Positions 1-47,112 of a stretch of 47,112 nucleotides of DNA are shown here, piece by piece. Source of the stretch: Escherichia phage e4/1c; sequence record NC_024210.1; one strand, given 5' to 3'. The position numbers were made by a program, and so were the translations under genes. The notes beneath the pieces are model-generated. The model searched no databases, was not told the DNA's origin, and saw only the letters and a list, made by a program, of their open reading frames with translations. Numbering within the stretch: position 1 is the stretch's first letter; the number at the start of each line of letters is the position of its first letter.

Positions 1-2
1 AC

Positions 3-539
3 ATGCCAGAAGAGAAAAAAATTCACCAGAAGATTGGTAACTTCAAGGAGCTTTACAATAAGAAGTATGGCGACATTGCCAATCTTAAGATTAACCACAG
101 ATACACTCCCGAGCAGGTCTTCGACATGGCTGTAAGGTATTTCAGCTGGGCTGAAGAGCAGGCAATTAAAGCTATCGAGACAGCAAGCTTTCAGGGTGTC
201 GTAACGGAAAACCTTGTTCACAAGCCGAGGGTATTTACGATAACTGGATTCCAGCTTTTCTGCGGCGTTGGTCATAATGCTATTAGCAAATGGCGCTCAT
301 CACCAGGATTCGATGAAGTTATGGAGTTCGTCGACTCAGTTATCTTTGAACAGAAGTACCAGTTGGGTGTTAACAACATCGTCAACCCTGGACTTATTGG
401 CAAAGACCTTGGTATTGATAAGCCACAAGAGGTTAACATCAATAACGCTTCAAATGCCGCAGTGAACGATGAAGAGGCGATGAAGGCCGCTCTGGCTTCT
501 GTAATGGATAAACTCGTATCTCTTGCTTCGTCTGCATGA
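3..539 (+). CDS. putative terminase small subunit (178 aa)
   Basis: ORF directly upstream of the large terminase; ATG at position 3 so upstream context is not visible; assignment by position only. Confidence 0.4.
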   Translation: MPEEKKIHQKIGNFKELYNKKYGDIANLKINHRYTPEQVFDMAVRYFSWAEEQAIKAIETASFQGVVTENLVHKPRVFTITGFQLFCGVGHNAISKWRSSPGFDEVMEFVDSVIFEQKYQLGVNNIVNPGLIGKDLGIDKPQEVNINNASNAAVNDEEAMKAALASVMDKLVSLASSA

Positions 540-609
540 TGATTAGATATTACATTTTCTGGTTTGTTGTTCCATCAATTGCCATTGGTGCACTAATGGA
601 GATGATTCA

Positions 610-2178
610 TTGAAGACATTAGTTTGGGAAGAAATGACGCCAGCCGAAAAGCTGGCAGTTAAGGCGCTATCCACTCACAGCTTCGAGGGATTCCTTAGGG
701 TGTGGTTCCAGCTATCTCAATCAGAACGATACATTCCTAACTGGCACCATAAATACCTATGCAGAATCATTGATGAGATAGTTTCTGGCGAGAGGAAGGA
801 TACGATTATAAATATTTCGCCGGGAGCCGGAAAAACCGAGATTACATCGATACACTTTCCGGTTTATTCGATGCTTAAGCTGAAGAAAGTAAGGAACCTT
901 AACCTTTCGTTCTCTGATAGCCTTGTAAAGCGCAACTCTAAGCGTGTTCGCGACCTTATCAAGTCAGTGGAGTTTCAAAGTCTTTTCCCATGCAGGTTTG
1001 GGACCTGTAAGGATGATGAAATTCAGGTTCTGGATGATTCTGGAAAGGTTAAATTTGAATCCATATCCAAGGCAATTGGCTCTCAGATTACGGGTAGTCG
1101 TGGTGGTTATATTACAGACACATATAGCGGATGCATCATGCTAGACGATATCGATAAAGCCGATGATATGTTTAGTAAGGTAAAGCGCGAGTCTGTTCAT
1201 ATGCTGCTAAAGAACACCATTCGCTCTCGTAGGGCAAGTAGCTTAAAGGGTAAATCAACTCCAATTATATCAATTCAGCAAAGGCTTCATACGCAGGATT
1301 CAACGTGGTTCATGACTTCTGGCGGCATGGGTATCGACTTTGATGTGGTTAAAATACCAGCACTGGTTACTGAGGACTATGTGAATGAGCTTCCTGACTG
1401 GATTCGCGAGCAGTTCGAAAAGGACGTCCTTTCATCTGAATCAGTTGAGCGTGACGGGGTCAGGTACTATAGCTACTTCCCGCAAAAGGAATCTGTGCAT
1501 GACTTGGTCGCCATGTGGGACTCAGACCCGTATACATTCCTAAGCCAGTACCAGCAAGCGCCAGTAGCCTTAGGTGGAAACCTGATTAACGTAGATTGGT
1601 TTGTTCGTCTTGATGAGAATAACAGGCCGCCAGTCAAGTATGACTACCGATTCATCACGGCTGATACTGCATTAACCACTAAGAGCTATAGTGACTATTC
1701 AGTGTTCATGTTGTGGGGAGTAAAGGACAGGAAGGCCTACGTGCTGGACATGGTTCGAGGTAAGTATGAGAGCCCGGAGCTAGAGAAGACGCTTGTTGAA
1801 TTTGAGGCCAAACACCGAGCAAACAACAAGACTAACGGCATCCTTAGGAAGATTATCATAGAGAAAAAGGCTTCAGGCATAGGTCTAATCCAGTCAGCGA
1901 GCAGGACGATGCGCACACCTATTGAGCCATACATCCCTGATGTCGACAAGCTTACTAGGGTTATGAGTGCACTGCCGCAGGTTAAGGCTGGTAACGTATT
2001 CCTACCGCAAGAAGCACCATGGCTAAATTCTTTCTTGTCTGAGTTTGCCGCCTTCACTGCCGATGGAACTCACAAACATGATGACATCGTGGATACATTC
2101 ACCATGGGCGTAAACCTTGAGTTGAACTTAGCAGATGATCCAAAAGCCAGGTTAATGAGGTTAGCCGGAGTTAAGTAG
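610..2178 (+). CDS. terL: terminase large subunit
   Basis: 522 aa; Walker A-like SPGAGKTE near N-terminus, acidic nuclease-type C-terminal half, position before portal; start may be TTG 610 or ATG 634. Confidence 0.85.
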   Translation: MKTLVWEEMTPAEKLAVKALSTHSFEGFLRVWFQLSQSERYIPNWHHKYLCRIIDEIVSGERKDTIINISPGAGKTEITSIHFPVYSMLKLKKVRNLNLSFSDSLVKRNSKRVRDLIKSVEFQSLFPCRFGTCKDDEIQVLDDSGKVKFESISKAIGSQITGSRGGYITDTYSGCIMLDDIDKADDMFSKVKRESVHMLLKNTIRSRRASSLKGKSTPIISIQQRLHTQDSTWFMTSGGMGIDFDVVKIPALVTEDYVNELPDWIREQFEKDVLSSESVERDGVRYYSYFPQKESVHDLVAMWDSDPYTFLSQYQQAPVALGGNLINVDWFVRLDENNRPPVKYDYRFITADTALTTKSYSDYSVFMLWGVKDRKAYVLDMVRGKYESPELEKTLVEFEAKHRANNKTNGILRKIIIEKKASGIGLIQSASRTMRTPIEPYIPDVDKLTRVMSALPQVKAGNVFLPQEAPWLNSFLSEFAAFTADGTHKHDDIVDTFTMGVNLELNLADDPKARLMRLAGVK

Positions 2179-2218
2179 CACGAATTGCTAAACACAAGGC
2201 TCATGGATGAGCTATTAT
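2176..2218 (+). promoter_or_regulatory. palindrome-type promoter unit (TAGCACGAATTGCTA, 22 bp, TATTAT) upstream of HNH gene
   Basis: palindrome 2176-2190 starts on terL stop codon TAG; -10-like TATTAT 2213-2218. Confidence 0.5.
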
Positions 2219-2241
2219 TAAAAGAAATGGAGGCGATTAAG

Positions 2242-2720
2242 ATGATTGAAAGATTCTTTGTAGATGATGATTTTTTTGTTAGGTGGGCTGACGGCCCAAA
2301 CAAGGGCAAGGTGGCACAAAAGATATCAAGGAATGGTTACGCAACGGTAAGGGCAAATGAAAAGGTAATGATGGCTCACAGAGTTGTCTATGAGTTAATG
2401 GTTGGTAATATACCTGACGGTATGGACATTGATCACATAAACCACAATAAGCTTGATAATAACCCATCGAACTTAAGGTGTGTAACAAGGTCAGAAAACA
2501 TGAGGAATATGAAAAAACCAGCAATAACACTAGCGGATTTACCGGGGTAACATTCAACAAGTCAAAAGGTAAGTGGCAGTGCCAGGCGCAAATAGATGGA
2601 AAGTATAAGTACTTAGGTTTGTTCGATGATTTAGATCAGGCTATATCAGCAAGGAAGAGATTTAATATTGATAATGGATTTCATGAAAATCATGGCAAGA
2701 CACTAAAAGCCAATGCGTGA
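2242..2720 (+). CDS. HNH-AP2 homing endonuclease, reading frame interrupted by -1 shift at A6 tract (2512-2517)
   Basis: HNH motif region HRVVYELMVGNIPDGMDIDHINHNKLDNNPSNLR in frame of 2185..2550; AP2-like part NTSGFTGVTFNKSKGKWQ continues in ORF 2478..2720; intact paralog at 26791..27294 shows the two parts are contiguous. Confidence 0.6.
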
Positions 2721-2726
2721 TACAAT

Positions 2727-2750
2727 GCCCCTTACTCAGGGGCTTTTTTA
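2727..2750 (+). terminator. rho-independent terminator
   Basis: GC stem gcccc/ggggc followed by T6. Confidence 0.7.
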
Positions 2751-2763
2751 TTGGAGAAATTAC

Positions 2764-3930
2764 ATGGTAAAAGCAGATAGCTACGCAAACATCTTTCTTA
2801 ATGGGAGTGATGGTAGCGAGATTTACGGAAAGCTTGGTGGGCTTGGGCTAACAGCTCCAGCGCAGCTTGAGCAGCTTTACGTCAACAGCGCACTGGTTCG
2901 CCGAATCATTGATATCGTGCCGGAGGTTGCACTTGGTGCTGGCTTTAACATCGAAGGCATCGGCGATGAAGGTGCTTTCTGGTCTCGATGGGATGATTTA
3001 GACCTTTCAGATAGCGTAATTGACGCCTTGGCGTGGGCAAGGTTATACGGTGGCGCAGCTGTAGTAGCAATCGTTAAGGATGGTAGGGCACTAACTAGCC
3101 CAGCTCGTGAAGGTGCGGAGCTCGAAACCGTTCGCGTATACGACCGGCAGCAAGTAAAAGTGCAGACTCGCGAGGAGAATCCACGAAACGCTCGATTTGG
3201 TAAGCCATTAACTTACCGCATCACGCCAAATGGTTCAGCTACGTTCTATGATGTACACTACACACGTTGCCATATCATTGATGGCGAGCGAGTGCCTAAC
3301 AATTTACGTCGTAATAACGATGGTTGGGGCGCAAGCGTGCTAACTAGTGACTTAATCGACGCGATTGACGACTATCAGAACTGCGAGAGACTGGCTACTC
3401 AGTTACTGCGTCGTAAACAGCAGGCTGTATGGAAAGCTAAGGGCCTTGCTGACTTGTGCGATGATTCGGATGGATTTGGCGCGGCTCGTTTACGTCTGGC
3501 TCAGGTAGATAATAACAGTGGCGTTGGTCAGGCTATCGGGATTGACGCGGAGAGTGAAGAGTACAACGTTCTCAACTCAGATATTGGCGGGATTGATACA
3601 TTTCTGAGTCAGAAGTTCGATCGAATCGTTGCTCTGAGCGGCATCCATGAAATTATTCTCAAGGCTAAGAATACTGGCGGTGTATCAGCTAGCCAAAATA
3701 CGGCTCTGGAAACTTTCTATGGTTACGTTGACCGCAAGCGCAAGGCTGAATTACTGCCCCTTCTTGAGTTCCTGCTTCCATTCATTGTAACTGAGCAGGA
3801 ATGGTCAGTAGAATTTAACCCTCTATCGCAGATTAGCGACAAGGATAAATCTGAGATTCTTGAGAAGAACGTCAATTCAGTTGCCGCATTGATTGCAGCT
3901 GGAATCATTGTTGCGCGCAATTTCAACTGA
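2764..3930 (+). CDS. portal protein
   Basis: 389 aa from ATG 2764 with RBS GGAGAAA; position after terL; size and acidic/aromatic content typical; ORF-track start 2713 would span the terminator. Confidence 0.7.
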   Translation: MVKADSYANIFLNGSDGSEIYGKLGGLGLTAPAQLEQLYVNSALVRRIIDIVPEVALGAGFNIEGIGDEGAFWSRWDDLDLSDSVIDALAWARLYGGAAVVAIVKDGRALTSPAREGAELETVRVYDRQQVKVQTREENPRNARFGKPLTYRITPNGSATFYDVHYTRCHIIDGERVPNNLRRNNDGWGASVLTSDLIDAIDDYQNCERLATQLLRRKQQAVWKAKGLADLCDDSDGFGAARLRLAQVDNNSGVGQAIGIDAESEEYNVLNSDIGGIDTFLSQKFDRIVALSGIHEIILKAKNTGGVSASQNTALETFYGYVDRKRKAELLPLLEFLLPFIVTEQEWSVEFNPLSQISDKDKSEILEKNVNSVAALIAAGIIVARNFN

Positions 3931-3974
3931 GGTTAAGATTGGCGAAGGCTCAATTCAAACGGAGGTTGTAATTA

Positions 3975-4739
3975 ATGAATCAGAAGACCCGCTGGATGTA
4001 TCCGCAAACAATTGAGAGCCAGATTAACCGCAGCCTTTTGGTTGCGGTATCTGAACTTATTGAGCAAATGAAGTTATCTGCAAAGAGGCTAAAAATTGAC
4101 ACAGCGCAGGAGATTGAAGAGGAAGATTCAGACCTTTCAGATGTAATCTCAGCGCTGCTATCTGGTTTTGTTTCCACTCTGCCTGCGCTGGCACTAGCAA
4201 TATATCGTTATAACTCGGCGCAATTCCTTAAGGTGGCCAACAACTCCGGAGGTAAGAATAATCCTGTAGTTCTTGCGCTAGGATTGTATGGTATTAACGC
4301 GGATGAACCATGGTGGCTCGACACCAGGAGCTCCTGGATTGTTGGCACGCAGTTAAGTGCATCAAAGCTGCTAAACAACATCAAGGATGATTTCATAAAC
4401 AACGCCATTACTGCGCAGGCTGGTAACACTGTTGACCTTGATGATAGATACCGAATCTACAGAAAGAGAACGGCAAATATCGCTGCTGGAATTACAGGGT
4501 CTCTAAACTCAAACCTTATGCGGAGAAGGCTTGAAGATGCCGGTGTATCTCAGTATGTTTGGCGTGGTAGACTTGACGACAAAGAGCGACCATCTCACGC
4601 TTTGCGTGAGGGGGTTAGCTTTAAATCAGATGGTTCGGACGCTGGAAAACTTGACGGCCTTGCGACATTCCCCGGTCAGCAATACGGGTGTCGTTGCTGG
4701 GCTGTTCCTAAATGGGAGAATTTAATTAATGAAGAGTAA
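3975..4739 (+). CDS. head morphogenesis protein (SPP1 gp7 / Mu F-like)
   Basis: 254 aa; C-terminal motif LREGVSFKSDGSDAGKLDGLATFPGQQYGCRCWAV typical of this family; follows portal. Confidence 0.7.
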   Translation: MNQKTRWMYPQTIESQINRSLLVAVSELIEQMKLSAKRLKIDTAQEIEEEDSDLSDVISALLSGFVSTLPALALAIYRYNSAQFLKVANNSGGKNNPVVLALGLYGINADEPWWLDTRSSWIVGTQLSASKLLNNIKDDFINNAITAQAGNTVDLDDRYRIYRKRTANIAAGITGSLNSNLMRRRLEDAGVSQYVWRGRLDDKERPSHALREGVSFKSDGSDAGKLDGLATFPGQQYGCRCWAVPKWENLINEE

Positions 4740-5838
4740 AATGCGTTATGATAGCGCCAAGGTAAAAGCCCATTTCGATGAGAACGGGTTTCTCGTGGAC
4801 ACTCCAGTGGTTGCTCGCGTAGGTGTACAAACCTACTATATGCCAGATGGTTCAGAGCGCCGAGAGTTCCGTCCGGCTTCAGAGGTTTTTAAAGCTGACT
4901 CCTTGCAAAGCTACCAGGGTAAGCCACTTACTCTGGGGCACGTTGTGGTTAACTCTGAAAATGCTAAAGAGGTTGTCGTTGGTTCTGTATCTGGATCAGC
5001 CATGCGTCAGGATTCGGCAGTGGTTGTTCCTCTTACCGTTTACGACAAGGAGGCAATTGAGAAGGCAAAGTCTGGCGTTGCTGGTGAGCTCTCGGTTGGA
5101 TATAACACCATTGATGTTGAATCTCCTGGTTGGGGCAGCAATGAAACAGGTGAGTATAAGCTGGACGGAGAATACGCAAGTCAGGATGAGATTCCTGCTG
5201 ATTGGGTACGCTTTGATGCACTGCAAACAAATATCGTTGTGAACCATGTCGCTCTTGTATATAAAGGTCGCGCAGGTATTGCTAAACTCAATCTGGACGC
5301 GGAACAGGAAAACCCGTATACTGATACCGTTCAATCAAATAAAGAGGATAAATTGATGATTAAGATTAAACTGGATGGCGAGAAGGAGTTCGAAATCGCC
5401 CCGGAAGTTGCTAAGCACATCGAGGCTGTTAAGGCTGATGCAGAGCAAGCAAAAGCCAAAGCTGACACCCTCGAAGCCGAGCGTGATGCACTGAAAGCTA
5501 AAGTTGATGGCATCCCAGCCGAAATCGAAGCTGCTGTAGCCAAAGCTAAAGCTGACGCTGACGAACTGGCCGCTCTGGTTGCTACCGCCGCAGAAGCTGG
5601 CGTTAAATGTGATGGTCTGGATGCTAAAGCAATCAAAGTTGCTTACGTTAAAGAAGTATCTGGCATTGAAGTTGCTGAGAAATCCGATGCGTACATCGAT
5701 GCGGCCTTTGATATCGCCAAATCTTCTGATAAAATGGCTGAAGCCCGTGTAGCAGTTGCTGGCGCGGAAAAATCTGATGCAGCACCGGAAGTTAAGACTC
5801 TTAACCCGCGTGCTCGCCTCGCTAAATTGAAAAAATAA
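4729..5838 (+). CDS. capsid scaffolding protein (globular N-domain plus Ala/Lys/Glu-rich coiled coil)
   Basis: C-terminal half is low-complexity AKA/EAE-rich heptad-like sequence; position between head morphogenesis gene and capsid genes. Confidence 0.55.
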   Translation: MKSKMRYDSAKVKAHFDENGFLVDTPVVARVGVQTYYMPDGSERREFRPASEVFKADSLQSYQGKPLTLGHVVVNSENAKEVVVGSVSGSAMRQDSAVVVPLTVYDKEAIEKAKSGVAGELSVGYNTIDVESPGWGSNETGEYKLDGEYASQDEIPADWVRFDALQTNIVVNHVALVYKGRAGIAKLNLDAEQENPYTDTVQSNKEDKLMIKIKLDGEKEFEIAPEVAKHIEAVKADAEQAKAKADTLEAERDALKAKVDGIPAEIEAAVAKAKADADELAALVATAAEAGVKCDGLDAKAIKVAYVKEVSGIEVAEKSDAYIDAAFDIAKSSDKMAEARVAVAGAEKSDAAPEVKTLNPRARLAKLKK

Positions 5839-5849
5839 GGAGTCTTAAT

Positions 5850-6374
5850 ATGGCAATTCGTTCCGTAGCACTGGCTGGTATGGTTTCTGACACTTCTCTG
5901 TATAACATCGACGGCGCCTGTGTAGTTGGCGGCGCAGCGGCAATTCCGGTTGGCACTGTCGTTGGTGTTACATCCGCTCAGCCTGTAGATGGTCACAAGG
6001 TTGTTGGCCTTCCCGCCGTAACTGGTACGCCAGTTAAACCTTATGGTGTTGTTGTTAAATCTCATTACGAGACCCCAGATGGTACGGCTCGCTTAAATGA
6101 AGCAGTTAACGTAATGACTCATGGTCGTATCTGGGTCCGCACCACCCTAGCATCTGCGCCAGTTTTTGGTAGCAAGGTTTTCGTAAACGCGAGTGGCGTT
6201 GTTGTTGCTGAGACGGCAGGCACTACTTGGGAGACCGGCTTTACATTTGCTGGCGGTTACGCTTCTGCTTATGCTAATAACGGCACTGACCCAATCAAGC
6301 AAGGTGAAAGCTACGATGGTGCAATCGTTGAGGTTCAGCTGATTCAATCCGCTGACTCAGCTGTCGCAGCTTAA
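5850..6374 (+). CDS. putative head structural/decoration protein
   Basis: 174 aa Gly/Val/Ala/Thr-rich beta-type sequence, strong RBS AAGGAG, in head module; function not resolvable from sequence. Confidence 0.35.
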   Translation: MAIRSVALAGMVSDTSLYNIDGACVVGGAAAIPVGTVVGVTSAQPVDGHKVVGLPAVTGTPVKPYGVVVKSHYETPDGTARLNEAVNVMTHGRIWVRTTLASAPVFGSKVFVNASGVVVAETAGTTWETGFTFAGGYASAYANNGTDPIKQGESYDGAIVEVQLIQSADSAVAA

Positions 6375-6380
6375 TTACAT

Positions 6381-6400
6381 GGCCCTTCGGGGCCTTTTTT
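6381..6400 (+). terminator. rho-independent terminator
   Basis: ggccc-ttcg-gggcc hairpin plus T6. Confidence 0.7.
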
Positions 6401-6413
6401 AATGGAGGCTTTT

Positions 6414-6560
6414 ATGATTTATTCATTCGATAAAATTTCAATCTCATACTACGACTCACCAGAATCTCTTATTGAAGAATTCAATCTCGAGGTTAAGGGT
6501 GTTCTTGATTCTGGTTTCAGGTATTTATATTCAGAACTCGCAGATGTTTTTTACTCATAA
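6414..6560 (+). CDS. hypothetical small protein (48 aa)
   Basis: ATG 6414 right after terminator; not in ORF track (below size cut-off); AT-rich. Confidence 0.25.
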   Translation: MIYSFDKISISYYDSPESLIEEFNLEVKGVLDSGFRYLYSELADVFYS

Positions 6561-6593
6561 CAAGAGTTAGGGCATGAAAAATCCCCAGACATA

Positions 6594-6983
6594 ATGGAGT
6601 CAAGATTCTTTGTGAGAACACTCCCACTCTCGGATAAGTCATCATCTGGAAGGGAAATTGAATCCATAGTTGCCAAGATATATGTTAAAGATATTGATTA
6701 CGGTTATGATGGTGGCCCATCCTTGCAAGAGTTAATTGATTCATTTTGCGTTGAAAATGGTTACGGCTACGTTCCGGCATCCGCAGGATCAAATGCAAGC
6801 GTCATAAATAAGGAAGAGAGTGAACCATTCGCTGTTCTTGAGAACGGGAAGTGGGTAACCTACCATAGAGCAAAGAAAAGACAAGCGACATTTGTGACTT
6901 ACATTAAATACTCAAAAGATTCATTGCAGAAAAAGTCTGGCTGGGCTTTAGTTAAGTACGAAGAAGTTGACGCTCCAGAGTAA
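6594..6983 (+). CDS. hypothetical protein (129 aa), possible moron
   Basis: ORF bracketed by two terminators inside head module; AT-rich relative to neighbours. Confidence 0.4.
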   Translation: MESRFFVRTLPLSDKSSSGREIESIVAKIYVKDIDYGYDGGPSLQELIDSFCVENGYGYVPASAGSNASVINKEESEPFAVLENGKWVTYHRAKKRQATFVTYIKYSKDSLQKKSGWALVKYEEVDAPE

Positions 6984-6988
6984 ATTTA

Positions 6989-7011
6989 AACCTCCTTCGG
7001 GAGGTTTTTTT
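6989..7011 (+). terminator. rho-independent terminator
   Basis: cctcc-ttcg-ggagg hairpin plus T7. Confidence 0.7.
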
Positions 7012-7064
7012 ACACCTATAATCTGTTAGACTTATCAGGTCTATTAACTAATCAGGAGATTAAG

Positions 7065-8582
7065 ATGGCTTTAGAATTTAAGCAAATCCTTGCCGGTAAC
7101 ACAGCTTCACTTAGCCACAAGGTGCTAGAGGCAATTGCGGAAGGTTGGCAGCCGTTCGATAGAGTCTTGACCGGAACTGGATCTAACACTATTGGCATGG
7201 TTGTAGCTAAGGGAACTAACGCAGACATTACCGACTTCATGGTTCTGAGTGCAACCAGTCGCCAAAAGCTAATTGATAGAGTAAATGAAATCACTCACGA
7301 AGGTTGGGAGGTGTTTGGCGAACCTTCATCTGAGTCAAATCAGTTTGCAGTTTCTTTAACTAAGGGTTTTCAGGGTACATCTGGTAGGGATGGAATGGCA
7401 GGACCACAAGGCCCACAAGGTCCACGTGGCGAGGTTGGCCCTGAAGGTCCGCAGGGTCCAAAAGGCGACGATGGTACGCCTGGTGAAAAGGGTGAGCGTG
7501 GAGCGGTAGGGCCACAAGGCACGGTTGGGCCTCAAGGCATTCAGGGACCTCAAGGTATTCAAGGACCAGCCGGATTGAAGGGTGACAAAGGTGATAGGGG
7601 TGATACTGGCCCACAGGGACCGCAAGGCTTGAAGGGTGACACTGGAGAGAAAGGTGATCCTGGCGAAGTCGGGCCTGCTGGTTTAACATTCCGTGGGCAA
7701 TGGGTTCCCGCCACTGATTATACAAAAGATGACACTGTAGTTTACGGTGGATCAACCTACTTCGCAGTTAGCAACATTGCAGCAGATGAGGAGCCTGGAG
7801 TATCACCTTTGTGGGTTGTTCTTGCCGCTCAGGGAACTAAGGGTGATAAGGGTGAAAAAGGTGATCCTGGCGATACTGGGCCTCAAGGCGAGAAAGGTGA
7901 TACAGGACCGCAGGGGCCAAGAGGAATTCAGGGTCAGCAAGGCATTCAAGGCTTGCCTGGTGATCAAGGACCAAAAGGTGATCAAGGATTGCAAGGTATC
8001 GCCGGACCAACCGGACCACAAGGCCCTAAAGGTGATACCGGACCGCAGGGCATTCAAGGTCAGCAGGGTATTCGTGGGTTAACTGGCCCAGCCGGTCCAC
8101 AAGGTCCTCAGGGTGGAAGGGGTGACGATGGCCCTCAGGGTGTAAAAGGTGATAAAGGTGATAAAGGTGATAAAGGTGATGCTCCTTACACATTATTTAA
8201 CTCAAGTAACGTGACGACGACATATATTGAAATACCCATCCCACAAGTAACAAACACTGTCCTAAGGGTTAGGCTTTCTGGTGCCAACTTTGAATACAGC
8301 GTTTTGAGCAAAGGTGGAGCGAATAGATATGTTGACTTTTACACATTCATTCCGTCATTAACCAGTTCAACTGGTAACATCTATACAGGAACGACTACCC
8401 TGACGCCAACTGGTAGCCTTTTTTTGGGTAACTCTCCTGTAGCTCTTGGGTTGAGGGAATTGACAATAACACTCAAGGAGTGGGGTGATAGGACTCTAAC
8501 CACAATAAAGGCTATACATCACGGAAGAACAGGTGATAACACAAGGCCTTTGCAGATAACTATGTTTAGTAATAAGTATTAA
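7065..8582 (+). CDS. collagen-like repeat protein (two Gly-X-Y blocks), putative head/virion fibre
   Basis: 505 aa; long runs GPQGPQGPRGEVGPEGPQGPKGDDG... (approx aa 106-205 and 258-365) separated by a non-collagenous insert; 130-aa C-terminal non-repeat domain. Confidence 0.8.
   Translation: MALEFKQILAGNTASLSHKVLEAIAEGWQPFDRVLTGTGSNTIGMVVAKGTNADITDFMVLSATSRQKLIDRVNEITHEGWEVFGEPSSESNQFAVSLTKGFQGTSGRDGMAGPQGPQGPRGEVGPEGPQGPKGDDGTPGEKGERGAVGPQGTVGPQGIQGPQGIQGPAGLKGDKGDRGDTGPQGPQGLKGDTGEKGDPGEVGPAGLTFRGQWVPATDYTKDDTVVYGGSTYFAVSNIAADEEPGVSPLWVVLAAQGTKGDKGEKGDPGDTGPQGEKGDTGPQGPRGIQGQQGIQGLPGDQGPKGDQGLQGIAGPTGPQGPKGDTGPQGIQGQQGIRGLTGPAGPQGPQGGRGDDGPQGVKGDKGDKGDKGDAPYTLFNSSNVTTTYIEIPIPQVTNTVLRVRLSGANFEYSVLSKGGANRYVDFYTFIPSLTSSTGNIYTGTTTLTPTGSLFLGNSPVALGLRELTITLKEWGDRTLTTIKAIHHGRTGDNTRPLQITMFSNKY
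8148..8179 (+). repeat. tandem 9-bp repeat (GGTGATAAA)x3.5 inside collagen-like gene
   Basis: encodes GDKGDKGDKGD; slippage-prone. Confidence 0.8.
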
Positions 8583-8595
8583 CAAAAAGCCCACC

Positions 8596-8624
8596 ATTGC
8601 GTGGGCTAAAAACTCGTGTATAAT
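8596..8624 (+). promoter_or_regulatory. candidate promoter for capsid gene (perfect -10 TATAAT at 8619-8624)
   Basis: TATAAT 39 bp upstream of MCP start; -35 region weak and overlaps hairpin 8588-8607. Confidence 0.35.
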
Positions 8625-8662
8625 GAATCCGTAGACACCTAACTGAAAAGGAACAATAAAGA

Positions 8663-9610
8663 ATGGCCATTAAATTTGATGCAGAACAAGCAAAAATCAC
8701 CGCTCACCTCGAGCAAATGGGCGTAGAGAAAGCAGACGCAGCTGGTATCTGGACCGTCAAGCAGCTTACAGAAACCCTAAAACGTAACTACGAGAAGGAA
8801 TACCCGGATAACTCCGTTGTTAATATCTTTCCTGTAAGTAACGAAATTCCAAGTCACGCAAAGTATTTCGAATATCCAGAATTTGATGGCGTTGGTATCG
8901 CTCAGATTATCGCTGATTACTCTGATGACCTGCCGCTGGTTGATGCCTTCATGACTGAGAAGCAGGGTAAAGTGTTCCGTTTCGGTAACGCATTCCTGGT
9001 TTCCGTTGACGAAATCAAAGCTGGTGCGGCAACTGGTCAGCCTTTGCAAACTCGCAAACAGGCTCTGGCATTTGAAGCACACGACAACCTGTTGGATAAA
9101 CTTGTTTGGCAAGGTTCTGCACCTCATGGTATTACCAGCGTATTCAACGCGCCTAACGTCAACCAGATTACTGCTAACGCAAGTGGTTGGACTGATGCGA
9201 AGAACGCGGTTGATGACATTACCTCAATGATTGATGCGGTTGAAATTGCTACCCAGGGCATTCACCATGTAACTGACATCATTCTTCCGGCATCCGCTCG
9301 TCGAGTAATGCAGGGTCTGGTTGCTGGTACTACCATTAGTTACGGTGAACTGTTTACTCGTAACAACCCTGGTCTTACCATTCGTTACCTTCAGTTCCTG
9401 GACAACTACGATGGTGCAGGCGGCAAAGCGGCTCTGGCATTTGAGAAGGACCCGCTGAACCTCAGCGTTGAGATTCCGGAGGCGACCAATGTGTTGCCAG
9501 CACAACCGCGAGACTTGCATTTCCGTTATCCTGTTACCTCCAAGTCTACTGGTCTGGTTATCTACCGACCGCTGACTGTATCTGTACTAAAAGGTATTAC
9601 CTATCCTTAA
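8663..9610 (+). CDS. major capsid protein
   Basis: 315 aa; strong RBS AAGGAAC; followed by strong terminator; position and size; preceded by perfect -10. Confidence 0.65.
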   Translation: MAIKFDAEQAKITAHLEQMGVEKADAAGIWTVKQLTETLKRNYEKEYPDNSVVNIFPVSNEIPSHAKYFEYPEFDGVGIAQIIADYSDDLPLVDAFMTEKQGKVFRFGNAFLVSVDEIKAGAATGQPLQTRKQALAFEAHDNLLDKLVWQGSAPHGITSVFNAPNVNQITANASGWTDAKNAVDDITSMIDAVEIATQGIHHVTDIILPASARRVMQGLVAGTTISYGELFTRNNPGLTIRYLQFLDNYDGAGGKAALAFEKDPLNLSVEIPEATNVLPAQPRDLHFRYPVTSKSTGLVIYRPLTVSVLKGITYP

Positions 9611-9616
9611 TAAATC

Positions 9617-9638
9617 GCCCTCTTCGGAGGGCTTTTTT
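9617..9638 (+). terminator. rho-independent terminator
   Basis: gccctc-ttcg-gagggc hairpin plus T6. Confidence 0.75.
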
Positions 9639-9702
9639 ACGCCTGTACGAAACCAAAACGATAGGTTATAATCACCACTAACAGATAACAAAGGAGATTA
9701 AA

Positions 9703-9948
9703 ATGATTCGTTTAGAACACACTGGCGCTTGCTTTATCATGATTGATGGTAAGGGTTATGTTCCAGGTGATTTTATTGAAACCAAAGTGCTTAGCGCTGG
9801 AATTAAACAGCTAATTGCAGAAGGCCGCCTCACTCTGGCTGATGACCCTAAGGAATCAAAAAAGATTGCTGAGGAGATTGCAAGTAAGCGCAAGCGCAAA
9901 GAACCGAAAACCATCTCCGAAGCTGAGACTGGTAACGAGTACAAATAA
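9703..9948 (+). CDS. hypothetical head/neck protein (81 aa)
   Basis: RBS AAGGAG; lysine-rich C-terminus; between MCP and connector genes. Confidence 0.45.
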   Translation: MIRLEHTGACFIMIDGKGYVPGDFIETKVLSAGIKQLIAEGRLTLADDPKESKKIAEEIASKRKRKEPKTISEAETGNEYK

Positions 9949-9991
9949 CAAACAGGGCGCTTCGGCGTCCTTTATTGTATGGAGATATCAA

Positions 9992-10393
9992 ATGAATGAA
10001 GAAGTAATTGCGTACATGCGCACGCTTTACCCTCCCCTTAAGAGTCAGCCAGATGATGTTCTTAACGCATGGATTGAGGTGGCTAAGCTTTTTATCTGTC
10101 TGGATAAGTTTGGCGACAAGCAGGTTCAGGCATTGGCATTCTACACGCTTCACTTGCTTAGCCAGGATATCGCACTTAATACTGAGAGCGATTCAAGCCA
10201 GACATCCTCTGAGCGGGTTAAGTCCTACTCACTTTCAGGCGAGTACACGATTAGCTATGATACCAGTACTGCTGCTGCGAGCTCATCTAACCTTGAAGCA
10301 TCCTCGTGGGGTAAGCTTTACATTGATTTGATGCGTCGCAAGGTTGGCCGCTGGGGTTTGATTACCTCTGGTGGGTCGAGGTGCTACCGATGA
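9992..10393 (+). CDS. putative head-tail connector (gp6-like adaptor)
   Basis: 133 aa from ATG 9992 (RBS GGAGAT); motif ALAFYTLHLL as in phage gp6-type head-tail connectors; gene order. Confidence 0.45.
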   Translation: MNEEVIAYMRTLYPPLKSQPDDVLNAWIEVAKLFICLDKFGDKQVQALAFYTLHLLSQDIALNTESDSSQTSSERVKSYSLSGEYTISYDTSTAAASSSNLEASSWGKLYIDLMRRKVGRWGLITSGGSRCYR

Positions 10394-10761
10394 ATCATGC
10401 ACTTTTGCAGCAGCAAATTAAGGCTGGTATTAATCTCCTGTCAGATGGTGATGGCGTTTTCGAAGCTACGACTCAACCAACCATCTCGATAGTAAATGGC
10501 TACGAAGTGCGCACGCCTGGCACTTCATACACAGTGCGAGGTGTTGTCCGTGAATTCAAGGCGCGAGACATTGACGGTGACATCATAAAATTCGGTGACC
10601 GTCGCGGAATTTTTACTGCTGATTCAGTTGTATCGGAAGGCGACCGCATCTACATTGACCAAGAAGCCTATACAGTCATCGACCCGCGACCAGTGAAGCC
10701 TACTGGAACTGTAATCGCATACAGGCCAGTATTGCGGAGGGCTGCAACTTATGGCCAATGA
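10390..10761 (+). CDS. putative head closure / head-tail joining protein
   Basis: ATGA overlap with upstream gene; gene order in neck module. Confidence 0.35.
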   Translation: MNHALLQQQIKAGINLLSDGDGVFEATTQPTISIVNGYEVRTPGTSYTVRGVVREFKARDIDGDIIKFGDRRGIFTADSVVSEGDRIYIDQEAYTVIDPRPVKPTGTVIAYRPVLRRAATYGQ

Positions 10762-11179
10762 CGTTGTTAGTTTCAGGAACTCAATTAACGCATGGATTGA
10801 TGGCGTCACTAATGGCGTAGAATTGATTGTGGAAGGTACATTAACTAAAGCAGCCAACGATATAGTTAAGCTATCTCCCGTTGATACGGGTCGATTCAGG
10901 GGCAACTGGCAGGCTACTGGCAATTCACCAGCCGCGCAGTCGCTGAATAGTTACGACACTGACGGCAGTGGGACCAGGAACTCTCTTCGCAGGCAAATCT
11001 ACGCACTAGCCAGGGATAACAATACGAACGTAATTTACATTACCAACCGTCTTGATTATGCGCAAGTTCTTGAGTTTGGTTCATCCAGTCAGGCACCTTC
11101 TGGTGTTCTTGGCGTTGTCCAGAAAAGGCTTGGTCGATATTTCGCCGAGGCGGTACAGGAGGCTAAACGTGCACTATGA
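10751..11179 (+). CDS. putative neck / tail completion protein
   Basis: 142 aa, overlaps previous gene; gene order. Confidence 0.35.
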   Translation: MANDVVSFRNSINAWIDGVTNGVELIVEGTLTKAANDIVKLSPVDTGRFRGNWQATGNSPAAQSLNSYDTDGSGTRNSLRRQIYALARDNNTNVIYITNRLDYAQVLEFGSSSQAPSGVLGVVQKRLGRYFAEAVQEAKRAL

Positions 11180-11180
11180 A

Positions 11181-11567
11181 ATGATGGTTGCAGCAAGAAA
11201 GCTTGTTAGCGATGCAGCAGTTGATATTGCTGGCAGTATACCCGTGGCTTACGAGAACTGCGGATTCACACCGCCTAAAAACGGAAGTTCATGGCTTAAG
11301 TTTGATTACACGGAGGTTGATAGTGTGACATGGGGATTGCAGCGAACATGCAGGTATTACGTAGGCATGGTTCAGGTCTCTATATTCTTTTCACCAGGTG
11401 AGGGGACTGATAGGCCTCGCCAATTGGCTGGGCGATTGTCAGAAGCTTTCGCCGATGGTACAATGCTTGACAGCGGATACATTTATGAAGGCGGATCCGT
11501 ATTTCCTCCAGTGAAATCGCAATCCGGCTGGTTCATTCCTGTCCGATTCTACGTACGTATGGATTAA
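11181..11567 (+). CDS. putative tail terminator protein
   Basis: 128 aa from ATG 11181, 1 nt after upstream stop; immediately precedes major tail protein. Confidence 0.3.
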   Translation: MMVAARKLVSDAAVDIAGSIPVAYENCGFTPPKNGSSWLKFDYTEVDSVTWGLQRTCRYYVGMVQVSIFFSPGEGTDRPRQLAGRLSEAFADGTMLDSGYIYEGGSVFPPVKSQSGWFIPVRFYVRMD

Positions 11568-11581
11568 TTAAGGAGATTTAC

Positions 11582-12232
11582 ATGGCCCATCTCAGCAATG
11601 GCACACAAATTTTTTTGCAAGGCTCTAAATCTGAATCGGTAGCCGTAACGGCTATCACTAACGCAGCTCAGCCAGTTATGACGGTAGCTGACGCTTCAAC
11701 TTTCGCAGCTGGTGACTTCATTGTTGTTGAGTCATCTTCATGGTCTAAACTTTCAGAGAAACAGTTGCGAGTAGTGACATCAACGGCTACAACAATTACC
11801 GTTGAAGGCATTGACACTACTGACCCGCTTCAGTTCCCAGCTGGCGGAACGGCATCGATCTACAAGGTTCTTACCTGGTATGAAATGCCTTGTGTTCAAG
11901 ACGTTTCAACTGATGGCGGAGAGCAGCAGTTCGTTACTTATCAGTGCCTGGCTGATGACCGTGAGCAGCAGATTCCAACCTATAAGTCAGCGGTAAACAC
12001 GACCTATACGTTTGCTCACGAGTTCACCAACCCGATCTACCCGGTACTCCGTAACTACGACGAGTCTGGCGCGCTGATTGCGATTCGTGCATACGTTCCT
12101 AAAGCTGGCGAAGTTCGCCTTTGGACTGGCACTATCGCGTTTAACGAAACTCCAAACGTTTCCGTTAACGAGATCGAAACTGTATCCGTAGCAATTACGG
12201 TACGTGGACGCTACAGCTTCCTGGCTGCATAA
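11582..12232 (+). CDS. major tail protein
   Basis: 216 aa, RBS AAGGAG, followed by strong terminator then chaperone and tape measure genes. Confidence 0.55.
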   Translation: MAHLSNGTQIFLQGSKSESVAVTAITNAAQPVMTVADASTFAAGDFIVVESSSWSKLSEKQLRVVTSTATTITVEGIDTTDPLQFPAGGTASIYKVLTWYEMPCVQDVSTDGGEQQFVTYQCLADDREQQIPTYKSAVNTTYTFAHEFTNPIYPVLRNYDESGALIAIRAYVPKAGEVRLWTGTIAFNETPNVSVNEIETVSVAITVRGRYSFLAA

Positions 12233-12239
12233 CAATCAA

Positions 12240-12262
12240 GCCCCTTCACAGGGGCTTTTTTT
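12240..12262 (+). terminator. rho-independent terminator
   Basis: gcccc-ttcaca-ggggc plus T7; followed by TGnTATAAT at 12264-12272. Confidence 0.7.
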
Positions 12263-12305
12263 ATGTTATAATTTCAACTCAAACAAACACGAGAGGATTA
12301 TTTAA

Positions 12306-12620
12306 ATGGCGAAATTCAAATTAAAATTAGGCGCGCTCCCTGATTTCAAGCTTCCGGTTAAGTTCCAGATGATCAACGGCGAGGAAGCTGAGGTTATCTT
12401 CAATGCCAAGCACCGTAAGGCTAAGGAGATTCAGGAAGTATTCCAGACCGAAGGCCTTAAGGATTTTGACTTTGTTAAAGAGATTTGCAGCGGCTGGAAC
12501 CTTGAAGAAGAATTTAACGACGAGAACATCGAAGAGCTGGTATCTCTGTTCCCCGCATCCGTTCTGGCACTGACTAATGCTTACATGCAAGCTCTGGCGG
12601 GCCAGCGCGCAAAGGTCTAA
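12306..12620 (+). CDS. tail assembly chaperone (lambda G-like)
   Basis: 104 aa acidic protein directly upstream of tape measure gene. Confidence 0.5.
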   Translation: MAKFKLKLGALPDFKLPVKFQMINGEEAEVIFNAKHRKAKEIQEVFQTEGLKDFDFVKEICSGWNLEEEFNDENIEELVSLFPASVLALTNAYMQALAGQRAKV

Positions 12621-12682
12621 AGCGCGCAGTATATCTACAGTATCAAAGAGAGCCAACGGACGCCGAACTTGAAGCTATTGGA

Positions 12683-12937
12683 ATGCGGCGTTCCGATTAC
12701 GAAGATGAGGAGCCAGAGGAGTTACACTTCGATGATGACATGATGCTGGCATGGACTGTTTATCAGGCAGCTTCAACTCAATGGCGTGTAGGTATGAACG
12801 GCGCTACCGGAATAGATTATTCAGTACTCCCTTTCCTCTTTGATGTGTATAATGTCAAGGACAAAGAGATGACTTTAAATGACTTGCGAATACTGGAGTG
12901 CAAAGCACTTGAGATGATGCAAGTAAGGCAAAAATAA
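12683..12937 (+). CDS. tail assembly chaperone T-like segment (-1 frame relative to G-like ORF)
   Basis: frame is open from 12578 (overlapping end of G-like ORF) to 12937 in the -1 frame, as in lambda G/GT; no canonical slippery heptamer identified. Confidence 0.35.
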   Translation: MRRSDYEDEEPEELHFDDDMMLAWTVYQAASTQWRVGMNGATGIDYSVLPFLFDVYNVKDKEMTLNDLRILECKALEMMQVRQK

Positions 12938-12960
12938 CCTCCCTTTGTGGAGGTTTTTTT
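12938..12960 (+). terminator. hairpin plus T-run (attenuator-like) before tape measure gene
   Basis: cctcc-ctttgt-ggagg plus T7. Confidence 0.5.
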
Positions 12961-12971
12961 ATGGAGGTTAC

Positions 12972-15900
12972 ATGGCAGAATTTGCAGGTATCACACTTGG
13001 CGTTGACGTTCGCCAGGTTGACCAGGGCATAAAGTCCCTGCAAGAATTTAAACGTGCCAATGAACAGGCGGCAGCTGGAGTTAGCGAGTTCGTTAACGCT
13101 GAGCTGGTTGCGAAGAATCAGGCTCGCGACACTGCAAGGTATCTTTCTGAGCAGAGAAGTGCTTTTCAGTCGCTTCAGTCGGCAATTGATCCAACAGCTT
13201 CGAAATTGCGAAAACTTCAAGATGCAGCAAGTTCTCTTGATAGGGCCTTCTCCGCAGGGGTTGTTCCAGAGGCTGAGTTTTACAGGCTTGGTGAAGCATT
13301 AGAAACGCAAACAAATAGGTTAATAAGGTCTAGGTCAGCATTAACTGAGGAGGGTAGGGCGGCTATAGAAGCTGCAAAAAATAAAGAGTCCGCTGAGAGG
13401 CAAGCGCAATCATTTATTAGGTCGCTTCAAGCGCAGGCTGACGCAGCGACATTAAGTAGGGATGAGTTCTTAAAGTTAAGGGCGGCACAGCTTGGAGTTA
13501 GCGATCAGGCAGCACCAATAATAGATAGAATAACACAGGCATCAAGTAACAATACTAACGCTATAGCCAATCAAAGTAGGGCGTTTCAGGCGGCTGGGAT
13601 ATCGGCAGGTCAGTACAATCAGGCTTTAAGGTTCCTTCCTGTACAGATCAATGATATCACCAGCTCGATTGCTAACGGTATGCCTTTATTTATGGTGCTT
13701 ACCCAGCAAATACCGCAGATTACAGATTCATTTGGTGGATTTTCAAATACATTATCAGCTGCGCAAGGTGCAGTTATAGATTATGTATCATCAATAGGCG
13801 AGCTGAGAAGTTCATTTGCTGATGTTAGGACTCTTGGTAATGATGCTATCTTAAGGTTTGGTCGTGCTGCAACTATATTTGGTGGCGCGATAGTTGCTTC
13901 ATTAGCTGTTCTTGGTAAAGCCGCTTACGACTCATTTATTGAGGTTAGGCAACTTAATAACGCAATAATTGAAACTGGAAGGTCGTCGACTTTATCAGTT
14001 GCCGCTATCAAGGATTACGCTGATCAGCTAAATGAAACATCAAGGGCAACAAAAGGTTCTATTGGTGACATTTACCAGTCGCTAGTATCAAACGGAAGGC
14101 TTACTGTTAGTCAGATTAACTTAATCGCTAAGTCTGTTGCTAACCTTTCAGCTGTTAGTTCAAGGTCTGCGGAATCAATAATATCTGACTTTGATAAGAT
14201 AGCAAAAGATCCAGTTAAGGGGCTGATAGAGTTAGATAAGCAATTTAACTTTCTTAGCGAAGGGCAGTTGACCCTAGTTAACAACCTAAAAGAAACGGAA
14301 GGGCAAACAGCAGCAGTAACAGCAGCTTTAGAAATATTTGCAGCTAGAAATGAGTCAGTTACAAAGCAGATTGAAGGCTCGCTTACACCTCTTGAATTGG
14401 CTTGGGGCGATTTCCGTAAGTTCGTTTCAGACACATGGGATGCTATAGGTGACAGGACTATAGGAGCTCTAAACCTATTTACTGACGTCATAGCTGCGAC
14501 TATTGAGCAAATAAGACTGATAATTGGCACTGGCGACAAGCTAATAAATGATTTCGTAATACGCGGGATAGAGGCTTTACAAAAGATACCAGGAGCATCT
14601 GGCGTTGGTAATGGAATAGCCGAACAACTAAGGAAGGATAATGACGCAATAGAAAAGGAAAACATAAGGCTAGCTAAATCTATCGCTGATAGGGATGCAA
14701 GGGTTCGCAGGGGTGAGACTGGTTACTTGAGTGTTGGAGAGGGTTCAGAAAGTCAAACTGGAACTTCTGATAGAGATTCAGAATCAAGAAGAAAGGCTTT
14801 GGCCGATGAGATTAAAGCAATTGAGGAGAGAAGTAAAAAGACAAAATCTGGAGCAAAAGAAGAGAGGGATTTGACTATAAGTTATGAGTCTGGCGTTCTA
14901 GCTCTGCAGGCTCAGCTTAAGGTTCTTCAGGAACACCGCCAGATTATTGATGTTATCAGTAACGAACGCAAGCAGCTTTTTGCGGAGGAAGCTAAGTTTG
15001 CAATCCTTAATGAAAGGCTTGCAGACGGAACCATCACAAAGCAACAGCGATCATTACTGTTGCAGCAGGATAAAATCTTAGGACTTGCTCGCGAGAAGGC
15101 TGAGATTGGCGACCAGATTGTGCTGCAAGAAAGGGCCAATAAACTGCTTGATGACAACATCAAGAAGACTCGCCAGATCAACGCTGAAGCGGCATCAATT
15201 AGTGTTGGAGCAGGATTATCTCAGCGCGAAGCGGAAAGGCGGCGTGAGTTGGCGGCGCTAGAAGCCCAGCAAATTTCTAAAGGTGGCTCCGTAGATGACA
15301 CTGACTTCCAGGCTTTACTTCAGGCTCGTCAGAATTTCTACAATCAGGAAGATGCATTGCGTGGTAACTGGCTGGCTGGCGTTAAATCTGCGTTTGCTGA
15401 GACGGCTGATGAATTGGCAAAATTCAATCAGATTGGTTCCGAGCTAGCCATGAGTGCCTTTAACGGATTGACTGACCAGATAACAAACCTGGTAACTACT
15501 GGAGAGGCTAGCTTCCGTGAGTTTACCGCATCGATTCTGAAGCAGATTGCACGCATTGCAACGCAGCTACTTTTAATTAAGGCGATTGAATCAACCATCT
15601 CCAGTTTTGGCGGTAGTGGTGGTGCAATTGGCTCTATTGGTAGCGCATTTGGTTTCGCTTCTGGCGGTTATACTGGAAACGGTGGTAAGTACGAGCCAGC
15701 TGGCACGGTGCATAAAGGTGAATTCGTCTTTACGAAGGAGGCAACCTCAAGGATTGGCGTTGATAACCTTTATAAGTTAATGCGCGGGTACGCAAACGGC
15801 GGCGTGGTTGGTTCCGGTCCTGGCTATGCAACTGGTGGGCTTGTTGGTGGGAGTAACGTTAACGTTGGTGGTGTGAATGTTACCGTTCAGACGGGTCTTG

Positions 15901-16025
15901 GCGGCGGTGGCGGTAATGACGCTAAACAGTTAGAATCAGGCATCAGGGTTATCATTGCGGAAGAGATTACTCAATCCTTCCAGCAGGGCGGAACGGCTTA
16001 CCAGTTCTTGCGCGGTTACAGTTAA
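12972..16025 (+). CDS. tail tape measure protein
   Basis: about 1017 aa from ATG 12972 (RBS GGAGG); long alpha-helical coiled-coil content, Gly-rich C-terminus; position before minor tail genes. Confidence 0.85.
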   Translation: MAEFAGITLGVDVRQVDQGIKSLQEFKRANEQAAAGVSEFVNAELVAKNQARDTARYLSEQRSAFQSLQSAIDPTASKLRKLQDAASSLDRAFSAGVVPEAEFYRLGEALETQTNRLIRSRSALTEEGRAAIEAAKNKESAERQAQSFIRSLQAQADAATLSRDEFLKLRAAQLGVSDQAAPIIDRITQASSNNTNAIANQSRAFQAAGISAGQYNQALRFLPVQINDITSSIANGMPLFMVLTQQIPQITDSFGGFSNTLSAAQGAVIDYVSSIGELRSSFADVRTLGNDAILRFGRAATIFGGAIVASLAVLGKAAYDSFIEVRQLNNAIIETGRSSTLSVAAIKDYADQLNETSRATKGSIGDIYQSLVSNGRLTVSQINLIAKSVANLSAVSSRSAESIISDFDKIAKDPVKGLIELDKQFNFLSEGQLTLVNNLKETEGQTAAVTAALEIFAARNESVTKQIEGSLTPLELAWGDFRKFVSDTWDAIGDRTIGALNLFTDVIAATIEQIRLIIGTGDKLINDFVIRGIEALQKIPGASGVGNGIAEQLRKDNDAIEKENIRLAKSIADRDARVRRGETGYLSVGEGSESQTGTSDRDSESRRKALADEIKAIEERSKKTKSGAKEERDLTISYESGVLALQAQLKVLQEHRQIIDVISNERKQLFAEEAKFAILNERLADGTITKQQRSLLLQQDKILGLAREKAEIGDQIVLQERANKLLDDNIKKTRQINAEAASISVGAGLSQREAERRRELAALEAQQISKGGSVDDTDFQALLQARQNFYNQEDALRGNWLAGVKSAFAETADELAKFNQIGSELAMSAFNGLTDQITNLVTTGEASFREFTASILKQIARIATQLLLIKAIESTISSFGGSGGAIGSIGSAFGFASGGYTGNGGKYEPAGTVHKGEFVFTKEATSRIGVDNLYKLMRGYANGGVVGSGPGYATGGLVGGSNVNVGGVNVTVQTGLGGGGGNDAKQLESGIRVIIAEEITQSFQQGGTAYQFLRGYS

Positions 16026-16056
16026 TAAATGGGGCTTCGGCCCCTAAGGATTTTAA

Positions 16057-16407
16057 ATGGCATTAGATACTTTTACTTTTTGTACGCAGGTTCAGAATGG
16101 TGGCGGCTCATTTACCAACGCAAGCAATGTAAGGAGTGTTTCATTCGGTAATGGCTACACCCAAATTGGTACCGGAGGCTACAGAACCAACACGCGCACT
16201 TACAACATGACCTACACCAACACTAACTGGAAGGAAGTGTTAGATTTCTGTTTTGCACATATCATTACCCCTTTTGCCTGGACAACTCCACAGGGTGAGC
16301 TCAAGCTGTTTGTTGTAGCTCAAGATAGCATTAGCGTCACACCGAACACTAAAGAGGTACAGACTGTATCAATGCAGTTTACCGAAGTTTTTACTAGCAT
16401 GACATAA
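16057..16407 (+). CDS. minor tail protein (lambda M-like)
   Basis: 116 aa, first gene after tape measure; lambda-like order M-L-K-I-J. Confidence 0.55.
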   Translation: MALDTFTFCTQVQNGGGSFTNASNVRSVSFGNGYTQIGTGGYRTNTRTYNMTYTNTNWKEVLDFCFAHIITPFAWTTPQGELKLFVVAQDSISVTPNTKEVQTVSMQFTEVFTSMT

Positions 16408-16418
16408 AGTGTTAATAT

Positions 16419-16440
16419 GGGCCCTACGGGGCCCTTTTTA
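16419..16440 (+). terminator. rho-independent terminator/attenuator
   Basis: gggccc-tacg-gggccc plus T5. Confidence 0.6.
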
Positions 16441-16453
16441 TTGGAGAAATATC

Positions 16454-17218
16454 ATGGCAACGCCATTAAGCACTAAGTTTGAGAATCAATTACAAAGCTT
16501 GTTCCCTGGTGAGGTCGTTACACTAATTGAAGTTGACGGCAGCAAGTTTTCGGCACCAACATATCGCTTCCACGGAGAGAACATTAGCTACACAACAGAA
16601 GAAATAATGATGTCTCAGTCAACTGGACAGCCGCTACCAGCAAAGACAATCACTTTCCGCGGCGAAGAGTACGGTGCAAGGCCTTTCGGTATTCAGGGAA
16701 TTAACATGACTTCAGACGGTAAGGCAAACAAGGTAACACTGGTTGTATCCAACGTTGACCAAAACATCTCGGCTCTTATCCGCACTTACAACGGTCTTGT
16801 TCAGGCTAAGGTTACTATCTGGATCACCCTTCGCGAGAATATTAACGAAGATGGCACCATTGCTGATGGGGATTACCGCAAGTTGGTTTACTTCATTGAG
16901 CGACCTAAGCAGGTTGACTACAACACGGCCTCATTTGAATTAACCAGCCCAATGGATATGGATGGTATTTATATTCCGGCCAGACTTGTTCAGTCAGTTT
17001 GTTATTGGGCTCAGCGCAATCAGTACCGATCAGGGAATGGATGTAACTATATGGGTGATAGATACTTCGACAAGGACAACAATCCTGTTAGCGACCCATC
17101 CCAAGACTTCTGTGCCGGAACGGTGACGGCCTGCAAGTTAAGGTTTGGCGCTAACAATCAATTAGACTTTGGCGGTTGTGCTGCTGCAAGCCTGCAAGCT
17201 AAAGCCAACCAAAACTAA
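16454..17218 (+). CDS. minor tail protein (lambda L-like)
   Basis: 254 aa from ATG 16454; conserved Cys cluster near C-terminus; gene order. Confidence 0.6.
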   Translation: MATPLSTKFENQLQSLFPGEVVTLIEVDGSKFSAPTYRFHGENISYTTEEIMMSQSTGQPLPAKTITFRGEEYGARPFGIQGINMTSDGKANKVTLVVSNVDQNISALIRTYNGLVQAKVTIWITLRENINEDGTIADGDYRKLVYFIERPKQVDYNTASFELTSPMDMDGIYIPARLVQSVCYWAQRNQYRSGNGCNYMGDRYFDKDNNPVSDPSQDFCAGTVTACKLRFGANNQLDFGGCAAASLQAKANQN

Positions 17219-17228
17219 GGAGAGGCTA

Positions 17229-17975
17229 ATGTTAACGCCTAAAGTTAAGATCGAAATATTTCGCCACGCCAACGAGGTTTACCCGCAAGAATCTTGCGGG
17301 GTTGTAACTCAGAAGGGGATGGCGCAGAAGTATCACAGGATTACAAACGTATCCAAAACACCAGAGCAATCATTCATTCTTAACCCAATGGAATTAATTG
17401 AGATTTCTGACAATGAAAGCATTGTTTATGTTGTACATTCACATACTGGTGATGGTGCTACTACTAGGCCAAGCGCGGCTGATATTTGTAGCTGCAATGA
17501 GTGCGAGCTGCCTTATGTTATTGTTTCTGTACCTGAAGGGGACTTACGGATTATTCAGCCAGAAAAGATGCCGCTTGCTGGTCGCCCATGGGGTCTTGGC
17601 AGCTTCGACTGCTGGGGTTTGGTTATGGAATTTCACAAGCTAAACGGCGTTAAGCTTAACGATTATCGCGTAGATTATCAGTGGTGGACCAATGAATACC
17701 CTGACAATATCTACGATGATAATTGGGAGTTAGAAGGGTTTGAATTAGTCAGAAGCAATGATATTCCAATTGGCTCAATGGTTATGATGCAGATTCAGAG
17801 CGAGAAGACCAACCACGCCGCCATCTACATTGGTAACAATAAAATACTACACCATTTATATGGTAAGATGAGTAAGGTTGATTTGTACGGCGATTACTAT
17901 CGTGAGCGGACTGTACGAATCGTAAGGCATAAAGATTTACCGGAGGATGCGGGTTATGACCCAGAACGTGATTGA
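17229..17975 (+). CDS. tail assembly protein K-like (MPN/JAMM plus NlpC/P60 domains)
   Basis: VVHSHTGDGATTRPSAADI (HxH...S..D metalloprotease-like) and FDCWGLV ... NHAAIYIG (Cys/His papain-like). Confidence 0.7.
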   Translation: MLTPKVKIEIFRHANEVYPQESCGVVTQKGMAQKYHRITNVSKTPEQSFILNPMELIEISDNESIVYVVHSHTGDGATTRPSAADICSCNECELPYVIVSVPEGDLRIIQPEKMPLAGRPWGLGSFDCWGLVMEFHKLNGVKLNDYRVDYQWWTNEYPDNIYDDNWELEGFELVRSNDIPIGSMVMMQIQSEKTNHAAIYIGNNKILHHLYGKMSKVDLYGDYYRERTVRIVRHKDLPEDAGYDPERD

Positions 17976-18522
17976 TGTTAAGTTGGGATTAGGTTTAGGA
18001 AGGAAGTTTGGAAAGCTACATAAACTGTGCGTTAAGACAGTTCCAGAGGCAATGCGAGCTCTCTCTGTAAACATCCCTGAATTTAAGGAATTCATGCGTA
18101 GCCATGTAGGCCAGAACACAAGGTTTGCTGTATTCGTTGACGGCAAGAATGTTAACGAACACAAGATTAATGACCTGGAAACTGTCCGTGAAATTAGGAT
18201 CATGCCAATCCCACAGGGTAGAAAATCAGGTGGATTATTCCAGACAATCCTAGGCGGCGTTCTACTTGTGGCATCTTACTTCTTCCCCGTTCTTTTGCCA
18301 GTGGCTGTAGGCCTTCTTGCTGGTGGCGTAGCTCAGTTATTGGCACCGCAAGCAACAGGATTGAATGACCAGGCATCACAAACAAGCAACCGAGCTTCAT
18401 ACGCATTTGGCTCAGCAGTAAACACCATTGCTGCTGGCAACCCTGTTTGCTTACCATATGGGTATAGAACTGTTGGTGGTGCTGTATTTTCGGCAGGCTC
18501 ATATTCCGAGGACATTAGTTAA
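17956..18522 (+). CDS. tail assembly protein I-like
   Basis: overlaps K-like gene; hydrophobic C-terminal half; gene order. Confidence 0.55.
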   Translation: MTQNVIDVKLGLGLGRKFGKLHKLCVKTVPEAMRALSVNIPEFKEFMRSHVGQNTRFAVFVDGKNVNEHKINDLETVREIRIMPIPQGRKSGGLFQTILGGVLLVASYFFPVLLPVAVGLLAGGVAQLLAPQATGLNDQASQTSNRASYAFGSAVNTIAAGNPVCLPYGYRTVGGAVFSAGSYSEDIS

Positions 18523-18529
18523 AATCACA

Positions 18530-18552
18530 ACCCGCCTAGTGCGGGTTTTTTA
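18530..18552 (+). terminator. rho-independent terminator
   Basis: cccgc-ctagt-gcggg plus T6. Confidence 0.7.
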
Positions 18553-18602
18553 TTTAGTGTAGAATGGCATAAATGGTTAAACAAACAACGAGGTTATATG
18601 AT

Positions 18603-21600
18603 ATGGCCGATTTGCCAAAGATTTATGGAAGCAAGGGTGGCAGCCAAAAGCAGCACACGCCAGTAGAGCAAGAAGATAACCTTATTTCACTTAACAAGAT
18701 TAAGGTTCTGCTTGCGGTTGCTGATGGTGAGGTTGACTCTAGCTTCTCGCTTAAGGATGTTTACCTTGCTGACGTTCCAGTTCAGAACCAGGACAACTCA
18801 TTCAACTATGAAGGTGTGACAGCTGAGTTTCGCCCCGGCACTCAATCCCAAGATTACATCGCAGGACTAGATGGCGCGGCATCAGAGATTCAGGTTAGTC
18901 GTGAAATTAACAACGACACACCTTACATCATCGGAGTTAACAACAGTCAGTTGTCAGCAATCCGTGTAAAGCTGTTCTGGCCTCGTCTCGTTAAGCAAGA
19001 AGAGAATGGAGATTTAAATGGTACAAAATGTGAATATGCAATCGATTTATCAGTTAATGGCTCAGCGTACACTGAATACACCAGAGGCGTGGCTAACGGT
19101 AAAACTACAACAGGTTACGACCGCAGTATCAGGGTTAACTTACCAGCCGAGTTTAGCAGCGCTCTTGTTCGTATTAGGAAGCTAACTCCTGACTCAAAAA
19201 GCAGCACGCTGGTGAACGGAATGCAGATTACAACCTATCAGGAAGTAATCGACGCTAAATTCCGCTACCCTCTTACAGCACTTGTTTATGTGGAGTTCAG
19301 TTCTGACCTGTTCCCTAATGGCATCCCAACGATAGCCATTAAGAAGAAGTGGAAGCTTATCCGCGTGCCGACAAATTACAATCCAGAGACAAGGACTTAT
19401 AGCGGTACATGGGATGGCACTTTTAAAATGGCATGGTCTGACAACCCGGCATGGGTTTTATATGACCTGGTGGTTAGCCAGCGTTACGGTTTAGATCAGC
19501 GAGAACTTGGTGTAGAGATTGATAAATGGGGGCTGTATGAAGCGGCGCAATTCTGTGACCAGATGGTTCCGGATGGTAATGGTGGAATGGAGCCGCGATA
19601 TACTTGTAACGTTGTCATTCAGCAGAAAGTGGAGGCGTATCAGCTTATTCGTGACATCTGTTCTATCTTCCGCGGTTTAACCTTCTACGATGGTGAGCAA
19701 ATCGGTATTGTTGTAGACAGGCCGCGCCAGCCTAGCTATGTGTTTACCAATGATAACGTTGTTGATGGTTTGTTTAACAGGACCTTCTCTAGTGATAAGT
19801 CTCTTTACACTACAGCAAACGTTCAGTTTGATGACGTAGAGAATAACTATCAGCAAGATGTTGAACCAGTGTTCGACCTTGAGGCAACTCGCCGCTTTGG
19901 TTATAACCCTGTAGATCTGACTGCAATTGGATGTGTAAGGCGTAGTGAGGCTAACCGTCGAGGTCGATGGCTGCTTAAAACAAACCTACGCAGTGAAACG
20001 GTAACTTTCACAACTGGCCTCGAAGGCATGATTCCGATGATTGGTGATGTAATTGCTGTCAATGACCAGGCCTGGTCTAGCAACTACACGTTAAACCTTT
20101 CTGGTCGAATCGTTGAGGCTGCAGGTTTGCAGGTTTTTGTACCATTCGCTATTGATGCGGACCCGGGCGACAGGATTTTAATCAACAAGCCAGATGGAAT
20201 CCCAGAGTACAGGACTATCGCTTCCGTATCTGCCGATAAGTTGACGCTTGAACTGAATACAGCATTCAGCTTCACGCCGCAGCCAGATACAGTATTTGCA
20301 ATAGACAAGCAGAATCTGGCTTTACAGAAGTATGTGGTGACCGGGATTCAAAAAGCTAACACGGACGGAGAGGACTCATTCCAGTACAGCATCACAGCCG
20401 TTCAGTATGACCCTAACAAGTACGATGAGATTGACTACGGTGTAAACATCGACGACAGGCCAACAAGCATCGTTGACCCTGACAGGATTTTGCCACCGCA
20501 GAACATCACCGTTACTAGCTACAGCAAGGTAGTTCAGGGTTTAAGCGTTGAGACGATGGTTATTGGTTACGACAAGGTGCAGTATGCGAAAACATACAAC
20601 GTACAATGGCGTAAGAACAATGGTAACTGGATTAACGTACCAGAGACGGCTAACACTGAGGTTGATATTGAAGGCATTTACGCTGGCATTTACGACGTCA
20701 GGGTTCGTGCTGTAACTGACCAGAAATCAGTGTCTGCATGGTCTGATATCACGACAGTCAGCTTGACTGGCAAGATTGGAGAGCCATCAGCGCCTCCTGT
20801 AATTACCGCATCTGATGATGAGGTCTTCGGGATTAGGGTTAGGTGGGGCTTCCCTACTGACTCAGCCGATACTGCGTACACCGAGCTTCAGCAGGTTCCG
20901 GATAATGGTGACGGTACATACAATCCAGAGAATGCATCACTGCTTACGCTGGTTCCTTACCCGCAGTATGAGTACTGGCACACAACTTTACCAGCAGGTA
21001 ACGTGAGGTGGTACAGGGCAAGGATTATTGACAGGATAGGTAACGTATCTCCATGGACTGATTTTGTCAGGGGTATGGCATCTGATGATGTAAGTGCAAT
21101 CATTGGCGACATCAAGGTTGATATAGAAAACTCCGATGGGTACAAGTATCTTCTCCAGAACGCTATTGATGCAAATACTGACATCCAGAACCAGGCCGAA
21201 GCAATAATCGAGAATGCCCTGGCAAACGACACTGATGTTCGCGTTATGAAGCGCGAGAATGGGGCAAGGAAGGCTGAATATCGCCAAGCTGTAAGTTTGA
21301 TTGCTGATGAAACTCAAGCGCGTGTAGACGCTCTCACGGAGCTTAAAGCGCAGATTGATGATGAGATTGTTGGTCAGATTACGACAATTGAGACCGCGCT
21401 AGCTACTGAGACCGAAGCAAGGGCTACAGCTGATACGGCTCTCAGTGCAAGGCTTGGGGATAACGAGGCGGCTTTGAATCAGAAGCTTGACTCTTATGCC
21501 ACAGTCGAAGGCGTTGGTGTTCAGTACGGCGTTAAGCTAGGCCTGAAGTACAATGGAGTTGAGTATGGCGCTGGTATGAGCATGGAGTTAACTGGTAGCG

Positions 21601-21989
21601 GTGGAAATGTTCGTAGTCAGTTCATTTTCGATGCTAACAGGTTCGCAATCAGCAACGGTATTAGTTCTGGTTCCGGTCAGTGGTCGCTGCCTTTCGTTGT
21701 CGAGAGTAACCAGGTATTCATCCAGAGCGCGGTGATTCAGGACGGCTCAATCACTAACGCGAAGATTGGCAACCGCATTCAATCAAACAACTATATACAA
21801 GGAAGTCAGGGGTGGGCGATTGATAAATCAGGAAGTGCTGAGCTAAACAATGCCACTGTTAGAGGAAGCTTATATGCAAGCAATGGTAACTTTGCATTTA
21901 ACGGAACAAATAACACAGTAGTAATCAACAACAATGGCATCACAGTTAACTTACCGGGAGGTGGAAGGGTTGTAGTTGGCGTGTGGTAA
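18603..21989 (+). CDS. tail tip / central fibre protein (lambda J-like)
   Basis: about 1128 aa; N-terminal GSKGGSQKQHTPVEQEDNL resembles J-type N-termini; last gene of lambda-like tail block. Confidence 0.85.
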   Translation: MADLPKIYGSKGGSQKQHTPVEQEDNLISLNKIKVLLAVADGEVDSSFSLKDVYLADVPVQNQDNSFNYEGVTAEFRPGTQSQDYIAGLDGAASEIQVSREINNDTPYIIGVNNSQLSAIRVKLFWPRLVKQEENGDLNGTKCEYAIDLSVNGSAYTEYTRGVANGKTTTGYDRSIRVNLPAEFSSALVRIRKLTPDSKSSTLVNGMQITTYQEVIDAKFRYPLTALVYVEFSSDLFPNGIPTIAIKKKWKLIRVPTNYNPETRTYSGTWDGTFKMAWSDNPAWVLYDLVVSQRYGLDQRELGVEIDKWGLYEAAQFCDQMVPDGNGGMEPRYTCNVVIQQKVEAYQLIRDICSIFRGLTFYDGEQIGIVVDRPRQPSYVFTNDNVVDGLFNRTFSSDKSLYTTANVQFDDVENNYQQDVEPVFDLEATRRFGYNPVDLTAIGCVRRSEANRRGRWLLKTNLRSETVTFTTGLEGMIPMIGDVIAVNDQAWSSNYTLNLSGRIVEAAGLQVFVPFAIDADPGDRILINKPDGIPEYRTIASVSADKLTLELNTAFSFTPQPDTVFAIDKQNLALQKYVVTGIQKANTDGEDSFQYSITAVQYDPNKYDEIDYGVNIDDRPTSIVDPDRILPPQNITVTSYSKVVQGLSVETMVIGYDKVQYAKTYNVQWRKNNGNWINVPETANTEVDIEGIYAGIYDVRVRAVTDQKSVSAWSDITTVSLTGKIGEPSAPPVITASDDEVFGIRVRWGFPTDSADTAYTELQQVPDNGDGTYNPENASLLTLVPYPQYEYWHTTLPAGNVRWYRARIIDRIGNVSPWTDFVRGMASDDVSAIIGDIKVDIENSDGYKYLLQNAIDANTDIQNQAEAIIENALANDTDVRVMKRENGARKAEYRQAVSLIADETQARVDALTELKAQIDDEIVGQITTIETALATETEARATADTALSARLGDNEAALNQKLDSYATVEGVGVQYGVKLGLKYNGVEYGAGMSMELTGSGGNVRSQFIFDANRFAISNGISSGSGQWSLPFVVESNQVFIQSAVIQDGSITNAKIGNRIQSNNYIQGSQGWAIDKSGSAELNNATVRGSLYASNGNFAFNGTNNTVVINNNGITVNLPGGGRVVVGVW

Positions 21990-21996
21990 TTGATTA

Positions 21997-22017
21997 AGCC
22001 CCTTTCGGGGCTTTTTC
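21997..22017 (+). terminator. terminator between convergent J and RBP genes
   Basis: agcccc-tttc-ggggct plus T-run. Confidence 0.7.
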
Positions 22018-22019
22018 TT

Positions 22020-22982
22020 TTAGTAGAAGTTTGGTATGAATGGTAGAGCCATTGATATGTTTGTATCGAATGGGAATTGTGCGCCAGTTTGAGTTGAATA
22101 GTTACCTATAACAGTACCAGGAACGGCTCTAACTGAACCGCCAGACATGCAAACACCCTTGTATCGTAAGTTATTATAGCCACCAGTGACTCTAGTTGTC
22201 GCTCCGCATCTAAGTATTGGGAAGAACCCACCATTAACTGACTGGTAACCATTACTAATCTGCATGAATCCACTTAGAACAAATGGCCTCCTGACGCTAG
22301 AGAAAACTATCTGCCCAGCGCTGTTTGATATCGTTAAACCCGGACCAGCTACTGGAGGTGTATTATTGAAAATAACCAACTGAACGTAAGTACTTGCAGC
22401 AACATCATCAATCCCATTGTACGTTATATCCCTGCACCATATCGTACTACCATCACTTTCAAGGGATACGTTTGGGTTATCCCATTTACCAAAAGGAATG
22501 CCGCCAACTGGCAATGATGCAGAGCCATTAACCTGGATACCACCAACCCAAGCAGCAGTCATTAATCTGGAATTGCTTGATATCGCTGTAAAGTCAGTCG
22601 AGTTCTCAATAAGGACACCAGGGCTTGATTGTGAGGATGCTGGTAAAATCTCAAAGCACTGACCGCCAAACTGTAATATGCGACCATTAGCACCGTTAAA
22701 GTTACTTAATGTAATCCTTCCAACCCCATCGTTAACCTTCGAGAACCCATTCATGTAATAAACTTCTGGTATAACATCATATGCATCAACATAAACAGCC
22801 TGAGTTGGCAGGCAGAATGCTGTTGAGCCAGGAGTCATAGTCAAACCGAAATCCCATGATGATGCTGGTGAGCTTAACCCACTAGTGTTTATTGAACCAG
22901 TCACGGCTGGGACTCTCAAACCCGCCGTTATTTCCATTGGCGGCCTTCCATCATTCAAATCTATCAAGATACCCTGAGGCAT
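22020..22982 (-). CDS. putative receptor-binding protein (RBP)
   Basis: 320 aa from ATG 22982 with RBS AAGGAG; Gly/Ser/Thr/Asn-rich beta-type protein; located downstream of J on the opposite strand and translationally coupled to a lipoprotein gene. Confidence 0.45.
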   Translation of the reverse strand: MPQGILIDLNDGRPPMEITAGLRVPAVTGSINTSGLSSPASSWDFGLTMTPGSTAFCLPTQAVYVDAYDVIPEVYYMNGFSKVNDGVGRITLSNFNGANGRILQFGGQCFEILPASSQSSPGVLIENSTDFTAISSNSRLMTAAWVGGIQVNGSASLPVGGIPFGKWDNPNVSLESDGSTIWCRDITYNGIDDVAASTYVQLVIFNNTPPVAGPGLTISNSAGQIVFSSVRRPFVLSGFMQISNGYQSVNGGFFPILRCGATTRVTGGYNNLRYKGVCMSGGSVRAVPGTVIGNYSTQTGAQFPFDTNISMALPFIPNFY

Positions 22983-23227
22983 TATTTCCACTCCTTAGAT
23001 CCGTGATCTGCAACTGAACCGCCGTAGCCTCCACCAACCTTTGACTCAATACCAGCATAACGAATATCAACCTCTCCAGCTGGAACAATAACGCCACCTT
23101 TCCACTTAGCTACGCATACACCAGAGGCCTGAGTTGCACACCATCCGTCAGGGCGCGGGCCAGAAGAACAACCTACTGTCATTATTACTGCTGTTGCGAT
23201 GATTGCTGATTTGATGAATTTGGTCAT
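22982..23227 (-). CDS. Cor/Llp-like superinfection-exclusion lipoprotein (putative)
   Basis: 81 aa; N-terminal [20 protein letters not shown] signal with lipobox-like VGC, Ser at +2; stop overlaps RBP start. Confidence 0.5.
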
Positions 23228-23267
23228 TTTGTATTCCTTATTAAGTATGTTTCGTTTCGATGGAGTA

Positions 23268-23311
23268 ACTATAGCAAAGGCCGATGCGGGAGTCTTTAGC
23301 AAATCGTGCTA
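23268..23311 (-). promoter_or_regulatory. palindrome-type promoter unit for lipoprotein-RBP operon
   Basis: minus-strand TAGCACGATTTGCTA (23297-23311), 23 bp, TATAGT, then CCATCGAAACGA leader. Confidence 0.5.
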
Positions 23312-23315
23312 TTTG

Positions 23316-23470
23316 ATATACGCGTAACCGATGTAACTCGATGTATACAATCTAATCCGAGGAAAATTGTATACGCTTTTTACGCGAGGATACGCATTAG
23401 TTACATTTATAAATCCTTATATATTAAGGGTTTAGAGTATTATTATTATTATATATATTACTATGTATAT
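23316..23470. repeat. regulatory repeat region A (homologous to 43180-43330)
   Basis: shares TATACGCGTA... and a near-identical 60-bp segment ATCCTTATATAT.AAGG..TTAGA.TATTATTATTATTATATATA with region B. Confidence 0.7.
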
Positions 23471-23760
23471 CTTGTAACTAATCTCTATAGCTATGTTGGT
23501 ATGTTTTTCTAAAAGACTATGTTTGATTTCCTGTTAAGGAGTAGATGCATATAGATATAGATATGGTGCAAAAGTGGTGGATACATTGGTTACAAGAGTT
23601 ACACTCAGCATCCATGCGGCGCACAGAGTTGCAAAGCGTATTCAGGTGCGTTTTACGTAGATATACAGATAGCTTTTTTGGTTTATTAATGAGCATTTAT
23701 TGGCAATTAAAGCGGTAGTTAATATCAATATTGCTACCTTGATTGCTAATGCCTGGCATG

Positions 23761-23804
23761 CGGTCAATAAAAATGTTGACTGTACGGTCAATAAAAATGT
23801 TGAC
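23761..23804 (+). promoter_or_regulatory. tandem 20-bp operator-like repeat (CGGTCAATAAAAATGTTGAC x2)
   Basis: two identical copies separated by 4 bp; each contains inverted arms GTCAA/TTGAC; second copy provides the -35 of the early promoter. Confidence 0.6.
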
Positions 23805-23828
23805 CGATTGAAATTTTTTCAGTAAATT
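23800..23828 (+). promoter_or_regulatory. sigma70-type early promoter (TTGACC, 17 bp, TAAATT)
   Basis: canonical spacing; followed by TCATCGATACGAG leader and gene at 23864. Confidence 0.6.
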
Positions 23829-23863
23829 TAGCTCATCGATACGAGCATGGGGTACGGCAGGAA

Positions 23864-24235
23864 ATGAGATTAACAAAGATTGAGATTATGAAGGTTTTAT
23901 CAGGCCATCCTGATTACGAATTTAAGTTATGGGAGGTTGGGGGCTTACCGATAGAGGCTAGAGATCTTTCTTATATAATGTTTGGTCACGAGGAAGGTGG
24001 AAAGAAGTCAAAAATGACTTGTTGTAAGCAAGCTCTAGATAGGATGGTAAATGATGGTTATCTGGAGTCGTCAAAGGTAACTATAAAACCACATACAGTT
24101 GATAACAGAAGCATGAGGGCGACTGTAAGCAGGTACAGAGTTAAGGGCTCTAACATTAGTTGGTTTAAGAAAACTGACGAATTTGCGAAGTGCAGAGAGA
24201 TAACGCTAACTAAAGAGGATTACAAAAGTGAGTAA
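23864..24235 (+). CDS. hypothetical early protein (123 aa)
   Basis: first gene downstream of early promoter; possible DNA-binding fold not confirmable. Confidence 0.5.
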   Translation: MRLTKIEIMKVLSGHPDYEFKLWEVGGLPIEARDLSYIMFGHEEGGKKSKMTCCKQALDRMVNDGYLESSKVTIKPHTVDNRSMRATVSRYRVKGSNISWFKKTDEFAKCREITLTKEDYKSE

Positions 24236-24806
24236 AGACATGATTTCAATTGTTGATTATTGCAACGCTTTATCATTTAAGCCAGCATTAGTTATTAAGG
24301 CTATAGAAGAAATTATTTGCTTTGATAAAGGAAGCCTCGCTGAGTGGGTTGATGGGATTTGCTTTATGAACAAAAGATTAATGATAGCCGTAACAACAAA
24401 GATCGATACTTCAAAGATTTATCTGGTGCTTGATTATATGGATAGGGTTGAGTCTGAGGTTAAAGATAGATTCAACACAATGGTTCAACTAAAAATTGAG
24501 AATGCAGTGGCGAGAGTTAATAATCAGCTAGCAATTGAAATGGCTCATAGTGAGCGACTTCATAAGCAGGCTGATATCTACTACAAGCAATTATCAAGAC
24601 TTGAGAGCAAGAAAACTACAGCAGAGTGCGTAAAGGAAGCTAACGCATCAGAACGCCAGGCATGGAACGATAGATGCAATGAACGCGAGGATGTCTTAGT
24701 CGCTAGGGCAAACATTCAGTCTCTTGAGCAAAAGGAGAAGATACTTCTTGCTAGTTCTGGTATTTCGTACCAATCAAGAGAATTCCTGGCTATAGGTAAA
24801 AACTAA
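24228..24806 (+). CDS. hypothetical early protein (192 aa), coiled-coil C-terminus
   Basis: overlapping start (GTG 24228 with RBS AAGAGGA, or ATG 24240). Confidence 0.5.
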   Translation: MSKDMISIVDYCNALSFKPALVIKAIEEIICFDKGSLAEWVDGICFMNKRLMIAVTTKIDTSKIYLVLDYMDRVESEVKDRFNTMVQLKIENAVARVNNQLAIEMAHSERLHKQADIYYKQLSRLESKKTTAECVKEANASERQAWNDRCNEREDVLVARANIQSLEQKEKILLASSGISYQSREFLAIGKN

Positions 24807-24879
24807 TAGGCAAAACCAATTGGATAAACTTAGCTACGGATGGCATAGTTAAACCACACAAACAGAGAGAGATATAGAA

Positions 24880-25074
24880 ATGGCATACTTCATTATTCAA
24901 GAGCGCAACAATCCTATTTTCGGCACAGTCTACTATTGCGAGGATGGATCTGGATACTGCGACCACAAAGCTGATGCTAAGCGGTTCGATACGAAAGCTG
25001 AGGCTATGGAGTGGGGTAGCATCAACGATGAAGAGTTGGGTGGCATTGTTAAAGTGATTAAGGTTAAGGAATAA
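24880..25074 (+). CDS. hypothetical protein (64 aa)
   Basis: RBS GAGAGAGA; precedes exonuclease. Confidence 0.5.
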   Translation: MAYFIIQERNNPIFGTVYYCEDGSGYCDHKADAKRFDTKAEAMEWGSINDEELGGIVKVIKVKE

Positions 25075-25077
25075 ATC

Positions 25078-26046
25078 ATGAGCTTCAAGGTTTACACTAA
25101 CGATGAGTTAACCAATGAAGCCTACCATCAGGAGTCAGATCATGTGTCTGGTTCTGGTCTGGCTCACATTTTCTCAACTTGCCCAGCTGCACACAAGTTC
25201 TCTGAGCATGATGACGAGAGTAAGGCACTTAAGTTTGGTACGTTGGCCCACACGGTAATTCTTGAGAACTCTGCGTTCGACGCAACTTATTACCGGCAAC
25301 CAGCGCAGGAAGAGTTTGAAGACCTGATCACCAGCAAGACTGCATTAGCCGCAAGACTTAAGGCGATGGGAATTACAGGCACATCAGGTAAGGATTACCC
25401 TGAATTAATGGAGATGCTGACACTGACCGGTGAATCACTAAACGTATGGTGGGATATCCAGCGATCTAGCGAGGTTAAAGCTGAAGCCCGAGAGATTGTA
25501 TCAGCTAAGGACTTTGACACCGTACAGGCTATGAGAGAGGTTCTATGCGGCATTCCTGCTTACAATGCCATAGTTAACAGTAAAACCGCTCAGCGAGAGT
25601 TATCAATCTTCGGTGAGATTAATGAGTGCGGAGTTAAGGTAAGGCTGGACCATGTTGATGTTGTTGGTGATAAAGTTGTGATCACAGATTACAAGACAAC
25701 ATCAGACGCATCTCCTGAATGTTTTGGTAGGTTGGCGGCTAACTATGGCTACTTGCTTAAGATGAGTTTACAGCGCGATCTATTTGTGCGTGCGTTCAAT
25801 GAGAAGCGCAAGGTTGTTGTCCAGTTACTGGCTCAGGAGAAAAAGGCACCATACCTTCCAATGCTTTACACATTATCAGATGCGCACATTGCTTTAGGTC
25901 GCAGGCAGTATATGGAAGCATTGGCAACATACAAACAGTGCAAGAAGTTTAATGTCTGGCCCGGTTACAACGCAATTGAGGATTCTATGGAGTTGCAGGT
26001 TCCAGAGTTTTATATGAAGAAATACGAAAACAGCACGAATAGCTAA
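25078..26046 (+). CDS. PD-(D/E)xK-type exonuclease (recombination exonuclease)
   Basis: 322 aa; motif VRLDHVDVVGDKVVITDYKTT; directly upstream of Erf. Confidence 0.6.
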   Translation: MSFKVYTNDELTNEAYHQESDHVSGSGLAHIFSTCPAAHKFSEHDDESKALKFGTLAHTVILENSAFDATYYRQPAQEEFEDLITSKTALAARLKAMGITGTSGKDYPELMEMLTLTGESLNVWWDIQRSSEVKAEAREIVSAKDFDTVQAMREVLCGIPAYNAIVNSKTAQRELSIFGEINECGVKVRLDHVDVVGDKVVITDYKTTSDASPECFGRLAANYGYLLKMSLQRDLFVRAFNEKRKVVVQLLAQEKKAPYLPMLYTLSDAHIALGRRQYMEALATYKQCKKFNVWPGYNAIEDSMELQVPEFYMKKYENSTNS

Positions 26047-26073
26047 AACAACATTAAATCGGTGAGGTATATT
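26031..26073 (+). promoter_or_regulatory. degenerate palindrome-type promoter unit upstream of erf
   Basis: CAGCACGAATAGCTA (overlaps exonuclease C-terminus), 22 bp, TATATT, then CCTCATCGACAACGAGAGGA. Confidence 0.4.
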
Positions 26074-26101
26074 TACCTCATCGACAACGAGAGGAAGAAA
26101 T

Positions 26102-26749
26102 ATGAAGACTTCGGAAAGTAATAAGTCAGTTTTACAGGCGCTTTTTAAGGCCCGCACAGGCTTCGCTAAGGCGGCAAGAGACAAGCAAAACAGTCACCTT
26201 AAGAATCGATACGCTACACTTGACTCCATGCTGGAGGCCGTAGTGCCAGCGCTTGATGACAATGACTTAATGATTATGCAGAGTATGTTAGAGACATCAA
26301 CTTCTGATAATCTTAATGTCGAAACAACTCTTTATCACGTTTCTGGTGAGTGGGTTAGCTTCTTTATGATTATGCCGATTGTTAAGAAAGACCCGCAAGG
26401 CGTAGGCTCAGCATTCACATATGCACGACGCTACTCATTGGCCGCAGCGCTTGGAATTAGCCAATCAGACGACGATGCTCAGATGGCGGTTAAGAGTGTA
26501 AAGGACTGGAAGCGAGAAGTAGAGAAGGCAGAGACTCGCGATGAACTTGTAGAGGTTTACAAGGCATGTAAATCACAAGCCGATGCCGCAACATGGGGTA
26601 TCGTTGAGAAAGCTATCATCGAAAAGCTAGCTGAGATAAAAATGGCATCAGCAAGTGGCTTCAACCCAGCAAAGCCTAAAGAAGTAACTAAAGTTGTTGC
26701 AAATGCACCGAGTGAGGCTGTAGAATCACAATCAATAGAAAAGTTCTGA
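26102..26749 (+). CDS. erf: ERF-family single-strand annealing protein
   Basis: 215 aa; motif GSAFTYARRYSLAAALG characteristic of Erf-type recombinases. Confidence 0.75.
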   Translation: MKTSESNKSVLQALFKARTGFAKAARDKQNSHLKNRYATLDSMLEAVVPALDDNDLMIMQSMLETSTSDNLNVETTLYHVSGEWVSFFMIMPIVKKDPQGVGSAFTYARRYSLAAALGISQSDDDAQMAVKSVKDWKREVEKAETRDELVEVYKACKSQADAATWGIVEKAIIEKLAEIKMASASGFNPAKPKEVTKVVANAPSEAVESQSIEKF

Positions 26750-26790
26750 ATTAATCGGGGCTTCGGCCCCAGAATAAAACGATAGTCATT

Positions 26791-27294
26791 ATGGCTGGAT
26801 ATATAAAGTACGATGATTTCTCAAAGTACTTGCATTTAGATAATGATGGTGATTTGTGCTGGAGCGTAAGCGTAAAATCATCTAAAGTTGGTAAGATGAA
26901 AGGCTCACCTGACAATTACGGTTATAAGCATTTTCACCTATTTGGAAAGAGATGGAAATTTCATAGAGTAATATACTGCCTACATAACAAGTGCGACCTA
27001 GATAGCTCAATTGAGGTTGACCATATTGATTTAGATAAAAGCAATAACAAACCATCAAATTTAAGAATTGCATCAAGGCACGATAACCAACAGAATAGAG
27101 GTAAGAATAAAAACAACACTAGCGGATACAAGGGAGTTTGCTTTCATTCAAAAACTGGCTGCTACTTTGGTAGAGTCTTGTTTGATGGCAAGGTTTACTC
27201 AACCAAATACCACAAACTAGAAGTAGATGCACACAAAGAACTTTGCAAAATCAGATCTAAATTTAAATCAACTTATGTAAACAACGGAGAATAA
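26791..27294 (+). CDS. HNH-AP2 homing endonuclease (intact)
   Basis: 167 aa; HRVIYCLHNKCDLDSSIEVDHIDLDKSNNKPSNLR (HNH) followed by NTSGYKGVCFHSKTGCYFGRV (AP2-like). Confidence 0.8.
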   Translation: MAGYIKYDDFSKYLHLDNDGDLCWSVSVKSSKVGKMKGSPDNYGYKHFHLFGKRWKFHRVIYCLHNKCDLDSSIEVDHIDLDKSNNKPSNLRIASRHDNQQNRGKNKNNTSGYKGVCFHSKTGCYFGRVLFDGKVYSTKYHKLEVDAHKELCKIRSKFKSTYVNNGE

Positions 27295-27295
27295 G

Positions 27296-27718
27296 ATGCA
27301 TACTTTAACTGGAAATATCCGCAAAGCGCCTTTCACAAAGACTGGGGAAAACAGTAAAGGCCAGTGGAAGATGTATAAGGTTGAACTTTCAGAGTCATAT
27401 AAAAATAAAGAAGGTGAAAGGAAATACACAAATTACTCAGTAACATTTTTTGCCAGTGAAGCGCAGATTAGTTGGTATGACGAAGCATTTCAGGAAGGTA
27501 AGGTTATCTCTGTGAGCGGTGACTCATTAGCAGTTAACGAGCGGGAACATAATGGTAAGTCATATATTACACTTGAGTTGCAGAATCCGCGATTGATGTT
27601 TAGCCAGCGAGGCGGGGAATTAGCACCACAGCAACAACAACAGCAACCACAGCAACAGCAGCGACAGCAGCCACAGCAACAAAGCCGATTTACTGAAGAA
27701 GATGATATCCCGTTCTGA
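27296..27718 (+). CDS. ssb: single-stranded DNA-binding protein
   Basis: 140 aa; OB-fold-like N-domain, Gln-rich linker, acidic tail EEDDIPF (canonical SSB C-terminus). Confidence 0.85.
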   Translation: MHTLTGNIRKAPFTKTGENSKGQWKMYKVELSESYKNKEGERKYTNYSVTFFASEAQISWYDEAFQEGKVISVSGDSLAVNEREHNGKSYITLELQNPRLMFSQRGGELAPQQQQQQPQQQQRQQPQQQSRFTEEDDIPF

Positions 27719-27728
27719 TGTAAAATAT

Positions 27729-27752
27729 AAAGCCCCTTTCGGGGCTTTTTTT
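27729..27752. terminator. bidirectional terminator between ssb and tail fibre gene
   Basis: agcccc-tttc-ggggct flanked by A-run upstream and T7 downstream. Confidence 0.7.
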
Positions 27753-30468
27753 ATTGCGATGTTACATCACCATTCAAGCTCAAAGATACTGATTGTTTTG
27801 TCAAATCAACACCACCTTTAAGTGAATAGTATCTTGAAGCGCAATAATCAGACTCATCTGAATAGCCGCCAACGTACACACCAAATCCATATCCAGAGCA
27901 AGCTACATCACCACCACCTTGACCTGAGTACATGGTAACATAATTACCAGCTGTTGTTAGTATAGGTCTGACATCAATATCTATATACTGAGAATCAAAT
28001 GACCTTCTAATTCTAAATCCAGTATTCAGGTTTAAGATGCTCCACCAAATCTTGCCGGATACATCAAAACCAAGAGCGATATTATAAATACCACCATTGA
28101 CCATTCTTGATGAGACTGGCAACACACCTGATAAAACTCTTGTTTCACCTGATGCTGATATTAACAATGATACACTGTGTTCTCCTGATGCCATCACGTT
28201 ATACTGCAAGTAAAGAGCATTACTATTAACTCCAAAACCAGTCCCTATAGCCATAAGGTTAAAGTCTTCAGCAACAGTTATGGTCGGCGATATATTGCAT
28301 GTAGCGGTGAAACCTAGTGACGGGTCAAATCCAGTGCATATAATCTTATCTTTATTTGCCTGTGAAAGCCTTAGCCAATATTGCTGCCCAACTGATGATG
28401 CCGCCGCGGCGAATACTGGTGTATTAGAGACCCCATCAAAAGCTGAAGTGTCGTTTGCTGGCTTAATTCTTGTCTTCCTTTTGTCTATTAGTCCGTTTAT
28501 CTTCAGGTTTCCTGAATACTCAGAAACATAGTTAGTGTCCCCTGAGAAATTTGGGCCAAAGTAACCAGATTCAACAACCCCATCGATCACAACATCAGAT
28601 CTTGAGTCAAGGAATCTGAAGTTGCCAGCGGAAGTTGGCCTTCCATCGCCATTGTTAGATACATAGTTAAGCCCAACAAAACCATAGATTCTTACAGAGC
28701 TATTTGAAAACGAAACGTTATAATCTCTGTAGTTTGAGTTTATGCTGTTCCTGTTACTATTTAATCCATTAAATACCACATTTCTAGAGTTTACAATTCT
28801 AACTCCGTCACCACCGCAATCCTGTGCTTCTATAGCTGACATGGTGATGTTTTGGCAGTTATCAACCAGGATGCCATAAGCATCATCAAGCTCATTGTAA
28901 GGCGACCAACCTGACCAAATAAACTTACCGCCAACAATCCTACAGTTTCCGGCATTCCTAAGTATTAGACAATTTCTTCCACAGGTGTTTACCTGTATGT
29001 TATTCCATGTGAAGTCTGTTGTTTCGTTAATCAATCCGTCTTTTTTTATGTGCTGAATAAGAACATCATCAAGAACGGGAGAGTAGTTACCAGCAGCAAC
29101 GAAAATTCCGTAAACATCAAACCCAGCAATGTGAGTGTTTCTTATCGTTAAGTCCCTCCTAGGGTCAGCACCAGCGTTGAATGGGTAATTGGTTGATAAC
29201 CCAGTCGGCGTAGGGATGTAAATCCCAGCAGTACCATCAGTAAACGCCGTGTCTTGCTGGGCTCCAGTGCCGTAAAGAGCAATTCCTTCAATATGAATGA
29301 GCGAGCAAGAATCAGATACCTCAATTAAAGAGCCAATTGATGAACTAAGCTGAGTTATTCTTGATTTGTGCTTGCCAAAACCAATTATAGAGCAAGATTT
29401 ATTTCTCATTACCAGGTTTGATGCCATGTAGTCGCTATTAAGCTTTAATGCCAGCCCAGAGTCTAGGATTTGCTGTATCTGTGTCGTTGAGTCTGATGTC
29501 GATGACTTAATAGCTCCAAGTTCGCAAGGCGACAGCTCCCCGCTACAGATTCTTTCCCAGTAATAACCGGTACTTGATTCAAAAACCAACCCTGAAGATA
29601 ATCCATATGATAACGATGACTCCGGCTTACAAACAAAGAACCCACCACCATAACCAAGACCACCAATGTAAGAATCACAATAGACAACCTCTAAGTCATA
29701 AATTCTGGCAGAGTTGGTCATTGCTGATACTGATTCAAACCTTCTTGTGTAATCCTGTTGAATCCAAAAACCAACTCCAATACCACCTGTAGACTGTGGT
29801 GATGAGTTTTGTGGTATGGATTTTGGAACGCTACCAGACCAGTAATAAACCGAAACATGATTGTCATTAAAGTAAATTGCAGGCTGAGTTCTTGAGTTTA
29901 TTTCTCCACCATTTGAGAAATCAACTACAAGAGCAGATGACACAGAAGCCGCAGCAGAGCTTGCTATTGTAGCTGAAGAGGAAGCCGAGTTAGCGCTACT
30001 TTCAGCTAACTGCCTATCAGAAGATGCCTGATCTTTGTCAGAAGAAACTTGAGCAGCATCAACAGCAACTTGCTGAGATTGCATGTTGACATTATTTACG
30101 CTTTGCTGGAAAGAATCAGAATCAAATTGATTAAAAGCATCAACTGCCGCTGCAACCTCTGTTTCACGGGACTGATAATAACGAAGTGTCTCAGCAACAT
30201 CCTGAGCAAGACCTTGGACAGTAATTCCGTCATGAGCAAGGATTGAGTACTGAGTCCCAGCTGGCGCAGTAAAACCTTTATCATTGAACACACGAATCTC
30301 TGTATCGCTTAAAATCTCAGCGATAGTAACAATGGTTGTCGGGGTGGTGTTAAAAATCATTGTTGCGCCAACTCGGATTAGCGTTAGTGGTTGCCTCCAC
30401 GTGGTGCCAACACCAGTTACAGTTCCGTCAGCCGCAAGCGATGCAGTTCCAGCGTCATAAATTGCCAT
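27751..30468 (-). CDS. lateral tail fibre / tailspike with beta-helix-like central domain
   Basis: about 905 aa from ATG 30468; N-terminus MAIYDAGTASLAADGTVTGVGTTW typical of tail fibre anchors; repeated N/G/I-rich segments consistent with a parallel beta-helix. Confidence 0.65.
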   Translation of the reverse strand: MAIYDAGTASLAADGTVTGVGTTWRQPLTLIRVGATMIFNTTPTTIVTIAEILSDTEIRVFNDKGFTAPAGTQYSILAHDGITVQGLAQDVAETLRYYQSRETEVAAAVDAFNQFDSDSFQQSVNNVNMQSQQVAVDAAQVSSDKDQASSDRQLAESSANSASSSATIASSAAASVSSALVVDFSNGGEINSRTQPAIYFNDNHVSVYYWSGSVPKSIPQNSSPQSTGGIGVGFWIQQDYTRRFESVSAMTNSARIYDLEVVYCDSYIGGLGYGGGFFVCKPESSLSYGLSSGLVFESSTGYYWERICSGELSPCELGAIKSSTSDSTTQIQQILDSGLALKLNSDYMASNLVMRNKSCSIIGFGKHKSRITQLSSSIGSLIEVSDSCSLIHIEGIALYGTGAQQDTAFTDGTAGIYIPTPTGLSTNYPFNAGADPRRDLTIRNTHIAGFDVYGIFVAAGNYSPVLDDVLIQHIKKDGLINETTDFTWNNIQVNTCGRNCLILRNAGNCRIVGGKFIWSGWSPYNELDDAYGILVDNCQNITMSAIEAQDCGGDGVRIVNSRNVVFNGLNSNRNSINSNYRDYNVSFSNSSVRIYGFVGLNYVSNNGDGRPTSAGNFRFLDSRSDVVIDGVVESGYFGPNFSGDTNYVSEYSGNLKINGLIDKRKTRIKPANDTSAFDGVSNTPVFAAAASSVGQQYWLRLSQANKDKIICTGFDPSLGFTATCNISPTITVAEDFNLMAIGTGFGVNSNALYLQYNVMASGEHSVSLLISASGETRVLSGVLPVSSRMVNGGIYNIALGFDVSGKIWWSILNLNTGFRIRRSFDSQYIDIDVRPILTTAGNYVTMYSGQGGGDVACSGYGFGVYVGGYSDESDYCASRYYSLKGGVDLTKQSVSLSLNGDVTSQ

Positions 30469-30492
30469 TATGTAAATTCTCCATTTGTAAAA

Positions 30493-30507
30493 TAGCACGA
30501 ATTGCTA
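30493..30507. promoter_or_regulatory. palindrome TAGCACGAATTGCTA in 5' region of tail fibre gene (atypical placement)
   Basis: perfect copy about 25 bp upstream of tail fibre start codon, downstream of a TACAAT -10-like hexamer on the minus strand. Confidence 0.4.
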
Positions 30508-30532
30508 AAGTGGATTGTAGCATCTTTCAGGC

Positions 30533-30557
30533 ATAAAAAAACCTCCCGAAGGAGGTT
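30533..30557 (-). terminator. rho-independent terminator after primase gene
   Basis: minus strand cctcc-ttcg-ggagg followed by T8. Confidence 0.7.
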
Positions 30558-31482
30558 AGCTATTCAATAAGTCACTCGCTTTGTATATTCGCTTCCTTAC
30601 ACCTGACTTGAATGAGTACTCATCATTAGGGATTACCACATCAATATTACGATCATCAGCAACGGCGAGTAAATCGAGAGAATGAAGAGTGCATGCAATA
30701 CGTAACTTGGAGTCTTTGAGCGCATAAGCAACCATTTCCATGTTGTAACTGGAGTAGCAAACAAGCACACAGCGGTTCCTAGTAGCGAGATGAACACGAT
30801 AGCCGTCAATGAAATTATCGACCAGATAAGCGTACTCATTATCCTTAAAGGAACCAATAACAGCCACAGACTGACGAGTGTAATCTTTTGCAGCATAACT
30901 AACATCCTCCTCTTCATTTATAAACATTACATTGCACATTTCTTCTGATATACCATCACTATAAGCCATGAAGCAAGGTATTGCATGGATTAATTCACCG
31001 GATTTTGTCTTACCAACATCAAATCCAAACTCGCTATAAATACCCTCGTATGTACTGAGCGGTGTTGATTCTACTCTTTCTGTCCTTTCCATTATTTCTA
31101 CGCATCTTTCGTGGTCAATCTGTGCGCCCATCTTGTATGGTGATGTTCTTGATGCTCTGATATTTGCGCTTTTTATTACTTCAACGGGAACCAGGTTTAG
31201 CCAGTCACCAAGAGCATTAATTGATTCACTAAAAGATTCACCTCTCAGCTTTTGAACCCACAAAATTCCATCTCCTGATCCGCATTGGTTGCAAATGATG
31301 CCACCATCACCAGGCTCACTAACCTTATCAGTCCAACGACTCCTGTCATTACCTCCACAATACAAGCAAGGTTGGTGTTTCTTTGTCTTGAAAAAATTGG
31401 GGTCAGCGCCGCAAATCTGAACCATTGCATCAGCCCACAAACCTTTCATCTTCTGCAAAACTTCTTTCTTGTCGTGATTCAT
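30556..31482 (-). CDS. putative DNA primase (zinc-binding plus TOPRIM-like)
   Basis: 308 aa; N-terminal Cys cluster PCLYCGGNDRSRW ... GGIICNQCG; adjacent to helicase region. Confidence 0.5.
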   Translation of the reverse strand: MNHDKKEVLQKMKGLWADAMVQICGADPNFFKTKKHQPCLYCGGNDRSRWTDKVSEPGDGGIICNQCGSGDGILWVQKLRGESFSESINALGDWLNLVPVEVIKSANIRASRTSPYKMGAQIDHERCVEIMERTERVESTPLSTYEGIYSEFGFDVGKTKSGELIHAIPCFMAYSDGISEEMCNVMFINEEEDVSYAAKDYTRQSVAVIGSFKDNEYAYLVDNFIDGYRVHLATRNRCVLVCYSSYNMEMVAYALKDSKLRIACTLHSLDLLAVADDRNIDVVIPNDEYSFKSGVRKRIYKASDLLNS

Positions 31483-31534
31483 TTTCTTTAATCCAATGAA
31501 AAAGGTTGCACCGATTATGGCACAACCTTAATTG

Positions 31535-32008
31535 TTACTCTTTAGCTTTTCGTGCTGCTTCGTTTGCTGCTTTAATTTTTCGCCATGAGCGACACTCTGG
31601 TTTGGTGGCTAATTCAGCATCAGTAACCACGCGTAGCATGTGTCGCTTTTTGCAACGAAGAGTCAGAGGCTTACCGTTGCCGTCAAACTGAAGGTCTGGC
31701 CGGCAGAATGTAGCCCTAAATCCTTCACCAGTTCGCTTATATCGATTATGTGCAAGTTGAGCGCCGCGGGCTGAAATCATTCCTCGAGTGCACCACTCTT
31801 CCACGGTCTGGCGAGTAACCTTTAACTGCTTAGCGAGATTTGCCTTACTGCCATAGAAGTCCAATACAATCTCAAGTCGAGCCCTTAGTCCAGCCCTTAC
31901 TTCATCCTTTAATACATAGTACCCTGAAGGTCGTTTGCGTGGCTTTTTATCTTCCTTTCGGATGGTTCCGTTATTGCCGTTAAGAGTACGTTTATCGACT
32001 TGATTCAT
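31535..32008 (-). CDS. HTH DNA-binding protein, candidate transcriptional regulator
   Basis: 157 aa from ATG 32008 (RBS GAGGTGA); HTH-like SKANLAKQLKVTRQTVEEW; basic; divergent from helicase gene. Confidence 0.5.
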   Translation of the reverse strand: MNQVDKRTLNGNNGTIRKEDKKPRKRPSGYYVLKDEVRAGLRARLEIVLDFYGSKANLAKQLKVTRQTVEEWCTRGMISARGAQLAHNRYKRTGEGFRATFCRPDLQFDGNGKPLTLRCKKRHMLRVVTDAELATKPECRSWRKIKAANEAARKAKE

Positions 32009-32022
32009 TTTTATCACCTCAA

Positions 32023-32065
32023 TAGCACTTTTTGTTAAACATTAGTTTCATTGGTTGTTATTATA
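32023..32065 (+). promoter_or_regulatory. palindrome-type promoter unit upstream of helicase
   Basis: TAGCACTTTTTGTTA 32023-32037, about 21 bp, TATTAT, then AATCGAACGAAC leader; palindrome lies 15 bp upstream of divergent HTH gene start. Confidence 0.5.
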
Positions 32066-32101
32066 ACGTCAATCGAACGAACATGAAAGGCATTTAAAAA
32101 C

Positions 32102-34045
32102 ATGACTATGCGCTTGAAAACAATACAGAAACAGATTGAAGAAATGGGTGAAGACAAGATCAAAGAGATTCAAACTAAATTCACCTCATATAATGGCATG
32201 ATTCCTTATAGCTATCAGTGTGTAATGTATAATGAGATTGCCAAGCGTATTGGTAAATATAAGCACCCGTTCATCGCAATGGCTTCAGTATCAGCTGGTA
32301 AAACTCTAGTTTTTGCCATGGTCGCTAAGCGCTGCTCTGAGATTGGTTTGCCAATGCTTCTACTTGCTCGTCAGGCTGAGCTTGTTAGTCAGAATGCTTC
32401 TGAGATTTCAGATTATGGTGTGCCTAACTCCGTTTACTGCTCAGGTCTTGGAATTAAGTCATCTTATTTTCCTGTAATTGTAGGCTCTGAGGGTACAGTT
32501 GTTGGTGGCCTTGATAAGGCGCTTGGTGACTTCTGTCCTGCTGTTGTGGCAATAGATGAGTGTCATCATCTGGATGATCAAGATATTGCAGAAGCAATAG
32601 ACAATAATGAGACATCACAGCAAGCTAGAGATAAAGGCCGGAGCCAGTACACGATAATTCTCCTCACGTTAATGGAGAGATGCCGCGCTAAGTATGGGCG
32701 TGAACTTAGGATATTTGGCCTGACTGGCTCTCCTTTCCGCGGAACAACACCAATTGTTGTGGAGAACCTTAAGGAGCTTGGGTTCTGGCGTGAAACGGCG
32801 ACTAATATTGATACCAACTATCTGGTTGAGTTCGGCTCTGTTGTACCCACAAATTTCGGGTCTACTGATGGTGTTGGCTATGATCTGTCTGAGTTTGACA
32901 CTTCAGCAGATGATGGTGTGCAGGACTTCACGAAATCTCAGCTAGAGGCAATGGAGAAGAAGATTCAGCAGTCAGGCACAATGACAGCAGAGATAATGAA
33001 GAAGGTATGGTTGGCAGCAAAAGATCGTAACGGCGTTCTTGTAACTTGCGCAGGCGAGCGACACTGCAAGGAGGCCGCAAGCTACCTTCCAGAGGGTGAG
33101 ACTTACTGCATAATTACTGGCAAAACTGGAGAGAAGCAGCGCAAGGAGCTACTGGATAAGTGCTTCTCTGGGGATATTAAATTTTGTTTTCAAGTTCAAG
33201 CTCTGACTACTGGTGTGTCAGTTCCACCATGGGATACTAGTGTAATTCTTCGCAAGATTGGTAGCCTCACGCTCCTGGTTCAGCTACTTGGTCGAGGAAT
33301 GCGTAAGCTTAAGAAGCTCCATGAAGATAAAGGAATGGTCAAGAATGACCACCTTGTATTGGATTTTGCTGGAACTATGGATTCAATGGCATCCCTTTAC
33401 TTCAACCCAATACTTGAACAGGCCCAGTATCAGCTACGCAAAAGTAATGGTAAAGAGATGAAGCAGTGCCCTGTTTGCGGCACTGAAAATAGCTTCTACG
33501 CTCGTCGCTGTATGCGTGTTGATGAGAACAATAAAAGGTGCGAATATTTCTGGGTTAGCCGCACATGTGAAGACCAAAAAGACCCGAGGACAGGAAAGGT
33601 TACCGTGAAAGGCTGTGGAGTTCAGAATGACGTTGCAGCTAAGATTTGTAGAGGTTGTGATTGCACCCTTCTAGATCCGAATCTTAAGTTAAGCGGAAAA
33701 CATTACAGAAAAAATGATTGGTTTGACGTTGTGGATTTCAAGGTTGGACTAACAAAGAACCAATCAGGAATCATCTACAACTACGTCCTTGATGATGGCA
33801 TGGGTGGGACATTCAAAGCTCATGAGGTTTTCTTTGTAGAGTCTGACCATCGAGTATGTAAAACGCTCTGGTTGAACAATGGAATTAAAGGTCACGTAGT
33901 CGACATGAACGCTAAGCGATATATGGCTGCATATCGCAATGCTCGCAAGATTATGGAGTATGCGCAGTACATCCATGCTCCTAAGAGGGTAACTCACCGC
34001 AAGACCGCTAAAGGTGGCGATAATATTGCTAATAAGGAGTTCTAA
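32102..34045 (+). CDS. superfamily II DNA helicase with C-terminal zinc ribbon
   Basis: 647 aa; Walker A SVSAGKTLVF, DECH box VVAIDECHHL, motif VI QLLGRGMRK, C-terminal CPVCG ... CRGCDC. Confidence 0.8.
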   Translation: MTMRLKTIQKQIEEMGEDKIKEIQTKFTSYNGMIPYSYQCVMYNEIAKRIGKYKHPFIAMASVSAGKTLVFAMVAKRCSEIGLPMLLLARQAELVSQNASEISDYGVPNSVYCSGLGIKSSYFPVIVGSEGTVVGGLDKALGDFCPAVVAIDECHHLDDQDIAEAIDNNETSQQARDKGRSQYTIILLTLMERCRAKYGRELRIFGLTGSPFRGTTPIVVENLKELGFWRETATNIDTNYLVEFGSVVPTNFGSTDGVGYDLSEFDTSADDGVQDFTKSQLEAMEKKIQQSGTMTAEIMKKVWLAAKDRNGVLVTCAGERHCKEAASYLPEGETYCIITGKTGEKQRKELLDKCFSGDIKFCFQVQALTTGVSVPPWDTSVILRKIGSLTLLVQLLGRGMRKLKKLHEDKGMVKNDHLVLDFAGTMDSMASLYFNPILEQAQYQLRKSNGKEMKQCPVCGTENSFYARRCMRVDENNKRCEYFWVSRTCEDQKDPRTGKVTVKGCGVQNDVAAKICRGCDCTLLDPNLKLSGKHYRKNDWFDVVDFKVGLTKNQSGIIYNYVLDDGMGGTFKAHEVFFVESDHRVCKTLWLNNGIKGHVVDMNAKRYMAAYRNARKIMEYAQYIHAPKRVTHRKTAKGGDNIANKEF

Positions 34046-34434
34046 TGGTTAAGGTTTTTCACGACAAAACAAGCACGGACAAGGCTAAAGAGGTTGTTCA
34101 CCAAATAAATTCAATAGCTTGGGTTCGCCACAACCATCCAGAGATATTTGCTTTTCACGTGAAGAATGAAGGTCTCAAGTCTATCGGCACAGCAATGAAG
34201 GACAAGCAGGAGGGAGTAATTAAGGGTGTATCAGATATTCTACTGATTGGACCAAATGGCTTTGCCGCAATAGAGCTTAAGCGAGCAATAAAATCAGATA
34301 GCAAGGTTTCAAAGGAGCAAAAGGAGTTCCTGGAAAAGGTATCAGAAACAGGAGGTTACGCGGCAATCTGTTATGGGTTTGAAATGTTTAAGTTGGCAAT
34401 TGCAGATTATCTATCAAATAGCACGAATTGCTAA
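34045..34434 (+). CDS. VRR-NUC domain nuclease
   Basis: 129 aa; GVSDILLIGPNGFAAIELKRA ... KEQKEF pattern typical of VRR-NUC PD-(D/E)xK nucleases. Confidence 0.6.
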   Translation: MVKVFHDKTSTDKAKEVVHQINSIAWVRHNHPEIFAFHVKNEGLKSIGTAMKDKQEGVIKGVSDILLIGPNGFAAIELKRAIKSDSKVSKEQKEFLEKVSETGGYAAICYGFEMFKLAIADYLSNSTNC

Positions 34435-34461
34435 AGAGATTTCGCAAGGATGCGATATAGT
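34419..34461 (+). promoter_or_regulatory. palindrome-type promoter unit
   Basis: TAGCACGAATTGCTA, 22 bp, TATAGT, then TTCATCGAAACGAAGAGAGAG leader. Confidence 0.5.
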
Positions 34462-34492
34462 TACTTCATCGAAACGAAGAGAGAGAAACAAA

Positions 34493-34687
34493 ATGACTAC
34501 TATCTACACTGAAAAGCTGTACAAGTCACGCAAAACTGGTTATGAATATGAATTAGCAATCACCCCTGAGGGTTATATTCTTGATGATGGAGACGGTTAC
34601 TCATTCGAAGTTAGCCCAACATACAAAGATGATTTAGAGACTGTTAAAAACGCATTCGGCGAAAAATTTGATGAGGTATCAGAATGA
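34493..34687 (+). CDS. hypothetical protein (64 aa)
   Basis: ATG 34493 downstream of conserved leader. Confidence 0.45.
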   Translation: MTTIYTEKLYKSRKTGYEYELAITPEGYILDDGDGYSFEVSPTYKDDLETVKNAFGEKFDEVSE

Positions 34688-34911
34688 TGGCTATCTTTAC
34701 TTTTGAGAATCAATGGGAAGTATTCCAGACGATGGTTGTTGAGGAGCTCAGCAAAGCTAAGTATAACAAGGGTGATGCGTGGTATTTGGCTGCATCACTT
34801 GATATGAGTTTCGAGGAAGACTACCTGAACACCGATATAGAAACATGGCGTGAACGAATGATTGCTGATATCGAAGAAATGAAGAAAGATTGCCCGGAGG
34901 ATTTTTCATGA
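34684..34911 (+). CDS. hypothetical acidic protein (75 aa)
   Basis: ATGA start/stop overlap with upstream gene. Confidence 0.45.
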   Translation: MMAIFTFENQWEVFQTMVVEELSKAKYNKGDAWYLAASLDMSFEEDYLNTDIETWRERMIADIEEMKKDCPEDFS

Positions 34912-35108
34912 TTACTGCGACTTGCGTAATGACGAACGGCTCATTCACCCTGCTCAATGAGTATGAATTCAAACTTGACCCGATTAATGACCAGGTTGAA
35001 ATAGTTAGCGATGAAGGATTTGCATGGAAGTTACATAATGAATTTGATGGTTACTACGGGTGTAATGATGCGAAAGGTAAGCATGTAAGTTTTCTTGTTT
35101 ATGAGTAA
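34908..35108 (+). CDS. hypothetical protein (66 aa)
   Basis: ATGA overlap; start inferred at second Met of ORF 34890..35108. Confidence 0.4.
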   Translation: MITATCVMTNGSFTLLNEYEFKLDPINDQVEIVSDEGFAWKLHNEFDGYYGCNDAKGKHVSFLVYE

Positions 35109-35109
35109 A

Positions 35110-35152
35110 TAGCACTTTTTGTTAAAACTAAAATACAAGGATGGATTATATT
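35110..35152 (+). promoter_or_regulatory. palindrome-type promoter unit
   Basis: TAGCACTTTTTGTTA, 22 bp, TATATT. Confidence 0.5.
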
Positions 35153-35182
35153 AATTACATCAGCAAATGAGAGGGTTAAGAG

Positions 35183-35308
35183 ATGAAAATTGTAGACAAA
35201 GAGATGTTAGAGATTGCTCAGTCTTTCGCAAATGACGCAGTTAAGACTGGATCTGAATATTGCTGGATGTGCGCTCGAGAATATTTAAAAATGGCTTACG
35301 GCCTATGA
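35183..35308 (+). CDS. hypothetical small protein (41 aa)
   Basis: RBS GAGGG; below ORF-track cut-off; ATGA-coupled to next gene. Confidence 0.3.
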   Translation: MKIVDKEMLEIAQSFANDAVKTGSEYCWMCAREYLKMAYGL

Positions 35309-35544
35309 TAGTTGAAACCGGACGCGCCGCTGTATGGGCGCATTGTGGAGAGGCGGGATTGCAGGATGACATCAAGATGATAGGTAAATACTTTGATATT
35401 GATGACATATCTGTAGTTTTCAATGGGAAGTTTAGTTATATGAACCAGCGGCCACGCAAGTATGTAAGAGTTCCAGCAACGCCTAGCCTCGCAATGTATC
35501 GTGAGGAAGGTAAGAAGATATTTAAGAAAGGTGCGAAGAAATGA
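35305..35544 (+). CDS. hypothetical protein (79 aa)
   Basis: in-frame part of ORF 35260..35544 starting at coupled ATG. Confidence 0.4.
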   Translation: MIVETGRAAVWAHCGEAGLQDDIKMIGKYFDIDDISVVFNGKFSYMNQRPRKYVRVPATPSLAMYREEGKKIFKKGAKK

Positions 35545-35798
35545 ATTTACCTGGTCTAGATTTTGATGAGAGTAAGTATCAGGTTGTGTTTTTTGGTGAG
35601 AAGCCTTATCGGAAGATTCCTTTCTCTGAGTGGATTCCTCCGGACTACCTCGATGTACTGGTGCAAATTGAGATTGGTAAGGCTGAGTTGATGTACTACT
35701 CACCTGGCTGCAATATGATGATGCCTAGTGAGTATTCTCCAGCAATTGCTGCGCTTGAAACTGAGTTTCTTGATTACTGGCTAAAAGAAGTTAAATAG
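35541..35798 (+). CDS. hypothetical protein (85 aa)
   Basis: ATGA overlap; stop TAG is first triplet of next palindrome. Confidence 0.45.
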   Translation: MNLPGLDFDESKYQVVFFGEKPYRKIPFSEWIPPDYLDVLVQIEIGKAELMYYSPGCNMMMPSEYSPAIAALETEFLDYWLKEVK

Positions 35799-35838
35799 CA
35801 CTTTTTGTTAAAACATATCGCCAGGGATGGCTTATAGT
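35796..35838 (+). promoter_or_regulatory. palindrome-type promoter unit
   Basis: TAGCACTTTTTGTTA, 22 bp, TATAGT, then TCATCGAAACGAGAGG. Confidence 0.5.
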
Positions 35839-35866
35839 GTGTTCATCGAAACGAGAGGCGGCTCAG

Positions 35867-35935
35867 ATGAAAACATTACTACCATTGCTGGCAGTGCCAG
35901 TAACCTTTATAATCATGTACTTCATAACCTGCTAA
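35867..35935 (+). CDS. possible 22-aa hydrophobic leader peptide (uORF)
   Basis: ATG 8 nt after conserved ACGAGAGG RBS; MKTLLPLLAVPVTFIIMYFITC; ends 14 nt before main ORF start. Confidence 0.25.
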   Translation: MKTLLPLLAVPVTFIIMYFITC

Positions 35936-35949
35936 TAGGAAAATATAGA

Positions 35950-37077
35950 ATGGCTATCGCTAAAATCACTAACGAACAACTTAAAGAAGAACTGGCAAAC
36001 GGTATGACTAACAAAGCAATCGCAGAGAAGTACGGCATGAACATTCGTAACGTAGAACTGCGCCGGAGCAAGCTGTCAAAATCTGGCGAAGGCCACGGAA
36101 ACGAAGGCATAAAGAAGCTAGTTCCGGATGGATACATGGTTAAAGGCACTTCAACCATGATTGATGCAGAAGGTAACGAGAAGATTCGTTGGGTTAAGAC
36201 TAGTGTTGATAATGAACGCCTTGAAGAGATTATTACTCAGGCACGCGAAGCATTTTGCTCAGAACTTCCTAAGGCCGAGCTAGTTAAAAATGAAAATGTT
36301 AACTTTGATGAGACATTAACTCTTTACCCTGTATTTGACATTCATATTGGTATGATGGCCCACGCTCACGAAGCTGGCGAGAACTACGACACGGCAACAG
36401 CTGAAAAATTGATGAACTCATACTTTGATTACTCAATCAGCAAGGCTCAAAATTCAGAGAAGGCGGTATTACTGATTGGCGGTGACTTCCTTCACTCTGA
36501 TGGCCTTGACGCTGTTACACCAGCAAGTAATCACGTACTTGATCAGGATAGTCGATTTGCTAAGTTGGTTTACGTTGCAATTCGATCTCTTCGAGCTACA
36601 GTAACTAAAATGCTTATGAAGCATAAAGAGGTTGAGATTCAGGTTATTGAAGGCAACCACGACCAGGCATCAATGATTTGGCTGCGCGCTGCAATGGCTG
36701 CATTCTATGACAATGAGCCACGAGTCCATGTTGATGTAAGTCCTGCAATCATGCACAAGACTCGATATGGATCAACTTTGCTTGGTTATACACATGGCCA
36801 CACCATGAAGAAAGCTGAGGGTCGACTCGCTGCCATGGCTAATGATTATCGCAAGGACTTCGGCGAGTGTGAGTTCGTTTACTGCCACTCAGGTCACTTC
36901 CATCATGCAACAGTAACCGAGTGCACGCTTGGTATTGACGAAGTTCACCCGGCATTAGCAAGCAAAGATGCATACGCAGCACGAGGCGGATGGAGAAGTT
37001 ACCGTCAGGCAGCAGTGATTGTTTACCACAAAGAATTTGGCGAGATTGGTCGATTCATTTACCGTCCGGGGATGTAA
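35950..37077 (+). CDS. HTH-domain plus calcineurin-like metallophosphoesterase
   Basis: N-terminal GMTNKAIAEKYGMNIRNVELRRSKL (HTH-like); phosphoesterase motifs VFDIHIGMMAH, GGDFLHSDG, EGNHDQ, GYTHGH, CHSGHFHH; start at ATG 35950 because ORF-track start 35827 would lie inside the promoter. Confidence 0.65.
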   Translation: MAIAKITNEQLKEELANGMTNKAIAEKYGMNIRNVELRRSKLSKSGEGHGNEGIKKLVPDGYMVKGTSTMIDAEGNEKIRWVKTSVDNERLEEIITQAREAFCSELPKAELVKNENVNFDETLTLYPVFDIHIGMMAHAHEAGENYDTATAEKLMNSYFDYSISKAQNSEKAVLLIGGDFLHSDGLDAVTPASNHVLDQDSRFAKLVYVAIRSLRATVTKMLMKHKEVEIQVIEGNHDQASMIWLRAAMAAFYDNEPRVHVDVSPAIMHKTRYGSTLLGYTHGHTMKKAEGRLAAMANDYRKDFGECEFVYCHSGHFHHATVTECTLGIDEVHPALASKDAYAARGGWRSYRQAAVIVYHKEFGEIGRFIYRPGM

Positions 37078-37081
37078 TGAA

Positions 37082-37267
37082 ATGTTAAAAGAAATACTAA
37101 GAATAATCCTTGGGGACAAGAGAGAATGCAAAAAATGCAGATTCGAGTATATAGATGACACAGACGAAGGTTCATTCTATGAGTGCAAGATTTGCGGAAA
37201 TGAAGTTTTGCTTGGTAAAAGTGGCGTTGTTAAGCAATCTAGAGTAACCGACTGCGATTATGACTAA
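37082..37267 (+). CDS. zinc-ribbon protein (61 aa)
   Basis: CKKC ... CKIC. Confidence 0.45.
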   Translation: MLKEILRIILGDKRECKKCRFEYIDDTDEGSFYECKICGNEVLLGKSGVVKQSRVTDCDYD

Positions 37268-37268
37268 A

Positions 37269-37311
37269 TAGCACTAATTGCCAAAACACAAATCAAAAGA
37301 TGGGGTATATT
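37269..37311 (+). promoter_or_regulatory. palindrome-type promoter unit
   Basis: TAGCACTAATTGCCA, 22 bp, TATATT, then CCATCAAAACAAAACGAGAGGA. Confidence 0.5.
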
Positions 37312-37344
37312 TACTCCATCAAAACAAAACGAGAGGATACAAAG

Positions 37345-37530
37345 ATGGCTAAGTTCACACAATCAGATGCACAGATTGAAGTTAAAGATGTTGGTTTTGG
37401 TAAGACATTTCGGATTGCACAGGCTTACGGAACTAGCGAAGAAGATGTAAAGGTTGACACTATTAACCTTACTGCTAAGAATGCACGTGAGATCGCTTAT
37501 GCAATCCTTGCGGCACTTGGAGGGCGTTAA
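37345..37530 (+). CDS. hypothetical protein (61 aa)
   Basis: ATG 37345 after conserved leader. Confidence 0.45.
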   Translation: MAKFTQSDAQIEVKDVGFGKTFRIAQAYGTSEEDVKVDTINLTAKNAREIAYAILAALGGR

Positions 37531-37718
37531 TGTTGCAAACAATTAAAGCTGATATGGTAAAGGTGGGTGATGAGGTTTTGTTCTCAAATTGCCAACGGCA
37601 AAAAGTTAAGGCCACAAGCCTTGAGTATTACCCTAGCTGTACGTTCGTAATGATTAAGACCATGGGCGGTAACTGCTTCCCAATTAATGTAAACACACTT
37701 ATTTGCGTAAACCGTTAA
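37530..37718 (+). CDS. hypothetical protein (62 aa)
   Basis: TAATG overlap with upstream gene. Confidence 0.4.
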   Translation: MLQTIKADMVKVGDEVLFSNCQRQKVKATSLEYYPSCTFVMIKTMGGNCFPINVNTLICVNR

Positions 37719-37730
37719 GAGATTATCAAA

Positions 37731-37904
37731 ATGACTAAATTATTCTGCGTTAGCAACAAATCAAAATCACTGCCTTTCACTGTAAACAACCCTTACAGTG
37801 GTGAGTACCAGGGGGATGGTAATTACAAGATTTATGGCGATGACATGACTTGGATCTTCGCCCCGATTGATGGAGAATTGGTGGAATTCATTATCGCAGA
37901 CTAA
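37731..37904 (+). CDS. hypothetical protein (57 aa)
   Basis: not in ORF track; ATG 37731, followed by terminator. Confidence 0.3.
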   Translation: MTKLFCVSNKSKSLPFTVNNPYSGEYQGDGNYKIYGDDMTWIFAPIDGELVEFIIAD

Positions 37905-37924
37905 CTTATAAGAAACATCAACTT

Positions 37925-37952
37925 GAAAACAGGCGGCCTTTAAGGCTGCCTT
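37925..37952 (+). terminator. rho-independent terminator
   Basis: ggcggcc-tttaa-ggctgcc plus T8. Confidence 0.65.
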
Positions 37953-38019
37953 TTTTTCGTTTATGTCAAAGTTTAATATCTGGTATTATTTAATCAAATC
38001 AACTTAAAGAGGCCGCAAC

Positions 38020-38235
38020 ATGAAGCATTTCTATGACGCAGCCGCCTTGTCCGGTAGCGGAGTAGCTATGGGCGGCGGCTTATCTGACAATACAATCATC
38101 GGCATTATTGGCTTAATCGTAGCCGTGTGCTTTGGTATCTTTGGAGCATGGCTGCGATGGAGGGACAGTAAGGCGCTACATAAAGCACTTGAGGATGGAG
38201 ATATCCGTGAGGCAATGAGAATCAGGAGTAAGTGA
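38020..38235 (+). CDS. holin
   Basis: 71 aa; hydrophobic segment IIGIIGLIVAVCFGIFGAWL, charged C-terminus; RBS AAAGAGG; first gene of lysis cassette. Confidence 0.7.
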   Translation: MKHFYDAAALSGSGVAMGGGLSDNTIIGIIGLIVAVCFGIFGAWLRWRDSKALHKALEDGDIREAMRIRSK

Positions 38236-38717
38236 TGAGTATAAAGAATAAAGTTATTGGCGGGGCCTTAGGCTCCGCTATTGCTATAGCTGTACCATTC
38301 CTGAACAAGTATGAGGGCGTTGAGTATAGGCCATACAAAGATGTAGCTGGGGTGTGGACTATTTGCGCAGGCATTACTGGCCCTGACGTTATTCGTGGCA
38401 AGGTTTACACTCAGCGAGAGTGTGATGCACTCCTTATGAAGCACCTGTCAATTCATCGCTCCGCTGTTGATAAAGCCCTGAAGGTTGATGTTCCAGTTAG
38501 CACCAGGGCGGCGCTGTACAGTTTTTCATTTAATGTTGGGACCAATGCAATGCGCAACTCAACTGTTATCAGACTCATGAATCGCGGCGATATTCGTGGT
38601 GGATGTGAGGCGCTATCAATGTGGAATAAAATTAGCGTTGGTGGCAAGAAGGTTGTGAGCAAAGGCCTGGTTAACAGGCGAAACGCGGAGATTAGGCTAT
38701 GCGTGTCGGAATTATAA
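38235..38717 (+). CDS. SAR endolysin (GH24 lysozyme-like)
   Basis: N-terminal weakly hydrophobic GGALGSAIAIAVPF (signal-arrest-release type) followed by YEGVEYRPYKDVAGVWTICAGITG with Glu/Asp/Thr catalytic pattern of T4-type lysozymes. Confidence 0.75.
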   Translation: MSIKNKVIGGALGSAIAIAVPFLNKYEGVEYRPYKDVAGVWTICAGITGPDVIRGKVYTQRECDALLMKHLSIHRSAVDKALKVDVPVSTRAALYSFSFNVGTNAMRNSTVIRLMNRGDIRGGCEALSMWNKISVGGKKVVSKGLVNRRNAEIRLCVSEL

Positions 38718-39103
38718 TTATTGCAATCACATTGCTGACCGGTTGCTCTGTTATGTCAGCTATCTCTGATTTATTACCGAGTAAGGATGGCATTGAAGCA
38801 ACAGCGCAGGTTGGTGAGTCTAACCAGAAGACGGGCGTTGGATTATCTAGCCAGATAGATAAATCAAGTTCAGTAGAAAGCGATATGCGCAACTCAACTA
38901 ACAGGGACGTAGATTCATCAAGCCAAAAAAAGACCGCTGCTACTGGTCTCTCAGCAGGCACAATAACAGCTGAAAAGATTGAAATTCACAGCACTGAAAA
39001 CTCTGGGGTTGACTCATTGGTCTGGGGTATTCTTGCAGGGTTAGTTTCAGGCTTGCTAACTTACTTCGCTTTAAGATTTGCAGGGAACAAAAAAGGAGCC
39101 TAA
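38699..39103 (+). CDS. unimolecular spanin (u-spanin, T1 gp11-like)
   Basis: N-terminal lipobox LLTGC plus single C-terminal TMD SLVWGILAGLVSGLLTYFAL. Confidence 0.7.
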   Translation: MRVGIIIIAITLLTGCSVMSAISDLLPSKDGIEATAQVGESNQKTGVGLSSQIDKSSSVESDMRNSTNRDVDSSSQKKTAATGLSAGTITAEKIEIHSTENSGVDSLVWGILAGLVSGLLTYFALRFAGNKKGA

Positions 39104-39118
39104 TGGCTCCTTTCTTTT
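39088..39118. terminator. bidirectional terminator between lysis cassette and minus-strand block
   Basis: aggagcc-taat-ggctcct flanked by A-run and T-run. Confidence 0.65.
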
Positions 39119-39452
39119 ATGCGAACAGTTGGTCGTCTGTCATTTCTTTTATGGTCATCATCTCATTAGTGTACTTATCGCTCTCACCTTCAAGGCATCT
39201 GAAGCTAAATTCGAAAGGTCGCTTCGTGCTTCCTTTGCTCCAGTAACTGCCATTAACTCCATCGATGTAACCTTCAGTCATGCATCTTGCCAGAAACTCC
39301 TTTGACGCAGATGATGCAAAGTAACGCGTATTAACTCCAGCTGCCTTAGCCATTCTTTCACATTCTTTGTGGCGGTAAATGAATGCCGCCAGGTGCTGCC
39401 TGTTAAACCTTTCGTAGCTCTCGCAGAACTTGAACACATCAAGGATGAACAT
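39117..39452 (-). CDS. hypothetical protein (111 aa), last gene of ATPase operon
   Basis: 5 nt downstream of ATPase gene stop on the same strand. Confidence 0.5.
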   Translation of the reverse strand: MFILDVFKFCESYERFNRQHLAAFIYRHKECERMAKAAGVNTRYFASSASKEFLARCMTEGYIDGVNGSYWSKGSTKRPFEFSFRCLEGESDKYTNEMMTIKEMTDDQLFA

Positions 39453-39456
39453 TTAA

Positions 39457-41040
39457 TTACCCCAGCAGCCGTGGATTGATATATACCTTGTCACCAATCA
39501 GGCAGGTATAGTTTTTCTCATCAAGCATCGGCAGTAAGTGGTCTTTAATTTTAGCCATAACACCAGCCTGTGACTCGAAAGGTCGAACCTTACGCGCAGC
39601 TTCATAAAGTGAACGCAAACCCACAACTCCTTTACTGTTCTTGCCTTGCTTGATAAGGATATCAATTAACTTGTTCATCTCAGCGTTATCGCCAGCATGA
39701 CCAGCTGCGTTAGCTGAAGATAAGTAAGTCTTACTAAGTTCTTCAAACATCAACAAAGCCTCTTGCATGGTTTCTAGTTCAATCTCCCTGGACTTCTGCG
39801 GACTACCACCATTCTCGTTAAACCAGTTACGGATAGTATGCAGAACCGAAGCGAGGCGAATCACTTGCTTGTCCATTTTACCTAACGCGCCACGAAGCAT
39901 TGTATGTGAATACTTCCCACCATCAGCAAGGTGTGGCTCCATTTCCTGTCGAGCACGGTTAAGGTACTTCATTGCTGAGTTACTAACAGTCAACTTCACA
40001 TCTTGCTCACTCATAATTTCATGAACAAGACGGAAGTAATCAGCCTTCAACGCTCCGTCAATCGGCTCATATGTTGACTCGCCATTATCATCGACGAAAA
40101 CACGCTCACCAAGGAATGACTTTTCACGCACAAGCAAGAAACGTTCGGATACACCAATACCGCGAGCACCAGCATTCATGATTGCGACTATTGTTTCATC
40201 CTGCGCAATTACAGAAATACACCCCATAGCAATAAAGCTCATGTTGTTCTCTGCGTTCGCACGCGCGATAGATACGCTACCAGCATCCCAGGCCTTCAGA
40301 ACAAGCTCGCTGTTAGTTTTCTTCGAGCCATCACCGTAAGTCATACCAAGAAGTGAGTTAACACTTGTCGCTTCATCAGAAATCACGGAGAAGTTACCCT
40401 GGCGGTTGTTGATTCGCGCAAGACCTTCCGGTGTAGTATCAGATACCGGAAACACAATGTCGCACAGCTTTTCTAACTTCTCTTCCAACTCCTCTTTCTC
40501 TTCGAATAATCCAGCCATCTCAGATGGTGACTTCTCTTGCTTCATTTCTTTTGCCAGGGCTGACAATTTAGCCATAATCTTCTTACGGTCACGCTTTCGA
40601 ATCTCATTTAGTCGCTCGGTCTCAGAAATCATTGGTGCGAGTGCAAGTGAGTTAATTGCTGATTTACCAGTTGATGGTGGCTGACTGGTGACTACATACA
40701 GTGATGTTGGTTGTTGAGTTCCGTGATACTCAACCGTAAAGCGACCTAACATAGCTGCCGAGACGCAACCAAGGAAGTGCATATAAGCAGATGATTCAGG
40801 AAACTGAACAGAACGAGCAGTATTGCTTGATAGTTTGCCAACTACATCATAGTCGTTACCCAGCGAGATAACAGGATACTTGTCGCCAGTAGAATCAATC
40901 TCAACCGGAGCTTTCCAGAATGATGCGCTCTGGCGATAACCGTTCGCATTAATAGCAACACGTAAAGGAGTTAATCCATCCTGAGCGGCAACAGCCATTA
41001 CTTGTTCAACAGTCAATTTGTCATCATTAAAATCAAACAT
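39457..41040 (-). CDS. P-loop NTPase with shared N- and C-terminal modules (paralog of 44156..44704)
   Basis: Walker A VTSQPPSTGKSA, Walker B FSVISDEA; N-terminal 42 aa about 70 percent identical to ORF 44156..44704; start ATG 41040 (MFDF) or 41046. Confidence 0.65.
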   Translation of the reverse strand: MFDFNDDKLTVEQVMAVAAQDGLTPLRVAINANGYRQSASFWKAPVEIDSTGDKYPVISLGNDYDVVGKLSSNTARSVQFPESSAYMHFLGCVSAAMLGRFTVEYHGTQQPTSLYVVTSQPPSTGKSAINSLALAPMISETERLNEIRKRDRKKIMAKLSALAKEMKQEKSPSEMAGLFEEKEELEEKLEKLCDIVFPVSDTTPEGLARINNRQGNFSVISDEATSVNSLLGMTYGDGSKKTNSELVLKAWDAGSVSIARANAENNMSFIAMGCISVIAQDETIVAIMNAGARGIGVSERFLLVREKSFLGERVFVDDNGESTYEPIDGALKADYFRLVHEIMSEQDVKLTVSNSAMKYLNRARQEMEPHLADGGKYSHTMLRGALGKMDKQVIRLASVLHTIRNWFNENGGSPQKSREIELETMQEALLMFEELSKTYLSSANAAGHAGDNAEMNKLIDILIKQGKNSKGVVGLRSLYEAARKVRPFESQAGVMAKIKDHLLPMLDEKNYTCLIGDKVYINPRLLG

Positions 41041-41079
41041 TATCATCTCTCTCTAAATGCCCCGAAGGGGCTTGATTAT

Positions 41080-41259
41080 TTACTTGATACGAACTTCAAT
41101 CATCTGACCTTTATGAGGAAGATACAGCTTTGCGCGACCTCTAATCATTACGGTGATGATATTCTCCTTAAGGTCAACGTGAAGTACTTTGCGGAACAGA
41201 GGCCCCATTTTTACCATCATGCCAGGTTTGATGTTTTCGATAGTAGTCATGATATCCAT
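41080..41259 (-). CDS. hypothetical small protein (59 aa), first gene of ATPase operon
   Basis: not in ORF track; MDIMTTIENIKPGMMVKMGPLFRK...; hairpin separates it from ATPase gene. Confidence 0.35.
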   Translation of the reverse strand: MDIMTTIENIKPGMMVKMGPLFRKVLHVDLKENIITVMIRGRAKLYLPHKGQMIEVRIK

Positions 41260-41297
41260 TTTTTAGCCCTTTTAATGTATTTCGTTTCGATGAAGAG

Positions 41298-41341
41298 AAT
41301 ATATCAATTTTTGTTGTTAAGTTCTTTAGCAAAAAGTGCTA
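41298..41341 (-). promoter_or_regulatory. palindrome-type promoter unit for ATPase operon
   Basis: minus-strand TAGCACTTTTTGCTA, 23 bp, TATATT, TTCATCGAAACGA. Confidence 0.5.
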
Positions 41342-41458
41342 TTAAAGACCAACCAGACATTTGCCAACTACAACAGCGATTGCGCCCATGAAGCCAAAGA
41401 AACCAAACTTAATTACTTGTTCCATTACCGCATCAACTGCTTTAGAGATGTTTTTCAT
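41342..41458 (-). CDS. small membrane protein (38 aa)
   Basis: MKNISKAVDAVMEQVIKFGFFGFMGAIAVVVGKCLVGL; start chosen at ATG 41458 with RBS AAGGTGA. Confidence 0.4.
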   Translation of the reverse strand: MKNISKAVDAVMEQVIKFGFFGFMGAIAVVVGKCLVGL

Positions 41459-41495
41459 TTTGTTCACCTTAGTGTTTGTCTTCTTGATGGAAACA

Positions 41496-41539
41496 AATAT
41501 ACCCGCCGAAGCGGGTAGTGTCATTAGCAAAAAGTGCTA
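41496..41539 (-). promoter_or_regulatory. palindrome-type promoter unit
   Basis: minus-strand TAGCACTTTTTGCTA, 23 bp containing hairpin cccgc-ttcg-gcggg, TATATT. Confidence 0.45.
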
Positions 41540-41540
41540 T

Positions 41541-41894
41541 TTATGAATATGAGCTTTCGAACTTGTAGAGGCCATAACCAACATCAAAGCCAACTTCTTC
41601 ATCACGCGTCAACTGCCAGCCCTCGCCGTCTTCATCATAAATATACCCAGCGTTACGACCAAGTGATGCAGTCATTGATACCTGGTAACGCTTACCCTTA
41701 CTGAAACTCTTCTTGAGTGGTGACTTGTGGTTCACGAAAGTGCAAAGCAAAGTCTTGGTCTTGACGTAACGACCCCGGCCAGTGAGATTTTGCCATTTAC
41801 CATGAATCTTGATTTGCTCAATACCATCTTTAACGCGAGCTTTAAACAGATTGTTATCTGAGCTGATCCAGTTTTTAGTGATAGTGGTAGCCAT
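41541..41894 (-). CDS. hypothetical protein (117 aa)
   Basis: RBS AAGGAAAA; second gene of a two-gene unit. Confidence 0.5.
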   Translation of the reverse strand: MATTITKNWISSDNNLFKARVKDGIEQIKIHGKWQNLTGRGRYVKTKTLLCTFVNHKSPLKKSFSKGKRYQVSMTASLGRNAGYIYDEDGEGWQLTRDEEVGFDVGYGLYKFESSYS

Positions 41895-41919
41895 TACTAT
41901 TTTCCTTTTTGGTTTGTTA

Positions 41920-42222
41920 TTAGTTAGCGTTATGACGTTCGATATAGTCGCGGATTGTTTCGCCTACGCTTTTAGCGGCACCAAAAGTGCCCTTTGCGTG
42001 GCGTGAGTCGCGGTACGTCTGGAAGAATTTACGAGCGATGTTTGCGAACATTGAACCAGTCACGCGAGCATCACCAAAATTTGTTTCGATAGCGTTGCTG
42101 ATGCCATCCTTGAACTCATTTTCAGTCATGAACATCTCTGCCATGCCAGCAGTCTCGAAAAGATTAGCTAATTCATTCATGTTGTTATGGTCGGCGGCTG
42201 TAAACAGGTTCATGTTAATCAT
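41920..42222 (-). CDS. hypothetical protein (100 aa)
   Basis: RBS AAGGAA after conserved leader. Confidence 0.5.
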   Translation of the reverse strand: MINMNLFTAADHNNMNELANLFETAGMAEMFMTENEFKDGISNAIETNFGDARVTGSMFANIARKFFQTYRDSRHAKGTFGAAKSVGETIRDYIERHNAN

Positions 42223-42256
42223 CTTAGTGATTCCTTAGTTTCGTTTCGATGAGATG

Positions 42257-42299
42257 AATATACAGTAAAAGCCCCGAAGGGCTTTAGCGATTCGTGCTA
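42257..42299 (-). promoter_or_regulatory. palindrome-type promoter unit
   Basis: minus-strand TAGCACGAATCGCTA, 22 bp containing hairpin, TATATT, TCATCGAAACGAAAC. Confidence 0.5.
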
Positions 42300-42449
42300 T
42301 TTCTTTGCTGCTTTTGCAATTGCCTTCTGGACGATATTGAAGCTCTCAATCAAATCTTCTTTGAAGTAGTCACCAACAGGCCAACCCTTACCGCTGTACT
42401 TGGCTATGGTTTCTAGATCGTAATAGTTCAAGTCAGATGGCTTTAGCAT
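42297..42449 (-). CDS. hypothetical small protein (50 aa)
   Basis: not in ORF track; start adjacent to upstream stop (TAAATG); stop TAG is first triplet of palindrome. Confidence 0.3.
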   Translation of the reverse strand: MLKPSDLNYYDLETIAKYSGKGWPVGDYFKEDLIESFNIVQKAIAKAAKK

Positions 42450-42689
42450 TTACTTCACCTCATCAAAAGTTGCAACACCAGGGATAAACATTCCAACCTT
42501 CCAGCCAGAGATAGCAATCCATCCAGAATCGTGCTTGTGCGGTCTCTCGGCGCCATTAATTACCCACTCGTTCGGGATTGTCTTACCGTTAATTATTAGA
42601 GGCTCAGCGTCGTATATAGAGCCTTTTACGAATGGTGTTAAAATCTTCTTGTCGGTGCTTTGGATGACGTTAGTGCAGCTAATCTTCAT
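42450..42689 (-). CDS. hypothetical protein (79 aa)
   Basis: ATGA overlap with upstream gene. Confidence 0.45.
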   Translation of the reverse strand: MKISCTNVIQSTDKKILTPFVKGSIYDAEPLIINGKTIPNEWVINGAERPHKHDSGWIAISGWKVGMFIPGVATFDEVK

Positions 42690-42916
42690 ACCAACACCTC
42701 GAACTCTTCATCAGAAATCTCACAAAGTTCATGTTTATAGATTGCAATAATATCATCGAAAACCACATCTTTTTTAGACTGAATCTGATAGGTTCCAGTG
42801 ATCATCTTGAAAGCTACAGCAATCTCACCTTCTTCATAACCCATCTCGCGCAAGCTTGTTGAGTCTTCATCATACTTATAGTCAACGTTAGTTAATTTAA
42901 TTTTTACCTGTTCCAT
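42686..42916 (-). CDS. hypothetical acidic protein (76 aa)
   Basis: first gene of minus-strand block; RBS GAGGAGAT. Confidence 0.5.
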   Translation of the reverse strand: MEQVKIKLTNVDYKYDEDSTSLREMGYEEGEIAVAFKMITGTYQIQSKKDVVFDDIIAIYKHELCEISDEEFEVLV

Positions 42917-42943
42917 GTCTATCTCCTCGCTGTTGATGTAATT

Positions 42944-42987
42944 AATATACCCAATCAGGACTGAATGTTCATTAGCAAAAAGTGCTA
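42944..42987 (-). promoter_or_regulatory. palindrome-type promoter unit (first of minus-strand block)
   Basis: minus-strand TAGCACTTTTTGCTA, 23 bp, TATATT. Confidence 0.5.
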
Positions 42988-43011
42988 TTCGTTCGATTTA
43001 TGGATTGTTGC

Positions 43012-43105
43012 GGATATTGCAATGATTAGATTCACCTTTGCGCACATAGCAATATTGCATCTATTGCAATGATTTTCTGTACTGTTGCGAAAATGGCAAT
43101 GATTG
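43012..43105. repeat. cluster of short palindromic iteron-like sites (ATTGCAATGATT family)
   Basis: TATTGCAATGATT at about 43015 and 43063, GCAATATTGC at about 43049, GGCAATGATT at about 43094. Confidence 0.6.
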
Positions 43106-43179
43106 ATGGATTGATGGAATGAAGGAGGACGCATCAACTGGTTGGTTGGTTTTCTCGCTCGCTCGGAGATAATCATTTG

Positions 43180-43330
43180 TATACGCGTAGTCCGCTGTCT
43201 ACCGATTGTCGACCGTATCCAGATTTACATTTGATACGCCTTGATACAATCCATATACATTAAAACATCCTTATATATAAAGGACTTAGACTATTATTAT
43301 TATTATATATAGTATTATGTATATATGGCG
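43180..43330. repeat. regulatory repeat region B (homologous to 23316-23470)
   Basis: TATACGCGTA plus 60-bp near-identical AT-rich segment shared with region A. Confidence 0.7.
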
Positions 43331-43381
43331 TATCCTTTGTACGCCACTATATAGGTGGGTTTGCTTAAATTTCTATTTTTA

Positions 43382-43398
43382 TTCCTACATTGTAGGAA
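43382..43398. promoter_or_regulatory. perfect 17-bp palindrome TTCCTACATTGTAGGAA with adjacent half-site
   Basis: perfect inverted repeat; half-site TTGTAGGAA repeated at about 43409. Confidence 0.5.
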
Positions 43399-43545
43399 TG
43401 GGACTACGTTGTAGGAAAATATAGGGTGTATCGCCAGAAATGCACTAATAATTTGGATACGGCGAGTACGCCATGACTACATCCAGCAATGAAGCGGCCT
43501 ACGGATGAGAAAATGTAATTATTTATCGAATACATAAAAAATACC

Positions 43546-43574
43546 TTGATATACACGTATCTACTTGCTATAGT
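43546..43574 (+). promoter_or_regulatory. sigma70-type early promoter (TTGATA, 17 bp, TATAGT)
   Basis: canonical spacing; followed by CCATCGAAACG leader and gene at 43614. Confidence 0.6.
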
Positions 43575-43613
43575 CACTCCATCGAAACGCGATAAAAAAC
43601 GAGAGGAATTAAA

Positions 43614-44156
43614 ATGAGCAAGTCAACACTTGGTGAAGTAATTCGATTCATGGCTAAAAAAGCACTCCAGTCAGAGAGCAAGGAGTGCAGAGTTCCAGTT
43701 CGTTCTATATTTAAAGAGGTGCGCGGAGAGGATTACCCAGAGGTTGACGTTAATGAGAAGGATGGATTAAAGAAAACAATTAAAAGTCGATCAATGACTG
43801 AGTTAAAAAACTCATACATTTACAATACAGTTTCACGCATGACTGAGCTGAGAGAAGCGAATGTTAGAGCTAGATATAAATTCATCTGGCTTGATGAAGA
43901 CAAAGAGGAGACAACCCCAGCTGCGTATGACGGTGACGGCGCAGATAAATACTTGGTAATCTATATTGAGAATGGCTCAGTCGAACCCAGGGCAAAGCAA
44001 AAGGAGAAGGCAAAGCAGGAGCAGGCCGCAATCGATAGGTTTAAGGCTCGACTTCTCAAGCTATCACCTAACGTGCTGGAGTTTGAAGGCGATGAGCTGA
44101 CTGGCGCAGTTAAGGCTATCCGCATGTATCAAGAGATGATCAAGGAGTTTAACTAA
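43614..44156 (+). CDS. hypothetical early protein (180 aa)
   Basis: RBS GAGAGGA; first gene after promoter. Confidence 0.5.
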   Translation: MSKSTLGEVIRFMAKKALQSESKECRVPVRSIFKEVRGEDYPEVDVNEKDGLKKTIKSRSMTELKNSYIYNTVSRMTELREANVRARYKFIWLDEDKEETTPAAYDGDGADKYLVIYIENGSVEPRAKQKEKAKQEQAAIDRFKARLLKLSPNVLEFEGDELTGAVKAIRMYQEMIKEFN

Positions 44157-44704
44157 TGTTTGATTTCGACGAAGATAAGTTAACTGATGACCAGGTGATG
44201 GAAGTCGCCAGGCAAGATAACCTGCCGCCACTTCGTGTGGCAATCAATGCTAATGGATACCGCCAATCATTCAAGTTCTGGCCGAGCGCCGAAGAGATGC
44301 TGTGCGTCAAGTTGAGCTACAAATACGGCGTCGTAGTGCATAAAATTAAGCACTTATGCGGCAATACAGGAATGCTTTACGTGAGCCAGCTATACCGGCA
44401 GATCAGAGAGGTCCAGCCATTCGTTGGTCGTGATGACATATTCAACGACCTTAGTAATATCATTCTGCCGTCACTCCAGGACGCCGGAATCACATGCCGG
44501 ATTGGCGATCAGGTGTTTGCGCATCCGTACCTGGTGGAAATGGATGAACGAGACGTGTACAGATGGTGCAGTCAGTACCTATCCGACGCACCAAGCTCAC
44601 ACTACGTGCGACCGCAGACAACAATCCATGGCTATGATGCCGATGAGGTGGAGAAGGCCATCCAGTTCTACCGGAAAGCGAAAGCTCTCCTGAATGGTGA
44701 ATAG
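44156..44704 (+). CDS. short paralog of P-loop NTPase gene (N- and C-terminal modules only, no ATPase core)
   Basis: MFDFDEDKLTDDQVMEVARQDNLPPLRVAINANGYRQS matches N-terminus of ORF 39457..41040; C-terminal LY..R.V.PF...LP.L...TC.IGD.V..P also shared. Confidence 0.6.
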   Translation: MFDFDEDKLTDDQVMEVARQDNLPPLRVAINANGYRQSFKFWPSAEEMLCVKLSYKYGVVVHKIKHLCGNTGMLYVSQLYRQIREVQPFVGRDDIFNDLSNIILPSLQDAGITCRIGDQVFAHPYLVEMDERDVYRWCSQYLSDAPSSHYVRPQTTIHGYDADEVEKAIQFYRKAKALLNGE

Positions 44705-44744
44705 CACGAATTGATAAACAAAAAACAGGGTATTCAGCTATGAT
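44702..44744 (+). promoter_or_regulatory. palindrome-type promoter unit
   Basis: TAGCACGAATTGATA starting on stop codon TAG, 22 bp, TATGAT, then CTATCAACCAAACGAGAGGA. Confidence 0.5.
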
Positions 44745-44775
44745 TACCCTATCAACCAAACGAGAGGAATAAAAT

Positions 44776-45009
44776 ATGATCGTAATTAACCTGTCTGAAA
44801 GGCAAGCAAAAGAGATTAAAGCGGTAATGATGCACTGCCTTAACCGAAAGCTATTTAGCTCCTCAGAATCGCTTACAGAGGTCGTAGAGCAGATTCGCAA
44901 TCAAGAGTTTGAAGATGTTCTGCCGTGGGAAGAGGATTTAGCCTGGCTTGAGTACGAGAAGATTTGCACGGTTCTTTCAGGTTGCCAGCTGGCTAGCCAA
45001 TACAAGTGA
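44776..45009 (+). CDS. hypothetical protein (77 aa)
   Basis: ATG after conserved leader. Confidence 0.45.
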   Translation: MIVINLSERQAKEIKAVMMHCLNRKLFSSSESLTEVVEQIRNQEFEDVLPWEEDLAWLEYEKICTVLSGCQLASQYK

Positions 45010-45127
45010 CCATCTACGAACACAAATTTAGTAGCAGCGGCATACCAATGTTGCTGCACTACGTAAGCGAAAAATACGCAATATTGATGCAGAAGACGCA
45101 TGGCGGGACAATAGCGAGGATTGAGAT

Positions 45128-45283
45128 ATGAATGAATTTAAAATTGAAGATATTATTCTTGATGATGCTGTTTATTATCACGAGAATGATGGCTTTGATA
45201 CTGAATGTATGGCTGATGATGGCATTGCTTTGATTATCGAGCGAGATAAGTTCGGCGAGATCGTTCAGTGGAGTGAGCAATAA
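45128..45283 (+). CDS. small highly acidic protein (51 aa)
   Basis: not in ORF track; RBS GAGGA; 15 of 51 residues Asp/Glu. Confidence 0.35.
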   Translation: MNEFKIEDIILDDAVYYHENDGFDTECMADDGIALIIERDKFGEIVQWSEQ

Positions 45284-45603
45284 TGAGCAAATACGACAAA
45301 GAGATTATTGGCTTGGATGGAACCAAGACGACAGTTGATGTATATCGTGTTATCGCAGCATTCGGCGTAACCGACCCAGCGTTACAGCACGCCATCAAAA
45401 AGGTACTGTGCAGCGGCATTCGAACGCGACACAAGGGTTACACCACTGACATCAATGAGGCCATTGTGTCGCTTCAAAAGGCTGTGGAATTTCATGGGCA
45501 AAGAGGCGCGCATGTTCAGGAGATTATTGATAAGTATCGCGATGGCTCTAAGATTCAGAAGGTAGTAAGCAATAGGAATTACCTAGATAGCTGGAGCAAA
45601 TAG
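45283..45603 (+). CDS. hypothetical protein (106 aa)
   Basis: TAATG overlap; stop TAG is first triplet of next palindrome. Confidence 0.45.
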   Translation: MSKYDKEIIGLDGTKTTVDVYRVIAAFGVTDPALQHAIKKVLCSGIRTRHKGYTTDINEAIVSLQKAVEFHGQRGAHVQEIIDKYRDGSKIQKVVSNRNYLDSWSK

Positions 45604-45643
45604 CACGAATTGCTAAACATAAATCGCAAGGATGCGTTACTAT
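45601..45643 (+). promoter_or_regulatory. palindrome-type promoter unit
   Basis: TAGCACGAATTGCTA, 22 bp, TACTAT, then TTATCGAAATGAGACGAGGA. Confidence 0.5.
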
Positions 45644-45675
45644 TAATTTATCGAAATGAGACGAGGAAAGATTAA

Positions 45676-45804
45676 ATGTGTGGATATGATGAGTTGCCAA
45701 TTGAATGGTGCAAAAAGATGATGGATGAGGCTAAAGATGGGGATGAAGTAATGGCGTACTTTGAGTTGATGAACATGTGGCGTGAGCGCGAGGAGAAGAA
45801 ATGA
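45676..45804 (+). CDS. hypothetical small protein (42 aa)
   Basis: not in ORF track; ATGA-coupled to next gene. Confidence 0.3.
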   Translation: MCGYDELPIEWCKKMMDEAKDGDEVMAYFELMNMWREREEKK

Positions 45805-46031
45805 AGATTTACGTATTCACTGGCAACTTATGGGCAGCCAACGATTCGGAGGCTGGTGACGGTAAGCGGGCAAATTCATATGTGGAGCAAGAAATCATGA
45901 TCTGGATTCATACGTACTACACTGGCAAGTTTAACAGCGTTATGCATAAGCGCGTGCACGATAGCTACGAATCAGCAAAGGCACAGCACGAAGTTCTCGG
46001 TGGCGACATTCAATCTTACAAGAAGGCTTAA
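45801..46031 (+). CDS. hypothetical protein (76 aa)
   Basis: ORF track; coupled start. Confidence 0.45.
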   Translation: MKIYVFTGNLWAANDSEAGDGKRANSYVEQEIMIWIHTYYTGKFNSVMHKRVHDSYESAKAQHEVLGGDIQSYKKA

Positions 46032-46033
46032 CC

Positions 46034-46273
46034 ATGTTCGGACTTACTCAACCACAATTCAACGCAGTACGCGCTCAGGCTAAGAAACTTAACGAGGCAG
46101 TGGATAAAATGACTGCAAAGCAGAAACAGGACAACGAGGTAATGAAGTATGTTATCTGCGAGTTTCACAGTCCGGTAAGCACAATCATCGAGAAGATACG
46201 CTTTGTTTGGGTGGCAGGATATCTTGCTGGTCGCGTGGGTAAGCGTGAGGATGGGGAACAAATATATGACTAA
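46034..46273 (+). CDS. hypothetical protein (79 aa)
   Basis: ORF track; 2 nt after upstream stop. Confidence 0.45.
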   Translation: MFGLTQPQFNAVRAQAKKLNEAVDKMTAKQKQDNEVMKYVICEFHSPVSTIIEKIRFVWVAGYLAGRVGKREDGEQIYD

Positions 46274-46460
46274 ATCACTAGGGCAAGTCGAATGCATTGA
46301 GTCTTACAATGATAATAAGTTCAAGGCTGGTAAGTCTTACAGCATTTTGTCATCACCCGCATATAACTGGGTTAAGTGTGAGTCAGAGGATGGATGTATA
46401 GAGATGGTTAAAGATGGCAATGACATTGAATTTGGTTACTTTCAGATAAATTATGACTGA
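46266..46460 (+). CDS. hypothetical protein (64 aa)
   Basis: start taken at ATG 46266 overlapping upstream stop (ATGACTAA). Confidence 0.4.
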   Translation: MTKSLGQVECIESYNDNKFKAGKSYSILSSPAYNWVKCESEDGCIEMVKDGNDIEFGYFQINYD

Positions 46461-46657
46461 GCTATCAATATGGTTACTTGCCGCTATGCTGACATGGATT
46501 TATTTCGTAGTCATGGCTTGACGAAAATGTTAAAGGTGGGTAGTATTAACCACGTAGACGTCAATTACCGTAACGCGCATCGCGGAGATGCAAGCCGATA
46601 GCCGGGCTGGATAAAGATACGAGGCAAATACCACTACACCAGCGCAAATGGTGTATG

Positions 46658-46697
46658 CCGGACCTTTCCGAGGATTGGCCGGACCTTCCGAGGATTG
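46658..46697 (+). repeat. tandem direct repeat 2 x 20 bp (CCGGACCTT(T)CCGAGGATTG)
   Basis: two adjacent copies differing by one T, about 40 bp upstream of the tRNA. Confidence 0.7.
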
Positions 46698-46735
46698 TGA
46701 AACCTCCCCGCATTCGGTAAGCGGGACTCATTCTA

Positions 46736-46811
46736 GTTCTGCTGGCGTAACAGGATAACGCAGAGACCTCCTAAGTCTCAGTTACTGGTTCGAGTCCAGT
46801 GCGGAACGCCA
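46736..46811 (+). tRNA. tRNA-Arg (anticodon CCT), CCA encoded
   Basis: manual cloverleaf: acceptor GTTCTGC/GCGGAAC (one G-U), D-arm GCGT-AACAGGATA-ACGC, anticodon stem GAGAC/GTCTC with loop CTCCTAA, T-arm ACTGG-TTCGAGT-CCAGT, discriminator G then CCA. Confidence 0.7.
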
Positions 46812-47041
46812 ATCATGGAGCATCCTAGTGAATAACTACGAAGTCCGTTTAACTTCCCGCCTAATGGGTCGGCAATGTAAATCTTGCCAGCAATCCTACG
46901 AAGGTAGGTTCCTTGCTAACAGCCCTGAAGAAGCAGTTGCAGCCGCAAAGGCAGCATTTAATATTGACCTGACAGTTCACAAGTTAAGCGTTGATAAAGT
47001 ATCCCTCGTTTGAGATTGATAATCTCGCAATGTATTACTTC

Positions 47042-47066
47042 GCCCTCCTAGTGAGGGCTTTTTTTC
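47042..47066 (+). terminator. rho-independent terminator
   Basis: gccctc-ctagt-gagggc plus T7; followed by TACAAT and AGGAGG that would serve the gene at position 3 if the ends are joined. Confidence 0.7.
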
Positions 47067-47112
47067 GTCTCCAGTCATGGTACAATGACTTTTAAAACAG
47101 GAGGAATATCAC

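Follow-up and report, generated by a model that had tools for sequence, protein, structure and literature searches.

The sequence CATCGAAACGA, repeated at the head of predicted transcripts in a T1-like coliphage (Drexlerviridae, Rogue1/JK06/AHP42 group), keeps a fixed position relative to the −10 hexamer, is independent of both the upstream palindrome and the Shine-Dalgarno (SD) sequence, opens unstructured leaders, and is conserved family-wide under purifying selection. We read it, with a probability of roughly 45%, as the start-site context plus initial transcribed sequence of a compact Drexlerviridae promoter cassette.

Position and conservation of the motif

In the window (the whole 47,112-nt stretch analysed), CATCGAAACGA occurs seven times with at most one mismatch as compared with 0.65 expected, a count reached by none of 100 dinucleotide shuffles. 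The original prediction had placed a shared leader at eleven sites, and all eleven carry the described sequence: seven are near-exact and four are diverged variants retaining ATC at +1 to +3 plus AACGA(G)AGGA adjoining the SD. Four more units were absent from that list (Table 1). Across the 16 promoter units of the window, ATC begins exactly at the seventh base past the −10 hexamer in 13 and is displaced by one base in two; the sole palindrome-plus-−10 unit of the structural-gene half, at 2175, lacks the motif.

Table 1 Promoter units of the window, with leaders predicted from +1 to the base before ATG
Predicted leader	Strand	Leader sequence	Palindrome	−35	−10	Motif copy	Remarks
2225..2241	+	AAATGGAGGCGATTAAG	2175-2192		TATTAT 2213-2218	none	contrast leader
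23228..23261	−	ATCGAAACGAAACATACTTAATAAGGAATACAAA	23295-23312		TATAGT 23268-23273	near-exact, 23252-23262	
23835..23863	+	starts ATCGATACGAGC	none	TTGACC 23800-23805	TAAATT 23823-23828	near-exact, 23834-23844	sigma70-type promoter, 17-nt spacer
26080..26101	+	ATCGACAACGAGAGGAAGAAAT	26030-26047		TATATT 26068-26073	diverged, 26080 ATCGACAACGAGAGGA	11-bp hairpin in read-through RNA encloses −10 and extends to +4, dG −16.8
32071..32101	+	starts AATCGAACGAAC	32022-32039		TATTAT 32059-32064	variant, added, 32071 AATCGAACGAAC	helicase gene
34468..34492	+	ATCGAAACGAAGAGAGAGAAACAAA	34418-34435		TATAGT 34456-34461	near-exact, 34467-34477	
35159..35182	+	ATCAGCAAATGAGAGGGTTAAGAG	35109-35126		TATATT 35147-35152	variant, added, 35159 ATCAGCAAATGAGAGG	
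35845..35866	+	ATCGAAACGAGAGGCGGCTCAG	35795-35812		TATAGT 35833-35838	near-exact, 35844-35854	
37318..37344	+	ATCAAAACAAAACGAGAGGATACAAAG	37268-37285		TATATT 37306-37311	diverged, 37318 ATCAAAACAAAACGAGAGGA	hairpin GATGGGGTA/TACTCCATC encloses −10, dG −13.1
41260..41291	−	ATCGAAACGAAATACATTAAAAGGGCTAAAAA	41325-41342		TATATT 41298-41303	near-exact, 41282-41292	
41459..41488	−	ATCAAGAAGACAAACACTAAGGTGAACAAA	41523-41540			variant, added, 41488 ATCAAGAAGAC	A is 8th base past −10; terminator hairpin between palindrome and −10
42223..42250	−	ATCGAAACGAAACTAAGGAATCACTAAG	42283-42300		TATATT 42257-42262	near-exact, 42241-42251	terminator-type hairpin GCCCTTCGGGGC upstream of −10
42917..42937	−	ATCAACAGCGAGGAGATAGAC	42971-42988		TATATT 42944-42949	variant, added, 42937 ATCAACAGCGAGGAG	
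43581..43613	+	ATCGAAACGCGATAAAAAACGAGAGGAATTAAA	none	TTGATA 43546-43551	TGcTATAGT ending 43574	near-exact, 43580-43590	sigma70-type promoter, 17-nt spacer
44751..44775	+	ATCAACCAAACGAGAGGAATAAAAT	44701-44718		TATGAT 44739-44744	diverged, 44751 ATCAACCAAACGAGAGGA	hairpin AGGGTA/TACCCT encloses −10, dG −11.4
45650..45675	+	ATCGAAATGAGACGAGGAAAGATTAA	45600-45617		TACTAT 45638-45643	diverged, 45650 ATCGAAATGAGACGAGGA	

The motif starts 6 nt past the TAnnnT −10 hexamer, which makes its A the predicted +1; we found no 5′-end mapping for T1-like phages in the literature open to search, and +1 is therefore inferred from the −10 geometry alone. It stays at this position while the start codon lies anywhere from 21 to 34 nt away, tying it to the transcript start rather than to the SD. 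Among units with ATCGA, predicted UTRs measure 22–34 nt and the motif is at +1 throughout. Drexlerviridae sequence totalling 1.29 Mb holds 158 copies of ATCGAAAC, of which 108 begin exactly 6 nt past a (T/C)AnnnT hexamer, 103 of these with the ATAGCACnnnTTGnTAAA palindrome repeat upstream and five with TTGCAT/TTGATA −35 boxes in its place; the other 50 are close to the 47.6 expected by chance from base composition. As originally proposed, then, the motif belongs with the transcripts rather than with the palindrome, since it keeps the same distance from the −10 behind −35/−10 promoters both in relatives and in the window, where two palindrome-free promoters carry it. The proposal of a shared 5′ leader likewise stands, anchored to transcript 5′ ends and to neither the palindrome nor the SD. 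The label "early" was an assumption: lysis and tail-fibre genes lie in the region, and in Rtp the motif heads a tail-cluster gene (Rtp 16303).

A logo of 265 non-redundant Drexlerviridae units gave C at −1 (74%), A at +1 (81%), T at +2 (55%), C at +3 (52%), G at +4 (46%), A at +5 to +7 (66–75%), C at +8 (47%), and A at +10/+11 (63–67%), with ATCGAAAC the most frequent first 8-mer (48 units). Upstream, G occupies −14 in 81% and T −15 in 37% of units, positions −30 to −18 of the spacer hold less than 0.15 bit each, and the palindrome-bearing cassette has no −35 at 16–18 nt from the −10. Genes behind the motif serve replication or lysis or encode lipoproteins, and in Rtp include tail-region genes.

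We measured polymorphism in 32 orthologue clusters, the transcribed positions having played no part in picking units. The polymorphic fraction of +1 to +10 was 0.081—about as low as in the −10 region (0.062) and the palindrome (0.069), and compared with 0.219 in the spacer, 0.167 in the discriminator, and 0.185 in coding sequence—and +11 to +18 (0.082) extend the constraint beyond the first ten bases. Conservation in relatives had been named as a check on the leader; with +1 to +10 as invariant as the −10 hexamer, the orthologue comparison shows the motif to be under purifying selection.

A start-site and initial-transcription reading

From 5′ to 3′, the cassette comprises the ATAGCACnnnTTGnTAAA repeat at −50 to −33 (centre near −41.5, often holding the upstream gene's stop codon), a 20-nt spacer, G−14 and a TAnnnT −10 hexamer without −35, a 6-nt pyrimidine-rich discriminator, then A+1-T-C-G-A-A-A-C-G-A, the SD, and an ATG ~25 nt from the start. 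C at −1 and A at +1 would form the start-site context, and +1 to ~+11 the initial transcribed sequence. Host sigma70 RNA polymerase would initiate at a lone purine (present at +1 in 83% of units, as compared with 9–24% at −3 to −1 and ~30% at +2/+3), whose flanking pyrimidines would make the start precise. The first ten bases, T-poor, TG-free, and purine-rich, would favour fast promoter escape; T amounts to 4–11% at +4 to +17, and TG occurs at +5 to +7 in 0–2 of the 265 units. They would double as the opening stretch of a ~25-nt U-poor, unstructured leader that keeps the ribosome-binding site open, and leaders indeed fold weakly (MFE −2.6 vs −3.5 kcal/mol for shuffles). We infer the start site itself, as well as the effects on initiation and escape.

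The initial transcribed sequence controls promoter escape and output, according to passages of PMC5961368 and PMC12464699. T's within the first ~7 nt, above all TG around +5/+6, mark slow-escaping sequences, while fast-escaping ones form more stable RNA/DNA hybrids with stronger stacking (Heyduk and Heyduk 2018, PMC5961368). A core-promoter role at the level of DNA and RNA polymerase is also simpler than a target for an RNase or for a phage factor, neither of which has specific support here. Against it, fast escape requires no one particular sequence, and the identical 8-mer in phages of Escherichia, Klebsiella, and Cronobacter suggests that the sequence itself is read by something. The constraint at +11 to +18 lies past the escape-governing region; this and the U-avoidance along the whole leader are no less compatible with an RNA-level role. 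The CG at +3/+4 (88 of 265 units) and +8/+9 (70 of 265) are Y-G steps that could promote, not avoid, initial pausing, and the likeness to T7 and lambda is based on three promoters only.

Comparison with known systems

Those three host-polymerase promoters, T7 A1, T7 A3, and lambda pL, have, like the motif, a C before the starting A, and first bases that resemble it (cc before ATCGAGAGGGA, cac before ATGAAACGACAG, and cac before ATCAGCAGG, respectively). Their first genes lie far downstream, placing these similar starts far from any start codon, which would favour a role in transcription over one in translation. With T5 N25, they are the closest strong host-polymerase phage promoters, but all of these are single promoters, whereas the T1-like sequence is repeated at no fewer than a dozen promoters per genome and kept across a whole phage family.

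Passages of PMC11447400 describe a 21-nt direct repeat, aaATAGCACnnnTTGnTAAAA, in TLS, T1, Rtp, and Rogue1, oriented with transcription and ~76 nt before start codons. The cassettes studied here have this repeat as their upstream element, and its distance agrees with palindrome, 20 nt, −10, 6 nt, and ~25-nt leader in succession; the leader motif occurs without it too. The same passages offer stoperator, enhancer site, and UP-like element as functions of the repeat without deciding among them, and make no mention of a fixed −10, of G at −14, of a conserved start, or of a hairpin.

Middle and late promoters of Thermus phage P23-45 are of the extended −10 type, need no −35, and are spared by gp39 (PMC3950348). 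The T1-like cassette shares their −10 hexamer with G at −14, lack of a −35 at 16–18 nt, and use of the host polymerase, but differs in its infrequent T at −15 and its conserved dyad at −50 to −33, which suggests an activator. Promoters of single-subunit phage RNA polymerases (T7 class) are conserved from −17 to +6, and T1-like conservation similarly crosses the start site into the transcript; unlike theirs, the T1-like upstream element is a sigma70-type −10. The annotations of T1, TLS, Rtp, Rogue1, Skenny, and AHP42 list no phage RNA polymerase or sigma gene, and PMC11447400, on TLS, likewise reports none.

Alternative readings

An RNA-level 5′-end element is the strongest competitor, albeit an unlikely one: a pppAUCGAAAC end with its U-poor leader might shield phage mRNAs from 5′-end-dependent decay, or mark where read-through RNA is cleaved, such that cutting of polycistronic read-through RNA would give processed and primary mRNAs one common 5′ end. 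RppH favours a purine as second nucleotide (PMC8833179), as opposed to the pyrimidine at +2 in 71% of units. RNase E cleaves two nucleotides upstream of uridine in single-stranded RNA (PMC5222698), and the leader, constrained along its whole length up to the SD, has U at +2 and nearly none at +4 to +17. Moreover, the CATC part often forms the 3′ arm of a hairpin enclosing the −10 hexamer, a feature absent from the original prediction. The region −34 to +4 folds better as sense RNA in 186 units and as antisense in 74 (p 6e-16), the stems enclosing the −10 do so in 71 and 16, and of their single mismatches 13 are G.T and two A.C, pointing to selection as a sense-strand RNA structure directly upstream. 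These stems terminate most often at −1, and the leader would therefore start straight after a stable stem in read-through RNA. However, the RNase E consensus combines purine at −2 with U at +3, where the motif has a pyrimidine and C; U-avoidance at +13 to +18 is in part simply the SD; and a start site explains the strict −10 spacing more simply. No Rfam family was supported.

Somewhat less probable again, a phage or host protein might bind the DNA at +1 to +11, as an operator over the start, or the RNA 5′ end, as a message tag, switching genes together. Such stereotypy is unusual in a host-polymerase promoter, for which we know of no sequence-specific contacts beyond about +2: the exact 8-mer is found in 18% of non-redundant units, in phages of several host genera, TCGAAACGA forms a small dyad (TCG-N3-CGA), and purifying selection equals that on the −10. 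Yet the motif grades across the family into many variants (ATCGACAA, ATCAACCA, ACACCAAA, ATTGAAGC) without clear on/off classes and marks no gene class, be it replication, lysis, lipoprotein, or Rtp tail-region genes, and no candidate binding protein was identified.

That an A/C-rich sequence upstream of the SD increases ribosome loading, as a general translational enhancer, is improbable. Like known leader enhancers (the T7 gene 10 epsilon, CA-/A-rich sequences), the leaders offer an A- and C-rich unstructured stretch upstream of the SD (49% A at +1 to +12, often CAA-like), and in several units AAACGAGAGGA abuts the SD even where a start-proximal copy lies farther upstream (37318, 43581, 44751). 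Unlike those enhancers, the motif is anchored to the start site, at constant distance from the −10 and variable distance from SD and ATG; 44% of promoter-proximal but only 5.5% of internal genes have AACGA no more than 32 nt from the ATG, and complementarity to 16S rRNA does not exceed that of shuffles. Of the earlier interpretation, independence from the palindrome and 5′-end anchoring hold, the "early" label is not established, and the generic enhancer is unlikely. Least probable of all, by a little, the motif would have no function of its own and hitchhike as promoter cassettes spread via duplication or gene conversion; some units were copied recently (34415-34477 matches 45597-45659 with 83% identity over 63 nt), but the palindrome-to-−10 spacer of the same cassettes is unconserved between units and has a 2.7-fold higher polymorphic fraction among orthologues than +1 to +10, and the motif is also found behind unrelated −35/−10 promoters.

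The start-site reading remains our preferred one: in these phages, the motif most likely acts in the initiation of transcription and as part of a short open leader, not as a special RNA signal.

A start-site motif in e4/1c and its relatives

A search of the window for CATCGAAACGA at no more than one mismatch returned seven copies, where 0.65 were expected and none of 100 shuffled sequences got to seven. The shared motif is therefore real, lying far beyond chance and recurring across the family, and every site listed in the original prediction indeed carries it, although that inventory was incomplete and missed 32071, 35159, 42937 (minus strand) and 41488 (minus strand). The full inventory of the palindrome—the 18-nt dyad ATAGCACnnnTTGnTAAA, sought at up to two mismatches—comprises 15 copies in the window, of which 14 are followed by a TAnnnT hexamer after 19–21 nt. 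Across the 16 window units (these 14 and two with an ordinary -35 in place of the palindrome), the ATC of the motif begins exactly at the seventh base past the -10 hexamer in 13 and is shifted by one base in two (32071, 41488); the motif is absent from the unit at 2175, the sole one in the structural half. Information over +1 to +7 amounts to 0.3–1.2 bits per position for the window units alone. Since the motif keeps its position behind -35/-10 promoters that have no palindrome (Table), it belongs, as had been proposed, to the transcript start and not to the palindrome. The label 'early' for these transcripts is not supported.

For the family-wide comparison, we scanned the genomes of T1, TLS, Rtp, Klebsiella phage Skenny, Cronobacter phage ESP2949-1 and Rogue1, and added 120 IMG/VR loci retrieved by a palindrome-plus--10 pattern. 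This gave 501 units (447 unique), 265 of them non-redundant (<75% identity). The most frequent first 8-mer is ATCGAAAC (48 of 265 units), followed by ATCGACAA (15) and ATCAACCA (10). In 1.29 Mb of family sequence, ATCGAAAC occurs 158 times, with 108 copies placed exactly 6 nt past a (T/C)AnnnT hexamer: 103 with a palindrome and five without one, behind a TTGCAT or TTGATA -35. The other 50 copies match the chance level (47.6 expected from composition). Because the excess is confined to this one distance, the motif exists as a start-site element only and is independent of the palindrome.

Polymorphic positions were counted in 32 clusters of close relatives (129 members). The polymorphic fraction was 0.081 at +1 to +10 and 0.082 at +11 to +18, next to 0.069 in the palindrome and 0.062 at -14 to -7; it was 0.16 at +19 to +26, 0.167 in the discriminator, 0.185 in coding sequence and 0.219 in the spacer. 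As the transcribed positions had no role in picking units, the low value at +1 to +10 shows purifying selection about as strong as on the -10, making passive hitch-hiking of the motif with duplicated cassettes unlikely.

A translational enhancer, one of the functions originally put forward, was not borne out. Anchoring to the Shine-Dalgarno (SD) sequence was rejected, the motif always lying at +1 while predicted UTRs of ATCGA units span 22–34 nt, so that its position is fixed relative to neither SD nor ATG. A general ribosome-site enhancer was likewise rejected, with AACGA found at most 32 nt from the ATG in 44% of promoter-proximal genes versus 5.5% of internal genes, and epsilon-type pairing to 16S rRNA was ruled out by best runs of 5–7 nt, not above shuffles. 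Nor is the leader a 5'-terminal stem-loop (TCG-AAA-CGA), being less structured than shuffles (MFE -2.6 vs -3.5), or a known RNA family, as Rfam at the gathering score returned only a tRNA. To our knowledge, the IHF, Cra and PurR sites and the NAD-capping promoter consensus offer no full match to the motif. Several genera also share another recurrent leader motif, CAACCAATCAG(A)GGA, which lies right at the SD and has no copy in the window (Table).

The promoter cassette and its hairpin

The palindrome itself is an already known element, reported as the direct repeat aaATAGCACnnnTTGnTAAAA. The 2024 TLS re-annotation describes 21 copies of this repeat, oriented with transcription and ~76 nt ahead of start codons, and notes similar repeats in T1, Rtp and Rogue1; it leaves the function undecided, with a stoperator, an enhancer site and an UP-like element offered as options (PMC11447400). 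No mention of a -10 at constant distance, of the start motif or of the leader was found in the Rogue1 and AHP42 papers or in the consulted passages of the TLS paper (PMC11447400); in the AHP42 record, some of these hexamers carry the annotation 'TTGACA(N26)TATAAT'. The literature searched yielded no start-site mapping, 5'-end data or transcriptome of a T1-like phage.

Among 125 palindrome units from seven genomes, 109 have a TAnnnT-type hexamer 19–21 nt past the palindrome. The palindrome occupies -50 to -33, with a constant 20-nt spacer to the -10 and its dyad centre near -41.5, the position expected of a class II activator-dependent promoter. In the 265-unit logo the spacer is uninformative (<0.15 bit per position), and the downstream part shows G-14 (81%), T-15 (37%) and T-12 (85%); A-11 and T-7 are present in all units, but both were demanded when the units were picked. 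A pyrimidine-rich discriminator ending in C-1 (74%) leads into A+1 (81%), T+2 (55%), C+3 (52%) and G+4 (46%), then A at +5 to +7 (66–75%), C+8 (47%) and A+10/+11 (63–67%), before the SD. The TAnnnT-type hexamer (A at -11, T at -7) agrees with an extended -10 promoter read by host sigma70 polymerase, and so does the lack of a -35 hexamer at 16–18 nt spacing, the TTGnTA of the palindrome being 22 nt from the -10; of the TG that such promoters carry at -15/-14, the G is far more frequent here than the T. Transcription from such a promoter would start 7 ± 1 nt past the -10 and depend on E-sigma70. A consensus -35/-10 scan of 32000–46000 rated most palindrome units as non-promoters and gave 29 pairs vs 31.2 in shuffles, i.e. 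no excess. A promoter for a single-subunit phage RNA polymerase is not supported, as the annotations of six relatives contain no phage-own polymerase and TLS, according to its re-annotation, encodes neither a phage RNA polymerase nor a sigma factor (PMC11447400).

One activator candidate emerged, an HTH protein with weak Cro/CI-type matches and homologues in 823 phage records. Its gene is divergent from the helicase gene, and the -10 hexamers of the two overlap (Table). Because a palindrome lies just 5' of its own start codon, the candidate may bind the repeat and control its own gene.

Many units have the TAG or TAA that ends the upstream gene inside the conserved palindrome; coding sequence thus runs into the repeat, which makes for extremely compact cassettes. 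Other copies of the palindrome are followed by neither -10 nor leader, some sitting directly on the SD or start codon of late genes or adjoining terminators, so the repeat is not solely a promoter element. The only variable base of the right half-site is -37 (TTGCTA or TTGTTA; C 53%, T 35%), which pairs with an invariant G of the left half; this G-C to G.U variation would suit an RNA stem as well as a protein site with some tolerance. For the palindrome, sense RNA folds slightly better than antisense (p 0.009). By inspection of the window units, leader type does not follow the subtype of the palindrome (GAA, TTT or TAA centre).

Coordinates of features in e4/1c (the window) and relatives
Feature	Genome	Position	Remark
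Promoter with ordinary -35, without palindrome	e4/1c	23800-23828	
Promoter with ordinary -35, without palindrome	e4/1c	43546-43574	
Stop codon within palindrome	e4/1c	35796-35798, 44702-44704, 45601-45603, 26044-26046	
Stop codon within palindrome	T1	1451-1453, 2270-2272, 3536-3538, 6532-6534, 38954-38956	
Palindrome without -10 or leader	e4/1c	30492-30509 (+), 31541-31558 (-)	
Palindrome without -10 or leader	T1	8362, 25021	
Palindrome without -10 or leader	TLS	24908	
Variable base -37	e4/1c	32036, 35123, 35809	examples
Inverted repeat around -10	e4/1c	26045-26083, 37285-37320	arms GGATG...CATC
Inverted repeat around -10	e4/1c	44713-44750	
CAACCAATCAG(A)GGA	T1	1450, 4864, 47117	
CAACCAATCAG(A)GGA	TLS	5136, 48919	
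CAACCAATCAG(A)GGA	Skenny	4648, 39944	
CAACCAATCAG(A)GGA	ESP2949-1	18709	
HTH protein gene	e4/1c	31535-32017 (-)	divergent region 31535-32101
Palindrome adjoining HTH gene	e4/1c	32022-32039	
Overlapping divergent -10 hexamers	e4/1c	32059-32065	HTH and helicase genes
Collagen-like Gly-X-Y repeats	e4/1c	7398-8192	GGT GAT AAA ...
tRNA gene	e4/1c	46736-46808	Rfam, 56 bits
Large non-coding regions	e4/1c	23300-23860, 43000-43610	
99-nt repeat	e4/1c	23372-23470, 43226-43324	77% identical
Tandem 24-bp repeat GGTCAATAAAAATGTTGAC	e4/1c	23762-23805	
Terminators, structural half	e4/1c	12241-12276, 2729-2764, 16419-16454	
Extended -10 TGTTATAAT	e4/1c	about 12262-12270	

The stretch from -34 to +4 is strongly structured (MFE -9.9 vs -4.3 for shuffles; z < -2 in 60 of 94 units). 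Across the family, 77 of the 265 non-redundant units have their -10 hexamer enclosed by a perfect inverted repeat of 6 bp or more, where swapping downstream halves between units gave a mean of 10.3 and a maximum of 18 over 300 permutations. The 55 different arm pairs (e.g. GGGGTA/TACCCC, AAGGCC/GGCCTT, GCGGGC/GCCCGC) usually join -24 to -19 with -6 to -1. The stems apparently use promoter positions that polymerase leaves unconstrained, namely spacer and discriminator. In a further 84 units the hairpin lies wholly 5' of the -10, often as a true terminator whose T-run overlaps the hexamer. The sense strand folds better than the antisense in 186 vs 74 units (p 6e-16; 71 vs 16 in the -10-enclosing class), and single stem mismatches are G.T (13) rather than A.C (2). 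The hairpins are sense-strand RNA structures and not DNA cruciforms with the -10 in the loop; they must therefore act in read-through transcripts from the upstream gene, where they could serve as a 3' stabiliser of the upstream message, an insulator of the downstream leader or a processing-site partner.

The arms in the window's clade read GGATG...CATC, so that the leader's 'CATC' belongs in part to the hairpin, as its 3' arm. Nonetheless, the leader is not merely such an arm: ATCGA is equally common across hairpin classes (24 of 77 units with a -10-enclosing stem, 24 of 84 with an upstream-only hairpin, 20 of 104 with none), and the start motif is independent of the hairpin.

Possible roles of the start sequence

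We favour, at a probability of roughly 0.45, the reading that the motif is the initial transcribed sequence of the cassette together with the 5' part of a minimal leader, a reading in which the start site and the kinetic effects on initiation and escape are inferences. The start context that E. coli RNA polymerase prefers is a purine 7 nt past the -10 (+1) preceded by a pyrimidine. In the 265 units, purines make up 83% at +1, 9–24% at -3 to -1 and about 30% at +2/+3, a composition that looks designed to give a single, precise start. The conserved bases fall within about +1 to +10, at a fixed distance from the -10, as a functional initial transcribed sequence requires. The first ten transcribed bases are 63% purine, T drops to 4–11% over +4 to +17, and TG occurs at +5 to +7 in 0–2 of the 265 units. 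In the large study of randomised sequences by Heyduk and Heyduk (PMC5961368), those that escaped slowly tended to carry two or three T's within the first ~7 nt and TG near +5/+6, and fast escape was associated with stable RNA/DNA hybrids and stacking; the T-poor, TG-free start of T1-like phages resembles the fast-escaping sequences. It also resembles the starts of three classic phage promoters used by host polymerase, T7 A1 (cc before the start, then ATCGAGAGGGA), T7 A3 (cac, then ATGAAACGACAG) and lambda pL (cac, then ATCAGCAGG). From each of these three, the first gene is a long way off, and the likeness therefore speaks for a role in initiation rather than in translation. Finally, the leader is short (median 25 nt) and less structured than shuffles, which suits an open ribosome site. 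It is this precise-start context, the bases typical of fast escape, the likeness to phage promoters and the open leader on which our reading rests: host polymerase would start precisely at a purine flanked by pyrimidines, the T-poor, TG-free first bases would help it escape fast, and the same bases would form the 5' part of a short, open leader.

A less probable alternative is a role of the motif as RNA, at the transcript 5' end. A single 8-mer has been kept across phages of several host genera, which escape alone does not require, and both constraint and U-avoidance extend over the whole leader. RppH favours a purine as second nucleotide (PMC8833179), opposite to the pyrimidine found there in 71% of units. 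RNase E cleaves single-stranded RNA two bases 5' of a U (PMC5222698), and the unstructured leader is almost devoid of U apart from the one at +2. Were the cut to fall at -1/+1, 55% of units (79% of those in the window) would have the U in place at +2. An RNase III site of the T7 intercistronic type, with a stem of ~20 bp, was not borne out, the stems here being mostly 6–9 bp and one 11 bp.

Alternatively, a specific binding factor may read the motif. The first 8–11 identical bases would then be a recognition tag, seen as start-site DNA or RNA 5' end by a phage-encoded or hijacked host factor that treats the messages as one class. We consider this unlikely, as the motif passes gradually into numerous variants and does not set apart any class of genes. 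Such a tag could lead to the genes being shut off together, to the messages being selectively spared from decay, or to one 5' end shared by primary and processed transcripts, and the sense-strand hairpin ending at -1 could be its partner element.

Genome setting and implications for T1-like phages

By megablast, window positions 23000–45800 are ~89% identical to Escherichia phages AHP42, JK06, AHS24, AKS96, C119 and Rogue1, T1-like siphoviruses of the family Drexlerviridae, subfamily Rogunavirinae. Judging by the annotation of relatives, structural genes fill the first half of the window and recombination, replication, lysis and many small genes the second. The collagen-like repeats lie within a structural gene matching Rogue1 gp21 'tail fiber protein', and a tRNA-Arg is annotated in relatives at the position of the tRNA gene. 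A 99-nt repeat containing a (TTA)n(TA)n tract is common to both large non-coding regions, each of which is flanked by a leftward palindrome promoter and a rightward sigma70-type promoter with leader; possible roles are an origin or immediate-early control. Behind the terminators of the structural half comes either an SD and ATG directly or an extended -10 whose leader is A/C-rich (...AAACACGAGAGGA), the latter being a separate promoter type without palindrome.

T1-like phages are common contaminants and therapy candidates, yet their transcription is almost unstudied; the candidate regulator gene alone is present in more than 800 phage records. Whereas the prior description ended at an unexplained 21-nt repeat, the full cassette can now be given. 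It runs from the repeat over a fixed spacer to G-14 and the -10, and on through the discriminator to a stereotyped start and a short leader; an RNA hairpin often surrounds the -10. On this basis, precise 5' ends can be predicted for some 15 transcripts in each genome. If the start sequence acts via RNA polymerase, it would represent a natural, repeatedly selected 'good' initial transcribed sequence, useful in promoter design; if it acts via RNA or a factor, it would constitute a new layer of phage gene control.

What the first reader, a model, noticed from the sequence alone, without database searches (positions are those of the whole stretch)
27597..27680. Gln-rich linker of SSB encoded by a CAG/CAA-rich repetitive tract
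The linker PQQQQQQPQQQQRQQPQQQ is encoded by repeated CAA/CAG/CCA units, a slippage-prone tract that could vary linker length between isolates.
Basis: seen in the sequence. Interest (0 to 1): 0.2.

Follow-up and report, generated by a model that had tools for sequence, protein, structure and literature searches.

The report
Glutamine-rich flexible linker of phage SSB

Summary
The window is Escherichia phage e4/1c, a T1-like siphophage of the Drexlerviridae. ORF 27296-27718 (+) encodes 140 aa in three parts: an SSB-type OB fold (aa 1-106), a predicted disordered Gln/Pro-rich linker, and the host-like tip DDIPF.

The peptide PQQQQQQPQQQQRQQPQQQ is real. It is aa 111-129, nt 27626-27682, encoded by 8 CAG, 7 CAA, 3 CCA and 1 CGA.

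Length variation among relatives is confirmed.
- In 157 homologues, every internal indel but one (a single gap at aa 40) lies within aa 110-135; eleven also carry one extra residue after Met1.
- Linkers span 22-40 residues, even between proteins with identical OB domains.
- One pair of genes differs only by 2 versus 3 copies of CAGCAACCG, a slippage signature.

Three caveats apply.
- The e4/1c tract has no long pure repeat and is no more repetitive than random synonymous recoding.
- Nine Rogunavirus isolates share a 30-residue linker, with identical Gln-tract DNA in the six read.
- Exchange of gene 3' ends by recombination also contributes.

Variable disordered linkers are textbook SSB biology, so this is ordinary and of low interest.

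The parts
27296..27718 (+). ssb gene of phage e4/1c (140 aa plus TGA stop). GGAG lies 9 nt upstream of the ATG.
   Evidence: ORF list and translation. 100% identical to the e4/1c protein AHY83185.1. PHROG_44 SSB at E 3.4e-31.
27296..27613 (+). OB-fold ssDNA-binding domain (aa 1-106), ending in the invariant F-S-Q-R-G motif.
   Evidence: AF2 block-mean pLDDT 83-94 over aa 1-100, with strands E2-8...E99-104 and helix 55-64. Foldseek PDB hits to bacterial SSBs at E about 1e-4, probability 1.00. In 157 relatives this domain has one internal gap (aa 40, one sequence) plus one extra residue after Met1 in 11.
27614..27688 (+). Predicted intrinsically disordered linker (aa 107-131, GELAPQQQQQQPQQQQRQQPQQQSR).
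   Evidence: pLDDT below 50 from residue 107 to the C terminus. Family linker composition is 55% Gln and 7% Pro.
27626..27682 (+). The Gln-rich tract itself (aa 111-129): 8 CAG, 7 CAA, 3 CCA, 1 CGA. It reads as degenerate 21/24-nt units that begin CCACAGCAAC at 27626, 27647 and 27671.
27632..27649 (+). Indel hot spot (aa 113-118), where most insertions and deletions among relatives fall.
   Evidence: The alignment of 157 relatives places 296 inserted residues (summed over relatives) after aa 115, and gaps at 113-118 in up to 12 sequences. The 3' part P126-Q-Q-Q129 is conserved in 87-97% of sequences.
27689..27715 (+). Acidic C-terminal tip FTEEDDIPF (aa 132-140). D-I-P-F is conserved in nearly all relatives. 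T133-E134 is a 2-residue insertion shared only with the closest relatives.
   Evidence: I138, P139 and F140 are invariant in 157 sequences, and 136 of 157 lack residues 133-134. The E. coli SSB tip is MDFDDDIPF (PMC7145534).
27729..27748 (.). Bidirectional intrinsic-terminator hairpin (AAAGCCCCTTTCGGGGCTTT, with T-rich runs on both sides) between the convergent ssb and tailspike genes.
   Evidence: The equivalent site is annotated as a rho-independent terminator on both strands in phage AHP42. It is conserved in Sf12, Jk06, Opt-79 and Phagiculus.
26102..26749 (+). Context: Erf-family single-strand annealing protein, a likely functional partner of the SSB.
   Evidence: Pfam PF04404 ERF at E 6.5e-24.
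25078..26046 (+). Context: PD-(D/E)XK exonuclease of the recombination module.
   Evidence: Pfam DUF3799/PDDEXK at E 9.9e-20. Annotated as exonuclease VIII in relatives.

Best explanation
The tract encodes the intrinsically disordered linker of the phage-encoded SSB of Escherichia phage e4/1c (Drexlerviridae, Rogunavirinae-like). The protein has three parts: a ~106-residue OB-fold ssDNA-binding domain, a ~25-residue Gln/Pro-rich flexible tether, and an acidic tip ending DDIPF.

Shown here: the domain architecture, the predicted disorder of the linker, the conservation of the tip, and the concentration of nearly all length change in the linker.

Inferred from E. coli SSB biology:
- The tip mimics the tip of host SSB.
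- The tip docks SSB-interacting proteins, both host replication/repair factors and probably the neighbouring phage Erf/exonuclease recombination module.
- The linker sets the reach and local concentration of the tip, and contributes to cooperative or condensate-like SSB-SSB contacts on ssDNA.

The linker needs only composition and approximate length, so it tolerates in-frame indels. These arise in the CAG/CAA/CCA-rich DNA by replication slippage or microhomology deletion between short repeats, and by recombinational exchange of gene 3' ends between co-infecting T1-like phages. Stabilising selection keeps the length within roughly 22-40 residues. This is mutational drift within a permissive segment, not a programmed switch.
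For: Identity of the window and protein
- The window is phage e4/1c.
- The nearest relatives are Sf12, Jk06, Rogue1 and C119, all Drexlerviridae.

SSB fold and architecture
- PHROG_44 matches at 3.4e-31.
- The AF2 model shows an OB fold with pLDDT 83-94 and a tail at 107-140 with pLDDT below 50.
- Foldseek PDB top hits are bacterial SSBs, including 1eqq and 1eyg.
- D-I-P-F is essentially invariant in the family.
- The E. coli tip is MDFDDDIPF and carries the protein-protein interactions (PMC7145534).

Length variation confined to the linker
- The segment before FSQRG is 101 aa in 108 of 115 representatives, while linkers are 22-33 aa, mean 29.7, sd 2.1.
- In 157 sequences only one gap falls inside aa 1-109, plus one extra residue after Met1 in 11 sequences.
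- Members with 0 OB differences have linkers of 25, 31, 32 or 40 residues.

Mechanism signatures
- The P0095 and P0157 genes have 0 mismatches over 420 nt and differ by one extra CAGCAACCG unit.
- P0036 and P0150 differ by a 21-nt deletion bounded by CAGC microhomology.
- All indels seen are multiples of 3.

Rate relative to the OB domain
- Against its four closest relatives, the e4/1c linker is 80-86% identical at the nucleotide level with 3-12 gap columns.
- The OB domain in the same comparisons is 89-94% identical with 0 gaps.

Published background
- IDLs of bacterial SSBs are poorly conserved and range from about 16-25 to 125 residues.
- IDL length and composition affect cooperativity and tip availability (PMC7145534).
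Against: - Pfam PF00436 (SSB) scores only 15.6 bits, below the gathering cut-off of 26.
- Sequence searches of the PDB give nothing significant. SSB membership therefore rests on fold, PHROG and tail motif, not on the curated Pfam threshold.
- The e4/1c tract has no long uninterrupted repeat and is no more repetitive than random synonymous recoding.
- Rogunavirus isolates show no length change. Nine (Jk06, AHP42, AHP24, AKS96, Rogue1, C119, BECP10, phiJLA23, phiKP26) have a 30-residue linker, and the six read at the DNA level have identical Gln-tract DNA.
- P0005 is an identical protein on 19 contigs from several samples. Slippage is therefore infrequent on isolate time-scales.
- The cleanest slippage example rests on a 786-nt contig with 2x coverage, so an assembly error cannot be excluded.
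- No binding, oligomerisation or partner-interaction data exist for this protein.
Confidence: 0.85

Rival explanations
1. The length differences among relatives come mainly from recombination, that is, mosaic exchange of ssb 3' ends between co-infecting T1-like phages. On this view little comes from de novo slippage in the Gln tract, and the tract is not itself mutation-prone.
For: - P0018 and P0128 have identical OB domains (0 of 101 differences) but unrelated linker sequences of 31 and 40 residues. P0142 carries yet another tail type...APSDFDDEIPF.
- Some blastn hits cover only nt 97-423 or 154-419 of ssb, at higher identity than the full-length hits. This suggests breakpoints inside the gene.
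- Six Rogunavirus isolates read at the DNA level share identical Gln-tract DNA, although their 5' ends differ: MHTLTGV versus MHVITGQ, and TKDGERKYTNYRITM versus TRDGERKYSNYRATF.
- Mean linker-length difference is independent of OB-domain divergence, at 2.0-2.5 residues in every identity bin.
Against: - P0095 and P0157 differ by one tandem 9-nt unit with zero other differences across the gene. Recombination with a diverged donor would not produce that.
- The 21-nt deletion in P0150 is bounded by microhomology.
- Indels cluster at one spot inside the Gln run, aa 113-118, rather than replacing whole tails.
- The statistic is biased, because cluster representatives at 90% identity are separated partly by their linkers.
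- The two mechanisms are not mutually exclusive.
Confidence: 0.35
2. The linker is an adaptive, contingency-like hypervariable region. On this view its length or sequence is diversified under selection, for example to retune interactions with host SSB partners or to escape host defences that sense phage SSB.
For: - Linkers differ between proteins with identical OB domains.
- The linker evolves faster than the OB domain in e4/1c's closest relatives.
- Phage SSBs, including that of SECphi4, are known triggers of Retron-Eco8 (bioRxiv 10.1101/2025.11.11.687766).
Against: - There is no long pure repeat, and codon mixing is at least as high as random.
- Length is held in a narrow band, sd 2.1 residues, which looks like stabilising rather than diversifying selection.
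- The best-sampled isolate group is invariant in length.
- All indels are in frame, so there is no on/off switching.
- For T7 SSB, Retron-Eco8 activation needs the OB fold, and deleting the C-terminal tail has no effect.
Confidence: 0.05
3. The tract is a chance low-complexity run in a mis-called ORF, or it serves as a nucleic-acid element (RNA or DNA signal) rather than as coding sequence.
For: Pfam SSB is below threshold. The e4/1c GenBank entry calls the protein hypothetical.
Against: - The reading frame, the Gln richness and the in-frame DIPF end are conserved across 157 homologues down to 45% identity.
- The other two forward frames and the reverse strand carry no ORF here.
- No Rfam family approaches its gathering score.
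- Codon-level alignment shows many synonymous CAA/CAG changes with the peptide preserved.
Confidence: 0.02

Closest known systems
E. coli-type bacterial SSB (OB fold, intrinsically disordered linker, acidic tip MDFDDDIPF)
   Same: - It has the same three-part architecture.
- The OB fold superposes on E. coli SSB structures 1eqq, 1eyg and 1qvc.
- The tail is predicted disordered and is rich in Gln and Pro.
- The C terminus ends D-D-I-P-F, matching the last five residues of the E. coli tip.
- Linker length is poorly conserved while the DNA-binding domain is conserved, as described for bacterial SSBs (PMC7145534).
   Different: - It is much shorter: 140 aa, with a linker of about 25 residues against 56 in E. 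coli.
- The linker is about 55-79% Gln with almost no Gly. The E. coli IDL is rich in Gly, Gln and Pro.
- Sequence identity to solved SSBs is only 13-23%, and the protein fails the Pfam PF00436 gathering threshold.
- The oligomeric state is unknown.
- It is phage-encoded and sits next to Erf and a PD-(D/E)XK exonuclease.
SSBs of other T1-like phages (PHROG_44; Jk06 JK_77, Rogue1, Sf12 gp28, C119, ACG-M12)
   Same: - These are orthologues at 76-92% amino-acid identity.
- Gene order is the same: erf, (HNH), ssb, terminator, then a convergent tail-fibre or tailspike gene.
- They have the same Q-rich linker and DIPF end.
   Different: - The linker differs by 1-6 residues.
- e4/1c, Sf12 and the Rogunavirus group carry a 2-residue insertion before the tip that most family members lack.
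- Some relatives (ACG-M12, phiEB49, ECH1, SCS31) carry 15 extra residues after DIPF.
Simple-sequence contingency loci and triplet-repeat poly-Gln tracts
   Same: The region is CAG/CAA-rich coding DNA in which in-frame unit gains and losses occur. One search shows CAGCAACCG at x2 versus x3.
   Different: - The repeats are short and interrupted, with at most 3 identical codons in a row.
- There is no frameshift switching.
- The length is stable across many isolates.
T7 gp2.5-type phage SSB
   Same: It is a phage-encoded OB-fold SSB whose acidic C-terminal tail ends in an aromatic residue and recruits replication proteins.
   Different: The OB-fold lineage is different, gp2.5 has no Gln-rich linker, and its tail sequence is unrelated. 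gp2.5 does not appear among the top 50 fold hits.

Membership tests
Bacterial-type SSB (Pfam PF00436 / PHROG_44) | Scores above the curated Pfam PF00436 gathering threshold | tested here: not met
   15.6 bits, E 0.017, against a cut-off of 26 bits. The match spans aa 3-92 and profile positions 5-93 of 104.
Bacterial-type SSB (Pfam PF00436 / PHROG_44) | Membership of the phage SSB profile family | tested here: met
   PHROG_44 'single strand DNA binding protein', E 3.4e-31, 110 bits, aa 1-140.
Bacterial-type SSB (Pfam PF00436 / PHROG_44) | OB fold structurally similar to solved SSBs | tested here: met
   The AF2 model has block-mean pLDDT 83-94 over aa 1-100. The Foldseek PDB top 50 are nearly all SSBs: S. 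coelicolor 4dam, E. coli 1eqq/1eyg/1qvc and P. aeruginosa 6irq; the exceptions are trypanosome editosome OB-fold proteins. E is 1e-4 to 4e-3, probability 1.00, and TM normalised to the target is 0.45-0.60. This is a predicted model, not an experimental structure.
Bacterial-type SSB (Pfam PF00436 / PHROG_44) | Acidic C-terminal tip ending D-(D/E)-I-P-F | tested here: met
   The protein ends ...EEDDIPF. I-P-F is invariant in 157 relatives. The E. coli tip is MDFDDDIPF.
Bacterial-type SSB (Pfam PF00436 / PHROG_44) | Low-complexity disordered linker between the OB fold and the tip, poorly conserved in length | tested here: met
   pLDDT is below 50 for aa 107-140. Linker length is 22-40 residues among relatives, with a constant OB domain.
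Bacterial-type SSB (Pfam PF00436 / PHROG_44) | Binds ssDNA and forms homo-oligomers (dimer or tetramer) | not testable with these tools
   This needs purified protein (EMSA, AUC, SEC-MALS).
Bacterial-type SSB (Pfam PF00436 / PHROG_44) | Conserved aromatic ssDNA-stacking residues equivalent to E. coli W40, W54, F60 and W88 | not tested
   Invariant aromatics exist in the family (W24, Y44, Y47, F52, W60, Y61, F65). They were not mapped onto the E. coli positions.
Simple-sequence-repeat contingency locus | Long uninterrupted tandem repeat (several identical units) | tested here: not met
   At most three identical codons in a row. The longest exact repeat is 12 nt. TRF scores are 43-51. Repetitiveness is at or below random synonymous recoding.
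Simple-sequence-repeat contingency locus | Repeat-number polymorphism between otherwise near-identical genomes | tested here: inconclusive
   One clean case: the P0095 and P0157 genes are identical except for a 9-nt unit at x2 versus x3, though on a 2x-coverage contig. Against this, nine Rogunavirus isolates and 19 contigs carrying P0005 show no change.
Simple-sequence-repeat contingency locus | Length changes switch the reading frame or expression on and off | tested here: not met
   All indels are multiples of 3, and DIPF stays in frame in 157 of 160 sequences. The exceptions include P0156, with an aberrant tail on a 966-nt contig.

The most novel reading that the evidence does not exclude
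The poly-Gln linker of T1-like phage SSBs may be more than a passive tether. On this reading its nearly pure Gln composition drives condensate-like self-association of SSB on phage ssDNA. Its rapidly turning-over length would then tune access of the host-mimicking DDIPF tip to host SSB partners and to the phage Erf/exonuclease module. Linker-length alleles would be selected in different hosts, or against SSB-sensing defences.
Probability: 0.07. Interest if true: 0.45.

Novelty: already known. Interest (0 to 1): 0.12.

Why it matters
It matters little beyond annotation.
- The e4/1c gene listed in GenBank as 'hypothetical protein' can be named ssb with confidence.
- The family gives a clean natural series of linker lengths, 22-40 residues and about 55% Gln, on an otherwise constant OB domain and tip. 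Groups studying how SSB linker length and composition control cooperativity, condensation and partner recruitment could use it.
- It also shows that length polymorphism in such tracts reflects both small slippage events and modular recombination, so it should not be read as a programmed switch.

Tried and rejected
- Sequence searches of the PDB, with the single protein and with a 41-sequence profile, gave only insignificant hits. The best SSB-like hit was yeast Rim1 at E 0.3. The fold search was needed to confirm the SSB assignment.
- Pfam did not recognise the SSB above threshold. It also did not recognise the endonuclease downstream of ssb in ACG-M12; PHROGs did.
- An Rfam scan of 27000-28000 found nothing near a gathering score. 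An RNA-element reading was dropped.
- I asked whether codon choice makes the tract more, or less, repetitive than expected. It is neither: P(>=observed) is 0.73 for the longest repeat and 0.89 for the longest identical-codon run.
- The comparison of OB identity with linker-length difference turned out to be biased, because the database is clustered at 90% identity. I use it only as a weak indication.
- The IMG/VR scan returned only 23 loci, mostly isolates already seen. It widened the family view but added no further close pairs.
- A link between the linker and Retron-Eco8 sensing was considered. It was set aside because activation by T7 SSB depends on the OB fold and not on the C-tail.
- One literature search on phage e4/1c failed because of term syntax.

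Full report
**What the window is.** The 140-aa product of ORF 27296..27718 (+) is 100% identical to a protein of Escherichia phage e4/1c, whose contig is 47,112 bp, the size of the window. The nearest relatives by DNA are Shigella phage Sf12 (89% over ssb) and the Rogunavirus group: Jk06, AHP42, AKS96, Rogue1, C119 and BECP10. All are Drexlerviridae, that is, T1-like siphophages.

**Checking the observation.**
- The ORF ends ...FSQRGGELAPQQQQQQPQQQQRQQPQQQSRFTEEDDIPF*. The quoted 19-residue peptide is aa 111-129, nt 27626-27682. It is encoded by 8 CAG, 7 CAA, 3 CCA and 1 CGA.
- As a protein feature the tract is far from chance. It has 15 Gln in 19 residues, against at most 7 in any other six-frame ORF of the window.
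- As DNA it is only weakly repetitive. TRF scores are 43-51 for periods 6, 9 and 15. There is a degenerate 21-nt family. The longest exact repeat is 12 nt, and never more than three identical codons occur in a row.
- Re-coding the same peptide at random with the phage's own CAA/CAG usage gives equal or longer repeats 73% of the time. The DNA repetition is what any poly-Gln peptide entails, and codon choice neither enhances nor suppresses it.

**What the protein is.**
- Pfam's SSB model matches the N-terminal 92 residues, but below threshold: 15.6 bits against 26. Sequence searches of the PDB are uninformative.
- The phage family PHROG_44 'single strand DNA binding protein' matches end to end at E 3.4e-31.
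- An AlphaFold2 model built on 41 homologues gives a confident beta-barrel with one helix for aa 1-104, with block-mean pLDDT 83-94 over aa 1-100. The tail at aa 107-140 has pLDDT below 50.
- Foldseek against the PDB returns almost exclusively bacterial-type SSBs, with E 1e-4 to 4e-3 and probability 1.00. They include E. coli SSB bound to ssDNA, 1eqq and 1eyg.
- The last residues, DDIPF, match the end of the E. coli SSB tip MDFDDDIPF, which is the element that docks SSB-interacting proteins (PMC7145534).
- More distant members of the same phage family even end ...PPMDFDDDIPF or ...PPIDFDDDIPF.
- The architecture is therefore OB fold, disordered linker, acidic tip, as in the classical bacterial SSB.

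**Surroundings.**
- Upstream on the same strand lie a PD-(D/E)XK exonuclease (25078-26046), an Erf annealing protein (26102-26749) and an HNH endonuclease (26791-27294).
- Downstream, a bidirectional terminator hairpin at 27729-27748 separates ssb from the convergent tailspike gene, 27751-30498 on the minus strand.
- Nothing else is encoded across the tract. There is no ORF on the other frames or the other strand, and no Rfam match.

**Does the linker length vary among relatives? Yes, and essentially only the linker does.**
- Among 115 cluster representatives carrying the motifs, the segment before the invariant FSQRG is 101 residues in 108 and 102 in 7. The segment between FSQRG and DIPF ranges from 22 to 33 residues, mean 29.7, sd 2.1, 55% Gln.
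- In an alignment of 157 relatives, aa 1-109 of e4/1c contain one gap in one sequence, plus one extra residue after Met1 in eleven. Every other indel falls in aa 110-135.
- There is a hot spot at aa 113-118 and a separate 2-residue indel at aa 133-134. The 3' end of the tract, P126-Q-Q-Q129, and the F...D-I-P-F tip are conserved.
- Inside clusters of at least 90% identity, proteins with no OB-domain differences have linkers of 25 versus 32 residues and 31 versus 40 residues.
- Against its four closest relatives, the e4/1c OB domain is 89-94% identical in DNA with no gaps. The linker is 80-86% identical with 3-12 gap columns.

**How the variation arises.** Two DNA-level comparisons show the expected signatures.
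- The genes for P0095 and P0157 are identical at all 420 shared positions and differ only by two versus three tandem copies of CAGCAACCG. This is textbook slippage, with the caveat that the longer allele comes from a 786-nt contig at 2x coverage.
- P0150 differs from P0036 by a 21-nt deletion bounded by CAGC microhomology.
- All indels observed are multiples of three.

Slippage is not the whole story, and the tract is not hypermutable.
- Nine independently isolated Rogunavirus phages have a 30-residue linker: Jk06, AHP42, AHP24, AKS96, Rogue1, C119, BECP10, phiJLA23 and phiKP26, from Canada, Mexico and elsewhere. The six read at the DNA level have identical Gln-tract DNA, although their 5' gene halves differ.
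- P0005 is identical on 19 contigs from several samples.
- Some proteins with identical OB domains carry unrelated linker sequences, for example P0018 and P0128.
- Several blastn hits cover only the 3' two-thirds of ssb, at higher identity than the full-length hits.
- Together these points indicate recombinational exchange of gene 3' ends, the usual mosaicism of these phages.

**Comparison with what is known.** For bacterial SSBs it is established that the disordered linker is poorly conserved and spans roughly 16-25 to about 125 residues. Its length and composition influence cooperative ssDNA binding and the competition between the tip and the DNA-binding domain. The tip alone carries partner binding (PMC7145534). 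Engineered linkers change condensation behaviour (PMC12143593). The e4/1c protein fits this picture as a short phage version with an unusually Gln-dominated linker. It does not meet the definition of a contingency locus: it has no long pure repeat, no frame switching, and is stable among isolates.

**Verdict.** 'Slippage-prone' should be softened to 'indel-tolerant, with occasional slippage and recombination'. The feature is ordinary and already explained by known SSB biology. I rate interest at 0.12 and novelty as already known.

Noticed in passing
Relatives L005 (ACG-M12) 580-1441, L009 (phiEB49), L014 (metagenomic P0005 type). The corresponding site in the window is the ssb stop at 27716-27718.: In 8 of 115 homologues the SSB does not stop after DIPF. 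It continues for a conserved 15 residues, for example APIGLQYGMSNIYVL. In ACG-M12 and phiEB49 this extension comes with an inserted endonuclease gene (PHROG_2340, E 8.4e-41) whose ATG lies inside the extension in another frame. In P0005-type genomes only a decayed remnant of that gene remains, yet the extension persists. The extension would bury the normally free C-terminal Phe of the SSB tip, so its functional consequence is unexplained.
   Followed up: partly
window 26791-27294 (+): An HNH endonuclease gene (Pfam HNH_3; PHROG_99 at 2.7e-40) sits between erf and ssb, with its stop 1 nt before the ssb ATG. In Sf12, Jk06, AHP42, Opt-79, BECP10 and Phagiculus, erf is followed by ssb after only 47 nt. 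C119 and the P0005-type genomes have the insertion. This looks like a presence/absence polymorphism of a free-standing homing endonuclease.
   Followed up: partly
window 27296-27718 versus phage records (one search hits H27, H32, H34, H38): Several relatives match only nt 97-423 or 154-419 of ssb, at 81-86% identity, which is higher than the full-length hits at 76-79%. Six Rogunavirus isolates have identical Gln-tract DNA but different 5' halves. This suggests recombination breakpoints inside ssb.
   Followed up: partly
Loci L034, L040, L044 and L036-L043 (IMG/VR T1-like contigs): More distant family members (45-56% identity) have tails ending ...PPMDFDDDIPF or ...PPIDFDDDIPF. Some have GWGQPQQPQ in the linker, which from my recollection of the E. 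coli SSB sequence closely resembles the host tail. This may be host mimicry or acquisition of the host tail.
   Followed up: no
window 27729-27748: A symmetric GC-rich hairpin flanked by A/T runs is scored as a terminator on both strands, between the convergent ssb and tailspike genes. It is conserved in Sf12, Jk06, Opt-79 and Phagiculus, and is annotated as a bidirectional terminator in AHP42.
   Followed up: partly
Proteins P0005 and P0045: Near-complete coliphage contigs that carry this SSB are deposited under bacterial names: a 'Bacteroidales bacterium' MAG of about 47 kb, and 'Streptomyces lividans'. This is probably mis-binning or contamination in public assemblies.
   Followed up: no
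L010 (phiJLA23) and L011 (phiKP26): The ssb annotations in these two GenBank records look damaged. phiJLA23 has an aberrant N-terminus, and phiKP26 has a truncated 72-aa CDS with ambiguous bases and a tail-fibre CDS overlapping it. These are probably sequencing or annotation errors rather than biology.
   Followed up: no

Follow-up and report, generated by a model that had tools for sequence, protein, structure and literature searches.

The window analysed here, a stretch of 47,112 nucleotides, is the sequence record NC_024210.1 of Escherichia phage e4/1c, a T1-like phage of the Drexlerviridae (Rogunavirinae, Rogunavirus). Between positions 31460 and 34500 its DNA is ~86% identical to that of AHP42, Rogue1, JK06, and other T1-like phages. 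The minus strand carries a gene for a 157-aa helix-turn-helix (HTH) protein of Cro type (31535-32008; ATG at 32008, stop at 31535-31537) and a primase gene (Zn_Ribbon_Prim, 30556-31482), and the plus strand carries a helicase gene (ResIII/Helicase_C, 32102-34045). A terminator-like hairpin 3' of the HTH gene (31502-31529, minus strand) contains in its loop the primase -10 element CATAAT (31514-31519); a terminator is annotated at the equivalent position in AHP42. The gene arrangement is the same in T1, which has ~18 units of the box described below.

A previous sequence-only reading proposed the minus-strand HTH gene, and the sequence bears this out, with ATG 32008 as the true start. A Shine-Dalgarno sequence, GAGGTG (32015-32020, minus strand), can be read directly 6 nt 5' of this codon, and an alternative GTG at 32017 falls inside it.

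Between the two divergent genes lies a marbox-like 20-bp box, ATAGCACTTTTTGTTAAACA (32022-32041, plus strand), which faces the helicase gene and has the core GCACTTTTTGTTAAA (32025-32039). The core is separated by 19 nt from the -10 element of the helicase promoter, an extended one (TGt TATTAT, 32056-32064), and transcription is predicted to start near 32071, where CAATCGAACGAA (32070-32081, plus strand) is a variant of a conserved start-of-transcript element, CATCGAAACGA. A promoter scan gave a weak -35-like hexamer, TAAACA (32036-32041, plus strand), under the 3' end of the box and at a spacing of 17 nt from the -10. With the -10 as reference, the box covers ~-49 to -30 of the predicted helicase start and overlaps this hexamer.

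The HTH gene is the only gene of the replication module without a box facing it, and it has a sigma-70-type promoter. The -10 of this promoter, TATAAT (32060-32065, minus strand), is offset by 1 nt from the plus-strand -10 and has a predicted start near 32053; a -35-like hexamer, TTCATG (32082-32087, minus strand), matches at 3/6 positions and leaves a 16-nt spacer. An equivalent minus-strand promoter is annotated in AHP42, and we read TTGAAT-17-TATAAT at the same place in the intergenic sequence of T1.

The plus-strand TATTAT (32059-32064) and the minus-strand TATAAT (32065-32060) together form TATTATA (TAnnnTA), in which nucleotides 2 and 6 are base-paired, and the predicted helicase and HTH starts (32071 and 32053) are 18 bp apart. 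In E. coli, a shared symmetric -10 with nucleotides 2 and 6 paired produces divergent starts 18 bp apart (bioRxiv 10.1101/2020.01.31.928960). By our reading of the sequences, TAnnnTA was kept in eight of the nine relatives examined, among them T1, AHP42, Motto, L005, L006, and L007, and was weaker in Vc1. T1, AHP42, Motto, and three metagenomic relatives share the divergent layout.

It had also been suggested that one factor bound at this place would affect both genes, and this part of the earlier proposal holds. The box lies at ~-39 for the helicase and, counted from the predicted HTH start, at ~+13 to +32 in the leader DNA of the HTH gene, with a symmetric -10 shared by both; a single bound factor would therefore act on both genes. 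Judging from these positions, whatever binds the box should favour the helicase and hinder the HTH gene.

The repeat is a one-directional promoter box

The sequence-only reading described a palindrome, a copy of TAGCACGAATTGCTA at 32023-32037, which overlapped the HTH start region at 15 bp from the start codon and formed the helicase promoter unit. A copy of the box is indeed present there, but the letters at 32023-32037, with no strand assigned, are TAGCACTTTTTGTTA, which differs from TAGCACGAATTGCTA at 4 of 15 positions and was not recovered in a search with that sequence at ≤3 mismatches. This stretch is an imperfect dyad inside the 20-bp box (TAGCA/TGTTA, one arm broken), with half-site centres 10 bp apart. 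It is separated from the ATG by 14 nt, and the start codon is clear of the box, which abuts the Shine-Dalgarno sequence at a distance of 1 nt. The link to the helicase promoter survives in another form, since the box sits ~39 bp 5' of the predicted helicase start as a directional element and not as a palindrome. A fold of the HTH leader was not significant (z -1.56) and the dyad was unpaired in the minimum free energy structure, so an RNA hairpin was set aside.

The repeat family is real: TAGCANNNNNTGCTA at ≤1 mismatch has 17 matches in the window, against 2.2 expected. Its members are directional and ~19 bp long (A-TAGCAC-nWW-TTG-Y-TAAA). With the copies aligned toward the downstream gene, the order of the unit is aaATAGCAC-nnn-TTGYTAAA, ~20 nt, TATAnT, ~5 nt, CATCGAAACGA, a Shine-Dalgarno sequence, and the start codon. 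Every copy that has a -10 faces the next gene on its own strand.

To evaluate conservation, we applied a symmetric selection rule to 8 genomes, required a downstream -10, and obtained 63 sites. The conserved columns were A0, T1, A2, G3, C4, A5, C6, W8, W9, T10, T11, G12, Y13, T14, A15, A16, and A17. Position 13 was C in 45 and T in 16 of the 63 sites, while its mirror position was G in 62. Mirror columns disagreed at 6/10 (C vs. T), at 0/16 (A vs. A), and at -1/17, with a mirror similarity of 0.11 to 0.25 at these conserved pairs. The two-fold symmetric conservation expected of a palindromic operator for a dimer was thus absent from these sites, and the repeat is a one-directional promoter box and no true palindrome.

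A second core, GCACGAAAAGCTAAA (31541-31555, minus strand, 14.4 bits), lies within the HTH coding sequence, in its final codons, and faces the primase gene, with a 21-nt spacer to CATAAT, which is accompanied by TG; it is conserved in AHP42. Further plus-strand cores, each 20 nt from its -10, were found at 2178-2192 (TATTAT), 26033-26047 (TATATT), 34421-34435 (TATAGT), 35112-35126 (TATATT), 35798-35812 (TATAGT), 37271-37285 (TATATT), 44704-44718 (TATGAT), and 45603-45617 (TACTAT). On the minus strand they occur at 23295-23309 (21 nt to TATAGT), 41325-41339 (21 nt to TATATT), and 42283-42297 (20 nt to TATATT), and the variant core GCACTTTTTGCTAAT is found at 41523-41537 and 42971-42985. An orphan core without a -10 (30495-30509, plus strand) is flanked by the stop of the primase gene and the start of the tail-fibre gene. 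At the seven loci compared, the spacer from the box core to the best -10 was 19-21 nt in 48 of 50 units.

The early region had 31 sigma-70 consensus promoters, against 35 expected; this lack of enrichment agrees with the paper on phage TLS (PMC11447400). That paper, from 2024, described the direct repeats aaATAGCACnnnTTGnTAAAA and stated that they occur also in T1, Rtp, and Rogue1, leaving open whether they function as stoperators, enhancer sites, or UP elements (PMC11447400). The e4/1c copies conform to this definition of the Drexlerviridae repeat: they lie upstream of genes and carry aaATAGCACnnnTTGnTAAAA reading the same way as transcription. T1, AHP42, Motto, Vc1, and three metagenomic relatives all have the box unchanged. 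A scan of viral contigs with ATAGCACNNNTTGCTAAA was uninformative; multi-copy matches were mostly in contigs of ~45-53 kb, and single matches elsewhere looked random.

Correspondence with the host marbox

The marbox consensus of Martin et al. from 1999 reportedly reads AYnGCACnnWnnRYYAAAYn. Searched as AYNGCACNNWNNRYYAAAY at ≤1 mismatch, this reported form had 15 matches against 1.2 expected, and the box at 32022-32041 had none of its positions mismatched. Similar results were obtained with GCAHWWWWTGYYAAA, the consensus derived from ChIP-seq (PMC6900184): 14 matches at ≤1 mismatch against 1.5 expected, with 0 mismatches at 32025-32039. We also built a position weight matrix from the 87 Salmonella ChIP-seq sites bound by MarA, SoxS, Rob, or RamA (PMC10268841, Table 1). 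At ≥14 bits it had 16 matches in the window, where 1.0 would be expected and none of 200 simulations gave more than 5. Twelve of the sites in the phage scored at least 15.3 bits and so fall in the range of the 15 best real sites out of 87; the box at 32022-32041 scored 15.3 bits (rank 15 of 87).

Of the conserved positions of the repeat, the MarA consensus specifies all those from 3 to 17, and the A-Y of Martin's consensus covers 0 and 1. Only A2 (62/63) and A-1 are additional. Their conservation, although the marbox consensus needs neither, is an observation that counts against a host factor. Judged by its sequence, the e4/1c box is a near-consensus enterobacterial marbox.

The geometry points the same way. 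Class II sites have a forward marbox that overlaps the -35 at ~-36 to -55 (with a cluster near -41) and no recognisable -35 (PMC6900184, PMC10268841). The e4/1c box is in the forward orientation, with GCAC...AAA on the non-template strand toward the start, in the same strand sense as at micF. In place of the class II spacing rule of 18-19 bp, we measured micF of E. coli K-12 directly: on the RNA strand, GCACTGAATGTCAAA is followed by 20 nt, TAGAAT, 7 nt, and +1.

Candidate readers of the box

The near-consensus marbox points to a host factor of the MarA/SoxS/Rob type, acting as a monomer, as the likeliest reader, and we rate this somewhat above an even chance. The box at 32022-32041 would serve as the activator site upstream in a class II-type promoter for the helicase operon, one of ~14 promoter units that would serve the non-structural genes of e4/1c. 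Each unit combines a directional box over a poor -35 with a good -10 that follows at 20±1 nt and, in many cases, with the conserved transcript start CATCGAAACGA. A monomer of the MarA/SoxS/Rob family bound forward at ~-40 would bring in sigma-70 RNA polymerase, standing in for the -35 contact, as at E. coli micF. Transcripts would start ~7 nt past each -10 (e.g., near 32071 on the plus strand and 32053 on the minus strand), and the RNAs are predicted to begin with AUCGAAACGA. The HTH gene would be read from the opposite face of the symmetric -10 TATTATA, from a start ~18 bp away. Since the box lies in the HTH leader, its occupancy should turn the common promoter toward the helicase and away from the HTH gene. 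Applied to the helicase operon, this class II-type reading has, in our estimate, slightly more in its favour than against it.

Rob has a much higher affinity for the same site than MarA or SoxS, and the same is stated of RamA in other Enterobacteriaceae (PMC10268841). A factor present across the enterobacteria would explain a box that does not drift alongside phage proteins that do. A phage-encoded homologue of MarA, SoxS, or Rob was rejected as a candidate, as phmmer searches of the six-frame ORFs with the three proteins gave only E > 1. Pfam and PHROG scans of 14 further ORFs revealed no other annotated DNA-binding proteins.

Several points count against a host factor. T1-like phages grow well on laboratory E. 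coli without inducers of MarA and SoxS, and some units have a usable -35 along with a TG-extended -10. The middle genes of phages are usually activated by a phage-encoded protein; the HTH protein was the only protein of DNA-binding type found in common with T1, and its gene is the one in the module that no box faces. The same boxes, letter for letter, are present in Vc1 and Motto, whose recorded hosts are Vibrio cholerae and Pseudomonas aeruginosa, respectively. In laboratory E. coli, MarA and SoxS are low and Rob is mostly in inactive clusters under standard growth (PMC10268841). With good growth under these conditions, a strict dependence on the host factor would therefore be surprising.

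The first alternative is the proposal of the sequence-only reading, in which the HTH protein is the box binder and a master regulator: a dimer of the 157-aa protein would bind the TAGCA/TGCTA dyad, activate the box promoters, and repress its own gene. The protein was assigned to PHROG 2856 ("transcriptional regulator", E 2e-85), and its gene is found in 823 phage records. In Pfam its best scores remain below the curated thresholds (YdaS_toxin, 22.4 bits vs. a cut-off of 30; P22_Cro, 20.4 vs. 30.2). The AlphaFold model is confident (pLDDT 88.8) and has a lambda-repressor-like helical fold with an HTH; as modelled, the protein is a single Cro-type HTH and not a double HTH of the AraC/MarA type. 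A Cro-type fold favours the dimer, as all-alpha Cro proteins bind dyad operators as dimers and the half-site centres are 10 bp apart. The layout of its own gene, with a sigma-70-type promoter, no box facing it, and a box in the leader DNA, is also in its favour, as is the co-occurrence of the HTH homologue and the boxes in every relative examined. Because gene and boxes always co-occur among these relatives, the phyletic pattern was discarded as a means of separating the models.

Against the dimer, the box lacks symmetry and keeps a strict orientation. One site in four has a broken dyad (T13, 16/63), whereas the non-dyad positions C6, T10, A16, and A17 are conserved. Among 114 homologues, positions 66, 70, 73, and 74 of helix 3 (aa 66-75) were the most variable of the folded domain, and position 66 had the highest entropy listed for the homologue alignment (3.57 bits). 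The helix reads TRQTVEEW in e4/1c, CCVRLTNAY in Vc1, NPLEYREM in P0113, THGAVRWW in P0108, and SNQTVNGW in P0100, while the boxes are identical; the Vc1-like group lacks W72 and its boxes are still identical. A variable recognition helix with an invariant box therefore disfavours the usual HTH reading of the box. The best conserved parts of the homologues lie elsewhere, in a disordered N-terminal arm (DKRTxNGNNGTxRGxDKKPRKRP), the RGMIS turn, and FCRPDLxFDxNGKP. The arm and the C-terminal FCRPDLxFDxNGKP could contact DNA, and the box may be read by the invariant arm. The dimer leaves the near-optimal marbox match and the micF spacing unexplained. The variable helix, the single HTH, and the marbox match speak mildly against a master regulator, and we regard the dimer as unlikely; the protein is conserved, of Cro type, and probably not the reader of the box. 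Candidates for the real target of the HTH protein are the ATTGCAATGATT repeats and the TTCCTACATTGTAGGAA palindrome at 43000-43420.

The box could also work without any factor, with RNA polymerase reading it directly as an UP-like or extended element, TAAACA serving as the -35, and a strong -10. Many boxes carry this partial -35 (4/6), and some units have a TG-extended -10, so that these promoters may fire without a factor. Growth of T1-like phages in the absence of MarA/SoxS inducers fits such promoters. UP-like elements were raised by the TLS authors as one option (PMC11447400). The most conserved bases, however, are GCAC and TTG-Y-TAAA and not an A/T tract of the UP type, and direct reading gives no reason for a marbox match over 17 positions, which makes it quite unlikely.

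Another phage protein, as yet unrecognised, might read the box as T4 MotA reads MotA boxes. Most of the early genes have no known function, phage-encoded activators are a common solution for middle genes, and phages whose recorded hosts are non-enteric have kept the box. No candidate was found, however, and no protein of the AraC type. The product of 44156-44704 has a winged-helix fold, resembling the N-terminus of a DUF3987 helicase, and was rejected as a universal reader, since T1 with its ~18 boxes lacks a full-length homologue. The exact equivalence to the host marbox would then have to be coincidence or mimicry, and we consider such a protein very unlikely.

Least probable is a roadblock ("stoperator") or RNA hairpin in place of a promoter part: stoperators are mentioned in the TLS paper (PMC11447400), the orphan copy at 30495-30509 has no -10, and the dyad could form a 5-bp stem, but the fixed 20±1 nt to the -10 in 48 of the 50 units argues for a promoter part and several copies are unable to pair.

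The host-factor reading extends from the helicase operon to the group. T1-like phages (Drexlerviridae) may rely for most of their early and middle expression on class II marbox promoters of near-consensus sequence, a dozen or more of them, borrowing host MarA, SoxS, or Rob (RamA) instead of a phage activator. The box of the replication module would then switch a bidirectional helicase/Cro-like promoter, and phage development would be wired to the drug, oxidative, and bile stress state of the host. We give this general proposal an even chance. If it is true, the regulators behind intrinsic antibiotic tolerance are also those on which a classic and very common group of coliphages depends. It would explain the near-absence of sigma-70 consensus promoters in T1-like genomes and would give a function to the repeat left open in the TLS paper (PMC11447400). 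Phage growth would be linked to salicylate, paraquat, bile salts, and mar mutations, which is relevant for phage-antibiotic combinations. For annotation, the HTH gene should not be named the regulator of the boxes short of a binding test.

Comparison with known systems

The TLS repeat aaATAGCACnnnTTGnTAAAA is the same element as the e4/1c box and has the same orientation to the genes, ~76 nt before start codons (PMC11447400). The TLS paper does not mention the marbox, MarA, SoxS, Rob, or a fixed spacing to the -10 (PMC11447400). The repeat is therefore already published; in our literature search, of incomplete coverage and in itself no proof of novelty, we met no link between the marbox, MarA, SoxS, or Rob and T1-like phages or their repeat.

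The HTH protein resembles the all-alpha Cro proteins with self-controlled divergent promoters (Xfaso1 Cro 3bd1, P22 Cro 1rzs, N15 Cro 2hin, and YdaS 8c7k). Unlike these, it is 157 aa long and has two parts absent from Cro, a disordered arm that is invariant at the N-terminus and a conserved stretch at the C-terminal end. The system also differs in its sub-threshold Pfam scores and in belonging to a virulent phage. The shared -10 agrees with the bidirectional promoters of Warman et al. (bioRxiv 10.1101/2020.01.31.928960) in TAnnnTA, in the pairing of nucleotides 2 and 6, and in the predicted starts 18 bp apart. In e4/1c, one face of the promoter bears an activator-type box, and its direction could thus be switchable by a factor.

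The closest likeness is with the class II marbox promoters of the mar-sox-rob regulon of E. coli and Salmonella (micF, lpxC P2, lpxL P1, and rfaY P1). The asymmetric box is the same in both, GCAC...TG-YY-AAA preceded by A-Y on the 5' side, and it is oriented forward over a poor -35; the 20 nt from core to -10 are those of micF. In contrast to the host promoters, the phage promoters belong to a virulent genome and are present in ~14-18 near-consensus copies per 47-49 kb, serving most of the non-structural genes. The A at position 2 and the transcript-start element are extra, and binding and activation are predictions in the phage.

In the T4 middle promoters dependent on MotA and AsiA, too, there is no -35, and a conserved box lies upstream with its spacing to the -10 fixed. 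No MotA-like or AsiA-like gene was found in e4/1c. The MotA box has its centre near -30 and a phage protein as its reader, whereas the e4/1c box lies near -40, where it fits the site of a host factor.

Elements attached to the box promoters

In many of the promoters in which a directional marbox-like repeat (the box) lies 5' of a -10 hexamer, about 5 nt 3' of the -10 is occupied by CATCGAAACGA, so that transcripts of such units would start AUCGAAACGA. The window has five exact copies; the element lies at 23252-23262 (-), 34467-34477, 35844-35854, 41282-41292 (-), 42241-42251 (-), and 43580-43590. A copy with one mismatch is found 3' of TTGATA-17-TATAGT (43546-43574), the only near-consensus sigma-70 promoter, which has no box. 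The element looks like a separate conserved module of the transcript-start or leader type.

The primase unit is embedded in its neighbor (31502-31555, minus strand). The final codons of the gene for the Cro-type HTH protein (...EAARKAKE tail) contain the primase box, and the loop of the terminator hairpin that follows this gene holds the primase -10; promoter and terminator therefore overlap. AHP42 and two metagenomic relatives (L005 and L007) have an identical layout of primase box, -10, and hairpin.

Boxes and the HTH/helicase layout as in the coliphages were also found in Vibrio phage Vc1 (L004; recorded host Vibrio cholerae) and Pseudomonas phage Motto (L003; recorded host Pseudomonas aeruginosa). 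This leaves three readings: these hosts own a marbox-binding factor, their records as hosts are questionable, or the protein that binds the box is phage-encoded.

The HTH protein and its possible targets

Among 114 homologues, conservation of the HTH protein is highest at residues 5-29. Their motif, DKRTxNGNNGTxRGxDKKPRKRP, is predicted to be disordered, and D5, R7, N10-N13, R17, D20, and R24 are near-invariant. This suggests that the motif serves a conserved partner rather than folding; this partner could be the minor groove of DNA, RNA polymerase, or some other host protein.

The true targets of the protein may lie in the long non-coding stretch at 43000-43420, which separates divergent blocks of early genes. 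It contains ATTGCAATGATT-like repeats (43017, 43063, and 43093), ATAGCAATATTGCAT, an AT-rich run (43270-43330), and a perfect 17-bp palindrome, TTCCTACATTGTAGGAA (43382-43398). A second half-copy of the palindrome lies at 43404-43417. All of these elements are candidates for an origin, a pac site, or an operator.

An inserted gene and an orphan box

The Erf-like and SSB genes are separated by an inserted gene for a free-standing HNH endonuclease (26791-27294, plus strand; HNH_3, E 1.7e-9).

A perfect box core without a -10 occurs at 30495-30509 (+), in the gap that separates the primase stop (30556) from the start of the tail-fibre gene. It is some 24 nt upstream of the probable tail-fibre ATG (at about 30468) and points the opposite way. 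This orphan is missing from AHP42. Its position beside the tail-fibre start mirrors that of the helicase box, which abuts the start of the HTH gene.

Follow-up and report, generated by a model that had tools for sequence, protein, structure and literature searches.

Lambdoid morons, described by Hendrix and colleagues, are extra genes with their own promoter that lie between two conserved genes and are variably present; in the classical form, a terminator and a promoter of host type come with the gene. The free-standing homing endonuclease genes of T-even phages (seg/mob) have phage promoters of their own. T4-type phages contain promoter-early stem-loop cassettes, or PeSLs (Arbiol et al. 2010, PMC2839356; Comeau et al. 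2014, PMC4122927). For T1-like phages, 21-nt intergenic direct repeats of sequence aaATAGCACnnnTTGnTAAAA are already published as the "DR" elements of phage TLS (German, DeGiulio, Ramsey, Kropinski, Misra 2024, PMC11447400); that paper reports similar repeats in T1, Rtp and Rogue1 and gives their function as unknown, with a stoperator-like role, an enhancer or an UP element considered.

Here we analyze the window, the whole 47,112-nt stretch of Escherichia phage e4/1c (NC_024210.1), which is a Rogunavirus-like phage (T1-like, Drexlerviridae). The sequence TAGCA-N5-TGCTA, labeled a palindrome in the first-pass annotation, proved to be the core of the oriented 21-nt direct repeat, and its symmetry had been overstated: pairing is confined to the 5-bp arms, position 13 varies (of 152 unique sites, 104 have C and 44 have T), and all copies share the orientation of the downstream gene. 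The consensus of the 152 sites, aAATAGCAC(t/g)wwTTG(c/t)TAAA, agrees with the TLS paper, and 12 oriented cores of the form TAGCAC-N5-GYTAA are present where 0.07 would be expected. DR and window repeat have the same sequence, orientation and A/T/G spacer subtypes, with a DR-to-start-codon distance of ~76 nt (PMC11447400) compared with 66–84 nt from the first T of the repeat in the window; the part of the TLS text consulted here makes no mention of stop-codon overlap, of a -10-like box and stem-loop downstream, or of any link to genes being gained or lost.

Stop codons and anatomy of the repeat element

To describe the junctions, we counted stop offsets from the first T of TAGCAC and checked coordinates against the ORF table and the oriented motif listing (Table 1). 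A co-directional upstream gene is present at 12 repeat copies, and all 12 stops fall at -4 to +13: TAG at 0 in six, TAA at +13 in two, TAA at -4 in three and TAA at -3 in one. The five genes already noted as ending on the repeat's own TAG (2176, 35796, 44702 and 45601 on the plus strand, 42297 on the minus strand) all match the ORF table, as does the stop inside the right arm at 34432–34434, where the VRR-NUC tail read through the repeat is N-S-T-N-C. A spacing of 1 nt, claimed for four others, holds for 35106–35108, 37265–37267 and 41541–41543 but not for 41342–41344 (minus strand), which is directly adjacent (0 nt). The overlap is also wider than at first described, having been missed at the minus-strand TAG 42985–42987 and at the degenerate copy at 26031.

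Table 1. Repeat copies, adjoining stops and associated features of the window
Feature	Position	Strand	Detail
Repeat core TAGCACGAATTGCTA	2176..2190	+	TAG 2176-2178 is stop of terL 610..2178; heads promoter-like element of HNH cassette
Window-specific cassette: repeat/promoter and HNH_3 gene	2178..2717	+	Between terL stop and resident terminator/portal RBS
Repeat core	23297..23311	-	5' of 22982..23227 (-); no nearby co-directional upstream gene
Degenerate copy CAGCACGAATAGCTA	26031..26046	+	RecE-like gene 25078..26046 reads through; TAA 26044-26046 (+13)
Atypical copy without -10-like box	30493..30507	+	Between primase-gene terminator and tail-fibre gene start
Repeat core	32023..32037	+	5' of helicase gene 32102..34045; no co-directional upstream gene
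Repeat core	34419..34434	+	VRR-NUC gene 34045..34434 reads through; TAA 34432-34434 (+13), TGC-TAA
TAA, A, repeat core TAGCACTTTTTGTTA	35106..35124	+	TAA 35106-35108; core 35110-35124
Repeat core	35796..35810	+	TAG 35796-35798 is stop of 35541..35798
Filler ORF, 61 aa	37082..37267	+	Directly 5' of 37269 repeat
TAA, A, repeat core TAGCACTAATTGCCA	37265..37283	+	TAA 37265-37267; core 37269-37283
Repeat core with adjoining TAA	41327..41344	-	First T 41341; TAA 41344-41342 is stop of small ORF 41342..41458/41530
Repeat core	41525..41543	-	First T 41539; TAA 41543-41541 and one A precede
Repeat core	42285..42299	-	TAG 42299-42297 is stop of 42297..42449
Repeat core	42973..42987	-	TAG 42987-42985 is stop of 42985..43176
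Repeat core TAGCACGAATTGATA	44702..44716	+	TAG 44702-44704 is stop of 44156..44704
Repeat core	45601..45615	+	TAG 45601-45603 is stop of 45283..45603

Stop usage at these junctions is distinctive, with TAG ending 6 of the 12 repeat-junction genes versus 3 of 73 other genes (Fisher p = 1.4e-4). The repeat's own TAG thus supplies six of the nine TAG stops of the genome, and the three TAG-stopped genes away from repeats are doubtful ORFs of 35–57 aa. In eight relatives, abutment recurs at 108 of 152 sites, at homologous as well as non-homologous junctions, and it is also found in T1 and other Drexlerviridae. The upstream flanks are diverse: 39 of 55 distinct flanks abut under a longest-ORF rule and 48 of 55 under a nearest-ORF rule. 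At the junction 5' of the 37269 repeat, the window and its relatives carry five alternative, unrelated fillers with stops at -7 to 0.

The repeat forms the upstream end of a ~75-nt composite element, in which it is followed by a 22–23-nt spacer, a -10-like TATAnT, a tCATCGAAAC start region, a Shine-Dalgarno sequence and the start codon. TAYDNT lies 21–23 nt downstream of 81% of 189 exact cores versus 4.2% of random positions, and the start region is conserved among the elements as tcAtc.aaac. The spacer mostly forms a stem-loop, which most copies have 7–10 nt downstream of the repeat (mean -4.4 versus -1.7 kcal/mol in shuffles, p = 2.5e-10), with stems that are unrelated between copies and covarying; in some copies it forms a full terminator. 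On the minus strand, the 41539 spacer holds a GC-rich terminator-like hairpin (41517–41500) whose 3' arm abuts TATATT, and the 42299 spacer contains agccc-ttcg-gggct, a hairpin with a T run behind it. The copies at 32023, which is divergent from a Cro/CI-like HTH gene (31535..32008), and at 23311 share the anatomy of the others; the atypical 30493 copy, which also lacks a co-directional upstream gene, lies beside a break in homology with relatives at 30487/30488. This anatomy suggests that the element is a promoter. No -35 hexamer is recognizable at the repeat elements, a sigma-70 consensus scan gave no excess (30 found versus 32.5 expected), and the literature searched contained neither transcript 5' ends nor binding data for any T1-like phage.

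Gene gain and loss beside the repeat

The HNH gene behind terL (Pfam HNH_3, 7e-22, with tblastn also supporting its identity) is split by a frameshift, with ORF 2242–2550 continuing in another frame to ~2717; its homologues are continuous ORFs. The first-pass annotation had proposed checking whether the cassette is absent exactly at palindrome and terminator boundaries, and this is what we observed in six relatives (AHP42, Rogue1, AKS96, C119, phiKP26 and AHS24): on the left, the missing segment begins exactly at TA|G in the terL stop, and its right edge lies just before the resident terminator. The empty terL/portal site reads ...TAAtcATGATAAACT-terminator, and filled sites read ...TAGCAC... 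with cargo. At the same point, JK06 and phiEB49 have another gene, with the same repeat in front. For the promoter part of the window cassette, the best matches are AHS24 15106 (88% over 43 nt) and the 45601 copy of the window itself (83% over 46 nt), rather than the promoter of the closest HNH homologue.

We then considered 46 unique clean indels among the window and its relatives. In nineteen, a boundary falls no more than 15 nt from the first T of a repeat, a marginal enrichment on its own (p = 0.05), and in a further seven it coincides with the 3' end of the promoter/leader, so that 26 of 46 border the repeat element against a null of 29% (p = 8.8e-5). The repeat stands at the 5' end of 13 indels, six end at a resident repeat, and ~8 of ~13 HNH insertions begin with a repeat. 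The remaining 20 lie at repeat-free junctions, where the genes concerned are small and translationally coupled or are HNH genes after terminators, and the identity change-points do not cluster at repeats (~5 of ~40 at repeat elements). The proposal that cassettes are exchanged with the palindrome as junction therefore holds in part, for the HNH absence at TA|G and these 26 indels, but not for the other 20 or for the change-points. Exact indel edges are moreover not independent evidence, because a zero spacer forces whole-gene indels to end at the repeat edge.

Explanations for the overlap of stop and repeat

Near-absent spare DNA together with stops supplied by the element probably accounts for the overlap of stop and repeat. 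Coding sequence makes up 93.2% of the genome, and of the 78 co-directional junctions, 28 overlap. An upstream ORF would extend to the next functional element, and the most conserved blocks of the repeat, ATAGCAC and TAAAA, hold TAG (frame 0) and TAA (frame 1), while the A-rich 5' flank accommodates a TAA made from a preceding T (frame 2); because all frames are thus covered, an ORF reaching the element is closed within it, and the repeat may be a passive backstop for any upstream ORF. Compactness, proposed at the outset as an effect of strong selection, is borne out, but strong selection is unnecessary since built-in stops account for the exact re-use. Accessory genes, often free-standing HNH homing-endonuclease genes, would commonly move as units of repeat/promoter plus gene, the 5' end of the unit being the first bases of TAGCAC joined straight to the resident stop codon, and other genes would be gained or lost just 5' of a resident repeat. 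The simplest route would be moron- or homing-type insertion and exchange via flanking homology, followed by spacer loss, with recombination between repeat copies perhaps contributing occasionally. Against this account, selection on a few spacer nucleotides should be very weak, and the phases of distinct abutting flanks, 21:7:11, show a modest TAG-frame excess (chi-square p ~0.02), which counts against pure packing because equal use of the three frames is then predicted.

That excess is also compatible with PeSL-type shuffling, a possible but rather doubtful alternative in which repeats or ~45-nt promoter elements recombine between copies, perhaps catalyzed by the phage's own RecE-like/Erf-type recombination genes; repeat-to-repeat units would be excised, swapped or inserted, each gene ending exactly where the next repeat starts, and the overlap would be created and preserved by this arrangement in units rather than by packing alone. 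AHP42 HNH_46, Rogue1_0058 and a phiKP26 remnant are each flanked by two repeat copies where the empty phiEB49 site has one (junction overlap 9–21 nt), and the five alleles at the 37269 junction, the two cargos behind one repeat at the terL stop, the better match of the HNH cassette's promoter to other elements than to that of its closest homologue, the indel enrichment at the element and an architecture of promoter and stem-loop with the upstream stop inside, as in the published PeSL description, all fit. However, the empty late-region sites contain no repeat that could serve as partner, so those insertions were not repeat-to-repeat recombination; copy-to-copy homology is often just ~17–20 nt, and the repeat-free indels, the dispersed change-points, the marginal first-T signal and the mechanism-neutral indel edges argue against it as well.

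Stops lie 0–1 nt from the repeat or overlap it, compared with ~3–31 nt from stop to terminator (terminators as annotated in AHP42), and therefore something beyond general compaction may act. One improbable candidate is functional coupling, with stop position itself selected so that upstream translation terminates at or inside the repeat; on transcripts that read through, the terminating ribosome would govern how the stem-loop or terminator folds, or it would restrict access by Rho or alter occupancy of the repeat. The re-establishment of abutment behind many unrelated genes and the regular placement of the stem-loop would suit it. Ribosome–hairpin geometry would nonetheless be very variable, with stops from -7 to +13, the AHP42 homologue of 44156..44704 exchanges TAG at 0 for TAA at +13 through a 2-nt difference, and 32023 and 23311 keep the same anatomy with no upstream gene. 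We give hardly any credence to chance or an ORF-calling artefact, in which TAG and TAA in the motif would seem to end any spurious open frame: the nearest-ORF rule can indeed over-assign, as the drop from 48 to 39 of 55 illustrates, but terL, VRR-NUC and the RecE-like gene are real, their homologues are annotated with the same ends in AHP42, Rogue1 and others, and both the abutment at every window junction and the TAG usage speak against it. The overlap, which is present at homologous loci of relatives and behind 39–48 of 55 distinct upstream flanks, is a tidy but largely ordinary trait of a tightly packed phage genome.

Comparison with known systems

PeSLs and the T1-like element are both composite intergenic repeats that start at the upstream stop codon in an AT-rich stretch, combine a promoter with a stem-loop that often sits between its boxes or overlaps them, end in a Shine-Dalgarno sequence and start codon, and adjoin variable ORFs and indels (PMC2839356; PMC4122927). 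Phage family and sequence are unrelated, however; PeSLs have a consensus sigma-70 -35/-10 pair where the T1-like element has its 21-nt upstream repeat in place of the -35, and inter-copy recombination and mini-circles have been shown for PeSLs (PMC2839356; PMC4122927), whereas the T1-like element is known here from sequence. Unlike PeSLs, the T1-like set also has many indels away from repeats. Like morons, T1-like cassettes place a promoter-bearing, variably present extra gene precisely between conserved genes, although the repeat element they use belongs to the phage family itself and the terminator is usually the resident one. With T-even seg/mob genes, the T1-like HNH genes share a position between conserved genes, presence/absence polymorphism and the phage's own promoter type, yet their homing is putative, the window copy (2242–2717) is split, and the cassette form is also used by non-HNH genes. 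Together, these promoter-led cassettes, many with HNH genes, resemble T4 PeSLs and morons.

Stop codons at the repeat

The repeat studied here, a TAGCAC-led core from whose first T all offsets are counted, is the 21-nt direct repeat aaATAGCACnnnTTGnTAAAA of the TLS re-annotation paper (PMC11447400), which it matches in consensus, in orientation and distance to the start codon, and in its many copies. As far as that paper's account of the repeat goes, conservation in TLS is strongest at ATAGCAC and TAAAA, the 18 intergenic copies are oriented with transcription and sit ~76 nt upstream of a start codon, and subtypes A, T and G are distinguished; stoperator-like, enhancer or UP-element roles are proposed, with function left as a question, and that account makes no mention of stop codons, cassettes or homing (PMC11447400). 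Searching the literature for the motif under other names returned the TLS paper alone. The repeat itself is already published; new here are the geometry of its stop codons, the composite structure and the link with indels.

In the window, plain TAGCA is not over-represented (95 found vs 123 expected), and the palindrome with up to two mismatches is uninformative (35 found vs 28 expected); only the oriented core TAGCAC-N5-GYTAA is significant, with 12 exact copies against 0.07 expected, alongside which there are degenerate copies. The repeat is oriented and not truly palindromic, only its 5-bp arms pairing, and all promoter-type copies in the window are co-oriented with the downstream gene. The 12-kb region in question matches Rogunavirus genomes (Drexlerviridae, T1-like) at ~90% identity over 65-89% of its length, the matches including AHP42, JK06, AHS24, AKS96, C119, phiKP26 and Rogue1. 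Because an IMG/VR scan with a 416-aa protein gave only 13 loci, essentially GenBank phages, we used whole GenBank relatives for comparison, namely these seven and phiEB49, together with partial loci of T1, Sf12, Sd1 and others. Each of the eight relatives carries 17-24 relaxed-pattern repeats, compared with 1.3 in shuffles, and 152 unique sites give the consensus aAATAGCAC(t/g)wwTTG(c/t)TAAA, with C at position 13 in 104 and T in 44.

The first-pass annotation had described the palindrome as abutting or overlapping the upstream stop codon, and its stop coordinates agree with our ORF table except that 41342-41344, said to lie 1 nt from the core, touches it directly. We found two further junctions, at 42985-42987 (minus strand), where TAG is the stop of 42985..43176, and at 26031, a degenerate copy whose TAA at +13 ends the RecE-like gene. 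All 12 window copies with a co-directional upstream gene have its stop at -4 to +13 from the first T (see table). The repeat's own TAG provides six of the nine TAG stops in the genome (Fisher's exact p = 1.4e-4), the remaining three belonging to doubtful ORFs of 35-57 aa. Frame 0 ends at aaA-TAG and frame 1 at the last codon of aAT-AGC-ACn-nnT-TGn-TAA; frame 2, ATA-GCA-C.., is open, and the stops observed there are TAA at -4, using the repeat's own 5' A's. Therefore, every frame is closed at the nearest possible position. A natural case shows this backstop effect: the gene 44156..44704 stops at TAG (0) in the window (44702-44716) and at TAA (+13) in AHP42 (locus L001, 43796-43811), owing to a 2-nt difference just before the repeat (gaaTAG in the window, gaataTAG in AHP42). 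Frame-1 genes gain a repeat-encoded tail, N-S-T-N-C in VRR-NUC and N-S-T-N-S in the RecE-like protein. These two proteins, VRR-NUC and the RecE-like exonuclease, are unrelated and have near-identical last five residues, their last codons being the repeat (34420-34434 and 26032-26046).

The overlap extends well beyond the window: the eight relatives all show stop abutment where their junctions are homologous (108 of 152 relaxed sites), and it also occurs in T1 and other genera. Clustering of the 120 nt upstream of promoter-type copies gave 57 unrelated families, and a stop lies at -7 to +13 in at least 39 of 55 upstream families by a longest-ORF rule and in at most 48 of 55 by a nearest-ORF rule. 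The junction upstream of the copy at 37269 holds five different fillers across the window and relatives, each of which stops at -7 to 0, indicating that abutment was re-established repeatedly. Phases among the abutting families (21:7:11) show a modest TAG-frame excess (chi-square p ~0.02), which is beyond the prediction of pure packing.

Anatomy of the composite element

Copies of the repeat share a common layout, which we refer to as the element: aAATAGCAC-N5-G(C/T)TAAA, 22-23 nt, TATAnT, ..tCATCGAAACGA.., RBS and start codon. Among 189 exact cores from 21 Drexlerviridae loci, a -10-like hexamer lies 21-23 nt downstream in 81%, against 4.2% for random positions; a conserved tcAtc.aaac follows 6-7 nt past the hexamer, and in the window the start codon comes 66-84 nt after the first T. 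Between repeat and -10-like box, the spacer folds more stably than shuffles (mean MFE -4.4 vs -1.7 kcal/mol; Wilcoxon p = 2.5e-10, 117 unique sequences). The smallest of its unrelated, covarying stems have 4-5 bp and enclose aGGA loops, while the largest are full GC-rich terminators; examples are tcgca-agga-tgcga, gcca-ggga-tggc, gctca-tgga-tgagc and acccgc-ttcg-gcgggt. The 3' arm reaches as far as the TA of the -10 box.

This anatomy points to promoter function, with transcription that would begin at the A of CATCGAAAC, ~7 nt after TATAnT. We rejected a canonical sigma-70 promoter: with TTGnTA as its -35 the spacer would have to be 22-23 nt long, and only four copies score 9-10 of 12 for a TAAACA-like -35 at 17 nt. 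No -35 consensus was found at 16-18 nt from the -10-like box, and a sigma-70 consensus scan of window 32000-47112 gave no excess over shuffles (30 vs 32.5), in line with the remark in the TLS paper that sigma-70 promoters can be recognised only very rarely in T1-like genomes (PMC11447400). A nut-like boxA/boxB reading was also dropped, the loops being generic tetraloops (TTCG, GAAA, AGGA) and the stems unrelated. Promoters annotated in the AHP42 genome paper are sigma-70-like only, and a literature search for transcription start site data in T1-like phages found none.

Window 31535-32008 (minus strand) encodes a 157-aa protein that is annotated as a transcriptional regulator in relatives and has weak Cro/CI/YdaS-type HTH Pfam matches, all below cut-off; its gene is divergent from the repeat copy at 32023. 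This Cro/CI-like HTH protein is a candidate binder of the repeat, in a stoperator or operator reading, and is the only lead. Separately, a repeat copy at 30493-30507 has no -10-like box and lies between the primase-gene terminator and the start of the minus-strand tail-fibre gene, with its oriented form pointing into the terminator. The arrangement is kept in phiEB49 (12449) and in locus L007 (2902), and homology with all relatives breaks beside this copy, at 30487/30488.

Gene gain and loss at the repeat

We compared the nine genomes all-against-all for clean indels, defined as 100 bp or more facing a gap of no more than 40, and identified 46 unique events. Element contact was judged against a null of 29%, given that 25 of the 85 genes in a strand-block-aware call of the window (93.2% coding) adjoin an element. 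We found that 26 of the 46 indels touch an element (p = 8.8e-5), while boundaries at the first T alone (19 of 46) give p = 0.05. The repeat is the 5' end of the inserted unit in 13 of these 19, and the remaining six are gene gains or losses just upstream of a resident repeat. Indels lacking the repeat include translationally coupled small genes and HNH genes after terminators (including window 26791-27294); among the compared genomes, ~8 of ~13 HNH insertions start with the repeat.

The HNH cassette between terL and the portal gene (window 2178-2717, plus strand), for which the first-pass annotation had asked whether relatives lack it exactly at palindrome or terminator boundaries, is absent from six of the eight relatives at this junction. 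There, the six read ...gttaagTAAtcATGATAAACT-terminator-RBS-ATG, and the window reads ...gttaagTAGCACGAATTGCTAAA-promoter-HNH...terminator; JK06 (...TAGCACGAATTgGTAAA) and phiEB49 (...TAGCACGAATTaCTAAA) continue into a different, non-HNH gene followed by the same terminator. Filled and empty sites thus place the insert between the third base of the stop and the cassette's own stop, the terL stop being TAA at the empty site and TAG at the filled site. Pfam HNH_3 matches 2242-2547 (7e-22) and 26791-27291 (1.7e-9). The window gene is split, with an HNH_3-domain ORF at 2242-2550 and the C-terminal part in another frame to ~2717, whereas its homologues, such as phiEB49 gp59, are continuous; the split (2242-2717) marks either a pseudogene or a frameshift, or else a sequencing error beside an A-run.

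Two other features were observed at such junctions. A second window-specific HNH_3 gene (26783-27294, 167 aa) directly follows a terminator, without the repeat, between the recombinase gene and the SSB gene, and C119 has a different endonuclease gene at that junction. A terminator with TTTTTTATTGGAGAAAnnnnATG behind it (window 2690-2716; also Rogue1 locus L002, ~19600-19655, and phiEB49 locus L021, ~25795-25850) is a second junction element that recurs; it lies ahead of the portal gene and of several late genes, and inserted cassettes have it as their right-hand border.

Stops, stem-loops, junction fillers and indel boundaries at the repeat
Feature	Position or genome	Strand	Detail
Stop, offset 0	window		TAG, 6 cases
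Stop, offset +13	window		TAA, 2 cases
Stop, offset -4	window		TAA, 3 cases
Stop, offset -3	window		TAA, 1 case
Spacer stem-loop	window 34419-34480	+
Spacer stem-loop	window 35796-35860	+
Spacer stem-loop	window 2176-2240	+
Spacer stem-loop	window 45601-45670	+
Spacer stem-loop	window 41539-41470	-
Spacer stem-loop	window 42299-42230	-
Filler at 37269	phiEB49		none
Filler at 37269	window		61-aa ORF
Filler at 37269	Rogue1, AHS24		repeat-like sequence, terminator and 65-aa ORF
Filler at 37269	AHP42, AKS96, C119; remnant in phiKP26		repeat, terminator and HNH gene
Filler at 37269	JK06		~1 kb
Indel boundary	up to 15 nt from first T		19 events, most within 5 nt
Indel boundary	promoter/leader 3' end (+45 to +80)		7 events
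Indel boundary	not at repeat		20 events
Unit with repeat at 5' end	phiEB49		for example, gp37, gp40, gp45, gp57, gp59
Unit with repeat at 5' end	window		for example, HNH
Unit with repeat at 5' end	AHP42		for example, HNH_22, HNH_46
Unit with repeat at 5' end	Rogue1		for example, Rogue1_0034

Origin of the overlap and known systems

The first-pass annotation had offered either strong selection for compactness or exchange of gene-plus-promoter cassettes with the palindrome as the junction, and each idea holds in part. Compactness agrees with the dense packing (28 of 78 co-directional junctions in the window overlap, with a median gap of 13 nt), and a stop overlap is what such packing would be expected to produce, but the TAG-frame excess goes further than packing alone. 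Cassette exchange agrees with the share of indels that touch an element, but not with the remainder or with identity change-points, which are not enriched. We consider a passive cause the most likely and, on balance, probable: in a densely packed genome the repeat would close upstream ORFs through its stops in two frames, the A-rich flank serving the third, and its coincidence with gene gain and loss would be due to promoter-led accessory cassettes, often HNH genes.

Repeat-mediated, PeSL-like shuffling is an unlikely explanation, even though three cassettes are flanked by two repeat copies with 9-21 nt junction overlap and the promoter of the window HNH cassette resembles promoters at other loci (AHS24 15106, window 45601) more closely than the one in front of its closest HNH homologue. 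Against it, 20 indels lie away from the repeat, and only ~5 of ~40 identity change-points between the window and the eight relatives fall at repeat elements, no clear excess over the share of gene junctions that these elements make up, so we rejected the strong form, in which the repeat is a general recombination hot spot. At empty late-region sites the repeat is absent, and those insertions were therefore not repeat-to-repeat events; moreover, in the absence of spacer DNA the edge of a repeat is the only place where an adjacent whole-gene indel can end, whatever the mechanism, so this precision is not independent evidence. Similarly doubtful, in our view, is that the repeat is a dedicated junction module, which would close an ORF in any frame, restart transcription and dock or recombine promoter-led cassettes, including HNH genes, with cassettes shuffled between loci and co-infecting Drexlerviridae by the phage's own recombination system. 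If true, a PeSL-like mechanism would have evolved independently in a siphovirus family, and the published question on the purpose of the repeats would be answered.

To that question our analysis contributes the -10-like box with its fixed distance of 22-23 nt, the covarying stem-loop and the conserved start region, together with the stops that the repeat carries and its association with gene gain and loss. It also provides an annotation rule for T1-like phages, in which genes end between -7 and +13 relative to ATAGCAC and the following gene starts ~75 nt downstream. Natural precise insertion points lie immediately behind a stop codon or immediately ahead of the repeat's first T, and could serve the engineering of T1-like therapeutic-candidate phages.

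The promoter-plus-gene units resemble morons and the free-standing homing-endonuclease genes of T-even phages. Like a free-standing HNH cassette, the window cassette has an HNH domain and presence/absence polymorphism between conserved genes; unlike one, its ORF is not intact, and homing is only putative. The element also parallels the T4-type PeSL, which, in the description available from PMC4122927, comprises an upstream stop in an AT-rich stretch, a promoter with a stem-loop often between or over its boxes, and a final SD and start codon, and borders variable ORFs. The window element likewise starts at the upstream stop (12 of 12 junctions), has a stem-loop within or next to its promoter-like region, and ends at the SD and start. 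It differs in lacking a sigma-70 consensus -35/-10 pair despite its -10-like TATAnT and in belonging to an unrelated phage family, and recombination between copies and mini-circles, described for PeSL, would be putative here. The repeat element is best regarded as a PeSL analogue, not a member, being PeSL-like in layout; a demonstration of repeat-mediated shuffling would make it a second, independent case of the PeSL principle.

Follow-up and report, generated by a model that had tools for sequence, protein, structure and literature searches.

The two adjacent genes at this locus are probably best explained as a gene for a membrane micro-protein followed by a gene for a DNA-acting phosphodiesterase of the PHROG 704 family. 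The window, that is, the whole stretch of 47,112 nucleotides that was analysed, is essentially a complete genome of a Rogunavirus (Drexlerviridae, T1-like), and the two genes would have separate functions within one rightward operon of this T1-like phage. The second gene encodes a metallophosphoesterase (MPE) with an N-terminal helix-turn-helix (HTH) and invariant catalytic residues, and the short ORF before it changes between lineages in the manner of a coding sequence.

Gene organization of the locus

The features of the locus are given in Table 1. The enzyme ORF starts with the ATG at 35950, ends with a stop codon at 37075-37077 and encodes 375 amino acids. The micro-ORF runs in a different frame from the ATG at 35867 to the TAA at 35933-35935, and 14 nt separate its end from the enzyme start. 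These positions, first given in the sequence-only reading, were borne out. The Shine-Dalgarno (SD) sequence of the enzyme gene directly follows the micro-ORF stop in the window (TAA TAGGA), and the arrangement in which the stop lies in the SD (TAAGGA) recurs across lineages. In many Drexlerviridae lineages the stop of the phrog_4596 gene overlaps the start of the micro-ORF as ATGA. The 61-aa gene downstream of the enzyme occupies the spot of the HAD-type polynucleotide phosphatase gene in Jk06.

Table 1. Features of the micro-ORF and enzyme locus (positions of the window)
Feature	Position	Strand	Basis or remark
85-aa gene, phrog_4596, function not assigned	35541..35798	+	PHROG match E 1.9e-43; conserved left neighbour of micro-ORF
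In-frame upstream extension of enzyme ORF (416-aa reading)	35827..35949	+	Probably outside the translated enzyme
GAGAGG, SD-like, 8 nt before micro-ORF ATG	35853..35858	+	Read from sequence
Micro-ORF, 22 codons, MKTLLPLLAVPVTFIIMYFITC	35867..35935	+	Predicted single-pass membrane micro-protein
8-bp hairpin within micro-ORF, TTGCTGGC-AGT-GCCAGTAA	35885..35903	+	Flagged terminator-like
AGGA, SD of enzyme gene, 9 nt before enzyme ATG	35937..35940	+	Read from sequence
HTH-metallophosphoesterase gene, 375 aa, homologue of T1 gp16 (ST16)	35950..37077	+	PHROG 704, T1 ST16 annotation
N-terminal HTH, residues 8-44, LuxR/GerE / sigma-70 region 4 type	35971..36081	+	Model helices, family profile
Beta-hairpin (residues 62-86) and helix 88-105, family-specific, ahead of catalytic domain	36133..36264	+	Alignment, model
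Calcineurin-like metallophosphoesterase domain, residues 119-375	36304..37074	+	
MPE motifs I; II; III; IV; V	36334-36345; 36478-36495; 36652-36663; 36790-36801; 36892-36906	+	
61-aa gene, CxxC...CxxC (zinc-ribbon-like)	37082..37267	+	ORF list; Pfam matches weak only

The enzyme and its family

The profile search placed the enzyme in PHROG 704, which it matches over its full length (E 4.8e-151, residues 4-375 against profile positions 2-388 of 390). This family is very large, with 2050 phage records, and homologues were found in 4745 protein clusters at E<=1e-3. A 2026 paper counted the enzyme among persistent gene modules, with 508 of 522 Drexlerviridae carrying it, and beside Drexlerviridae the family also spans Guernseyvirinae, Dhillonvirus, some Autographiviridae, and Vibrio and Campylobacter phages. 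The fusion of a phosphoesterase to a DNA-binding domain had been called unusual from the sequence, but it is the usual architecture of PHROG 704, where for 1955 of the 2050 records the alignment covers 80% or more of the query. Members such as T1 gp16/ST16, Rtp61, Jersey gp24 and HK578 gp59 share with the window gene the length, the order of HTH, hairpin and MPE domain, and the genomic position upstream of the lysis cassette. No difference of substance was seen, and the window gene is an ordinary member. The name 'DNA repair exonuclease' given to PHROG 704 is annotation only; our literature search found no functional, biochemical or genetic study of any member. One record names the gene 'sigma-70 region 4 domain-containing protein'.

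All the canonical MPE motifs (DxH, GD, GNH[DE], H and GHxH) are present in the window protein, as FDIH 129-132, GGDFLH 177-182, GNHD 235-238, THGH 281-284 and GHFHH 315-319, and the protein has the beta-sandwich MPE fold. Loss of the motif residues in an alignment would have spoken against the assignment made from the sequence alone; in our alignment of 100 diverse homologues (28-61% identity to the query) eight residues, D130, H132, G178, D179, N236, H237, H282 and H318, are invariant and three, H316, D238 and H182, are at least 90% conserved, which is far above chance. The window protein scored 14.4 bits against PF00149, where the gathering cut-off is 21.5 (Metallophos E 0.054), and 22 of the 100 family members match PF00149 at E<=0.01. 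PHROG 704 is a divergent MPE branch, assigned to the superfamily on the basis of motifs and fold.

The HTH-like N-terminus proposed earlier was also recovered, by model and family profile. The AlphaFold2 model of the enzyme (pLDDT 92.4) has N-terminal helices at residues 8-16, 21-28 and 32-44. The window sequence alone is below the Pfam threshold for an HTH (GerE E 0.057, 13.5 bits against 23.5), and HTH Pfam families match many of the 100 aligned members, with Sigma70_r4_2 down to 1.5e-9 in some. A profile of about 60 N-terminal residues of 45 homologues matched HTH domains of the LuxR/FixJ/NarL/GerE type at E 2e-5 to 2e-4 (RhlR 2.2e-5, DesR 2.4e-5, FixJ 4.3e-5, GerE 8e-5) and CnrH region 4 at 2e-4. 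At the family level, the N-terminus is therefore a tri-helical HTH of the LuxR/GerE - sigma-70 region 4 type. G75 and W81 of the beta-hairpin module are nearly invariant, and the hairpin and helix are retained in the Campylobacter homologue that lacks the HTH and begins at position 78 of the PHROG profile.

The HTH type, together with the sigma-70 label of the record mentioned above, would fit a protein that is mainly a transcription regulator, in which the HTH is functional and the phosphoesterase domain would be vestigial or serve as a sensor. We regard this as extremely unlikely. Across the family no part varies more than the HTH, which the Campylobacter members lack. The metal-binding and catalytic residues are invariant across the 100 homologues, which argues for a working enzyme.

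Comparison with known phosphoesterases

Mre11/SbcD-type nucleases, named in the sequence-only reading, are indeed among the nearest structural relatives of the enzyme. Sequence identity to them is 11-18%, and H182 of the GGDFLH motif corresponds to the Mre11-like motif II histidine (GDxxH), aligning with GDLLH of the Thermotoga Mre11. The C-terminal capping domain of Mre11 is missing from the enzyme, which carries an N-terminal HTH and a beta-hairpin module instead. By annotation, no Rad50/SbcC ATPase partner was found in the full T1 genome or among the features of close relatives in this genome half; the large ORFs of the window correspond to tail, tape-measure, helicase and terminase genes annotated in relatives. 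The small subunit DP1 of archaeal PolD, a 3'-5' proofreading exonuclease, shows 11-13% identity to the enzyme. Unlike DP1, the enzyme has no DP2 polymerase partner, and its N-terminal module is a hairpin and helix rather than a full OB fold. Comparison with the bacterial Pnkp phosphatase module and the ligase-associated PdeM/MPE nuclease gave 19 bits against a cut-off of 150; their domain organisation differs from that of the enzyme, and their partner genes are missing from the window phage.

The nearest experimentally characterised functional analogue is the MPE of cluster A mycobacteriophages (A10ZJ24 gp48, homologue Bxb1 gp47), which like our enzyme is phage-encoded and carries all five motifs. 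Phosphodiesterase activity was shown for A10ZJ24 gp48, which disrupts host genomic DNA (PMC12287305). Bxb1 gp47 differs from the enzyme in having 255 aa, no HTH or hairpin extension, and motif I from about residue 10. Membership in one family was rejected, with Bxb1 gp47 in phrog_221 and a hhalign probability of 11% against the enzyme-family profile.

Gene neighbours and proposed function of the enzyme

On the grounds of fold, motifs and neighbourhood, the enzyme would be a binuclear-metal (probably Mn2+) phosphodiesterase acting on DNA, either a stand-alone Mre11/DP1-like nuclease or a DNA-end-processing enzyme. Its LuxR/sigma-r4-type HTH would tether it to DNA, and its role would lie in the replication, recombination or end repair of phage DNA or in host DNA breakdown. 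In unrelated phages, the genes that recur next to that of the enzyme encode DNA-end enzymes, including a HAD polynucleotide 3'-phosphatase. In MR4 and phiEa100 the neighbourhood contains a 5'-3' exonuclease, endonuclease VII, the MPE, the HAD polynucleotide phosphatase, a dNMP-kinase-like protein and DNA ligase; in K1ind2 and Yersinia X1 it contains the MPE, the HAD phosphatase and the kinase-like protein; in Campylobacter F367 a DNA ligase is followed by the MPE. A candidate neighbour shared by Jersey and Vibrio phages was rejected: of the two proteins annotated as 'DNA-binding' in them, one is Ant-like and the other an HNH endonuclease, with no relation between them.

The same neighbourhoods could be read in favour of a phosphoesterase that heals ends or acts on nucleotides (2',3'-cyclic phosphodiesterase, 3'-phosphatase or nucleotidase) rather than a nuclease. 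It would work alongside the HAD polynucleotide phosphatase, kinase-like protein and ligase, as the Pnkp MPE module of bacteria does in RNA repair. The cassette of MPE, HAD_PNKP (PF25109, E 1e-13 to 8e-19) and phrog_139 kinase-like protein occurs in K1ind2, X1, phiEa100 and MR4, and the MPE-HAD pair is present in Jk06, where JK_61 is HAD_PNKP (E 7.5e-19). The phosphatase module of bacterial Pnkp is itself an MPE (PMC3675462), and these kinases were reported as the commonest downstream genes in phages without the SH3 protein (PMC13164509). However, tblastn searches of the window found neither the HAD phosphatase nor the kinase-like protein, so the association is optional, and the T1 partners are located elsewhere in the genome. 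The HTH also suits the targeting of duplex DNA more than that of RNA ends or free nucleotides. We consider the end-healing role rather unlikely.

Less probable still, and very unlikely in our judgement, is a role against host defence, in which the phosphodiesterase would destroy cyclic (oligo)nucleotide immune signals, or in a variant act as a protein Ser/Thr phosphatase like lambda PPase. The gene is a core gene of lytic phages, which must evade host defences, but neither the HTH nor the DNA-metabolism neighbourhood suits such a role, there was no PADLOC-related match, and a literature search for an anti-defence role of such an enzyme found no report. DNA-directed phosphodiesterase activity is the function that we favour.

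Conservation and coding potential of the micro-ORF

The micro-ORF is the more novel part of the finding. The 22-codon hydrophobic ORF with a well-placed ribosome-binding site, as first read from the sequence, is real and has its own SD, GAGAGG. In 80 of 85 distinct Drexlerviridae loci an intact homologous hydrophobic ORF of 20-31 aa lies 1-17 nt 5' of the enzyme gene, preceded by its own SD or overlapping the upstream gene as ATGA. We compared 44 unique peptides and 53 unique DNA sequences. Differences by codon position numbered 399/167/747, with third positions enriched, and pN/pS was 0.33, as against 0.86 and 2.3 in the shifted frames, in sequence pairs that are not phylogenetically independent. 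The 44 peptides align with in-frame indels and keep their hydrophobic transmembrane (TM) character despite diverged DNA. The frame is thus open, with coding-type substitutions across diverged lineages.

The Webervirus-type variant was found in 348 phage records, the Tunavirus-type in 62 and the Rogunavirus-type in 27. The micro-ORF is almost never annotated in relatives, because gene callers miss ORFs shorter than about 30 codons, and nine of ten variants are missing from a collection of 15 billion proteins. Searches of Pfam and PHROGs gave no match for the micro-protein family. Five lineages have no intact copy, so the micro-ORF is dispensable there; L106, L107 and L082 lost the ORF yet keep the enzyme gene.

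Leader peptide or micro-protein

The sequence-only reading had suggested leader-peptide or coupling control. The micro-ORF would then be a regulatory leader whose translation controls the enzyme by coupling, attenuation or unmasking of the ribosome-binding site, and the peptide itself would be functionless. The layout agrees with this: the ORF is short and immediately upstream of the gene it would regulate, its stop abuts the enzyme SD, and the spacing of 1-17 nt holds in all lineages. The intra-ORF hairpin is kept in the Rogunavirinae AHP42 and phiEB49 with one compensatory change, but it is missing from T1, Rtp and other lineages; it is Rogunavirinae-specific and probably incidental. Folds of the window region and seven other lineages revealed no conserved or significant alternative RNA structure and no sequestration of the ribosome-binding site, and the enzyme SD was always unpaired; the fold z-score was +0.35 for the window region and ranged from -2.06 to +1.98 over the eight lineages. 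A scan near the enzyme gene found no promoter, and its sole terminator-like match was this weak hairpin. A promoter annotated in AHP42 was dismissed, as it would need a 26-nt spacer.

The leader-peptide reading is disfavoured because conservation acts on the peptide, with amino acids kept across subfamilies, because no RNA structure is common to the lineages, because the enzyme gene has its own SD, and because the enzyme gene persists where the ORF is lost. We hold it to be unlikely. The pattern fits, as far as sequence comparison can tell, a conserved single-pass membrane micro-protein and not a leader peptide. The two genes may nevertheless be translationally coupled: the micro-ORF stop adjoins the enzyme SD, so that ribosomes finishing the micro-ORF may feed the enzyme start site, although the enzyme gene would not depend on such coupling.

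Translation start of the enzyme

An ATG at 35827, which went unmentioned in the sequence-only reading, lies in frame with the enzyme with no stop between, and would give a 416-aa ORF. This reading was rejected on comparative grounds. In AHP42, phiEB49 and others the extension frame is closed by a stop codon 3 nt ahead of MAIAK, where the enzyme begins. The 120 best-matching database homologues all have lengths of 374-383 aa, and the frames shifted from the micro-ORF show no purifying selection. The open 416-aa frame appears to be an accident of the lineage of the window phage and Jk06. Some records annotate the extension frame as a hypothetical protein of 39-46 aa, and JK_64 of Jk06 starts there.

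Nature and possible role of the micro-protein

In the micro-protein, a basic residue at position 2 precedes an uncharged/hydrophobic stretch of about 19 residues, and the C-terminal region carries a conserved [MIL]-Y-x-[IV]-[IV] motif. It would be a 22-aa single-pass membrane protein, of a family under purifying selection throughout Drexlerviridae. With small hydrophobic membrane peptides of bacteria and phages, such as type I toxins of the Ibs or TisB type, the micro-protein would share the length (20-30 aa), the basic N-terminus, the single hydrophobic span and the aromatic residue close to the C-terminal end. It differs in having no sequence family match and in that its gene lies inside a phage operon, directly 5' of the MPE gene; unlike for those toxins, we know of no antisense RNA or toxicity. 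A role at the host membrane or in lysis timing is a guess.

A bolder idea is that throughout Drexlerviridae the micro-protein makes up a conserved functional pair with the HTH-phosphoesterase, in which the 22-31-aa peptide localises, times or restrains a DNA-directed nuclease. The pair could act at a membrane-associated replication or DNA-entry site, or at an early step of the adjacent lysis programme. This idea is doubtful and quite unlikely to hold.

Significance

Our findings leave the current understanding of the enzyme and the micro-ORF alike in place. Few phage genes whose name is unverified are as widespread as that of the enzyme, which about 2000 sequenced phages carry; knowledge of the enzyme's substrate would shed light on the way DNA ends or host DNA are dealt with in T1-like phages. 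Hundreds of well-studied phages of therapeutic and laboratory use, T1 included, carry the conserved micro-gene unnoticed, and in some records the wrong overlapping frame is annotated in its place. If the functional pair were true, it would represent a two-component phage module of a new kind, one that length cut-offs in annotation have kept from view.

Genome context and start of the enzyme gene

Around the enzyme gene the window shares 94% identity with Escherichia phage Jk06 and 82-88% with other Rogunavirinae, and its right-hand 22 kb can be aligned along their length with AHP42, Jk06, AKS96 and C119. On this identity and alignment, the window represents a T1-like siphovirus genome (Drexlerviridae, Rogunavirus) that is essentially complete. 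The enzyme, a helix-turn-helix (HTH) metallophosphoesterase homologous to T1 gp16, is preceded by a small hydrophobic ORF (the micro-ORF), and the coordinates, frame, 22 codons and 14-nt gap to the main start described in a sequence-only reading were all reproduced.

An ATG at 35827 in frame with the enzyme would yield a 416-aa protein. This start was set aside because the same frame in AHP42, phiEB49 and others carries a stop 3 nt ahead of the MAIAK start and because the enzyme homologues are 374-383 aa long in all of the best 120 database matches; on these comparisons 35950 is taken as the real start. In the window the frame overlapping the micro-ORF is joined to the enzyme because this stop is lost. 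In Jk06 the annotated JK_64 begins at the upstream ATG, and in AKS96 (gp43) and Phleasolo (Phleasolo_48) the upstream frame is annotated as a separate hypothetical protein of 39-46 aa. These annotations look wrong; no coding-type conservation is seen in the frames offset from that of the micro-ORF, this one included. The Jk06 annotation moreover splits the enzyme into two CDSs that overlap, JK_64 and JK_63, each called 'DNA repair exonuclease'; a frameshift or a sequencing error is the probable cause, and the fragment families phrog_20703 and phrog_20762 appear to stem from this split.

Features of the window and of related phage loci (L-numbers)
Feature	Location	Strand	Remarks
Frame overlapping micro-ORF	35827-35949		in frame with enzyme
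GAGAGG	8 nt before micro-ORF		Shine-Dalgarno-like, read from sequence
Micro-ORF	35867-35935	+	22 codons, MKTLLPLLAVPVTFIIMYFITC; other frame than enzyme; stop 14 nt before enzyme start
Micro-ORF hairpin	35885-35903		8 bp
AGGA	9 nt before enzyme ORF		Shine-Dalgarno-like, read from sequence
Enzyme ORF	35950-37077	+	ATG at 35950, 375 aa
Three-helix HTH	residues 8-44		AlphaFold2 model
Linker	between HTH and hairpin module		low confidence, AlphaFold2 model
Beta-hairpin and helix	residues 62-105		conserved; G75 and W81 nearly invariant
Catalytic domain	residues 119-375		AlphaFold2 model
Zinc-ribbon-like ORF	37082-37267		61 aa
Terminator-like hairpin	37931-37951		9 bp, 6 GC, then T run
Enzyme beside lysis genes	window 38020-39103; L178 (HK578); L181 (Yersinia X1); L183 (RcPeripeteia); L185 (Ssp-JY40)		holin, endolysin
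Micro-ORF peptide, T1	T1 RefSeq 40740-40811		MKLYFAVVLTPLISFSVMYFIIM; no CDS annotated there
Micro-ORF peptide, Rtp-like			MKSLILVALVPLFSFTILYFIVMN
Micro-ORF peptide, Webervirus			MRYIAILFTAILFTIAIINYAIQLG
Split enzyme CDS, Jk06	L001 2826-4075		JK_64 and JK_63
F367 homologue	L184 2498-3451		317 aa, no HTH
HNH insertions	L002 4152-4643; L029 42028-42510; L082 upstream of 3001; L005 4087-4713		in L082 in place of micro-ORF
PHROG 704 enzyme-HAD phosphatase cassette	L186 3628-4667; L181 2721-3779; L180 2669-3744; L179 2662-3812; L001 4078-4551

A conserved micro-ORF upstream of the enzyme gene

Eighty-five Drexlerviridae loci differing in sequence around the enzyme start were gathered from IMG/VR and GenBank, and in 80 of them an ORF of 20-31 hydrophobic codons, opening with ATG, is intact and stops 1-17 nt short of the enzyme start. 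Its 44 distinct peptides can be aligned with indels that keep the frame, and they have in common a basic residue close to the N-terminus and a stretch of about 19 uncharged residues that often has a proline at its centre; a [MIL]-Y-x-[IV]-[IV]-M motif lies near the C-terminus. Differences at codon positions 1, 2 and 3 numbered 399, 167 and 747 over 153 same-length, phylogenetically non-independent pairs, and pN/pS, likewise from non-independent pairs, was 0.33 in the micro-ORF frame versus 0.86 and 2.3 in two shifted frames. The direction of these values clearly points to coding-type selection despite the non-independence. The five other loci comprise two AAS23-like loci with no micro-ORF, one with an HNH insertion, one with a nonsense codon and one without the ATG; all five keep the enzyme gene, which has its own Shine-Dalgarno sequence where inspected.

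The micro-ORF matched no family in Pfam or PHROG, and nine of ten variants were not found in a collection of 15 billion proteins, the one present being a 29-aa form that is recorded for Shigella phage ESh4 as a "hypothetical protein". By tblastn the Webervirus variant was found in 348 records, nearly all without an annotated feature beneath the match, and the Tunavirus and Rogunavirus variants in 62 and 27 records, respectively. We conclude that the micro-ORF is a conserved, overlooked gene for a predicted single-pass membrane micro-protein.

The sequence-only reading had proposed leader-peptide or coupling control. A leader is disfavoured relative to a genuine micro-protein gene: folding gave z +0.35 for the window region and -2.06 to +1.98 across eight lineages, no RNA structure was shared among those eight, and the enzyme Shine-Dalgarno was unpaired in every fold. 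In many lineages the micro-ORF ATG and the stop of the phrog_4596 gene before it overlap as ATGA, and the micro-ORF stop lies inside the enzyme Shine-Dalgarno (TAAGGA); from this geometry translational coupling to the enzyme is plausible but not needed. AHP42 and phiEB49-type phages retain the 8-bp hairpin within the micro-ORF, with a single compensatory change from C-G to A-T (peptide L>M and V>L); outside Rogunavirinae the hairpin is absent.

Family and architecture of the enzyme

The window protein alone was sub-threshold in Pfam (Metallophos, E 0.054; GerE, E 0.057), and its match to PHROG 704, "DNA repair exonuclease", spanned the full length (E 4.8e-151). The enzyme was found by tblastn in 2050 phage records, 1955 of which cover at least 80% of the query, including Drexlerviridae, Jersey/K1-type Guernseyvirinae, Dhillonvirus, Erwinia and Pseudomonas Autographiviridae, and Vibrio, Rhodobacter and Campylobacter phages. 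An exhaustive HMMER scan of clusters at 50% identity gave 4745 at E<=1e-3 and 1003 at E<=1e-30, mostly of 370-420 aa. Within this very common, annotated phage family, whose name rests on annotation, the enzyme is an ordinary member. Across 100 aligned sequences (28-61% identity to the query), D130, H132, G178, D179, N236, H237, H282 and H318 are invariant and H316, D238 and H182 at least 90% conserved, so that by alignment the enzyme carries the complete five-motif metallophosphoesterase signature together with the GD-x-x-H histidine typical of Mre11.

The AlphaFold2 model (pLDDT 92.4, pTM 0.81) has four parts. An N-terminal profile of 45 homologues matches LuxR/FixJ/NarL/GerE effector domains (E 2e-5 to 2e-4) and sigma-factor region 4 (2e-4), and the 100 aligned members scanned singly gave matches to HTH_1 (24), HTH_8 (20), HTH_50 (12) and Sigma70_r4_2 (10; best E 1.5e-9). 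The fusion to a DNA-binding domain, earlier called unusual, is on these matches the norm for the PHROG 704 family. The HTH is also its most variable part, and many HMMER matches start near query residues 40-60. The homologue of Campylobacter phage F367 lacks it entirely, beginning at PHROG profile position 78 with the beta-hairpin module, which shows the predicted HTH to be an optional add-on to a hairpin and metallophosphoesterase core.

Gene neighbourhood and likely activity

Pseudomonas phage MR4 and Erwinia phage phiEa100 share the gene order 5'-3' exonuclease, endonuclease VII, PHROG 704 enzyme, HAD-type polynucleotide 3'-phosphatase (stand-alone, Pfam HAD_PNKP), dNMP-kinase-like P-loop protein (phrog_139) and DNA ligase. 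The order in K1ind2 and Yersinia phage X1 is enzyme, HAD phosphatase and kinase-like protein; Jk06 has the enzyme followed by the HAD phosphatase, and F367 a DNA ligase followed by the enzyme. The enzyme-phosphatase-kinase-like cassette recurs in unrelated phage families, at times with DNA ligase after it, and its phosphatase is annotated 'polynucleotide kinase' although it has no kinase domain. Neither partner gene was found in the window genome, and in T1 both sit elsewhere in the genome, so the link is recurrent but optional.

Directly 3' of the enzyme gene, in the place of the HAD phosphatase of Jk06, the window has an ORF with two CxxC pairs and weak family matches only. A strong hairpin of intrinsic-terminator type just ahead of the holin gene probably ends the operon containing the enzyme gene. 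The enzyme gene adjoins lysis genes in several unrelated siphovirus groups, as in Drexlerviridae, and HNH homing-endonuclease genes are repeatedly inserted beside it in different phages.

A literature search found no experimental work on the PHROG 704 family, and a 2026 comparative paper cites the enzyme by annotation name only. The search gave one characterised phage metallophosphoesterase, mycobacteriophage A10ZJ24 gp48, which has phosphodiesterase activity and disrupts the genomic DNA of its host (PMC12287305). Its homologue Bxb1 gp47, aligned with gp48 in that paper, belongs to phrog_221 and reached an hhalign probability of 11% against the family profile; kinship was rejected, and gp48 is an analogue, not a relative. 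Mre11 shares the GD-x-x-H histidine, but the enzyme is not a member of that family: it has no capping domain, and the annotations of T1 and close relatives show no Rad50/SbcC gene. The gene neighbourhood is more informative on function than the annotation name or gp48. Based on the HTH, the nuclease-like fold neighbours, the Mre11-like motif II histidine, the DNA-end-processing neighbours and the invariant catalytic residues, the best-supported reading is a stand-alone, DNA-tethered, metal-dependent phosphodiesterase, i.e. a predicted nuclease or end-processing enzyme.

The novelty is modest; the enzyme belongs to a very common known phage family. What is new is confined to the unannotated family of micro-proteins and the strict placement of its gene immediately ahead of that of the enzyme in Drexlerviridae.
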